Shown here: one piece after another, positions 1 to 41,880 of the stretch | How positions within the stretch are numbered: the first letter of the stretch is position 1 | Layout: the number at the start of each line of letters is the position of its first letter | DNA from: Galeopterus variegatus | Lineage: Eukaryota | Length of the DNA stretch: 41,880 bases | Reading direction: 5' to 3' | Assembly: GCF_000696425.1 (NCBI RefSeq) | Contig: NW_007726576.1 | Coordinates: 660,522 to 702,401, forward strand | The notes under the pieces: generated by a model | The model's database searches: none | Seen by the model: the letters and a program-made list of their open reading frames with translations, nothing else | Told to the model about the DNA's origin: nothing | Program-made: the position numbers and the translations under genes

Positions 1-265
1 ATCCCATAGTGAGTGGATTAATAATGGTGGTCATGAGCATGGTTCTGAGGGCTTTAAAAAAAGAGTACATGAGAGGTTAGTCTGTCTCTCTTCTACCATT
101 TTCTGCCACATGAGACCCCTGGGTCACTGTTGCCACCACCAAGACCCTCACTGGAGGGTTCCCTGGACTTTTGACTTCCTAGCCTCCAAAACTGTAAGCA
201 ATAAATTTCATTTTCTTACAAATTACCTCGTTATGTGTATTTTGTTATAAGCAACAGAAATGGAC
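1..265 (+). mobile_element. MaLR-type LTR 3' fragment (THE1/MST/MLT1-like terminus), truncated by the downstream L1
   Basis: The terminus pattern '...cttcctagcctccaaaactgtaagcaataaatttc...ttataagcaacagaaatggac' resembles the conserved 3' end of mammalian MaLR LTRs. Recognition from memory only. Confidence 0.35.
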
Positions 266-2850
266 AAATACAGACCAATAACAAACAATGATATTGAAGC
301 ACTAATCAGCAATCTCCCAACAGAGAAAAGCCCAGGACTGTATGGCTTTAGTGCTGAATTCTACCAAAACCTTAAAGAGGAATTAATACCAATACTCTTC
401 AAACTATTCCAAAAAATTGAAACATTCTCCCAAACTCTTTCTATGAGGCAGCATCACTCTGATACCAAAACCAGACAAAGATACAACAAAAAAAGAAAAT
501 TACAGACCAGTATTGTTGATGAACATAGATCCAAAAATTCTCAACAAAATATTGTCAATCAACAAAACATCAAAAAAAATTATACACCACGATCAAGTGG
601 GATTCATCCAGGGGATGCAAGGATGGCTCAATACACACAAGTCAATAAATGTCATACACCACATCGACAAAATCAAGGACAAAAACCATATGACGATCTA
701 AAGAGTTGCAGAAAAAGCATTTGACAAAACTCAACATTTTTTCATGATAAAGACTCAGCAAATTAGGTATAGAAGAAAAGTATCTCAACACAATAAAAGT
801 CATATATGACAAACAAACTCACTGCCAATATCATCTTGAATGTTCCCACTCTCATCACTCCTATTTAACACAGTATTGGAAGTACTAGCCAGAGCAAGCA
901 AGCAAGAGAAAGAAATAAAGATCATCCAGATGGGAACCTGTTTGCAGATGATGTGATGCTATATAAAACCTAAAGACTCTACTGAAAAACTCTTAGAGCT
1001 GAAAAACAATTCCAGTAAAGTTACCGGATACAAAATCAACACAAACAAATCAGTAGCATTTTTACACTCCAACAATGAACTAGCAGAAAAAGAAATCAAG
1101 AAAGCAAGCCCATTTACAATAGTCACCAAAAAAATAAAATACCTAGGAATAAATTTAACCAAGGAGGTGAAAGAGCTCTACAATGAGAATTATAAATCCC
1201 TGCTGAAAGAAATTAAAGAGGATACAAAAAGATGGAAAGACTCTGTCCATGCTCTTGGGCTGTAAGAATTAACAGTGTGAAAATGTCCATACTACCCAAA
1301 GCATTGATCTACAGATTCAATGCAATCCCCATCAAAATACCAATGACATTTTTCACGGAAACAGAAAAAACAATCCTAACATTCATACAAAACAACAAAC
1401 AGCTTCAAATATACAAAGTAACCCTCAACAACAGCCAAAATAAAGCCAGAGGCATTATACTACCTGACTTCAAATTATAGTACAAAGCTATAATATCCAA
1501 AACAGCATGGTACTGGCATAAAAACAGACACTTGGACCAATGGAACAGAAGAGAGAACCCAGACAAAGGCACCAAGAACACACATTGGGGATAAGACTGC
1601 CTCTTCAATAAATGGTTCTGGGAAAACTGGACATCCATATGCAGAAGAACGAAACTAGGCCCGTATCTTTCACCATATACCAAAAACAACTCAAAATGGA
1701 TTAAAGACTTATAAGACCTGAAACTATAAAACTCCTAAAAGAAAACATAGGGAAACACTTCAGAAAGTAGGACGGGGGGCCAAGCCCATGGCACACTCGG
1801 GAGAGTGCGGCGCTGGGAGCGCAGCAGCGCTCCTGCCATGGGTTCGGATCCTATATAGGGATGACCGGTGCGCTCACAGCGCTCACTGGCTGAGCGTGGT
1901 GCGGCCAGTCTCAAAAAGGACAAAAAAAAAAAAAAAAAAAAGAAAGAAAGTAGGACTGGGCAAAGACTTTATGAATAAGACCCCAAAAGCACAGGCAACA
2001 AGAGAAAAAATAAGCAAGTGGGAGTACATCAAACTAAAAAGCTAATGCATAGCAAAATAAACCACTAAGAGTGAAATGACAACCTACAGAATAGGAGAAA
2101 ATATTTGCAGGCTATGTATCTGACAAGGGATTAATATCAAGAATATACAAGGAACTCAAACAACTAAATGGTTAAAAAAAAAGGCAACGTGATTAAAAAA
2201 TGGATAAAAGAGCTGAATAGGCATTTCTGAAAGGAAGATATGCAAATTGCCAACAGACCCATGAAAATGTACTCAGCATCACTAAGCGTCAGGGAAATGC
2301 AAATCAAAACCACATTGATATATCATCTCACCCCAGTTAGACTGATCGTTATCAAAAAGACAGAGAATAACAAATGCTGGCAAGGATATGGAGAAAGGGG
2401 AACCCTCCTACACTGTTGATACGACTGAAAATTGGTGCAGTCGTTATAGAAAACAGTATGGAGGTTCCTCAAACAACTACAGATAGAACTGGCATATGAT
2501 CTAGCAATTCCACTGCTGAGTATATACCCAAGGGAATGGAAATTACCATGTGGAAGGGATACCTACACACCCATGTTTATCACAGCTCTATTTACAATAG
2601 CCAAGAGTTGGAACCAACCTAAATATCCATCAATGGATGACTGGATTAAGAAAATGTGGTATATATACGCAGTGGAATACTACTCAGCCATAAAAAAGAA
2701 TGAAATTCTGCCATTCATTGCAACATGGATGAGCTTGGAGAAAATCATGTTAAGTGAAATAAGCCAAGCACAGAAAGCGAAATATCTCATGTTCTCACTC
2801 ATAAGTGGGAGCTAAAAAATTAAACAAATTAAAAAAAGAAAGAAAGATTT
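266..2850 (+). mobile_element. LINE-1 fragment (3' two-thirds of ORF2 to A-rich tail), degraded
   Basis: Plus-strand translations carry L1 ORF2 reverse-transcriptase motifs ([34 protein letters not shown], ...MWYIYAVEYYSAIKKNEILPF, FSLISGS*). Multiple frameshifts and stops are present. It ends in an A-rich tail near 2830-2850. Confidence 0.85.
1774..1944 (+). mobile_element. tRNA-derived SINE, class C (~160 bp dimer-like, 'GGCCAAGCCC...GGTTCGGATCC...' head, poly-A tail), inserted in the L1
   Basis: Perfect 12-bp TSD AGAAAGTAGGAC at 1762-1773 and 1945-1956. A B-box-like GGTTCGGATCC is present, with a poly-A tail at 1920-1944. A second copy lies at 9712-9870. Confidence 0.85.
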
Positions 2851-3146
2851 TTTAAAAAGGAAAAGAAATTAGACATTCACTAACCTTTCGTTTCAGTTCA
2901 TGTGTATCACTGGAAATGAATTCAATCACGTATGGCATCTCAATAGACATAGTCAAAGAGAAGCTACCAAAAATGAGAAGAGTGTTTTAGTCTCATACCT
3001 TAAATTTTTCCTGAAGTTGTTTCACATAATTTAAAGGAAAATTTAAACCATCAAACTAATGTCCATTGAATGATTGACAAGTTTTATATTTTAAGTACTA
3101 ACCTTTGCTTTGTTCCTATTTCCTTTATACAAATCTTCTCTACTGT

Positions 3147-3660
3147 ATCCTGTTAAAGGAAAAGTATATATGGATAACTAAGTATCTATTAGTTTTTTTT
3201 GTTTTTTTTTTTGTCTTTTATCTTTTTTCCGTGTCCGGCAACGGATCGCAACCCTCAGATCCTGTTAAAGGAAAAGTATATATGGATAACTAAGTATCTA
3301 TTTGTTTTTTTTTTTGTCTTTTATCTTTTTTCCGTGTCCGGCAACGGATCGCAACCCCCAGATCCTGTTAAAGGAAAAGTATATATGGATAACTAAGTAT
3401 CTATTTGTTTTTTTTTTTGTCTTTTATCTTTTTTCCGTGTCCGGCAACGGATCGCAACCCCCAGATCCTGTTAAAGGAAAAGTATATATGGATAACTAAG
3501 TATCTATTTGTTTTTTTTTTTGTCTTTTATCTTTTTTCCGTGTCCGGCAACGGATCGCAACCCCCAGATCCTGTTAAAGGAAAAGTATATATGGATAACT
3601 AAGTATCTATTTGTTTTTTTTTTTGTCTTTTATCTTTTTTCCGTGTCCGGCAACGGATCG
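3147..3660. repeat. Tandem array, 103-bp unit x5, made of 47 bp of pre-insertion flank plus the 56-bp 3'-terminal piece of the adjacent SINE
   Basis: The period is exact at 103 bp (ORF-track starts at 3199, 3302, 3405, 3508, 3611). The unit is 'atcctgttaaaggaaaagtatatatggataactaagtatctatt' plus 'tgtttttttttttgtcttttatcttttttccgtgtccggcaacggatcgcaaccc(c/t)cag'. The last unit runs into the full SINE at 3613-3848. Confidence 0.9.
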
Positions 3661-3848
3661 CAAGCCTCAGTGTTGCCCCCGTACCGGACCGGAGACCGGC
3701 AACGGGATTGCAAACCTCGGTGTTGCTCCCGCGCCTCGCTCAGCCAGTGAGCGGGAGCCGGTCTGTATGTGGGATCCGAACCCTCGGGCGGGAGCGCCCC
3801 CGCGCTTCCCAAGCGGCGCACTATCCAGTGCGCCACCGGGCCGGCCCC
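3613..3848 (-). mobile_element. tRNA-derived SINE, class A (~230 bp, three tRNA-like units, A-rich tail)
   Basis: Reverse complement reads GGGCCGGCCCGGTGGCGCACTGGATAGTGCGCC...GGGTTCGGATCCCACATACAGACCGG...GGTTGCAATCCCGTTGC...GGTTGCGATCCGTTGCCGGACACGGAAAAAAGA. The 15-bp TSD GTATCTATTAGTTTT is at 3182-3196 and 3849-3863. Confidence 0.85.
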
Positions 3849-4562
3849 GTATCTATTAGTTTTCACATTGAGGCTCTAAACTAATGTAATTTCAGTAAGG
3901 CCACAACTGAGAACAGCAACGAGACAGCTGGTTTCAGTTCTAAGTAGTGAAACACAGAGCATTTGCTGATGTAATGACAGGAACTTCTAAAGTACAACTA
4001 ATATCAGGGAGCAATTATAACCATTTTGTCAGAGATTTTCAACTCTTACATATGCCTGTGTGCGTGTATACACACACATATGCACACACTTTTATATACA
4101 TGAGGGTACCTTGAAAATTTCATAGAATCTCTCATGAACTTTTAAAAGTGCCCTCCATACAAAGTGCTCTTCACACAAAAATATACATACAAAGTTAGGA
4201 AGTGTGGAAGGATATATACCAAAGCATTAACCAGGCCATGTATGGGCAATGGAATTAAGGATGATTTTTACTTTCTTCTTTTGGCTTATTTGCATACTCT
4301 ATGCTTATCTAAATTCTTCATGATGAACATGCAATACAGATAACAAAACGTTTTGAGTGACTGAACAAATTAAAAATCTTATGCCCATTGAACATATCTG
4401 TGTCTTTTATTCTTTTCATTTTACAGATATAATGCATCCAAATGCATAAATGCCAGTACAATTGACTTTATACACTGAAAAGATTATTTCAGATATTTTT
4501 TCTCGCCTATGCATAAACCTCCCCCAAAATGCTTCTTCATATCTTGTCTTGAACATACAAAC

Positions 4563-4727
4563 CTGAAGGTTTTCATTCAAAGCCTTGTCTTGCTGCCAGG
4601 GCGCTACGGAGGCAGGCATGAAGAAGACAGCAATAGCACCTTGGATGCTGAGTTCTGTGATGTAGGTGATCTTGATAAGCACCTTCGCCTTAGGGGGTAA
4701 GTTTCCAACACTCACAGTAAAAACGTC
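4563..4727 (-). CDS. PARP4: PARP4 exon (start of VIT domain), 165 nt, phase 0/0. Translation: DVFTVSVGNLPPKAKVLIKITYITELSIQGAIAVFFMPASVAPWQQDKALNENLQ
   Basis: Minus-strand acceptor ...ctgtttcag|GACGTT (AG at 4728-4729) and donor CTTCAG|gtttgt. The product is VIT-domain-like (compare ITIH 'FQVSVSVAPNAKITFELVYEEL') and matches my memory of human PARP4 'DVFTVSVGNLPPKAKVLIKITYITELSI'. Confidence 0.85.
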
Positions 4728-5048
4728 CTGAAACAGAAACATATGACAACTTTCAAGCCAAAAGAATCTGTTCTATGCTAGTTAATCACTCATAGTTACT
4801 CAACTTGGATTAAAATCTGCCAGGTTCTTCCTCAGAAAATGGTAATAGAACCTACAAAACACATTGGTGGTGCTAAGGAGAATCCTGGAGCCATTCCCAG
4901 TGGTAGAGACGGAGTGACATGTGCGGGAGGTGGAAGAAGAGAAGGCCCCTTGGCAGCTGCACGGGGGAGCATCACCTAATGGATCTGCACTGTGGCCTCG
5001 CACACATGGGCTTTGTCGAGTGGACGGCCTCCACACAGCCCCCTTCTT

Positions 5049-5238
5049 TTTATTTTATTTTATTTTATTTTTTTATTTTTTTTTAAAAGATGACCGGTAA
5101 GGGGATCTTAACCCTTGACTTGGTGTTGTCAGCACCACACTCAACCATTGAGCGAACCGGCCATCCCTATGTGGGATCCGAACCCGGGGCCTTGGTGTTA
5201 TCAGCACCGCACTCTCCCGAGTGAGCCACGGGCCGGCC
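5049..5238 (-). mobile_element. tRNA-derived SINE, class B (tRNA-Ile-like dimer, ~150 bp) with a (TTTTA)n-type tail
   Basis: Reverse complement reads GGGCCGGCCCGTGGCTCACTCGGGAGAGTGCGGTGCTGATAACACCAAGGCCCCGGGTTCGGATCCCACATAGGGATGGCCGGTTCGCTCAATGGTTGAGTGTGGTGCTGACAACACCAAGTCAAGGGTTAAGATCCCCTTACCGGTCATCTTTTAA. The 17-bp TSD CACACAGCCCCCTTCTT is at 5032-5048 and 5239-5255. Unit 1 resembles tRNA-Ile (GTGGTGCTAATAACGCCAAGG...GGTTCGATCCC). Confidence 0.85.
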
Positions 5239-6618
5239 CACACAGCCCCCTTCTTGAAGAACCTTTGGCCTCCCCAACCTCCACTGCTCCAGCACCAGTT
5301 CCACCCATGGCTACAGAACTAGAGAAGCTTTCTCTCAACAGACACAAGGCAGAATTGGCTGCTGCTGTGGTGGGAGAAGGTGCAGAAATGCAGAGAAGTC
5401 CCCACTGTAATGCCCAGGAGCACAGGTCCTGCCTAAGACTGAAGCTGAACAGAACACCCCTGCCCCCACCACGAGCCTAGCACCAAGTGTCAAGGAAGAG
5501 CAGTCTACCACTAGGGGAGGGACAGGAGCATGGCAAAGCCACCTCTGTGGGACAGTGTTCAGGGCCTGCTGAAAGTGAGGGTAGTGCATGAACGCCAAGG
5601 AAAGCCCTTTGGCATCCCAGGACCCACCATGCACCTGGTAATGGCAGCCCACTACTGGAGTAATTTGAAGACGATGGTGCACTGAGGGTCATAATCACAA
5701 CAAAACCCAAACTCGACTCAACTTTGTGACCCCTACACTAACAGCCTGACAGGACAGGAGTGGCCATTTCTGGCATAAATACCATTTGTTTTAGCCTCTA
5801 CTCTTCTTCTACACCCAATGTTCAGAACTCAATCACAAATTCCAAAATATACACATAAAAAAAGCAAGAAAAAAATGACCAAATGTCAAGAGATAAAGCA
5901 ATTAACAGAACAGACTCAGAGATGACCATGGCAAAAATGTATTTCAAAAAAGAAAGTGAAAGATTTTATCAGATAAGCAAAAGGTGAGAGAATTCCTTGA
6001 GAGCACCCTTGCACTGCAAAAAAAAAAAAATGTTAAAGAGAACTCTTCAAGCAGAAGGAGGATAATACCAGATGGAAATTTTTTTACTTATTTCTAATTG
6101 CTTTAAAAGACAGTTGAATATCTAGAGCAAAAAAGTAACAACATGTTGTGGGATTTATAACATATGAAGAAATAAAATACACAACAATAGCACAAAGATA
6201 TGGGGGGAAATGAAAGTATACTGTTGTGAGGTTCTCATACTATACTTGAAGTAGTGTGATATTACTTCAAGGTAGACTGTGGTAAGTGGAAGATGTACCT
6301 TGTAAAGCCTGAAGCAGTGCTGACCAATATTCCTTTCTATGATGATAAAAATGTTCTATAGATGGACTAACCAATAACACAGCCACTAGACACATGCAAA
6401 CATTTTATTTTATTTTAAAAACTAACTTAAATGTAACTAGTGGCTACTGTATTTTAACATGCAGCTTGAGAGCAAAAACCAAAAGTTGTTAAGAGAGGTA
6501 TAATTAATAAGCCAATAATGGTGATAAAAGAATCATAAAAAATACTCAGTACAAAGAAGGCAGGAAAAGAGAGGGGAAGGAACAAAGAACAAATGGGACA
6601 AACAGAAAACAACTGGCC

Positions 6619-6850
6619 TGGGCTGGCCCGGTGGCACACTGCTGCAGTACGCCGCTTGGGAGTGCGGCGGCGCTCCCGCCGAGGGTTCGGATCCCACATA
6701 CAGACCGGCCGCTCGCTGGCTGAGCGAAGCGCGGGGGCAACGCTGAGGGTTGCGATTCTGTTGCCGGTCCTGGTCCGGTACGGGCGCGACACTGAGGGTT
6801 GCGATCCGTTGCCGGTCACGAAAAAAGACAAAAAGGAAAAAAAAAAAAAG
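6619..6850 (+). mobile_element. tRNA-derived SINE, class A
   Basis: GGGCTGGCCCGGTGGCACACTGCTGCAGTACGCCGCTTGGGAGTGCGGCGGCGCTCCCGCCGAGGGTTCGGATCCCACATACAGACCGG...GAAAAAAGACAAAAAGGAAAAAAAA. The 13-bp TSD AAAACAACTGGCC is at 6606-6618 and 6851-6863. Confidence 0.9.
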
Positions 6851-7261
6851 AAAACAACTGGCCAGACGGGAGATGCAAATCCAACCAGATTAGTAACCAC
6901 ATTACATGAAAATGGTCAAAACAATCCACTTAAGGTGCAGAGACTGTCAGACTGGATGAAACAACAAAACTTGACTATATCCTGTCTAAATAGTATAGAG
7001 TTATGGTGAAAAATAAGTCAGTCTAGATTTTTAAAAGAGGAAAAATGGTCAAATAATCCCATAAATGGAGGTCTCAGAAACACTGCCATTTAATCTGGCA
7101 ATTAGGAGGATGTAAGTGGTGCTGGCTGAGCATTCACTCCAGCCTTGGTTGTGGCAACACAGTTCTCTTATTATTTTACCATTAACTCTTTCCTGTCTTT
7201 TTCTGTTACTTCCCCTCTTAAATATTGGGGATATTTTAATATGTAATTATAAATACATAAA

Positions 7262-7322
7262 TACAGAGATTTACAATTAGATATTTATATATATATATAT
7301 ATACATATATATATGTATTTAC
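7262..7322. repeat. (TA)n-rich simple repeat
   Basis: atatatatatatatatacatatatatatgtat run. Confidence 0.6.
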
Positions 7323-8199
7323 ATCTTTATACTTCTATCTTTACAAATAGCATGTTAAGAGCTACATGACAGATATGTCGAGGTTGCCATGGAAGCAGAA
7401 AGTAATTGCATCTAACTTTTCCTGGGGAAAAGCAGGAAAAGCTTTCATTTCCTCTTAGATAAAGGGATTCCTAAGCTAACATTTTAAAAAGTTTTTAAAA
7501 TCAATATATATATTTTTTTAAATCAAGCAAACAAATGTAGTTAGAACATTCCATCCAGAAGAGCAAGCACCTCTGCAAATGGCATTGTTTCTGGGAAATA
7601 CAAATAGCTCAAGCTTATTGGGGTATGAAGTACAAGGGAGAACACAATGAGTGAGACAGAAGAAGCAGACAAAGCCAAGTCTTCGAAGGCCTCCTGCGCC
7701 ATGTTAACGAAACAAGGGAACAACCTGTGGGTCCTAAACTAGAGAAAGGGTTATAGTAAGGTGATGACATGGGCGGATTCCACAGACACTTAGTAGAAAA
7801 CTTCAACAGATGATTAACTGCATATGGGATTTAGGCATATTACTTAATAAGTATGTGTTTTTTATTTTTTAACTTAAAATTTTAAATTACTGATTTATTT
7901 TAATGAGCACTCTCGTTCCTTTTATAACCTGACTTCAAAAATTATTAAATGAAAGATGAATTTATGTATATACCAAAGATGGGCCAATATAAATTTTATT
8001 CTAGTAGTTTAGACAAAGACTTTATTGTGCCTTAACCCAAGAAATCTTAGAGAGGAAAAAAATATATATATAATTTCAGATAAAATTAGACCTAAGGAAG
8101 TGGTAATGGTGTGCTAGGCAGCTTTCCCTGGGTAGGGCAGCCCAAGTCCTTCTCTGCTTCTGCTTTTACCACACAACATTTGAAGGCAGGTGTTCCGGG

Positions 8200-9030
8200 C
8201 TGCATCCTTGGATAATGCCCAATCTGCCCCCAGGCCATCATCTCAGAGACTGCCAGGATGACTCCCAGACCCCCATGCCCAGTGCAGATCTCTCTCCTGA
8301 GCTCTTGACCCTATATCCAGCTTCTTCAGGGACTTGTGCTCACAATGTCCCACCAGTTCTTGAACTCATGATCTCCCCACCCTCCTTACTCCAACACCCG
8401 TGTAGAACCCCACTGCTGTGATCCTTGCCCTGGGGATGCCCACACCAGAACTGCCCAAGTACTATCCTCAGCTCCATTTACTCTGGCACACCCTCCACAC
8501 ATCCTCCACCCCTTACCCAGGGCTGTCCTTCCACCTCCCTAAATTGTCCACAGCAGTTGCATCTTCTCCTTTTCCAAGGTCACTACCTTAGTTTAGGCCC
8601 TCCTTCTACTCTACCACAATGGTCACCTAACTGGTCTTGCCCCTCCAGACTTCTCACTGCCTGCTGAGTGTGCTTTCTCACAGACAGGTCTCATCACTGC
8701 TACTCCAGCCAGGCCAAAATACACCTATTTTCCCAGGGAATGGCACTACTTCAGGTCTCTCACAGCCTGCACTGTGTCCCCTGTGCTCGCAAGGCCCTCA
8801 CCTCATGGTGTACCTGGGGAATGCCTGCTCAGCTCAAGTGCCTCTGTCCCTGGAAAGGCACACCCGAGGTCACTGCCTTGCTGTTCCACTGCTCCGTTAG
8901 TGCGGGAAAGGCATGTCCCCAGCACTACACTTGCTGGGCATGCTAGACCATGCACCCACATGGGACCAGCTGGCATTTCTAAACTGCCAGCGTCTGGCAT
9001 AGGTGCTAAAGTTGGTCTAATCATGAAGTG
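8200..9030 (+). mobile_element. Ancient LINE-2 (L2) 3' fragment
   Basis: Resembles the L2 3' region ('...ctccagacccccatgcccagtgcagatctctctcctgagctcttgaccctatatccagc...cttcagg...ctcacagcctgcactgtgtcccc'). The many overlapping short ORFs here are L2-derived. Confidence 0.4.
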
Positions 9031-9711
9031 AAGAAAGAGGTAGGCAACAGCATCATTTAGGATGACACGGAGTGGCTGCTTTTTGCCATTTTGGAGATTG
9101 CAGGAACACTTAGCAGGAGGATAACTGGATGGTCTGTGGGAAAGTGGCTAAGTCTCATGTCGAAAGAAGGAGAGTAAAGGGGTGGGAATCTGAGGGGAGA
9201 AGAAGGAGCCAGCGAGGGTCTGCTTTATTTTTTAGGGTGGCTAGGTCAAGGAGAAAAAGCGAGTCGTGAGGGAGAAAATGGAAATACAGAGAGGTAATGA
9301 TGGATGGGCACATGCTAGGGAAAGCTTACATGAGATGAGATAGGACGGGGGAAGGGATCAGCATTAGAAATAATCAGGGAGGAAAAAGATGAGGCTGAGG
9401 ATGTCACTTTTGAGCTGGAGGGAGGAAAGCTAAAGGGATTCATGACTTACACTTGTTTTCATTTGAAATAAGAAGAGGGGTCACCTACTGATAGTGGAGA
9501 TACAGGTAAGGTTGCTGGGTTAAGGAGAATGGTAAAGGATTAAAATAGCAATTTTTATGCAGAGAACAAAGAAGCCAGCTGGGGTGAAGAAAGGACTGCA
9601 GAGGTGTAGAGCAGGAAGGGTTGGAGAACGCCACCTAGCTCTTCATTGCAAGACATGCTTCTCCCAGCGTTATCCAGATTTCTGATACACAGCATTAATC
9701 TGATTAATCTT

Positions 9712-9870
9712 TTTTTTTTTTTTTTTGTCCTTTTTGAGACTGGCCGCACCGCACTCAGCCAGTGAGCGCTTTGAGCGCACTGGCCATCCCTATACAGGAT
9801 CCGAACCCACAGAGGGAGCGCTTCTGCGCTCCCAGCGCCGCACTCTCCCGAGTGCGCCAAGGGCTTGGCC
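9712..9870 (-). mobile_element. tRNA-derived SINE, class C
   Basis: Reverse complement reads GGGCCAAGCCCTTGGCGCACTCGGGAGAGTGCGGCGCTGGGAGCGCAGAAGCGCTCCCTCTGTGGGTTCGGATCCTGTATAGGGATGGCCAGTGCGCTCAAAGCGCTCACTGGCTGAGTGCGGTGCGGCCAGTCTCAAAAAGGACAAAAAAAA. The 11-bp TSD TGATTAATCTT is at 9701-9711 and 9876-9886. Confidence 0.85.
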
Positions 9871-10019
9871 CAATTTGATTAATCTTAACGCATCTCCATA
9901 TAACATTCCAACACAAATGATCCGTCTCTCAACACTTTGGATGTCTAAAACTAGAAGAGAGTTGGAAACATTTTATACTGTACATATGTGTGTGTGTCAA
10001 ATAACATCTTTTGATTCTT

Positions 10020-10230
10020 GGGAACATATATGCAACACACAATATATATTACTATATTATATATAGGCTATGCATATGATTTACAATATTCCCCACTATC
10101 AGAAGACTAATATATGAAATATCTAATAATATAAACATATAACTTAATACACATATAGTAATATATAACAAAATATATGTATTTTATGATGATATCATAT
10201 ATTATTATAGCATGAGAACATCAAAGTCAC
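10020..10230. repeat. AT-rich low-complexity / (TA)n-like region
   Basis: Runs of tatata / atatgatt / aatatata. Confidence 0.5.
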
Positions 10231-11256
10231 TAGACAGCAAAATTCATATAGGGAAACCATGGCTTGAGTTGGCAGTAGTTCTGACCAGACTTTACCCGAA
10301 AGTAATATCTTTTGTGAATACCGTTTTCCTGTGGATCATATCCCTAGAAAAATATGTTAGTACAAACTAGGAAACAAATTTACCAACTCATGTCTGACAG
10401 TAACTCCACACTATTAAGCATCAGTCTCTAAAATGAACCGCAGGCTTTTATAAACACAGTTTGGCCAGGGCTAGTAGTATTAACTTTTAATCCTCATCTC
10501 TTCGTTGCTTATCACTATCTGGCAAATAGTTACCCTAGCTGTCAAAAGTAGTAATTTACACCCTAAATCTACATTAATCTTTCATACATCCCTAACCCCA
10601 ACAAACATTAACCTTTCACAATACTAAGGCAAAGTGTCATCCTCAGAGTTAATACCTGAAGCACACAACCCCATCTGCAGAAACTACTACCATGCAGTCA
10701 AGGCATGGTCAGACACTGCATGTAATCCAGCACCTGCCAGAGGCACATTTAAAACACCTTATATTTAACAAAAGTAATCTAGTGGCGTGATAATTGCTCC
10801 TTTTTCCAGACTCTCCACATTACGTTCCTGTTAAAGCAATAATCAGAAAGCAAAGAAGCTGGACCCATCTCACAGCTGTGTAGAAATGCCTTTCTGGGTT
10901 ATGATTTGGTAAAAATTGGATAAATTGCTAACTGAACTTAGTTCTAGGAAAAATGTAAATATATCACACTCTCTTCTCAGAAGATAAAAATTATATACCC
11001 CAAATGTTTTCTTTTTGTTGCCACTTCTGGGAAAGTCAGTTCCCCAGGACAGAAATAGCTGTTTGGTAATATCCTCCTTATTTGGACTAGTCAAATGGGT
11101 CTGACGGGCTTGGCCTACCCTTGCACACAGCAAGTGAAACTCTGAGAGAGTGGAAGTTATCTTGATCTCTAGTATAAGTCTCGTATTTCAAACCCTTTTC
11201 CAACTCTTCTTCCCTCTCTTGTAAGCACACTGACTGCTGGTGAGCACCAGCCGTAC

Positions 11257-11343
11257 CGGAGCATCCTGGTCCATCAAGTAGGCACCATGGCCTCGGCTGA
11301 CGGCATCTCGGTATTCTTGCTGGGCTTCTGCCTTCTCTTTAAT
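11257..11343 (-). CDS. PARP4: PARP4 exon (VIT domain), 87 nt, phase 0/0. Translation: IKEKAEAQQEYRDAVSRGHGAYLMDQDAP
   Basis: Acceptor tcttttccag|ATTAAAGAG and donor GCTCCG|gtacgg on the minus strand. The translation matches my memory of human PARP4 'IKEKEEAQQEYLEAVTQGHGAYLMSQDAP' and joins in phase to the flanking exons. Confidence 0.8.
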
Positions 11344-12012
11344 CTGGAAAAGATTATTTTTACACCAGTCATTATATGAAGAGGGACTTTAGACTTTACT
11401 AAGGAAAGTTACATCAGTGTTCACTAAACCTAGGTAAAAACAGGAAACTAAGCATCTAAGATGAAAGGAAAGTTATATAAGGTTATCATAAAAATGTACT
11501 TATGTAATAAGGATTTGGACTAGAAAAGGCAAACTAAAGAGAATTCTCTTTATGTTGGGACCAAAATATTTCAGAGTCAATAGTGGAAAAACAGTTTGGT
11601 TGGAACTTTACATTGAACAAAAAAATAATAAAGTTTATTTTAAACTCAATAAATTGTGTGTTATATATAATTGCAACTGTGGGCTAATTCTTAGAATAAA
11701 CAAAGAATAAATCAACTACTATTTCTTTTGGTACAATTTTTCTTAGAAATTTACAATAATAGCTTTTACTTCAGCTTGACTTTTAAGCAGGATGAGAAGG
11801 ATGTTTTGGCAAAAATATATGAGGGCTTCACTAATTTTCCAATGTGCCTCTCTTAAACTTCTGATATTGAAATCACTCTTTTTTAAAGTGCCCAGGCAAA
11901 AAATTTGCAAGACACTGACGATAAAGACTGGACAGGTAAGAACAGAAAACAGTTAACAGGGAGGGACGTTTGACTGGAGGCTGATTGCACAAACGTTTGT
12001 TCTTCAAAGAAT

Positions 12013-12238
12013 TTTTTTTTTTCCTTTTTGTCTTTTTTACTGACCGGTAACGGGATCGCAACCCTCGGTGTCACGCCCGCACCGGGGACCGGCAACGGGA
12101 TCGCAACCCTCAGTGTTGCGCCCGCACCGCGCTCAGCCAGTGAGCGGGAACCGGTCTCCACATGGGATCCGAACCCTCGGCGGGAGCGCCGCCACACTCC
12201 CAAGCGGCGCACTCTCCAGTGCGCCACCGGGCCGGCCC
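12013..12238 (-). mobile_element. tRNA-derived SINE, class A
   Basis: Same structure as the SINE at 6619-6850, in reverse orientation (T-rich start, ...CACTGGAGAGTGCGCCGCTTGGGAGTGTGGCGGCGCTCCCGCCGAGGGTTCGGATCCCATGTGGAGACCGG... head GGGCCGGCCC). The 8-bp TSD CAAAGAAT is at 12005-12012 and 12238-12246. Confidence 0.9.
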
Positions 12239-12372
12239 AAAGAATATTTTTGTTTTATGATAAGGCTGCTACTCAACCCTGCATCCACAGGGACTCAGAT
12301 AACGAAGATTTCAGTAAATGGGAAATTGACTTTGAAAGCACAGAGTGGTTGCAATGCACTTTCTCCCCTTAC

Positions 12373-12504
12373 CTCTCCTACGATGTGCTTCCCGTTGATG
12401 AACGCTTCAAAGCCACACACAGCTGCCTTATCATCCAAAGGAAAGATATATTTTGCCTCAATGGGCACATGATGTTGATTTGTGTATGTCTGAAAAACAA
12501 TTAC
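12373..12504 (-). CDS. PARP4: PARP4 exon (VIT domain), 132 nt, phase 0/0. Translation: VIVFQTYTNQHHVPIEAKYIFPLDDKAAVCGFEAFINGKHIVGE
   Basis: Acceptor ttcttctttag|GTAATTG and donor GGAGAG|gtaagg. The translation matches my memory of human 'VIVFQTYTNKSHVPIEAKYIFPLDDKAAVCGFEAFINGKHIVGE' almost exactly. Confidence 0.9.
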
Positions 12505-13380
12505 CTAAAGAAGAAAAAAATCCATATACTTGAACCACATGGAACCACATTTGCAGGAACAGTGACTAATGAAAATGACCACACATACTCGTTTTAAATT
12601 CCTTGAATTTTTATCAGGGCCCTCAAGTTCCCAATCCTGGCTTCAGGGGTCAGCGCATTCTAGCACAGCAATGCACAGTCCATGTCACATGATAAAATGC
12701 ACTGGCACATATTTAGGTAGTTCATACATGACTGACTGGCATATAAGTCACCTGAAGTCTTACAAACACTGTCTTAACAGGGGCAATACAGCTCTTATTA
12801 CAATGGCTGGAAAAGAGCCCCTTCCATGATGTGGGCTCTGATGCCTCCCTGGTGTTGCGTGGGCTGGAAACTATTCCAGAATACTCCTCCTACCCGATCT
12901 GCTTTCAGGTCTTGCTATTTCCTCATGGGGATGTCTCTCTGGCTTTACTGCTCTCTACCAAGCTCTCCGGTGCCTTTCCTCTTCTAGCTCCACGTCTTCC
13001 TGCTGTGATTCTTCCAGAACCAAATATTTTCCATTCCTACCTGCCATCTGTATTGTTACCAAATTAGTCTTCCTAAATGGACTGTGCTCATCACCTCACA
13101 CCTTTGCTCAGGAAAAGCAGGAGGCTTTAGATATTTGAAAATTAAAAAGAAACACCCTTAGACATATAACAAACAGTAAAATTTAAACATGTGGCAATAA
13201 TAAGGCAAACTATTTAACAATTTGTACTAGTAATCTCTGGGAAGAGAAGAAAATTAAAATTAAAAAAAAAAAAAAAACTAACATTTAAAAATACTGTCCA
13301 CACCTAGACTTACTGTAAGTGGGCTGTCCCCTGTGTGTGAAGGGTACCATTCCAGGCAAAATTGTCCAAGGGGCCCCCCT

Positions 13381-13609
13381 TTTTTTTTTTTCCTTTTTGT
13401 CTTTTTTTACTGACCGGTAATGGGATCACAACCCTTGGTGTCGCGCCCGCACCGGGGACCGGCAACGGGATCGCAACTCTCGGTGTTGTGCCCGCACCAC
13501 GCTCAGCCAGTGAGCGGGAACCGGTCTCCACATGGGATCCGAACCCTCGGCGGGAGCGCCGCCATGCTCCCAAGCAGCGCACTCTCCAGTGCGCCACCAG
13601 GCCGGCCCA
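13381..13609 (-). mobile_element. tRNA-derived SINE, class A
   Basis: Near-identical in structure to the 12013-12238 copy. The TSD is CAAGGG(G)CCCC(C)TTTT, at about 13369-13380 and 13608-13622. Confidence 0.9.
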
Positions 13610-15269
13610 AGGGCCCCTTTTAATATAAACAATTTGAGTCTCCCAAAATCATCAGGTCAGCACCCTCTTGAAGACCCAATCTCTTGCCATCCTGCAAATA
13701 AATGCCTTGCTGGCTGGCAGGAGCGATCCCTGGAACTGGGGTCTGGGCATGGCGCAGGATGACGCCAGAGGTGAGAGCCCAGGAGTTTCTCAGTTATTTG
13801 GGCAACATGGATGCATGGCAGAAGGATGGAGAGTGCCTGACAGGGAAGACACGGGGGCTGGAGGCATGCAGGTGCTGATTGGAGGGGTGTCACACACTGT
13901 CTCCTTGGCTGTGCATGGAACTCCCTCCATTTGTCTCTTGGAGTTTTCTGCAGTTTTAGCAAACCCTTGAGAGCAGCATGTGTGCTTGACCTGGATTTGA
14001 TGAATAGGATGACTATCTAATTGCACTTGGTTTAGGTGCGATTAGATAGTCAGCAGACCTTCTGCACGTGAGCTCCCCAAGGCCAGGCCTGTACCAGCCC
14101 ATTCTCTTCATACATTGTGTGAACAGGCACTCAAAAAGTCAGTCATTTTAGATAATGATGATAAAAGTATTTTTATCAGGACTTAGAACAGAAACTAATA
14201 AACTGTAAAATGTTTGACATCTTAATTTTCTTCCTTTAGATGAAACCACTATGTAACTAAGCTGAAAACATTAAACTCATTCCTAGGAGGATCGAAATGT
14301 GAGTCATGCACATGCCAGAGTCGCGGGTGGGCCTCTGCATGGATACATGAGGCCAATCTACAGGCCAGCTGTCCCATCATAAGTTATTTTTGGGTGACCT
14401 TCCCCAGGGAAGCGGCCTCTTCGGGTCTCTTGAAACAGTGCAAGTTGTGAAATCCGGAGTAAGATGCGGAGGACATATGCCTCTCCTTGTAACATACTCA
14501 TAATTTGTTTTGCAGCTACTACATGTGAAAAGAATGCCCGAGGGCCTTTACATTCGTTACATCTAATAGCCACAACACTGATGGGCAGATAGGATTATTT
14601 CCACTTTACACAGGAGGAAACTGAGGCACAAAGTAGTTAACTAACTTGCCCAAGGTCACGGCGCTAGAAAAGAAGGAGCAAGGATACAAAGCGAGGCCTT
14701 TCCAGCTCCAAGCCTTTGCTTCACAGTCTACGCCAAGCTGCACGACAGTGCAGTGGCTCCGAACCCTGATGCTGGAATTAGAATGATCTGAGTTCAGATT
14801 CCGGCTTCATCGTACTGTTCAGTATCCCTGAGCCTCAGCTTCCTCATCCAAACAACACGCATAATTATTGCACTTACCTCATACAGTTTGGGAAGAACAA
14901 AACACGCATGTGAAAAACTCAACCCAGGGCCTGATTCATAGGAAGTGGTAACCACGGTGGTTATAGCTCCCAAATAGCTCCAAAGGGACTGGCAAGTATA
15001 GAACACTGCCCACAGCCCACATCCACGTCTTCCCATCTGATGTACATCATATCAGGTGGGTATGGATCAGATGGGCCAGGGTGGGGAGGTCAGATAGAGC
15101 CAAACTGCTCTTCCCCACCCCTCCGCACCCGTTTCCCCAGTTTACGGTGATTGCTAAAATGAACCTAATTTCCTTCTAAAGGGATCAGAATATCACAGTA
15201 CTGGACTCAGACATTCTTATTCTCCTAAGAGGTCTTTATATTTGTTTGATGCAATCTTTTTTAAAAAAT

Positions 15270-15600
15270 GTATTTATATTCATTGTGCATTTTTATGGTG
15301 TACAGTTTGTTGTTTCAATACACGCATATATTGTGTGATCCACTCAGAATAATTAGCGTATCTATCACCTAAGCAGTTATCATTTCTTCCTGATTATAAC
15401 ATTCAAGAACTTTTTTTCTGGCTATCTTGAGATATACAATGCTATATTACTAGCTCTTGTCACCCTAGAGCACCAGAATTTATTCTTCCCATTGAACTGT
15501 CACTCTGTAACTTTGTACCTGTTTACCAGCTTCTGCCCATTCCCCCCCCTACCCCCAGCTTCTGAGTCTGGTAACTGGCATCTTACTCGCTCTTTCTTTC
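15270..15600 (-). mobile_element. L1 3'UTR fragment (5'-truncated), antisense
   Basis: Reverse complement resembles the L1 3'UTR region ('...tttatggtgtacagtttgttgtttcaatacacgcatat...ccccagcttctgagtctggtaac...'). A second, similar 3'UTR copy follows at 15730-16190 in the large L1. Confidence 0.55.
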
Positions 15601-15614
15601 CTTTTCTTTTTTTC

Positions 15615-15724
15615 TAATTTTTATTTATTTATTTATTTATTTAAAAGATGACCAGTAAAGGGATCTTAACCCTTGACTTGGTGTTGTCAGCACCACGCTC
15701 TCCCAAGTGAGCCACGGGCTGGCC
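15615..15724 (-). mobile_element. tRNA-derived SINE, class B short variant (~85 bp core plus (ATTT)n tail), inserted in the T-rich tail region of the adjacent L1
   Basis: Reverse complement reads GGGCCAGCCCGTGGCTCACTTGGGAGAGCGTGGTGCTGACAACACCAAGTCAAGGGTTAAGATCCCTTTACTGGTCATCTTTTAA. It lacks the ~70 bp between the two internal GGTGCTGA(T/C)AACACCAAG repeats. The same breakpoints recur in the 26007-26114 copy. Confidence 0.75.
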
Positions 15725-18700
15725 CTTCTTTTTTATTCTTTCTTAATTGACCCATGAAAATTGTATATATTTATGGAGTACAGTGTGATATTTAGGTACA
15801 TTTATACAGTGTGCAATGATTATATCAGGGGAGTTAGCATATCTATCTCCTCAAGCATCTGGCATCTCTTTGTGTTGGAAACATTCAGAATCACCTCAAT
15901 TAACCACTTGAAGTGATACAGTAATTTGTCATTGACTGTAGTCTCCCTATATTGCTATAGAACAGTAGATCTTGTGTTTCCCATCTCTCTACTGCTTTGT
16001 TTCTGTTGACTACCTTCTTCCTACACCGCCCCCGGCACCAGTCTCTAGTAACCACTATTCTACTCTCTACTTCCGTGAGATCAATTTTTTCAGCTTTCAC
16101 ATGAGTGAGAACATTCATTATTTCTCTTTCTGTGCCTGGCTTATTTCATGTACAATAATTTTCTCCAAGCTCATCCATGCTGCTGCAAATGGCAGAATTT
16201 CATTCTTTTTTTATGGCTGAGTAGTATTCCATTGTGTATATATACCACATTTTCTTTATCCAGTCATCCATTGATGGACATTTAGGTTAGTTCTGAATCT
16301 TGGCTACTGTAAAGAGAGCCGAGATAAACATGGGAGTGCAGGTATCCTTTTGACTTGTTGATTTCCTTTCCTTTGTATATATACCTATGGCTGGATCGTA
16401 TCTGTGGTTGAGAAACCTCCGTACTGTTTTTGATAATGGCTGTGCTAATTTACATTCCCACCAACAATGTATAAAAGTTCCCCTTTCTCCACATCCTTGT
16501 CAGCATTTGTTACTTTCTGTCTTTTTGATAATAGTCATTCTAAGTGGGGTAAAATGATAGCTTATTGTGGTTTTGGTTTGCACTTTTCTGGTAATTAGTG
16601 ACGTTGAGCACTTTTCCACATACCTATTGACCATTCACATGTCTTCTTTCAAGAAATGTCTATTCAGTTCCCTTGCACATTTTTAATCAAAAAAAAATTT
16701 TTTTTTACTATTGGGCTGTTTGAATTCCTCGTATATTCTGGATATGAATCCCTTTCATAGTTTGCAAATATTTTCTCCCATTCTGCAGGTTGTGTCTCCA
16801 CTTTGTTGATTTTTTCCTTTGCTGTGCAGAAGTTTTAGTTTGATATAATCCCATTTCTTTATTTTTGCTTCTGTTGCCTGTGCTTTGGGGGTCTTGTTCA
16901 TAAAGTTTTTGCCTAGTCCTATGTCTTGAAGCATTTCCCCTATGTTTTCTTCTACAAGTTTTATATTTTTGTGTCTAACATTTAAGTCTTTAATCCATTT
17001 TGAGTTGACTTTGGTATATGGTGAGAGACAGGTGTCCAGTTTCATTCTTCTGCATATGGATCTCCAGTTTTCCCAGCACCATTTATTAAAGAGACTGTCC
17101 TTTCCCCAATGTATGTTCTTCGCTCTTTTGTCAAAATTCAATTGGCTGTAGGTACATGGAATTATTTCTGGAGTCTATATTCTGTTCCACTGGTCTATGT
17201 GTGTGTTTTTGTGCCAATACCATGCTGTTTTGACTATTATAGATTTGTAGTGTAACTTGAAGTCAGGGAGTATGATGCCTCCTGCTTTGTTCTTTTTGCT
17301 CAAGATTGCTTTGGTTATTTGGGGTCTTTTGTTGTTCCATGTAAATTTTTGGATTGTTTTTTTCTATTTCAGTGAAGCATGTCATTGGTAGTTTGATGGG
17401 GATTGCACTGAATCTGTAGATTGCTTTGGGTAGTATGGCCATTTTGACAATATTGATTCTTCCAATCCATGAACATGGGATGTCTTCCCATCTTTTGTGT
17501 GTCTTCTTTAATTTCTTTAATCAGTGTTTTACATTTTTCCTCGCAGGAATCTTTCACTTCCTTGGTTAAATTTATTCCTAGGTATTTTATTCCATTTTTT
17601 TGTTGCTATTGTAAATGGGATTGTTGTCTTGATTTCTTTTCCTGATAGTTTGTTGTTGATGTGTAGAAATGCTACTGATTTTTGTATGTTGGTTTTATAT
17701 CCTGCCACTGTACTGAATTTATTCATCAGGTCTAGGAGTTTTTAGGTTTCTCTCTATATAAAATCATATCATCTGCAAACAGGGACAATTTGACTTCCTC
17801 CTTTGCAATTTGGATGCACTTTGTTGCTTTCTCTTGCCTAATTGCTCTGGCTAAGACTTCCAGTACTATGTTTAGTAAAAGTGATGAGAATGGGCATCCT
17901 TGTCTTGTTCCAGTTCTTAAAAAAAAACAAAAAAACAAAAAAACTTTCAGCTTTTCCCTGTTAGCTGTGGGTTTGTCATATATGGCCTTTATTATATGTA
18001 CATACCTTCTATACCTAATTTGTTGAGAGTGTTTGTCATTAAGTGATGTGGAATTTTATTGAATGCTTTTTCTGCATCTATCAGGCTGATCATATGGTTT
18101 TTCTCTTTCATTCTATTGATGTGATGTATTACGCTTACTGATTTTCATATGTTGAATTATCCTTGCACCCCAGGGATAAATCCCACTTGAGCATGGTGTA
18201 TAATCTTTTCGATGTGCTGTTGGATACGTTTTGCTAGTATTTTGTTGAGGATTTTTACATCTATGTTCATTAGGGATGTTGGCCTGTAGTTTTCTTTTTG
18301 TTCTTTGTTGTGTCCTTACATGGTTTTGTTAAAAAGGTAATGCTGGCCTCATAGTATGAGTGTGGAAGGATTCCATCCACTTCAATTTTTTGAAATAGTT
18401 TAAGAAGTATTGGTATTTTGGTATTACTTCTTTAAATGTTTGGTAGAATTCAGCAGTAAAGCTGTCCAATCCTGGGCTTTTCCTTGTTGGGAGACTTTTT
18501 ATTGCTGATTGAATCTCGTTACTCATTATTAGTCTGTTCAGGCTTTCTATTTCTATTGGGTCAGTGTTGGCAGGTCATATGTGTCCAGGATTTTTTCCAT
18601 TTCCTCTACATTTTCTAATTTATTGCTTATAGTCATAATTGTCTCAGATGATCCTTTGAATTTCAGTGGTATCAGCTGTAATGTCTCCTTTTGCATTTAT

Positions 18701-21470
18701 GATATTATTTATTTGGGTCTTTTATCTTTTTTTCTTGGTTAGTATAGCTAATGGTTTGTCAATTTTGTTTATCTTCTCAAAAGAACCAACTTGTTGTTTG
18801 ATCTTTTGTATTGTATTTTTAGTCTCAATTTCATTTATTTCTGCTCTGAGTTTTATTATTTATTTCTACTTATTTTGGACTTGGTTGGTTCTCTCTTTGC
18901 TAGGTTGTTTATTTGAACTCATTCTATTTTTTGATGTAGGCACTTGTTGCTATAAACTTTCCTCTTAATAGTGCCTTGGCTGTGTCCCGTAGGTTTTGGT
19001 ATCTTTTGTTTCTGTCTTCACTTATTCAAGAAATGTTTTGATTTCCTTCTTAATCTCTTCTATGACCCACTGGTCCTTCAAGAGCATGTCATTTAATTTC
19101 CATGTATTTGTGCATTTTTGAAAGCTCCTCTTGTTATTAAGATCTAGATCTATTCCATTATGGTCAGAAAACATACTTGATATGATTTTGAACTTGTTGA
19201 GACTTATTTTGCGGCCCACAATATGGTCAATTCTGGAAAATGTTCCATGTGCAGATGAAAAGAGTATGTATTCTGCAGCTATTGGATGAAATGCTCTGCA
19301 AATATCTGTTAGGTCCAGCTGGTGTATGGTGCCCTTTAAGTCCAATGTTTTGTTGTTGATTTTCTGTCTCGATGATTTGTCTAACACTGAGATTGGGATG
19401 TTATTGTCCCCAACTATTACTGTGTTAGTGTCTATCTCTCCATTTACATCTGATAATATTTATTTTATATACCTGGGTGCTCCACTGTTAGGTGCATATA
19501 TATTTGTTTTTTGGGGTTTTTTTTTGATGGCTAGCCATGGTGCGTAAATTTTTATAATTGTTATATCCTCTTGCTGTATTGATCTCTTTATCATTCTATA
19601 ATGCCCTTCCTTTCTCTTAGTACAGATTTTGATTTAAAGTCTGTTTTATCTGAGATAAGTATAGCTACTTCTGCTTGCTTTTGTTTTCCATTTGCATGGA
19701 ATACCTCATTCCATTCCTTGACTTTCAGTCTATGTGTGTTTTTGTAAGTAGGGTATGTTTCTTATTGGCAGTATATGGATGGGTCATGTTTTTTTTCTTT
19801 TTTAATCTATTAGGCCAGTCTATGTCTTTTAATTAGGGCATTTAATCCATTTACATTCAAGGTTATCATTGATATGTGAAGTCTTGCTCCTGACATTTTG
19901 TTGGTGACTGTTTTGTATTCTTTGTTCCTTTCTTTCTCTTTTATTGTTTATCCTTGTGGTTTGATATTTTCCTGTATTGATAAGGTTTGATTCCTTCATC
20001 TTTCTAATTTGTGTATCTACTCTACTAGTAATTTTATATTTTCAGGTGTTTTCATGATGTTTGCTGTACTTTCTCTTCTAGATGGAGCCCCCTAATCATT
20101 TTTTTTTTGTGGGGCTGGTCTGGTGGTGATGAATTCCCTGAATTTTTTCTTCTCTTAGAAAGACTATTTCTCCTTCATTTTGGAAGGATAGCATTGCTGG
20201 ATATAATATTCTTGGCTGGCAGTTTTTTTTTTTTCAGTACTTTGAATATACCATCCCATTCTCTCCTAGCCTGTAGGGTTTCAGCTGAGAAGTCTGCTGT
20301 TAGTCTAATGATAATTTCCTTATAAGTGACTTGATGTTTTTCTCTTGCTGTTTTTAGAATTCTCTCTTTGTCTTTAACTTTGGATAGTTTGACTACAATG
20401 TGGCTTGGAGTGGGCCCTTTTGGGTTGAATTTATTTGAGGACCTCTGAGCTTCCAGTATTTGGAAATTCATATATTTCCTAAGACTGGGGAAGTTTTCAG
20501 CTATTATTTCATTAAATAGGTTTTCAGTATCTTTTTCGTTTTCTTCTCTTTCTGGAATGCCCATAATTAGAATATTTCCTCACTTATAACATAGATCCTA
20601 TAGGCTTTGTTCGTTCTTTTTTTTTGTCTTCCTGTGTTATTTCAAAACTGCTATCTTCCAGATCAGAAATTCTTTCTTCTGCTTAATCTAGTCTGTTGTT
20701 GAGACTCTCAGATGTTATTTTTTATTTTGTTCAATGAATTCTTTAATTCCAAGATTTGATTTTTTAAATGATATTTATCTCTGTTGAATTTCTCATTCAG
20801 ATCAAGAATTATTTTTCATGATTTTGTTGAATTGTTTGTTTATATACTCTTGTATCTCAGTGAGTTTCCTTAAGATTATTAATTTGAATTCCTTTTCTGG
20901 TAAAACAGCAATTTCTGACTCTTTGGGATCAGTTACTGAAGTATTATTGCGTTTCTTTGATTGTGTCATGTTACCTTGTTTTTTTCATATTTCTTGTTAC
21001 CCTGCATTGATATCTGTGCATCTGGTAGAACACTCCCCTCTTTGAGTTTTGTAGAGTGGCTTGTGTGGGGAAAGACTTTCACCTGCAAGTGTATTCTAGG
21101 GTGTTGATCAGCAGCTGGTCTGCCAAGGGTCAGGCTACTGAGCCACTTCTTGGATAGTGGGCAAGGTCTCTAGGCAGGCCTGCAGAGGGAGCTCAGCCAG
21201 CCACTTCTCAGGTGGTGGGCAAGGCTGAATGTGGGGCTGCAGAGAGCAGGTCTGGCCAATAGCTTTTTGGGTAGTGGATGAGGCTGCTAGGTAGGCCTGC
21301 AGAGAGGGGGCCCAGGCAGCTACTTCTCAGAGGGTGGGTGAGGCCATGAGGTGGGGCTTCAGAGAGGGTTTGTCCAGCCAGCAGCTTCACGGGTGGTGGG
21401 TGAGGCCGCTGGGTGGAACTGCTGAGGATGAACTGCCTGGCTGCTTCTCTGGAAAGGCGCAGCAGTTTGA
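15725..21470 (-). mobile_element. LINE-1, near full-length (~5.7 kb), inactive: 3'UTR, ORF2 (EN/RT/C-term), ORF1, 5'UTR with monomer array
   Basis: Minus-strand ORF fragments in L1 order from high to low coordinates. ORF1 C-terminal domain at 20175-20564 (PSLRKYMNFQILEAQRS...KERILKTAREKHQVTYK). Endonuclease at 19022-19387. RT motifs at 18329-18526 and 17732-17938 ([26 protein letters not shown]...[11 protein letters not shown]). ORF2 C-terminus at 16755-17141. All are interrupted by stops and frameshifts. Confidence 0.85.
21111..21440. repeat. Tandem ~60-bp monomers (about 5 copies), putative L1 5'UTR promoter monomer array
   Basis: Repeating '(g)gcctgcagag(a/g)g(a/c)gctcagccagccacttctcaggtggtgggcaaggc...' with a period of about 58-62 bp, directly 5' of the minus-strand L1. 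This is analogous to murine L1 A/Tf monomers. Confidence 0.6.
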
Positions 21471-21929
21471 TGCAATCTTTAGTGTTAGGAGTCAATGATG
21501 AGGTCGAACTTTAGAAAACCAATTCAGTTTTGGAAAATCAAAAACTTTCCAAGCTCCACCACCACATCTGGCTGCCTACCTGCATGTGCACCCCTGAATT
21601 CTACCTTCTGTCCCAGGACCTTGGATGAACGAGCTGCGGGCTCCTGGCTGCAGTCACAGCACCAGAGCACTACAGCTCACCGTCCTGTCTACAGTAGGAC
21701 ACAGCTCCAGTTACTCCCCACTCTCCTGGATCATCAGTTTTTCTCTCCCACACCAGCTTACACATATTATTCTTACATCTTAAAAGAAAAAAGAAAAAAA
21801 CTCAGCCTCACTTCTCTTCAGCTACTGTCCCACTTTCTCTCTTCTGTCTCCCAATTCTTTCCTCCCATTCTCTCTCTAACTCACTCTAACCAGGCTTTCG
21901 CCCTCACCTCTCCATTAAAAAGATGATGG

Positions 21930-23640
21930 TCAAGGTCACTGGTGATCTGGTCATTGCTAAATTCAATGACCAGGTCTCAGTTTTTATTTTACTGCATCTA
22001 TCAGCAGCTGTTTTTACTCCTTCTTCTTCACCTTTCAGAGCACCTGGTTTCCTTCGTGCATCTCAATGGCTGCTCCCCTCAGTCTCCCTGGCAGATTCAG
22101 CCTCATCCCCCTGGATGGTCTTCATCCCCCTCTACGTTGATCTTCTCTTCTCTCTCTACACTAATTCTCTTGATGATTTAATATGCGCTCATAATTTTAA
22201 ATGGTATCTGAATGCTGTTGATTCCCCATTCATAAACCCAGCCTGGGTCTCTTCCCTGAACTTAGATTCATATGTCTAACTGCCTCCCTGGCCTTCCATC
22301 CATGTCCAATGTGGACATCTTACCTTAATGTCGCCACAGAGGAACTCCTGACTGTCCCCCCAACGCAGCCTCCCATCCCCTTCCCCATTTCAGTGAGTGC
22401 AAAAGCGGTCCTTCTAGTTGCTCAGGGTAAGAACCTTGGAGTCACCCATGATTGCTGTCTTTTTCTTATGTTCCCTCCCAAGCAGCAAATTATACTGGTT
22501 CTACCTTCGTTCCTTTGCCCAAATCCATCATTCCCTACATCCCCACTGCTAACACTAAGGCCCACTGCCATCACCCTTAACTGAAATCCTTGGCAATCTC
22601 CTATGCTTGGTGCTGTGGAGTGCCTCCACAGGTCCCCTTCACGACCGAAGCTGCTGGGAGTGTCACCGTTTCTGAGTCCCTCCCTGGAAACCGTCCTCAG
22701 CCAAGGTTGTGATCCCTCCCTGGGGGCATCCCATATCCAGTGGTTGGTCTCTGTGGGGGTACAAAGCCTGGTCTCCTTGACTTGATTTAGAGCACTTCTG
22801 ATGGCTACCCCAGCTCAGCACTCCTTCTGAGATCGTCTGAGGACTCTGCTGTGTCCACCTCACAGCTCAATGATTCCCTCTGCCAGGTCCTGCCTCCCTC
22901 ACTCCCTTACAGGTGTTGTTCCCAAGGGGACTTCCCAACAAGCTTCCTGAAAACAAATTTCCATCTAGAGTCTGTTTTCCAGGGAACTTAACGTATTATG
23001 TCTCCTCACTGGTCCTCTTCAGACTGTTCTCAACAGGTGGCCATCCTGTTAAAACACAGGTCTAATTGTATTGCTCCTCTGCTAAACATCTAGAGGCTTC
23101 TGTGTCACCCAGAGTTAAGGACAGCATGTCCTGTGTCCTGATGTGAGCCTCCCCACAACTTCTCAACCCAGTCTCCTCCCACTCTCCCCCTTTGCAATCT
23201 GCCCAGCTACAGTGGCCTCCTTGATGTATATGAGGTTCCCACCTCAGGGCCTTTACATGTGCTTTTTCTCTGCCAGGAATAAGCATCCCCCAGATGTCCA
23301 CACAGTTAGTCCCTTACTTCCTCAGGTCTGTACTAGGTGTCGCCTTCTCAGTGAGGCTTTCCTTGGCCATCCTGTCTACAGGTTCAAACTCCTCTTCCTG
23401 TGCAGCTCCTGTCCCCTCCTACTTTGATTTTTCTATCACCATCTAACATTATGTACTTTACTCATTTATCATGTTTGTTGCCTATTCCCCCAATACAACA
23501 TAGGCTCCATAAGAACAGAGCTTTTGAATTGTCATTGCTGGATGCCCGGAACCCAGAACAGTCCCTGGCATGGATGTGGTGCTCAATAAATATGTGTTGA
23601 ATAAATGAATTTTAGAAATGTACAAGTTTTGTTAGTTCTT
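21930..23640 (+). mobile_element. Ancient LINE-2 (L2) 3' fragment ending in a MIR-like tail
   Basis: Segments resemble L2 ORF2-end and 3'UTR consensus ('...cccatttcagtgagtgcaaaagcggtccttctagttgctcagggtaagaaccttggagtcacccatgattgc...', '...tcagtgaggctttccttggccatcctgtctacag...cccagaacagtccctggcatggatgtggtgctcaataaatatgtgttgaataaatgaat'). Confidence 0.45.
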
Positions 23641-23713
23641 GCAACTGCAATCAAATTCTCATTTATTATTTACATCTGTTTAGTTTAAGCATTGTAAAAC
23701 AACAAAAACATAC

Positions 23714-23838
23714 CTGGGCTACAAAGTCTATTATTTCTCCCTTGATGTGAACATCCTCAAGAGGAACCAAATTCCCAGAGGTATCCTGAAGGCCGGACTT
23801 GATGCTGCTGGAAGGCTTGGTGTCTGGTAACTGGTAAT
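23714..23838 (-). CDS. PARP4: PARP4 exon, 125 nt, phase 1/0. Translation: (D)YQLPDTKPSSSIKSGLQDTSGNLVPLEDVHIKGEIIDFVAQ
   Basis: Acceptor cgtgtag|ATTACCAG and donor GCCCAG|gtatgt. The first codon is completed by G from the upstream exon (G+AT = D). It matches my memory of human 'DYQLPDAKTSSSTKAGLQDASGNLVPLEDVHIKGRIIDTVAQ'. Confidence 0.85.
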
Positions 23839-25081
23839 CTACACGTTGAAAATGGTAACGTTAGCTTTTAAAGCCATCCCTGCACTATTTTTAACTTGAT
23901 CTTTATTCCTTCTCCATCCCTTCATATACTACATTTTAGAAAAAAATGGACAAATAGCATTTTATGATTTTCAATAGCCAATTCTGAAAAGTAAGTGAAT
24001 CCACATGAGAAAAATGGGGGGAGCATTCTCAGATACTTCTGCCTTTTTAATCTAGAGGCTTTGAGGTGTCATCTTGAGAACCTAGAATCATGTTATTACT
24101 TGAAAGACATACACACAAATACACAGAGGTCTTAAAATTATCTCAAAAGTGTAGCTAAATCATGAGTCCAGCTTCCTGCATTCCCTGGCTTGTGATGTTG
24201 GTCAGTCTATTATTTATTGTGCCACAAAGGCATTTTGGAACAATATGAAACTAGTCTAAGAAAAACAAAATCAAACTCCTACTACAGCATATTGAGAAAT
24301 GTTCACTTCCTCTATTAAGTGGTACAAAAAACTAAATATGGTTAGAAATAAAAATATATACTGTCTTGCCAGATATTTCATTTAATGACTCCCAGAGAAA
24401 AAAATGGAATTATCTCCTTAAACATACATGAACTCATATAGTTCTGATAAAAATAATTAGATCACAGTGAAAAATGTTAATGTGTCTTTACAGTCCTATT
24501 AATTAATGATATCGTAGTTGGAAGCTCCCATCCTCACGTGCACTTGTACTTACTACTACAAATACACAAGACACACATTACAGTTCCAGAGAACCTTCAC
24601 TTTTCTCATTTAATCCTATAGCAACACTGTGACACAGACATTGCTCTCATTCCCGTCTGGGAGAAGGTGAAATTCAGGAAGGTTATAAGCGTTGTCCGAG
24701 ATTACACAGCCTCAGCAGCAAGGTTGATGCTCAAACCTGAGCTTCCTGACTCTAAAGCTGTGTCTTCTTTCTACTCTACCCATGCCCTTAGTACTTTTTG
24801 CATTCTGATGTCTTAAAATGGTTCCACGTTTTTTAGTATTGGCTGTCCCCGAGCACAAGCTCAACTTAGGTATGTTAATGAAGTAACATGGAATTTTGAG
24901 ATTACTTAAAAACCAGGACACTTGAAAAAGGTTATGTATGCAAAATAAAAAAGAAAATGAAATATTTATGTCTGAGGTCATAGATACAGATACCAAATAT
25001 GAATATAAATTCCACTGAAAATAGAACTTTGAATTCTATAAATATTACTACACAAAACAGAATTCAAGAAAATTGTCTTAC

Positions 25082-35969: not shown

Positions 35970-36058
35970 CCAGGAATGGATGTCTAGTAGCCCTTGCCAG
36001 CTCAGCATAAAAATGGATTATTTTATTGACCACGACAACTTGAGACAGCATCTCAGCT
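35970..36058 (-). CDS. PARP4: Candidate PARP4 helical-domain exon, boundaries tentative. Translation: AEMLSQVVVVNKIIHFYAELARATRHPFL(G)
   Basis: Minus-strand open frame with acceptor ccatgtgcag|A and possible donors CTGG|gtgaag or GTGCT|gtgagc. Similarity to human 'TLSQEVSDLVEMIWAEALGHLEHMLL' is weak. It lies in the correct order between 37175-37359 and 34789-34949. Confidence 0.3.
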
Positions 36059-36700
36059 CTGCACATGGAAAGCTTCCTGTTCTCTTTCTCTATTGGTTCT
36101 AAGTGCCTCTCCCATCTGTGTGTCTTCAATCTCATGTGCACTAATAAAGCTGAATGCTAAACACTGCAGTGAGTTCATCTTCAAGGGCCTAGAAGCTTTA
36201 TGAGAACAGAAACCTTTTCTGTTTCTAAAATCAGAGAAGAAAGGTAGCCAGAAAGCTCAGCCTGTGAGATGGTTTGTTTCAAAGGAAGGGTTAACATCTG
36301 TGTTCACATCCAGACATGAACTATACCAAAGAGCTCCTCACGGCATGAAATGGGAAGACATTTCACTTAATGTTGCTCAAATCCAACTTTGCCTTTCAGA
36401 GGAATCTCTCGGCAGACAAGCCAGCCCTCTACAGCAAGATCCAAGAGAAGTGGAATCACAGTGGCCAGGCCTTTCATCTGGATGGACAACAGTGTGGCCA
36501 GGTACCTGTTGCTCCTAAGGGATAAGGTGTTGAGGGAACTACATATGAACTGAGCTTGCTGGGTGGCCGGTGCACTGGAAGGTGGACGTGGCTAGCCAGT
36601 CACAGACTGCAGACGCACCGTTAGCCAAAGACCACAGCAGAAGTCAACTGCACCTTCTCCCAGCAGTTTCTATCAAGTGTTCTTTAAAAAGTTTGCTGCT

Positions 36701-36928
36701 GGGGCCGGCCCGGTGGCGCACTGGATAGTGCGCTGCTTGGGAAGCGCGGCGGCGCTCCCGCCCGAGGGTTCGGATCCCACATACAGACCGGTTCCCGCTC
36801 ACTGGCTGAGCGAGGCGCGGGAGCAACACCGAGGGTTGCAATCCCGTTGCTGGTCCCGGTCCGGTACGGGGGCAACACTGAGGGTTGCGATCCGTTGCCG
36901 GACACGGAAAAAAGACAAAAAAAAAAAA
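36701..36928 (+). mobile_element. tRNA-derived SINE, class A
   Basis: GGGGCCGGCCCGGTGGCGCACTGGATAGTGCGCTGCTTGGGAAGCGCGGCGGCGCTCCCGCCCGAGGGTTCGGATCCCACATACAGACCGGTTCCCGCTCACTGGCTGAGCGAGGCGCGGGAGCAACACCGAGGGTTGCAATCCCGTTGC...GGACACGGAAAAAAGACAAAAAAAAAAAAAAA. The 13-bp TSD AAAGTTTGCTGCT is at 36688-36700 and 36929-36941. Confidence 0.9.
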
Positions 36929-37173
36929 AAAGTTTGCTGCTCCACAAGCAGACACATGCATACGAGAGTGTTGGCAGCTTTCTGATTTTAAACCCTACTA
37001 CAACACTGTGGCAGGCCCTATGGTTGCAATCCCGTTGCTGGTCCCGGTCCGGTACGGGGGCAACACTGAGGGTTGCGATCCGTTGCCGGACACGGAAAAA
37101 AGACAAAAAAAAAAAAAAAGTTTGCTGCTCCACAAGCAGACACATGCATACGAGAGTGTTGGCAGCTTTCTGA
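36835..37173. repeat. Duplicated block: the SINE 3' half plus 56 bp of 3' flank (36835-36985) repeated at 37022-37173, with a 36-bp filler (36986-37021) between
   Basis: 'ggttgcaatcccgttgctggtcccggtccggtacgggggcaacactgagggttgcgatccgttgccggacacggaaaaaagacaaaaaaaaaaaaaaagtttgctgctccacaagcagacacatgcatacgagagtgttggcagctttctga' occurs twice. The filler 'ttttaaaccctactacaacactgtggcaggccctat' matches 38963-38998 with one mismatch. Confidence 0.85.
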
Positions 37174-37174
37174 C

Positions 37175-37359
37175 ATGCTATTTAGCATCTCCGTGAGAAG
37201 AACAAACCACTTGACATATTTGCTCTGATAAACAGCATTTTTCTTTTCAACCTTCTGGATAATTTCATGCTCACTAAGAAGAATGTGTGGAATTACTCCA
37301 GAGGAGTCCAAGAAACGTACCTCTAGCCAGCTGTTCACATCTTTCTTTTCAAGCTCCAC
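37175..37359 (-). CDS. PARP4: Candidate PARP4 helical-domain exon, donor tentative. Translation: VELEKKDVNSWLEVRFLDSSGVIPHILLSEHEIIQKVEKKNAVYQSKYVKWFVLLTEMLNS
   Basis: Acceptor gattttcacag|GTGGAG. The 61-codon open frame resembles my memory of human 'IEELKKQGFLLREHFTPEATQLASEQLQALLLEEVMNSS' (ELEKK / LLSEH / LLTEMLNS). Only a weak donor, AGCAT|gtcaga at 37174, is available, and it sits directly beside the duplicated block. Confidence 0.4.
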
Positions 37360-37446
37360 CTGTGAAAATCTGCATTTTGTGGCTTTGAGGCACGGGAAAA
37401 CATCTACTTGGGAATAAGCTGAGATCGTGAATTGTGTGTTTTTTTT

Positions 37447-37530
37447 TCACAGCTGGCCAGTATGGGGATCTCAACCAGTGATCTCAGTGTTATAAGACTG
37501 TGCTCTAGCCAACTCAGTGAACCTGCCAGC
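37447..37530 (-). mobile_element. Old, diverged class B-like SINE fragment
   Basis: 'agctggccagtatggggatctcaaccagtgatctcagtgttataagactgtgctctagccaactcagtgaacctgccagccc' parallels the reverse complement of the class B SINE (gatgaccggtaaggggatcttaaccc...gtgagccacgggccggccc). Confidence 0.3.
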
Positions 37531-39349
37531 CCTGCGAATGTGTTTTATTTGTGAGCTATGGCAGAAATGCAGATTGACTTAACCTTTCCCTGAAGACAGT
37601 CAGGGTGAAGGCACAGCCTTTATGAAGAACAAGGTGACATGGCTCACACAAACATGGTGTCAACCACCAAGTTACTGAAGTTTACATTACTTAACTGCTA
37701 TGTCCTTCCAAAGTGAGTTAAGACCTCATGCTTCGTCAGAAAAGGACTTGAAGGGAAACTCTTATATGTAAGGTTTACAACTAGCCATAGACAGCCTACA
37801 ACATGAAATGCACAATCATGTAAAATAAGATATTCTATTACACAGTCACACAATACACACAGCACATTCCGAGTGCATGTGCGTTTGTGTAGAGATGGCA
37901 CTAAAATTTCTAGCACAGGAATACCTGTTTCCACAATAACTGATGCCCATAAAGATATTTCACAGTCTGAAATCATGGAATTCTAAGAGTTTACATGGGA
38001 TGTTTAACACAGAACCAGCAATTGGTCCACACAACTCTGAATTATTCACTGTATCTTCAAAGTAGTATGAGCTACTTAAAAGGGAAACTGTAAGGTCTAA
38101 CAGCACAGGTCTGGGAAGGTGAAAGGGGCATAGACTAAGGCTGCCTGGTAGGTAGGTCAGTGTCCAGGACCTGCTGCCCAGTGAGGAAGCCAGCAGGAAA
38201 GCCTGGCTGGGACGGCACCACCTGGGGAGAGGCAGGCACCTGCTGTGTCCACAGGAGGGGGGTCTGGAAGAACCTTCCACACACGTTTCCTCTGGAGGAG
38301 GCACTGTGAGTGGTGGCTTTTCAAAAGGCCCTTTGTACTGGTAGCTGTCCTTGGGTTTTGGTGGTTTCAATGGTTGCTGCTGTTTCTTCCAAGAAAAGAG
38401 GAGGTGATACACTCCTGTTTCCATCGTCCTTTCTTGCAGTCAATGCCACAGGCAAAAAATGCAGGCACCAAGACACCTGACCAGAGAAGCAGTGACCAGC
38501 ATTGCACAAAGACCAGGGCTCATGCCAGCACCAGCTTCCACAGGATGCCCCACTTCAAACCAGAGGTTTAGTTCATGTCACAGAAGCACATGCCATGAAG
38601 TTACGGTTTCTGATGAACAGATCAGTGTGAAAAATGAAGAGAAGGCTGTATTTCCACAGAAGCAGCTCATCTGGAAAACACCCCAAAGCATCTGATACTG
38701 CTTTTTGGATGAAGTTTATCTGGCAGACTCTGATGAACAGGGGAGGCTGGTCTTGATTCAAAAATTAAGATTACTCCCACATTTCCAAGTTTTCAGAGAC
38801 ATTCGGCTTTGGGGGTCTTCATGCTGGGGGGCCTTATCCCTTGCTCACAATCTGTTTAATGGTGTCAAGGAGCTGCAAGCGCCAGGAGGCACAGTGCTCG
38901 GGGTGAACGGGGGAGGGCCAGAGCACATCCCTGTCAATAAAGCTTGTTCAGATACATCATTCTTTTAATCCCTACTACAACACTGTGGCAGGCCCTATCA
39001 TCCTCACTGTACAGCTGAGAAAGTGAGGCTCTGAGAAGTTAAATCAATTGCTCAAGATCCCACAGCGAGGAGGGATAGTGACTGTGATATGATGAAAATA
39101 TGTATTTGGACTTCGTCCTCCTCTCCTGGCACACAACTCCTAAAATCCTTAGAATCTCCAAAGTGGTAAGAGTCTCTTCATATGCTGACAATGGCTGGCA
39201 GCCCCCTAGGTAGCTTCAGGATGGGTCTGGTCGCAGGAAAGCCCAAGACCGGACTGAAGGTTGTGACTTCCAGTCCCACCCACAACCTCCTGAGAGGGGA
39301 GAGGGGCTGAAGGTTAATTCGATCACCAGAGGCCAGTGGTTTAATCAAT

Positions 39350-39900
39350 CATGCCTATGTAATGAAGCCTCCATAAAAACCCAAGATGCTGGAGTCTGGA
39401 CAGCTTCCAGATAGCCAAATACATGGAGATTCCCGGAGGGTGGGCCCAGGGAGGGCATGGAAGCCCCGTGCCCCTCCCCCACACCTCGCGCTATGTGTTT
39501 CTTTGTATGTTTTGTAATGCCCTTTATAATAAACTGGTAAACGCAAGTATGGGTTTCCCTGAGTTCTATGAGCCACTAAGCAAATTAATCGAACCCAAGG
39601 AAGGGGTTGTGGGAACCCCAATTTATAGCTAGTTGGTTAGAAGTTCTAGAGGCCTGGACTTGTGACTGGCATCTGAGATAGGGGCAGTCCTGGGGACTGA
39701 GCCCTCAACCTGGGGGATCTGATGCTCTCCAGGTAGATAGTGTTGGAATTGAATTGGAGGATACCCAGCTAACATCCACTGTGGAATCGATTGCTTGTTT
39801 GCTGGTGGAGAGAAATCCCCACACACTTGGTCACAGAAGTTGGTCTTCTGTGATGCTTGTTGTGCATGAGAACAGAGGAAGGAGTGTGTGTTCTTTCCCA
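39350..39900 (+). mobile_element. Possible ERV-type LTR relic
   Basis: '...tgtaatgccctttataataaactggtaaacgcaagtatgggtttccctgagttctatgagccactaagcaaattaatcgaacccaaggaagggg...' looks like an LTR U3/R region with a poly-A signal. The call is weak. Confidence 0.2.
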
Positions 39901-40239
39901 CTCACACAGTGACTAAATGGGATCTTGGGATCATTAGACTTCAAGTCCAATTCTGCTTTAAAAATTCATTAACTGTGTTCTGTATACCAGGCTCTGTATT
40001 AGGTTTGAAAGATACAAAGATGAGTAAGACATGGGTCCCTTCCGTTCATCTATTCATAGGTACTGGAGCTTGGAGGAGGGACCACAGCTCCTGGTGATAT
40101 GAATTAGGTTTAGTCTATGAGCTTATTGCTTTAGGATCTTTGAGACTGAGGAGCCACTGAAGAGGAGCTCTGGCCTCTCTGCTTCCAAGCATCTTCATGA
40201 CCTTGGTGTGGGGCGGGCCTTCCTAACTGTAACTCAAAT

Positions 40240-40850
40240 CCACCAGCCAGAAAATAAAAGATTAATGCATTTTTCTATATAAAAGCAAAAAACTTCTATA
40301 TGGTAGAAACAAAACAAGCCAACCACCAGCAGCACCAACAAAAATTTATCATAAGGAAAATAAGACAAACTGGGAAAATGTTTGCAGCTCATATCACAGA
40401 CTATGGGCTTACCTCAGATATAAAGAGCTCTTAAAAGTCATGAAGAAAAATATCAAGATCCATAAGAAAAAAGGCAAAGGACATGAACAGACAGTCCACA
40501 GAAGAAGAAACATGTCCCTTAATCATTTGGAAAGGTGCTCAGCCTCAGAAGAGTGAGAGGCCATATCTCGTCCATACCACTGGCAGAAGTCTAAGAGTCT
40601 GACAAACATGCCTCCGTAAGACTACAGGAAACAGAAACTCTCATCCTTTGATAGTGGGAGGGCAAAATGGTACAAAACTTATGAGGGAATCAGACAATAT
40701 CTATCAAAATTACAGATGCATTTATCTACTTCTAGGACCCTATGCCAGGGACACCCTGTAAAGTATGAAATGACAGGAATACGAGGTTATTCATTGTGAC
40801 ACTGTTTATGGTAGCAATACCCTGAAACAACAATATCCAAATGTCTGGCG
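40240..40850 (+). mobile_element. Older L1 ORF2 3' fragment, interrupted at 40850 by the nested L1
   Basis: The translation resembles the L1 ORF2 C-terminal region (…HFSKEDIQMANRHMK…[10 protein letters not shown]…GTLLHCWW…, compare 'KGKGHEQTVHRRRNMSLNHLE...'). It stops at 'ccaaatgtc', the equivalent of 'aaatatccatcaatgg' at 2621-2636 in the first L1. Confidence 0.7.
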
Positions 40851-41528
40851 ACCTGCCGAGCGGAGGCGGGGAGGGGCGGGGGTGCAGAGGTGCTGCCACC
40901 GGGGCGAGCCAGTCGGGAGCGCGTGAGGCGTCGGGAGGCTGAGCCCCGCAGCGAGTCCCCTACGTGCACTCGCCGCCCGCCAGCCACCATGGCGTTTCTC
41001 CTGCGCGTGGTGCTCCTCCTGTGCGGAGTCGCCGGCATTAGCAGCCAAGCAGCGCAGCGCCATGTTGGATGCTCTGCTGGTTGAGTGAAGAAAATCCACC
41101 GGCATCGCCTGAGCCCCGCACCCGAGAAGGGCACCGCTTCCCCCGGGGAGGGGGACAAAGACTCCCCGCCCCCGGCCCATGAGGATATTGCGTGAAAGGC
41201 TCAGCGGCTGCAGCAGGAACCGGACTGGCACCGGGGCGGCAGCAGCAGCGGCAGCAGCAGTACCGCCTCCTCACCCAGTGGCGACAGCAGCGGCGGCGGC
41301 AGCTGCGGCCCCTCCTCACCCGAACATCAGGGCCCTCCAGACCCAGGTGCCCCAACATATGGAGCCGAGCGGGAGCCAACGGGCGGCGGCCGCACTCAGA
41401 CCGGGGACTCCGCGCGCTGCCCCGGATTCTCCTCTGAGTCTGCTGCTCTGTTCATTAGACTGCCCAGTGGAACAGAAGACACTCTGCTCATTTCATCTGA
41501 TCTGTGGACTGTGAAACCCCCAGCCACA
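40851..41528 (+). promoter_or_regulatory. CpG-rich L1 5'UTR / internal promoter candidate, with no monomer array
   Basis: Very high CpG and G+C content, with (CAG/CGG)n-like runs. It lies immediately 5' of the ORF1 ATG and begins exactly where the older L1 is interrupted. Confidence 0.45.
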
Positions 41529-41587
41529 ATGAACAAACATCAAAGAAAAGATACCAGAAATACAAAAAATCAAGAAAGTACACCACC

Positions 41588-41756
41588 ATGGGCCGGCCTG
41601 TGGCTCACTCGGTAGAGTGCGGTGTTGATAACACCAAGGCCACGGGTTCGGATCCCATATATGGGATGGCCGGTTTGCTCACTGGCTGAGCGTGGTGCTG
41701 ACAACACCAAGCCAAGTGTTGAGATCCCCTTACCGGTCATCTTTAAAAAAAAAAAA
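41588..41756 (+). mobile_element. tRNA-derived SINE, class B, inserted in L1 ORF1
   Basis: GGGCCGGCCTGTGGCTCACTCGGTAGAGTGCGGTGTTGATAACACCAAGGCCACGGGTTCGGATCCCATATATGGGATGGCCGGTTTGCTCACTGGCTGAGCGTGGTGCTGACAACACCAAGCCAAGTGTTGAGATCCCCTTACCGGTCATCTTTAAAAAAAAAAAA. The 14-bp TSD GAAAGTACACCACC is at 41574-41587 and 41757-41770. Removing it restores the ORF1 frame. Confidence 0.9.
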
Positions 41757-41880
41757 GAAAGTACACCACCAAAAGATAATAAATCTCAAGCTCTAGATCC
41801 TATAGAACAAGAAGCCCTTGAAATGACTGACAAGGAATTTTGAGTGATAATTCTAAGGAAACTGAATGAGATACAAGAAA

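Follow-up and report, generated by a model that had tools for sequence, protein, structure and literature searches.

tRNA-Ile-derived SINEs in a placental-mammal PARP4 locus most likely correspond to the CYN/t-SINE family of colugos

What are the tRNA-like stretches scattered through this PARP4 locus, and to which mammalian order do they point? We addressed these questions in the whole stretch of DNA analysed here (41,880 nucleotides, hereafter the window), whose SINE repertoire had led a preliminary description to propose a colugo genome. The window is an intron-rich PARP4 locus of a placental mammal that has received at least 14 insertions of one lineage-specific tRNA-Ile SINE superfamily with an architecture matching the CYN/t-SINE of colugos. 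The PARP4 sequence of the window showed 89.3% identity with residues 351-808 of human PARP4 in PDB (E=3.7e-277), a value that would fit a close relative of primates but is non-discriminating. Searches with the PARP4 exons retrieved fragments from other mammals only, the best single exon reaching 91% and none 100%, so that collection does not contain the source species. A unique ORF of the window likewise had no exact entry in public assemblies.

Using blastn and nhmmer with consensus sequences built within the window, we detected 14 clear SINE copies and two old fragments (Table 1). The clear copies comprised seven of class A, three class B dimers, two monomers, and two older class C elements. 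Cross-class matches by blastn/nhmmer at E values of 1e-11 to 1e-19 placed all classes in a single superfamily; monomeric, dimeric, and longer forms thus coexist in the window and are mutually homologous. The copies observed in the preliminary description are real. Its quoted 40-mer was found exactly at 5173-5212 (-) and with two mismatches at 41617-41656 (+), while shuffled sequences gave 0 matches, and every TSD that it quoted was recovered at the copy concerned. Its classes A, B, and C were all present, and a fourth, monomeric class had been missed.

Table 1 Features of the window, with positions in nucleotides from its first letter.
Feature	Position	Strand	Evidence and remarks
PARP4, 11 intact exons, approximate boundaries	2880-34952	-	tblastn; Pfam PARP and VIT
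PARP4 exon, approximate	34952-34794	-	tblastn
PARP4 exon, approximate	30526-30377	-	tblastn
PARP4 exon, approximate	28829-28734	-	tblastn
PARP4 exon, approximate	25668-25480	-	tblastn
PARP4 exon, approximate	25238-25083	-	tblastn
PARP4 exon, approximate	23854-23711	-	tblastn
PARP4 exon, approximate	12504-12380	-	tblastn
PARP4 exon, approximate	11343-11255	-	tblastn
PARP4 exon, approximate	4727-4563	-	tblastn
PARP4 exon, approximate	3152-3105	-	tblastn
PARP4 exon, approximate	2965-2880	-	tblastn
Class A SINE	3647-3848	-	nhmmer E=7e-61; TSD AAAACTAATAGATAC, 5' copy directly above 3848, 3' copy at 3181-3195 beyond the tandem array
Class A SINE	6620-6817	+	blastn/nhmmer; TSD GAAAACAACTGGCC
Class A SINE, older subfamily	12042-12239	-	nhmmer; 12-bp TSD, 1 mismatch
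Class A SINE, older subfamily	13412-13609	-	9.9% non-CpG divergence; TSD AAAAGGGG plus more
Class A SINE, youngest	30983-31180	+	0.7% non-CpG divergence; perfect 16-bp TSD AGAAAGTTCATGAAAA
Class A SINE and partial tandem copy	32880-33077 and 33086-33248	-	outer TSD AATGTTTTGG
Class A SINE and partial copy	36702-36901 and 37017-37089	+	TSD AAAAAGTTTGCTGCT; whole block to 37173
Class B dimer SINE	5089-5240	-	perfect 15-bp TSD AAGAAGGGGGCTGTG; unit 2 cloverleaf
Class B dimer SINE	31453-31608	+	perfect 13-bp TSD AACATGGTCTCTG
Class B dimer SINE	41589-41742	+	perfect 17-bp TSD AAGAAAGTACACCACCA; sits 60 bp into L1 ORF1
Monomeric SINE, one tRNA-Ile-like unit	15645-15727	-	Rfam tRNA 33.1 bits; AATAAA-rich tail
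Monomeric SINE	26046-26127	-	nhmmer
Older class C SINE of two units, of which the second is truncated	1776-1906	+	TSD AGAAAGTAGGAC; within an L1
Class C SINE	9742-9872	-	nhmmer; 14-bp TSD, 1 mismatch
Old SINE fragment	34649-34708	-	blastn/nhmmer
Old SINE fragment	37452-37533	-	blastn/nhmmer
Near full-length L1, broken ORFs, approximate boundaries	16000-21500	-	Pfam Transposase_22 E=2e-21
ORF1 RBD domain of this L1	20175-20564	-	Pfam
60-bp 5'UTR monomers of this L1	21177-21416	-	repeat finding/TRF
L1 5' end	40850-41880, extends past window end	+	CpG-rich 5'UTR; ORF1 start 41530; identified by ORF1-like N-terminus
Tandem array of 103-bp units, 4.6 copies at 99% identity	3198-3670	-	TRF, repeat finding
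171-bp tandem duplication of SINE 5' 161 bp	within 32880-33248	-	TRF, 99% identity
188-bp-period duplication of SINE 3' part, tail, and flank	within 36702-37173	+	TRF, 100% identical

Against a hand-entered panel of tRNA sequences, class B unit 1, class B unit 2, and the monomer scored 63-70 with tRNA-Ile(AAT), 35-44 with the next isotype, and at most 33 in the null. The reading of class B as two tRNA-Ile-like units therefore stands. The anticodon loop of unit 1 was CTGATAA, and unit 2 of the copy at 5089-5240 folded into a cloverleaf (z=-2.8) and was called as a tRNA by both ARAGORN and Rfam. The units of classes A and C individually gave no significant score with any tRNA of this panel, and appear to be tRNA-related only through their homology with class B; in their first unit, expanded GC hairpins replace the recognisable D/anticodon region. 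TRF resolved class A, which had been described as having three units, into two full units and a 45-bp segment that repeats the 3' half of the second. In all of these SINEs the last unit directly abuts the A tail and nothing intervenes. The absence of a 7SL-derived domain was confirmed: Rfam at E<=1 returned tRNA matches only and no Metazoa_SRP, no Alu core was found within 3 mismatches, and blastn of Alu, B1, and 7SL against the window gave no match. The claim that the elements consist only of tRNA-like units thus holds for class B and for the lack of 7SL, but goes too far for the individual units of classes A and C. An apparent similarity between the start of the SINEs and Alu/7SL (GGCCGG..CGTGGCTCAC, ACTCGGGAG) was considered and was unsupported by Rfam or blastn.

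The flanks of the copies bear the marks of L1-type insertion. TSDs of at least 10 bp were present in 12 of the 14 copies, eight of them perfect and four with one mismatch, and the two monomers showed matches of 7-8 bp only. When flanks of different copies were mismatched as a control, 157 of 182 pairs showed no match at all, and no pair scored above 11. All TSDs had been described as perfect; the five quoted are present, but the four mismatched ones and the short matches of the monomers do not fit that statement. The junctions were TT/AAAA (twice; the slash marks the nick), TT/AAGA, TC/AAGA (twice), TC/AGAA (twice), and similar, and the tails were A-rich and 12-40 nt long. Together with the three L1 copies in the window, one of which has a CpG-rich 5'UTR, these features support L1-mediated insertion. 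At 3196-3848, a 653-bp insert made of a SINE and a tandem array was missing from three orthologous contigs of other mammals (L001, L002, and L004), each of which carries a single copy of the target. For the class B copy at 5089-5240, the orthologous alignment is no more than suggestive of an empty site. Class A copies retained 21-24 of 28 CpGs and are therefore young; non-CpG divergence in three of them was 0.7-2.1% from a consensus drawn from only 2-7 copies. The proposal of recent activity and low decay agrees with these values.

ARAGORN called two 'tRNA-Val(GAC)' genes in the window, and Rfam tRNA exceeded its gathering threshold at two sites, as would be expected if the tRNA-like stretches were not retroposed SINEs but tRNA genes, pseudogenes, or copies arising through segmental duplication. 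We regard this possibility as negligible. Every copy ends in an A-rich tail, is bounded by a separate TSD, and lies in flanks unrelated to those of the other copies; the units are fused head to tail and share diagnostic changes relative to tRNA-Ile; and orthologous loci hold an empty site. The TSDs, tails, unrelated flanks, and empty site refute a tRNA gene cluster or segmental duplication, and the tRNA calls are units of SINEs, not genes.

The retroposed elements have one or two tRNA-like units, those of classes A and C having probably been remodelled into long GC hairpins, with the 45-bp duplication as an addition in class A. Their transcription is presumably carried out by RNA polymerase III, starting from A/B-box-like motifs inside the tRNA-like units. 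Since the SINEs end in an A-rich tail, L1 ORF2 protein could copy their RNAs into TT/AAAA-like nick sites by target-primed reverse transcription, a process that would leave target-site duplications of 8-19 bp.

Several known families share part of this design. Head-and-tail-only elements with a poly(A) or A-rich tail and L1-type TSDs also include rodent ID, camelid vic-1, and armadillo DAS-I/II/III, which derive from tRNA-Ala, unlike the SINEs of the window; such elements form the 'simple SINE' class of SINEBase (PMC3531059). Alu/B1/Tu-type SINEs of primates, rodents, and tree shrews are likewise mobilised by L1 and have A tails and TSDs, but are 7SL-derived, whereas the window holds no 7SL-related sequence. 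The labelled Tupaia SINE and rabbit C repeat in the supplement of PMC9141288 were not found in the window, except for the start of the tRNA-derived C repeat of Lagomorpha: its first ~23 nt (GGCC.GC.CCGTGGCTCACT) are common to both, with 87-91% identity over 23 nt, and its remaining ~300 nt are missing. No body match was obtained with hand-entered consensus sequences of CAN, VES, ERE, PRE-1, BOV-A2, SOR, B2, ID, AfroSINE, or DAS, while MIR, used as a positive control, matched. A search of 1.84 billion protein representatives with peptides of the class A SINE found no relative. SINE-derived peptides also gave no match in word-indexed searches, one of which was possibly saturated by low-complexity words (8000 candidates). 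That collection does contain PARP4 exon ORFs of other mammals; therefore, the lack of relatives suggests that the element comes from a poorly sampled lineage. Exact SINE motifs were absent from JGI metagenome contigs and GTDB genome contigs.

CYN (CYN-I/II/III) is said to be the t-SINE family described from colugos by Schmitz & Zischler and by Piskurek et al. in 2003. We take its description to be an isoleucine-tRNA origin, monomeric, dimeric, and trimeric forms, and no tRNA-unrelated or LINE-derived body. The SINEs of the window, derived from tRNA-Ile and consisting of tRNA-related units with an A-rich tail and TSDs, are alike in this respect and most likely are CYN/t-SINE elements, the match being one of architecture; the source genome is therefore most likely Galeopterus or Cynocephalus. 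On the same basis we know of no difference between them, although the 'trimer' of the window is two units with the 45-bp partial duplication and the first unit of classes A and C has the expanded GC hairpins. That pure tRNA multimers are unique to Dermoptera, as had been stated, is overstated; tRNA multimers occur in the DAS family of armadillos and the Twin family of mosquitoes as well. The 2003 papers by both groups (PMID 12878470 and PMID 12885966) are cited in PMC3531059 and PMC1395351. A motif search of the full text and supplements of colugo-related papers yielded no CYN sequence. The 18 colugo rows in the supplement of PMC9141288 contained no SINE motif of the window, but this absence carries no weight because the human and galago rows of the same file also lack an Alu motif.

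The elements could instead be an L1-mobilised tRNA-Ile SINE of a non-dermopteran mammal, for example one of a sparsely sampled order or a family yet to be described. The colugo match made through a description leaves room for this, as do the use of hand-entered consensus sequences to exclude SINEs of Laurasiatheria, Afrotheria, and Xenarthra and a panel without horseshoe-bat Rhin-1 and pangolin SINEs. We nevertheless consider such an origin improbable: an Ile-tRNA origin, monomeric, dimeric, and longer forms, and the lack of an unrelated body are in combination what we take to define CYN/t-SINE; 7SL SINEs are absent, yet PARP4 is 89% identical to its human counterpart; and none of the order-specific SINEs tested matched. 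The family, its tRNA-Ile origin, and its restriction to colugos are already known and were published in 2003, and this knowledge is unchanged by the SINEs of the window. The main value of the present analysis lies in annotation, namely the repeat content and probable source of the window and the tRNA calls. Where a lineage-specific insertion has clean TSDs and an empty site, it can serve as a presence/absence marker, and colugos are important to the phylogeny of the primate sister group.

Three class A copies are associated with tandem duplications. At 3198-3670, the 103-bp unit joins the 3' 40 bp of the SINE to its A tail, the TSD, and a 42-bp intron segment, which takes in the 3' splice site and 3 nt from the start of the PARP4 exon at 3152-3105; the array is not present at the orthologous loci of other mammals. 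We give an even chance that the three duplications are artefacts of assembly or gap filling. Their identities are near-perfect (99%, 99%, and 100%), and each duplication has a breakpoint inside a GC-rich, hairpin-prone SINE of the kind poorly handled by short-read assemblers. The public colugo assembly was built from Illumina data with gap filling, which is relevant only if the window derives from it. On the other hand, the window has no N runs, and replication slippage at structured repeats genuinely occurs. That the duplications are real, the GC-rich, hairpin-forming class A SINE being a hotspot for local tandem duplication, is a tentative and rather less likely reading. If it were true, the array at 3198-3670 would place four extra PARP4 splice acceptors immediately upstream of the true exon, and these might either disrupt PARP4 splicing in the host species or make it more varied.

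The 40-mer of class B sequence quoted in the preliminary description was found once exactly and once with two mismatches in the window, and never in shuffled sequences. Using one query copy per type and then profile HMMs made from the copies, we obtained seven copies of class A along with two incomplete ones arranged in tandem, three class B dimers, two class C copies, and, in addition to the elements already listed, two single-unit monomers; two old fragments were also present. Because all classes matched each other by nhmmer (E 1e-11 to 1e-19), classes A, B, and C and the monomer constitute one superfamily.

To trace the units, each was scored against 22 tRNA sequences of human origin. In this panel, tRNA-Ile(AAT) was the closest tRNA for class B unit 1, class B unit 2, and the monomer, with scores of 63–70, whereas the next isotype scored 35–44 and the maximum over 200 shuffles was 33, in agreement with the proposed tRNA-Ile-like nature of the class B units. 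The anticodon-loop sequences are CTGATAA in class B unit 1 and CTGACAA in unit 2, and ARAGORN calls tRNA-Val(GAC) because of the latter. Unit 2 of class B gives a textbook cloverleaf fold (z=-2.8), and the Rfam tRNA model was above threshold at two units. The ARAGORN "tRNA-Val" genes at 5089–5163 and 31534–31608 were rejected, as they are SINE units within PARP4 introns. In contrast, no tRNA of the 22-sequence panel reached significance with the class A and class C units, whose first unit has two long GC hairpins in place of the D and anticodon arms (z=-3.6). The elements had been described as consisting purely of tRNA-like units; this holds for class B and the monomer, but the tRNA relation of the class A and C units runs only via their homology to class B. 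Nor does class A have three units, since TRF showed that in the "third unit" 45 bp from the 3' half of unit 2 are repeated in tandem. The reported absence of a 7SL-derived domain was borne out: Rfam at E<=1 detected no 7SL-related sequence in the whole window, the Alu core was not found there at up to three mismatches, and blastn of Alu, B1, and 7SL against the window gave no matches. In both class B copy 5089 (tail at 5040–5088) and monomer 15645 (tail at 15590–15645), the tail contains TCTTT followed by repeated AATAAA, and AATAAA is missing from the remaining class B tails. The TCTTT and AATAAA sequences form the Pol III terminator and polyadenylation-signal arrangement of "T+" SINEs, reportedly described by Borodulina and Kramerov.

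CYN/t-SINE, the colugo (Dermoptera) SINE family, is said to be of isoleucine-tRNA origin, to occur as monomers, dimers, and trimers, and to have no tRNA-unrelated part. The tRNA-Ile units, monomers, dimers, and longer forms of the window fit this description, on which the comparison is based, and the SINE set is quite probably that of a colugo. The earlier statement that pure tRNA multimers occur only in Dermoptera is too strong, as the DAS SINEs of armadillos and the Twin SINEs of mosquitoes are tRNA multimers too, though they are not known to derive from tRNA-Ile. It would be very unusual for 42 kb of genic primate, rodent, tree shrew, or rabbit DNA to lack its own SINEs. Consensus sequences of Alu, B1, B2, ID, CAN, VES, ERE, PRE-1, BOV-A2, SOR, AfroSINE, and DAS gave A-tail matches only. 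A labelled Tupaia SINE copied from the PMC9141288 supplement had no match to the window, and the labelled rabbit C repeat from the same supplement shared a 23-nt 5' similarity with the window SINEs and nothing beyond. The SINE motifs of the window were absent from the 18 colugo rows of the PMC9141288 alignments; this counter-signal was dismissed because the Alu motif is likewise missing from that file's rows for human and galago, and these curated alignments simply avoid young SINEs. Among 1.84 billion protein representatives, class A SINE-derived peptides had no relative; word-indexed protein searches gave no relatives of SINE-derived peptides, and exact SINE motifs were not found in JGI metagenome contigs or GTDB genome contigs. 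Looking up an ORF unique to the window gave no exact match on record in public assemblies. A colugo source is a plausible taxonomic proposal. If it is right, the known CYN/t-SINE family acts here in the way already reported for it, and the introns it occupies are an ordinary setting.

All five target-site duplications (TSDs) quoted previously were located at the expected places. A systematic search for the 5' flank repeated beyond the A tail gave TSDs of at least 10 bp in 12 of 14 copies (eight perfect, four with one mismatch), and the two monomers had TSD matches of 7–8 bp only; describing all TSDs as perfect was a small overstatement. When the 5' flank of each copy was matched to the 3' flank of another copy, 157 of 182 pairs had no match at all and the top score was 11, indicating that the TSDs are real and greatly exceed chance expectation. 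A-rich tails, 12–40 nt long, terminate all of the copies, and the 5' edges of the TSDs are TT|AAAA, TT|AAGA, TC|AAGA, TC|AGAA, and similar. TT|AAAA-like sites of this kind are preferred by the L1 endonuclease. Together with the three L1 copies in the window, the TSDs, tails, and junctions support the L1-mediated mechanism, in which Pol III would transcribe the SINE RNA, starting from promoter boxes of tRNA type, and L1 would then reverse transcribe it.

Features of the window.
Feature	Position	Strand	Details
L1 3' part	~1–2860	+	
L1, almost full-length, broken	~16000–21500	-	ORF1 RBD domain, Pfam E=2e-21
L1 5' end	~40850–41880	+	CpG-rich 5'UTR, ORF1 ATG at 41530
PARP4 exons (n=11), intact, splice-site-bounded	2880–34952	-	PARP catalytic and VIT domains, 89.3% identical to human PARP4 residues 351–808
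Tandem array, 103 bp x 4.6 copies, 99% identical	3198–3670	minus-strand reading	grown from class A SINE tail
Tandem duplication, 171 bp x2.0, 99%	32917–33257		breakpoint inside class A SINE
Tandem duplication, 188 bp x1.8, 100%	36834–37173		breakpoint inside class A SINE
MIR fragments, ancient pan-mammalian SINE	14594–14670, 14825–14883, 27704–27796, 28033–28175, 25748–25775		matched with a MIR consensus

The L1 at the right end of the window appears to have inserted into the 3' end of an older L1, and a class B SINE interrupts its ORF1 60 bp past the start. CpG observed/expected is still 0.67 in its 5'UTR, whereas the window is CpG-depleted away from young repeats (0.1–0.4). This 5'UTR also contains a 45-bp x1.9 repeat (41235–41321), and that of the minus-strand broken L1 contains a 60-bp x4 tandem repeat with 64% matches (21177–21416) resembling L1 promoter monomers.

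The window-built class A consensus has 28 CpGs in 199 bp, of which 21–24 are kept per copy. Non-CpG divergence from it was 0.7–2.1% in three copies and up to 9.9% in the oldest, and class B copies were 2–4% from their own consensus; with few copies, each consensus is rough, and these figures are inflated by subfamily differences. At ordinary mammalian rates, class A would be a few million to about ten million years old, and the CpG retention, together with the low divergence of three copies, makes "relatively recent" a fair description of this class. Copies 30983, 32880, and 36702 are the youngest; for comparison, the split between Galeopterus and Cynocephalus has been estimated at about 11 Ma or 18 Ma.

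The 11 exons joined into a 459-residue protein, open throughout, in which the PARP catalytic and VIT domains were detected. Human PARP4 residues 351–808 (PDB 11jf_P) aligned with it end to end (E=3.7e-277; 89.3% identity, a single one-residue indel), and a protein-collection search with the exons gave no match above 91%, so that the source species is not represented there at this locus. On the basis of the exon set and this alignment, the window represents ~32 kb of a placental-mammal PARP4 gene plus upstream intron. The window sequence contains zero Ns.

The PARP4 exon search also led to Logan contigs with the orthologous exon and intron from other mammals (L001, SRR15041666; L002–L005, SRR28250801/218/258/856), whose intron DNA is 70–81% identical to the window. 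In three of them, both flanks of window 3196–3848 aligned and the target sequence was single-copy; these contigs hold a clean empty site for class A copy 3647, showing insertion with target duplication.

Tandem duplications of 99–100% identity are attached to three of the seven class A copies, and one breakpoint of each lies inside the GC-rich 3' part of the SINE. Such duplications may have arisen by slippage, or gap filling in a short-read assembly may have created them artificially. The pattern is either a hotspot of duplication tied to the SINE or an error of assembly. At copy 3647, the whole 653-bp insert (SINE and array) is missing from the three orthologous contigs. The 103-bp unit of its array consists of the SINE end, tail, TSD, and 42 bp of intron, the last including the polypyrimidine tract, AG, and first 3 nt of PARP4 exon 3152–3105. 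Because each unit carries this acceptor sequence, four extra splice acceptor copies lie ~45–460 bp upstream of the true acceptor of that exon.

What the first reader, a model, noticed from the sequence alone, without database searches (positions are those of the whole stretch)
3147..3660. SINE-junction minisatellite: 103-bp unit x5 composed of target flank plus SINE tail
The repeat unit is not a simple sequence. It is 47 bp of pre-insertion flank, including the TSD GTATCTATT(A/T)GTTTT, fused to the 56-bp 3'-terminal segment of the minus-strand SINE (tail plus last tRNA-like unit, down to ...GCAACCC(C/T)CAG). The fusion point inside the SINE is identical in all units and the units are over 98% identical, so this is a recent amplification. 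The original junction was duplicated four more times, which points to replication slippage or unequal exchange seeded at the SINE tail. The 103-bp periodicity produces the laddered ORFs at 3199, 3302, 3405 and 3508. It is not CRISPR-like: the units are contiguous, with no unique spacers between them.
Basis: seen in the sequence. Interest (0 to 1): 0.6.

Follow-up and report, generated by a model that had tools for sequence, protein, structure and literature searches.

The report
SINE-tail/flank junction minisatellite in intron
A short mobile element (SINE) landed in an intron of a mammalian PARP4-like gene, and the ~110-bp piece spanning its tail and the neighbouring host DNA was later copied head-to-tail into a five-unit minisatellite; this is a clean but ordinary example of a known way that tandem repeats arise.

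Summary
Window 3147-3670 holds five head-to-tail units. U1 is 112 bp. U2-U4 are 103 bp and identical. U5 is 103 bp and runs on into a complete minus-strand SINE ending at 3848. Each unit is 35 bp of unique flank, then the target-site duplication and A-rich tail, then the last 30 bp of the SINE body.

An orthologous contig from another mammal has an empty site: no SINE, no array, one copy of the flank. SINE and array are therefore derived, and the flank assignment is correct.

The unit variants are a 9-bp tail indel and two substitutions. They nest without conflict as ((U2,U3,U4),U5),U1, and U1 is ancestral. That implies at least three successive steps. Three unit haplotypes exceed the two alleles of a diploid single-copy locus, so at least one duplication is real. 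The count of identical inner units cannot be verified here.

The fusion point has no microhomology, so the initiating event is unknown. Later growth by unequal exchange or slippage is inferred.

This is a new member of a known kind, a transposon-derived single-locus minisatellite. One less ordinary point: 3 of 7 SINE insertions in the window carry a boundary-spanning tandem duplication. This is either SINE-linked instability or a gap-closing artefact.

The parts
3147..3258 (+). Unit 1 (112 bp). This is the ancestral-type unit: 35 bp flank, intact 15-bp TSD, full-length T-rich tail (complement of the A-tail), and the last 30 bp of the SINE body ending ...GCAACCCTCAG.
   Evidence: The 30-bp body part is identical to the same segment of the sister young copy at 36878-36907.
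3259..3567 (+). Units 2-4 (3 x 103 bp, identical to each other). They carry the 9-bp tail deletion and a private T>C change (GCAACCCCCAG).
   Evidence: TRF; the repeat finder family D1.
3568..3670 (+). Unit 5 (103 bp). This is the native junction that continues into the full SINE. It has the 9-bp deletion and a private C>G change (GCAAGCCTCAG).
3603..3848 (-). Complete SINE on the minus strand. The body is 3641-3848 (208 bp): Pol III A- and B-box-like head, a second tRNA-like unit and an extra 3' half-unit. The A-rich tail plus TSD remnant is 3603-3640.
   Evidence: BLAST of this copy against the window. Alignment of 7 copies. Alignment to the older dimeric tRNA-like SINE. 96.6% identical to the copy at 36701.
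3182..3196 (+). Left target-site duplication GTATCTATTAGTTTT, intact only in unit 1.
   Evidence: It matches 3849-3863 at 15 of 15 positions.
3849..3863 (+). Right target-site duplication GTATCTATTAGTTTT, next to the SINE head.
   Evidence: The corresponding sequence is present once in the outgroup L001.
3191..3199 (+). The 9 bp AGTTTTTTT present in unit 1 and absent from units 2-5. This is a slippage-type deletion between two adjacent GTTTTTTT runs.
   Evidence: Removing these 9 bp makes U1 equal to U2 except at one position.
2876..3146 (+). Single-copy intronic flank left of the array. It is orthologous to L001 925-1197.
   Evidence: BLAST: L001 876-1197 matches window 3195-2876 at 81% identity.

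Best explanation
An L1-mobilised, multi-unit tRNA-like SINE inserted in minus orientation into an intron of a PARP4-like gene and made a 15-bp target-site duplication. After integration, a 112-bp segment was duplicated in tandem at the DNA level. That segment comprised 35 bp of flank, the TSD, the tail and the last 30 bp of the SINE body. The join was blunt, with no homology. This points to end joining or a template switch during repair or replication, not slippage between direct repeats.

Once two units existed, the 100+ bp of perfect homology allowed out-of-register pairing (unequal sister-chromatid or allelic exchange, or replication slippage), and the array grew. The inferred order is: first duplication; a 9-bp slippage deletion in the tail of a SINE-proximal unit; further duplication; a T>C change in an inner unit and a C>G change in the native unit; then a very recent triplication of the inner unit.

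The extra units lack the SINE's Pol III promoter head and cannot act as source elements. The array is most likely a neutral, probably copy-number-variable, intronic minisatellite.

Shown: the structure, the derived state, the order of variants and the absence of microhomology. Inferred: the enzymatic mechanism, neutrality and polymorphism.
For: - Tandem array with a single fusion point.
- SINE family with 7 independent TSD-flanked copies in the window.
- Orthologous empty site in two independent contigs of another mammal, L001 and L003. The window alignment jumps from 3848 to 3195 and overlaps only over the TSD.
- Unit variants form a conflict-free nested pattern ((U2,U3,U4),U5),U1. U1 equals the family state and the outgroup state at the TSD.
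- Three distinct unit haplotypes exceed what two alleles of a single-copy locus can give.
- All units share the same complex tail pattern and the same truncation point, as expected for DNA copying and not for separate retrotranspositions.
- TE-derived tandem repeats, including partial Alus next to full Alus, are frequent in human. They are enriched for young elements and mostly lack flanking direct repeats (PMC3389668).
Against: - No read-level data are available, so the number of identical inner units (U2-U4) is unverified.
- The SINE-side breakpoint lies exactly 30 bp into the repeated SINE body. That equals k-1 for a k=31 de Bruijn assembler. However, U2-U4 carry a private variant 3 bp from that point, which argues against a contig-end origin.
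- No closer relative carrying the SINE with a single junction could be found. Post-insertion timing of the first duplication is therefore inferred, not shown.
- Two other SINE-boundary duplications in the same window suggest a systematic cause that this simple model does not explain.
Confidence: 0.7

Rival explanations
1. Assembly artefact. The true locus has one junction (or fewer units), and the extra units come from unmerged overlapping contig ends, doubly filled gaps or a mis-resolved repeat loop at a young, high-copy SINE.
For: - Three of the seven SINE insertions in the window carry a boundary-spanning duplication, far more than random placement predicts (about 1e-4; about 0.003 conditional on this one).
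- The other two are near-perfect two-copy duplications with fillers: 0 mismatches in 152 bp with a 36-bp filler copied from 2 kb away, and 1 mismatch in 170 bp with a 1-nt filler. Gap closers are known to produce this.
- The affected copies are among the youngest, where short-read contigs break.
- If the host is a colugo, as the tRNA-Ile-like multi-unit SINE suggests from memory, one public assembly is Illumina/SOAPdenovo2 with gap closing (PMC4980104).
- U2-U4 are identical, so their number is not constrained by sequence.
- The SINE-side breakpoint is 30 bp (k-1 for k=31) into the body.
Against: - Three unit haplotypes cannot come from two alleles of one unit.
- Two different fusion-junction sequences exist (CCCTCAG|ATCC and CCCCCAG|ATCC). 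Simple abutting would need four consecutive 103-bp contigs.
- U2-U4 have a private variant 3 bp from the fusion point, so their k-mers were not ambiguous there.
- The window has no N.
- The variants nest as a clean phylogeny.
Confidence: 0.15
2. Insertion-coupled origin of the first duplication. During target-primed reverse transcription the nascent cDNA (tail plus 30 nt) aborted. The 3' end re-copied 50 nt of upstream target DNA and re-primed on the SINE RNA. Alternatively, widely staggered L1-endonuclease nicks were filled in. Either route gives two units at birth, and later expansion proceeds as in the main model.
For: - The blunt junction without microhomology fits this.
- The two oldest unit types differ in the register of the TSD/tail junction (the 9-bp difference), which could reflect two priming events.
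- Duplications occur on the youngest copies.
- Ahmed and Liang suggest that some TE tandem repeats are triggered during retrotransposition and near L1-endonuclease sites (PMC3389668).
- In the duplication at 32917-33257, the flank-side breakpoint lies within the right TSD, beside a regenerated TTTT/AA site.
Against: - It needs an undocumented RNA-to-DNA-to-RNA template-switch cycle.
- The 9-bp difference is explained more simply by slippage between two adjacent GTTTTTTT runs.
- The breakpoints at 3146/3147 and 3258/3259 do not resemble L1-endonuclease sites.
- It explains only two of the five units.
Confidence: 0.1
3. Four independent 5'-truncated SINE insertions, or retro-copies of a read-through SINE transcript, at the same site.
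For: SINE tails are preferred L1 targets. The units start with SINE 3' sequence plus a tail.
Against: - The truncation point and the complex tail pattern (A6 GAT A4 GAC A11 C...) are identical in every unit.
- Each unit carries the same 35 bp of non-TSD flank.
- There are no additional TSDs.
- The unit extends 14 bp beyond the first TTTT Pol III terminator of the flank, so it is not a terminated read-through transcript.
Confidence: 0.01
4. The three identical inner units arose in one step by rolling-circle copying of an excised ~103-bp circle, or by one multi-unit slippage event, and not by stepwise unequal exchange.
For: U2, U3 and U4 are 100% identical.
Against: There is no specific signature. 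Stepwise recent exchange or gene conversion gives the same result.
Confidence: 0.04

Closest known systems
Transposable-element-derived single-locus minisatellites in human (Ahmed & Liang 2012, PMC3389668; Jurka & Gentles 2006, Gene 365:21, cited there)
   Same: Part of a SINE is repeated head-to-tail next to a full-length copy. The array is at a single locus, and the element is young. There are no flanking direct repeats, as for the ~94% of human cases whose initiation is unexplained. Expansion appears gradual, with divergence between units.
   Different: The unit here is a hybrid: roughly half is unique host flank plus TSD and half is SINE tail and body. It is not made of TE sequence alone. 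It has five units where most human cases have two. The SINE family and host are different.
SINE-derived satellites of squamate reptiles (Vassetzky et al. 2023, PMC10702118)
   Same: Tandem repeats whose unit comes from part of a SINE. Copy number varies between orthologous loci.
   Different: Those are multi-locus families of SINE-internal units, sometimes in long arrays. This is one locus with a flank-containing unit that cannot have spread as a family. [quoted passage not shown]
SVA-type composite elements (SINE-VNTR-Alu)
   Same: A minisatellite physically joined to SINE-derived sequence.
   Different: In SVA the VNTR is internal to a mobile element and is copied with it to many loci. Here the array lies outside the transcribed promoter-bearing SINE unit, contains host flank, and shows no sign of mobility. 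The flank segment occurs only in this array within the window.
Tandem duplications with templated insertions from replication template switching or polymerase-theta end joining (general knowledge of FoSTeS/MMBIR and TMEJ)
   Same: The junction is blunt or low in homology. A neighbouring SINE-boundary duplication at 36834-37173 carries a 36-bp insertion copied from 2 kb away. That is the hallmark of such events.
   Different: No templated insertion is present in the 3147-3670 array itself. The mechanism is inferred by analogy only.

Membership tests
Minisatellite / VNTR-type tandem repeat | Head-to-tail copies of a 10-100+ bp unit with no intervening unique sequence | tested here: met
   Five contiguous units of 112/103 bp. 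TRF score 925. Exact starts.
Minisatellite / VNTR-type tandem repeat | Copy number varies among individuals | not testable with these tools
   Only one sequence of the locus is available. No reads or other individuals.
TE-derived tandem repeat (sensu Ahmed & Liang 2012) | The unit sequence derives from a transposable element present at the locus | tested here: met
   Tail plus 30 bp of SINE body in every unit. These match the other family copies at 92-98%.
L1-mobilised tRNA-derived SINE (the parent element) | Dispersed copies, each flanked by its own target-site duplication and ending in an A-rich tail | tested here: met
   Seven copies with different TSDs and A-rich tails.
L1-mobilised tRNA-derived SINE (the parent element) | Pol III promoter (A and B boxes) in a tRNA-related head | tested here: inconclusive
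   By eye, TGGCGCACTGG matches 10 of 11 positions of the A-box consensus and GGTTCGGATCC matches 10 of 11 of the B box (consensus from general knowledge). ARAGORN calls a tRNA only in the older dimeric relative. Rfam gives only an insignificant tRNA-Sec hit on the head (E=6.6). Homology of the young SINE to that tRNA-like dimer is shown.
L1-mobilised tRNA-derived SINE (the parent element) | Presence/absence at orthologous sites (empty site in relatives) | tested here: met
   L001 and L003 lack the SINE and the array at the orthologous position.
Named SINE family (dermopteran t-SINE/CYN or bat Rhin-1) | Sequence match to the published consensus; host taxon | not testable with these tools
The literature sequence search was empty. 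The host was not identified. No ORF of this SINE exists in the protein collection. The names are leads from memory only.
SVA-like composite retrotransposon | The VNTR-plus-SINE composite is itself present at several loci with its own TSDs | tested here: not met
   The 35-bp flank segment of the unit occurs only inside this array. The flank is ancestral single-copy intron sequence. A genome-wide check was not possible.
CRISPR array | Short direct repeats separated by unique spacers of similar length; prokaryotic context | tested here: not met
   Units are contiguous with no spacers. The window is mammalian intron with L1, MIR and SINEs.
Satellite DNA | Long arrays (kb to Mb), usually multi-locus | tested here: not met
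   The array is 524 bp, at one locus within the window.

The most novel reading that the evidence does not exclude
This multi-unit tRNA-like SINE family may be an intrinsic hotspot for tandem duplications that span its boundaries. Three of seven insertions in 42 kb are affected, against about 0.2% of human Alus. All SINE-side breakpoints fall in the GC-rich, hairpin-prone 3' half-tRNA repeats (body positions 133, 162 and 178). One event carries a 36-bp insertion templated from 2 kb away. If real and genome-wide, young copies of this SINE would stall forks or attract nicks and would seed minisatellites by template switching. The 3147-3670 array would be one that went on to expand.
Probability: 0.2. 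Interest if true: 0.5.

Novelty: new member of a known kind. Interest (0 to 1): 0.25.

Why it matters
The locus is a well-resolved snapshot of minisatellite birth. The ancestral empty site, the founding junction and the order of later steps can all be read from the sequence.

It offers a likely copy-number-variable marker in a PARP4-like intron. It multiplies a splice-acceptor-like motif (ACTTTTCCTTTAACAG|G) five times in gene-sense orientation, although no effect has been shown.

Its wider value depends on the excess of SINE-boundary duplications in this window. If that excess is biological, it points to a repeat family that destabilises its own borders. If it is technical, it flags a systematic assembly error at young SINEs that would inflate tandem-repeat and structural-variant catalogues for this genome.

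Tried and rejected
1. Exact look-up of ten ORFs spanning the array and the two other duplications in the 15-billion-protein collection found none. No independent assembly of the junction could be retrieved.

2. A protein search with a SINE-frame peptide found no homologues. The host lineage is absent from the collection. No closer relative carrying the SINE could be obtained, and no genome-wide census was possible.

3. A literature search for the SINE 5' sequence and for the outgroup's run accessions gave no hits. Neither the SINE's name nor the outgroup species could be fixed. 'Rhin-1' and colugo t-SINE remain unverified leads.

4. An Rfam scan of 3000-4000 gave only chance-level hits.

5. 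Hairpin hypothesis. The SINE 3' domain folds as DNA at -19.6 kcal/mol, z = -1.75 (11 of 200 shuffles fold as well). Unit 1 has z = -1.3. The breakpoints sit near predicted loops, but the evidence is weak and was not used as support.

6. I looked by eye for direct repeats or microhomology at the breakpoints (Haber-Louis or slipped-strand initiation). There are none at CAG|ATCC. A flanking TGT...TGT pair does not fit the observed junction.

7. The read-through transcript or 3'-transduction retro-copy model was rejected. The unit passes the first TTTT terminator and has no TSDs of its own.

8. Clustering of the three SINE-side breakpoints within 46 bp of a 208-bp body is not significant (roughly P = 0.15 by a simple estimate).

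9. An Alu search in the window and the outgroup contigs, intended to place the taxa, found nothing.

Full report
**Context.** The window is mammalian nuclear DNA. It contains L1 fragments (for example ORF2-like 260-724, the 3' end at 2500-2815, and ORF1/ORF2-like pieces at 16.7-20.6 kb), a MIR-like element and seven independent copies of a ~208-bp GC-rich SINE with A-rich tails.

Two exon-like ORFs lie on the minus strand. One is the PARP catalytic type within 25396-25686. The other is the VIT type at about 4562-4733. Their homologues carry PF00644 and PF08487. That combination is characteristic of PARP4 (general knowledge). The finding lies in the intron 0.7-1.4 kb downstream of the VIT exon. 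The SINE is in the same orientation as the gene.

**The observation.** TRF finds 3198-3670 with period 103, 4.6 copies, 99% matches and score 925. Exact parsing gives five contiguous units:
- U1, 3147-3258, 112 bp
- U2, 3259-3361, 103 bp
- U3, 3362-3464, 103 bp
- U4, 3465-3567, 103 bp
- U5, 3568-3670, 103 bp

U5 continues without a break into the rest of a complete minus-strand SINE, whose body spans 3641-3848.

Each unit has three parts: 35 bp of unique sequence (ATCCTG...AACTAA), then the target-site duplication fused to the T-rich complement of the SINE tail, then the last 30 bp of the SINE body (CCGTGTCC...CAG). The TSD GTATCTATTAGTTTT is intact at 3182-3196 in U1 and at 3849-3863 beyond the SINE head.

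The 35-bp flank piece occurs five times in the window, all in the array, and never in shuffles. The 'laddered' ORFs at 3199, 3302, 3405 and 3508 (and 3611) exist. They are a trivial result of a period of 103, which is 1 mod 3.

The array ends at 3670. U1 is 9 bp longer than the others. The flank/SINE split differs by a few ambiguous T residues.

**What the SINE is.** The seven copies have different TSDs and A-rich tails. The copy at 3848 and the one at 36701 are 96.6% identical and form the youngest pair.

Alignment to an older dimeric element in the window is informative. That element lies at 5060-5262 (minus) and 31440-31640 (plus). ARAGORN reads its second unit as a tRNA (Val, GAC). The alignment shows that the young SINE is that dimer plus an extra 3' half-unit.

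The 30 bp in the repeat unit is the T-arm- and acceptor-like end of a third, partial tRNA-like unit. The A-box- and B-box-like head is not part of the repeat, so the extra units are not potential source genes.

The family's name could not be established. From memory, the tRNA-Ile-like multi-unit architecture resembles the dermopteran t-SINE/CYN family more than bat Rhin-1. The SINE is absent from the 5.8-billion-protein ORF collection.

**Ancestral state.** A protein search with the two exon peptides led to short Logan contigs from another mammal, with 91% identity in the exon. In L001 the alignment to the window runs 4026-3848 and then resumes at 3195-2876. The two segments overlap only over the TSD. 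L003 shows the same.

The outgroup sequence ...TTGTGAAACTAAAGAGATACGTACTTAATCATCTTTCCTTTTAACAGGATACGG... carries the flank once and contains no SINE or repeat. This proves three things. The 35-bp-plus-TSD segment is pre-insertion host DNA. The SINE and array are derived. The TSD version in U1, and to the right of the SINE, is the ancestral one.

**History read from the units.** Only three characters vary:
- a 9-bp indel (AGTTTTTTT, present only in U1)
- position 97 (C, but G in U5)
- position 100 (T, but C in U2-U4)

U1 has the family or outgroup state at all three. The pattern is ((U2,U3,U4),U5),U1 with no homoplasy.

The minimum history has five stages:
1. SINE insertion.
2. Duplication of the 112-bp junction segment.
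3. A 9-bp deletion between two adjacent GTTTTTTT runs in the SINE-proximal unit.
4. Another duplication, followed by one substitution in each daughter.
5. A recent triplication of the inner unit, with zero differences.

Three distinct unit haplotypes cannot be two alleles of a single unit, so at least one duplication is real in the sequenced genome.

**Mechanism.** The fusion is ...CCCTCAG|ATCCTG.... The native continuations are ...CAG|TGTTGCC (SINE) and ...ACTGT|ATCCTG (flank). No base is shared on either side. The founding event was therefore not slippage between direct repeats.

It is better described as a blunt tandem duplication of the kind produced by end joining or by a template switch without homology (inference). 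After that, 103-112 bp of near-identity is ample for out-of-register exchange or slippage (established knowledge of minisatellite dynamics; inference here).

This matches the human picture. Thousands of TE-derived minisatellites exist. Young elements are over-represented. There are 136 cases of a partial Alu beside a full Alu. About 94% have no flanking direct repeats and an unexplained initiation (PMC3389668).

DNA folding of the SINE 3' domain places the breakpoint near a predicted hairpin loop. The stability is not exceptional (z = -1.75), so I do not rely on it.

**Rivals.** Separate truncated insertions or retro-copies are excluded by the identical truncation point, the identical complex tail, the shared non-TSD flank, and a unit end that lies beyond the first TTTT terminator.

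An insertion-coupled first duplication (abortive TPRT and re-priming, or widely staggered nicks) cannot be excluded. It would account for the different TSD/tail register of U1 versus U5. It requires an undocumented template-switch cycle and is less parsimonious than a slippage deletion.

Assembly error is the rival that matters most. I had no reads. U2-U4 are identical. The SINE-side breakpoint is 30 bp (k-1 for k=31) into the repeated body.

Four points argue against it:
- there are three unit haplotypes
- there are two different fusion-junction sequences
- U2-U4 carry a private variant only 3 bp from the fusion point, so those k-mers were not ambiguous
- the window contains no N

I put the chance that the array as such is spurious near 0.1. 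The chance that the copy number is wrong is somewhat higher.

**The unexpected pattern.** The only other long-period, high-identity tandem duplications in the window also straddle SINE boundaries.

The first is at 36834-36985 and 37022-37173. The two copies are 152 bp with no mismatch and consist of SINE 3' end, tail, TSD and flank. They are separated by 36 bp (36986-37021) that match 38963-38998, inside a MIR-like element 2 kb downstream, at 35 of 36 positions.

The second is at 32917-33086 and 33088-33257. The two copies are 170 bp with one CpG mismatch and consist of 162 bp of SINE 5' sequence plus 8 bp of the right TSD. They are separated by one extra G.

Three of seven insertions are thus affected. 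Random placement of three duplications of these sizes would give this with probability about 1e-4, or about 0.003 conditional on the flagged one. The human Alu rate is about 0.2% (PMC3389668).

Either this SINE family destabilises its borders, with the templated insertion as a hallmark of template switching, or the assembly mishandles young SINEs. Doubly filled gaps and fillers recruited through mate pairs would look the same. One candidate host, the colugo, has a SOAPdenovo2 gap-closed assembly (PMC4980104). I could not discriminate between these with the tools available.

**Verdict.** The feature is a new member of a well-known kind: a TE-derived, single-locus minisatellite, here with a hybrid flank/SINE unit. 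It probably has no function. Interest is low to modest. The SINE-boundary duplication excess is the one lead worth a genome-wide, read-backed check.

Noticed in passing
window 36834-37173 (source of filler: 38963-38998): A second SINE-junction duplication. The 152 bp comprising the last 74 bp of the SINE body at 36701-36907, its tail, the TSD and 43 bp of flank occur twice with no mismatch. The copies are separated by a 36-bp insert that matches part of a MIR-like element 2 kb downstream at 35 of 36 positions. This is either a templated insertion from template switching or a mis-filled gap.
   Followed up: partly
window 32917-33257: A third SINE-boundary duplication. The 170 bp comprising the 5' 162 bp of the minus-strand SINE at 32847-33078 plus 8 bp of its right TSD occur twice, with one CpG mismatch (at 32925) and a single extra G (33087) at the joint. 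The flank-side breakpoint lies beside a regenerated TTTT/AA L1-endonuclease-like site.
   Followed up: partly
window-wide (SINE copies at 3848, 6620, 12238, 13608, 30983, 33078, 36701): Three of seven independent insertions of this SINE family carry a boundary-spanning tandem duplication, and they are among the youngest copies. Random placement gives about 1e-4. No other long-period, high-identity tandem duplication exists in the window.
   Followed up: partly
window 5060-5262 (-) and 31440-31640 (+): Older dimeric tRNA-like SINE copies whose second unit ARAGORN reads as tRNA-Val(GAC). The young 208-bp SINE is this dimer plus an extra 3' half-unit. From memory the architecture resembles the colugo t-SINE/CYN family, which is unverified.
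   Followed up: partly
window 4562-4733 (-), 25396-25686 (-), about 41000-41500: Exon-like ORFs with VIT-domain and PARP-catalytic homologues indicate a PARP4-like gene on the minus strand. A GC-rich region with a GCA/GCG-rich imperfect 45-bp repeat (41235-41321) may be its CpG island or 5' end.
   Followed up: partly
window 3147-3670, minus strand reading: Read in gene sense, each unit ends in ACTTTTCCTTTAACAG|GAT, a polypyrimidine-plus-AG motif like a 3' splice site. It is ancestral (present once in outgroup L001) and now occurs five times in the intron. No evidence of use.
   Followed up: no
window 21177-21416: A degenerate GC-rich 60-bp minisatellite (4 copies, 64% matches) unrelated to the SINE.
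   Followed up: no
window 12012-12240 and 13382-13610: Two minus-strand SINE copies of an older subfamily lie 1,370 bp apart and are 92-93.5% identical. Each contains two full 45-bp half-tRNA repeats, which TRF detects. The internal repeat number therefore differs between subfamilies.
   Followed up: no

Follow-up and report, generated by a model that had tools for sequence, protein, structure and literature searches.

A segment of 11 PARP4 exons

The window, by which we mean the whole 41.9-kb stretch of DNA analyzed here, is best read as nuclear DNA of a placental mammal with 11 consecutive internal exons of PARP4 (vault poly(ADP-ribose) polymerase) on the minus strand, a reading to which we assign a probability of about 0.94. 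The gene is already known, and the window is an ordinary stretch of mammalian PARP4. The exons (a–k) occupy a gene segment from 2885 to 34949 and splice into a product of 1371 nt (457 amino acids) that contains no stop codon. An AG acceptor and a GT donor border each exon, and all 11 connect in phase into one open frame; in this model, the exons measure 47–184 nt and the introns 139–11,209 nt. The visible part corresponds to about one-quarter of the PARP4 gene, the BRCT, WGR, vWA, and MVP-interaction parts being encoded outside the window. The complete PARP4 protein is an NAD+-binding enzyme that ADP-ribosylates its targets; its C-terminal MVP-interaction domain anchors it within the vault particle.

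The sequence-only reading had described nine minus-strand exons with canonical AG/GT sites and conserved phases that give one protein. Exons a–i indeed splice into a 415-amino acid frame without a stop, and the peptide strings quoted in that reading all recur in the minus-strand translation and in the spliced product. As a count for the window, however, nine is too low, as exons j and k (3149–3103 and 2963–2885) were missed below position 4563. The extent proposed for the gene stretch, 4563–37359, is accurate at its lower end, which is the last base of exon i, but no exon was found in 34950–37359. A search for further PARP4 exons in 34950–41880 and 1–2884 with tblastn (word size 2, E values up to 50) and fuzzy peptide patterns found none.

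Exon a (34789–34949, 161 nt, human residues 352–405) is flanked by an AG acceptor and a GTAAGC donor, matches human PARP4 without gaps, and covers the end of the helical domain and the start of the ART domain. Exons b–h are each supported by their splice sites, by the match to human PARP4, and by exon boundaries in the bonobo. Exon b (30378–30515, 138 nt, residues 405–451) carries the histidine motif LLHGS, exon c (28732–28827, 96 nt, residues 451–483) the tyrosine motif GIYFSD, and, after exon d (25477–25660, 184 nt, residues 483–544), exon e (25082–25238, 157 nt, residues 545–597) carries the catalytic glutamate motif DDEFVVY and the end of the ART domain. Exon f (23714–23838, 125 nt, residues 597–638) encodes a linker and the start of the VIT domain, which continues through exons g (12373–12504, 132 nt, residues 639–682) and h (11257–11343, 87 nt, residues 683–711) and ends in exon i (4563–4727, 165 nt, residues 712–766); these four also have Pfam support, and exon i is further placed by its splice sites and the human match. 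The two remaining exons were found by tblastn. Exon j (3103–3149, 47 nt, residues 767–782; DTVEKICIKEIGTKQ) has an AG acceptor and a GTTAGT donor, and its product is 100% identical to human PARP4, whereas the placement of exon k (2885–2963, 79 nt, residues 782–808; SFSLTMSIEMPYVIEFISSDTHELKRK) is backed by its splice sites and the human match.

Aligned with residues 352–808 of the human PARP4 chain 11jf_P, the 11-exon product shows no gap and 409 of 457 identical residues (89.5%, 48 substitutions; E = 1e-277). The nine-exon product alone reaches E = 5.7e-251, and values of this order exclude a chance match. The crystal chains of the PARP4 catalytic domain follow with E = 2e-131 (8sx1) and 6e-123 (8swy), and the named homologues in a large protein database are PARP4 proteins of birds, amphibians, fish, and mammals. 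The identification as PARP4 made from the sequence alone is borne out by this gap-free alignment, by the Pfam PARP and VIT domains described below, and by exon boundaries and an intron order that recur in a hominid.

Comparison with a bonobo PARP4-like locus

As a control, we used a 45-kb PARP4-like locus of the bonobo (GCA_028858825.2, CM054474.2:18992578–19037605). Exons b–h (exons 2–8 of the set) have identical boundaries and lengths at this locus, without indels. The introns are colinear at ∼74% identity, the exons at 83–96%, and between 10192 and 32731 of the window 53% of the non-exonic bases align colinearly. The window exons appear to be under purifying selection, with a dN/dS of 0.21 at dS = 0.33 relative to the bonobo locus. 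In contrast to the window, the bonobo locus has no equivalents of exon a and exons i–k within its 45 kb, and conserved residues are altered. The introns also differ in their repeats, with 98 Alu HSPs at the bonobo locus and no Alu match in the window, whereas the bonobo locus lacks a 5.7-kb LINE-1 and several SINEs that the window contains. Human PARP4 likewise differs from the window, whose introns lack Alu and contain tRNA-derived SINEs, and of whose gene only 11 exons are in view.

Partial PARP4-like duplicates occur in hominids, and the bonobo locus itself is annotated as PARP4-like, retains only exons 2–8 of the set, and has altered conserved residues. The window might thus hold a duplicated, non-functional or partial copy comparable with the hominid PARP4-like/PARP4P loci, as a recent duplicate would look the same over the 11 exons in view, and the 103-nt tandem array ahead of exon j, which is very recent, adds four decoy acceptors. 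We regard this as quite unlikely, however, because the frame is open through all 11 exons, the splice sites are canonical throughout, and human PARP4 aligns without indels; because the identity to human PARP4 exceeds that to the degenerate bonobo copy; and because the low dN/dS is accompanied by an exon conservation far above that of the introns.

Domain structure and relation to other PARPs

PARP4 has the published order BRCT–WGR–HD–ART, followed by an ITIH-like region with VIT and vWA and by the MVP-interaction domain (PMC10450202 and PMC12280208). The spliced product extends from the final helices of the regulatory helical domain through the complete ART domain, H-Y-E residues included, and a 57-amino acid linker to the VIT domain and, at its C-terminal end, the first ∼40 residues of the inter-alpha-trypsin-like region. 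Pfam places the PARP catalytic domain (PF00644) at residues 38–214 of the product (E = 6e-41, profile positions 1–198 of 199) and the VIT domain (PF08487) C-terminal to it in the same spliced frame, at residues 272–382 (E = 5e-41). The VIT domain had been proposed to follow the PARP domain directly; the order is correct, but the 57 residues between the two Pfam domains separate them. This order of HD, ART, linker, and VIT is shared with human PARP4 (UniProt Q9UKK3; PDB codes 11jf, 9bw6, 9bw7, 8sx1, and 8swy), as are the catalytic motifs HGS, GIYFSD, and E-FVVY. The catalytic motifs noted earlier are also confirmed by alignment to PARP2, in which LLHGS, GIYFSD, and DDEFVVY of the product line up with LWHGS, GIYFAD, and NEYIVY.

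PARP1, PARP2, and PARP3 share with the window product the ART fold and the positions of the H-Y-E motifs, and they also carry a helical domain before ART (PMC10450202). Unlike the window product, they have no VIT domain after ART, and they match it weakly (E ∼1e-16 or weaker) and in the ART region only; PARP2, at ∼1e-16, is the next-best PDB family after PARP4. VIT domains are known from ITIH proteins, and ITIH4 (E = 9e-8, VIT domain only) and ITIH1 (E = 8e-4) match the product as well. An origin of the exons from another PARP or VIT paralogue (another PARP, an ITIH gene, or VWA5A) is nevertheless refuted, to a residual probability that is negligible, since both domains lie in one continuous product whose whole length matches PARP4 (E = 1e-277), whereas the best other matches are partial.

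Base composition and repeats

The window has a GC content of 41.5%, a CpG observed/expected ratio of 0.36, and a coding fraction of 3.3%, values typical of vertebrate DNA. Its longest open frame in 42 kb encodes 207 amino acids and crosses a family-A SINE and, in antisense, PARP4 exon g. PADLOC gave no match for the PARP4 fragment and, for the other ORFs, only two sub-threshold matches, on ORFs that are translations of SINE or LINE-1 sequence (E ∼1e-3, no stretch passing alone); no Pfam family was found on ten other long ORFs. That ART and vWA/VIT folds also exist in bacteria is the only point in favor of prokaryotic or viral DNA with a PARP-like or VIT/vWA accessory or defense gene, a reading with practically no probability left that is refuted by the division of the coding sequence into 47–184-nt pieces by spliceosomal AG/GT introns of 139–11,209 nt, the low coding density, the CpG depletion, the LINE-1 and SINE retroposons, the introns colinear with a bonobo chromosome, and the lack of a credible PADLOC or Pfam match. 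The sequence-only reading had likewise denied a prokaryotic system.

Its description of the introns as almost entirely retroelements appears overstated. Recognized LINE-1, SINE, MIR, and tandem-array sequence makes up at least 31% of the window and at least 29% of the intron sequence, and four introns (b–c, d–e, e–f, and j–k, that is, introns 2–3, 4–5, 5–6, and 10–11) contain no recognized repeat. Lineage-specific insertions of LINE-1 and tRNA-derived SINEs lie in the introns amid older sequence common to hominids.

Three LINE-1 copies are present in the window. The first (226–2848, plus strand), in the intron after exon k and antisense to PARP4, is 5'-truncated and retains the sequence from the reverse-transcriptase region of ORF2 through the 3' end; it is supported by RVT_1 on the ORF at 447–698 (E = 8e-7), by an inverted repeat with another LINE-1, and by tblastx. 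The second (15730–21470, minus strand) is near full-length but degenerate and lies in the 11.2-kb intron f–g in the same sense as PARP4, with Transposase_22 (ORF1) at 20178–20579 (E = 2e-22) and RVT_1 at 17735–18055 (E = 1e-8). The one fragment screened for a LINE-1 endonuclease domain yielded no match. As judged by the bonobo alignment, which is contiguous across 15258–21470, this copy is a lineage-specific insertion. The third (40830–41880, plus strand) is a probable 5' end that runs off the window: a CpG-island-like block is assigned to the 5'UTR by inference, ORF1 starts near 41530, and tblastx matches LINE-1 ORF1 at 41772–41879.

About 15 SINE copies fall into three related families (A, B, and C; 81–96% identity) with tRNA-like heads, A-tails, and target-site duplications. 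Family A consists of three tRNA-like modules and an A-tail, family B of two modules and an A-tail, and the first module carries a GAT (Ile) anticodon. The modules match a sequence that we take to be tRNA-Ile (E = 2e-9). Dermopterans reportedly possess tRNA-derived SINEs (CYN or t-SINE), which the window SINEs, with their two or three tRNA-Ile-like modules, may resemble. The lack of Alu shows that the host is no primate, and the multimeric tRNA-Ile-like SINEs, together with the closeness of the sequence to human, point to a colugo (Dermoptera) as its probable identity.

Family A is found at 3615–3850 (minus strand, with the target-site duplication AACTAATAGATAC and a position ∼30 nt ahead of the acceptor of exon j), 6620–6859 (plus), 12010–12250 and 13380–13612 (both minus and, by the bonobo alignment, which is contiguous across the former, lineage-specific), 30983–31223 (plus), 32847–33262 (minus), and 36701–37173 (plus, target-site duplication AAAAAGTTTGCTGCT). 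Family B comprises copies at 5044–5248 (minus; Rfam tRNA match of 48.6 bits, ARAGORN), 31445–31640 (plus; target-site duplication ACATGGTCTCTG, ARAGORN), and 41586–41760 (plus), the last interrupting ORF1 of the third LINE-1, and partial copies at 15604–15729 (minus; Rfam tRNA match of 33.1 bits) and 26006–26128 (minus). Family C is represented at 1765–1950 (plus), nested in the first LINE-1, and at 9707–9873 (minus).

A tandem array at the exon j acceptor

Before exon j, TRF identified a 103-nt tandem array (3198–3670, minus strand) of 4.6 copies with 99% identity. Each unit combines the tail of the family-A SINE with the final 45 nt of the intron, in which the polypyrimidine tract and the AG acceptor lie, and with 3 nt of exon j. 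The array therefore repeats the acceptor and places four decoys ahead of the true one, with AG ends at 3571, 3468, 3365, and 3262. Use of any of the four would lead to a stop codon within 25–28 codons. We propose that a family-A SINE may have inserted ∼30 nt before the acceptor site that precedes the 47-nt exon j and that the 103-nt unit was subsequently amplified.

A real array could impair the splicing of PARP4 through its four decoy 3' splice sites. That PARP4 output is reduced or regulated through decoy-acceptor use and nonsense-mediated decay is a speculative, rather improbable consequence and presupposes that the array is not an assembly artefact. Two other family-A copies contain tandem duplications, one internal to the copy at 32847–33262 (171 nt, 99% identical, at 32917–33257) and one of the 3' part and flank of the copy at 36701–37173 (188 nt, 100% identical, at 36834–37173), which hints at a SINE-associated duplication process.

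PARP4 exons and reading frame

The window is a segment of the mammalian PARP4 gene, encoded on the minus strand. Nine exons had been proposed by the sequence-only reading, and all of the peptide strings assigned to them were found in the minus-strand translations of the window, as substrings of the spliced product. In transcription order, these exons lie at 34949–34789 (exon 1, a), 30515–30378 (exon 2, b), 28827–28732 (exon 3, c), 25660–25477 (exon 4, d), 25238–25082 (exon 5, e), 23838–23714 (exon 6, f), 12504–12373 (exon 7, g), 11343–11257 (exon 8, h), and 4727–4563 (exon 9, i). Each is bordered by AG and GT, the AG being preceded by a polypyrimidine tract (nucleotide context read for each of the nine exons), and the phases join to 1245 nt (415 amino acids) without a stop codon. 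The split codons fall where they had been placed, as in the serine codon shared by exons 1 and 2 (AG from the former, T from the latter), and the proposed start coordinate, 4563, is the final base of the ninth exon.

Although the nine exons hold, the set was incomplete. Searches by tblastn with PARP4 relatives identified two further minus-strand exons below 4563, at 3149–3103 (exon 10, j; encoding DTVEKICIKEIGTKQ) and 2963–2885 (exon 11, k; encoding SFSLTMSIEMPYVIEFISSDTHELKRK), both with AG/GTTAGT borders and fitting phase. The spliced product of all eleven exons comprises 1371 nt (457 amino acids); the complete human gene has about 34 exons. No additional PARP4 exon was detected in 1–2884, and the peptide of the next downstream exon, RTDCKAVISTMEGSSLD, was not found in 1–2880. 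Only ∼35 nt separate the A-rich 3′ end of a plus-strand LINE-1 (2848) from the exon k donor (2885).

Upstream of exon a, we searched 34950–41880 in two ways: by tblastn (word size 2, E up to 50) with six PARP4 fragments spanning the helical domain, and by fuzzy matching to the peptide expected there. Neither approach gave a PARP4 exon in this region, the area around 37359 included. Thus, the end proposed at 37359 does not correspond to an exon; what lies there is a SINE with its tandem duplication.

Identity and domain organization

Among all PDB chain sequences, the 457-residue product aligned with human PARP4 (11jf_P, 1724 amino acids) over residues 352–808 with zero gaps (E = 1e-277) and 409 of 457 identical residues (89.5%). 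Chains 8sx1 and 8swy, from crystals of the PARP4 catalytic domain, ranked next, whereas the top non-PARP4 protein, PARP2, scored only E ∼1e-16; ITIH4 aligned to the VIT part at 9e-8. In a large protein database, matches bearing the PARP4 name came from bird, amphibian, fish, and mammalian species. The product is 89.5% identical to the human protein versus 81–84% to rodent, camel, and whale fragments.

Two Pfam families were recognized in the product, PARP (PF00644, 6e-41, residues 38–214) and VIT (PF08487, 5e-41, residues 272–382). Their presence in one product, the gap-free alignment to human PARP4, and the distance to PARP2 bear out the PARP4 assignment made from the sequence. The motifs LLHGS, GIYFSD, and DDEFVVY stand opposite LWHGS, GIYFAD, and NEYIVY of PARP2, where the ART fold has its H, Y, and E residues.

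PARP4 is organized as BRCT-WGR-HD-ART, followed by an inter-α-trypsin-like region (VIT and vWA) and a C-terminal MVP-interaction domain, a combination termed unusual among PARPs (PMC10450202; PMC12280208). The window covers the end of the HD, the whole ART domain, a 57-residue linker, the VIT domain, and ∼40 residues beyond. It yields a clean exon model for residues 352–808 of a non-primate PARP4, probably that of a colugo. PARP4 is a known gene with known domains and structure, and the finding is ordinary apart from a splice-site curiosity at exon j.

A prokaryotic system had been dismissed from the outset, and we came to the same result: PADLOC gave no match for the PARP4 fragment, its two sub-threshold matches fell on translated SINE and L1 sequence, and ten other long open frames of the window matched no Pfam family. 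The longest open frame in the 42 kb (207 amino acids) crosses a copy of SINE-A and also covers exon g of PARP4 in antisense. For a search for prokaryotic systems, the outcome is chiefly negative, the window being eukaryotic host DNA with a well-known mammalian gene.

Comparison with a bonobo PARP4-like locus

We compared the window with the genomic region of a bonobo protein annotated as PARP4-like (CM054474.2:18992578–19037605). Exons 2–8 (b–h) are present there in identical order and with identical splice borders, without indels and with 83–96% nucleotide identity, and the introns among them are colinear at ∼74% identity. Over 303 codons, the Nei-Gojobori method gave dS = 0.33, dN = 0.069, and dN/dS = 0.21, a ratio that argues for purifying selection on the exons.

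The bonobo gene model has equivalents of exons 2–8 only, and past exon 8 the locus runs on into non-PARP4 sequence. Conserved residues are altered, for example TTDLE for TTDFE and SKDE for SKVE. The bonobo locus looks like a partial duplicate, or else a pseudogene that has received a protein annotation. Within it, at 30865–31539, another gene has been called, with a weak Cyclin_N match.

Composition of the introns

The window has a GC content of 41.5%, a CpG observed/expected ratio of 0.36, and a coding share of 3.3%. Repeats recognized by self-comparison, profile, and consensus searches account for at least 31% of the window and at least 29% of the intronic bases, and none was recognized in four of the introns. 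In addition, 53% of the non-exonic bases in 10192–32731 align to bonobo. The earlier description of the introns as almost entirely retroelements is therefore unsupported by measurement.

About 15 SINE copies were found, belonging to three related families with two or three tRNA-like modules and an A-tail; family A (SINE-A) has three modules and family B has two. Several copies have readable target-site duplications. The SINE heads are tRNA-like according to Rfam and ARAGORN, and the first module carries a GAT anticodon and matches a tRNA-Ile sequence (E = 2e-9). All young SINEs of the window are multimers of such tRNA-Ile-like modules, which we take to resemble the colugo CYN/t-SINE family. 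At gathering thresholds, Rfam detected just two tRNA-like SINE heads in the window and no snoRNA, miRNA, or 7SL. An Alu consensus probe had zero matches in the window, whereas the bonobo control, a locus of comparable size, gave 98 HSPs; a MIR consensus probe gave five short fragments in the window. Lacking Alu and 7SL-derived SINEs, the host is not a primate. The make-up of its SINEs, the closeness of the protein to human PARP4, and a dS of only 0.33 to the hominid locus point instead to a relative of primates, probably a colugo (Dermoptera).

Self-comparison and profile searches revealed three LINE-1 pieces. The first is 5′-truncated (226–2848, plus strand, RVT_1 match). The second is degenerate but near full length (5.7 kb; 15730–21470, minus strand; Transposase_22 2e-22, RVT_1 1e-8) and lies in the transcriptional sense of PARP4 inside an intron of 11.2 kb; the bonobo locus lacks it. 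A 60-nt tandem repeat is located at its 5′ end (21177–21416). Because the bonobo alignment is unbroken across window positions 15258–21470, 12015–12238, and 13349–13616, the L1 and SINEs at these positions are insertions specific to the window's lineage.

The third piece is a probable LINE-1 5′ end on the plus strand, from ∼40830 to the window edge. Its 5′ part, 40830–41530, resembles a CpG island (GC 0.66–0.70, CpG observed/expected 0.7–0.8, GCA/GCG triplet repeats) and contains a signal-peptide-like open frame, MAFLLRVVLLLCGVAG; the open frames of this block matched no Pfam family. A promoter and an exon belonging to a different gene were both weighed and rejected, since an L1-type ORF1 starts near 41530 and 41772–41879 matches L1 ORF1 by tblastx; a SINE at 41586–41760 splits this ORF1. 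Most likely, the block is the 5′UTR of a plus-strand LINE-1, whose CpG richness would explain the island-like composition.

Tandem duplications and possible decoy acceptors at exon j

A SINE-A copy (3850–3615) precedes the acceptor of exon j (47 nt, from 3149) by ∼30 nt. At this junction, a tandem array (3198–3670) comprises 4.6 copies of a 103-nt unit at 99% identity, each unit joining the tail of the SINE to the terminal 45 intronic nucleotides (with the polypyrimidine tract and AG) and to the first 3 nt of exon j. The array thereby puts four decoy acceptors ahead of the authentic site, with their AG ending at 3571, 3468, 3365, and 3262. Use of any decoy would bring a stop codon within 25–28 codons.

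Tandem duplications also involve two further SINE-A copies. At 36834–37173, a 188-nt unit formed by the SINE-A 3′ part and 87 nt of flank is repeated 1.8 times at 100% identity, and at 32917–33257, a 171-nt unit internal to a family-A SINE is repeated 2.0 times at 99% identity. These three near-perfect duplications may be real or may be assembly artefacts. Finding three of them within 42 kb hints that duplication here may be linked to SINEs. If the array at exon j is not an artefact, the amplification of a 3′ splice site beside a SINE is unusual and could be of interest for splicing and for SINE-driven structural change.
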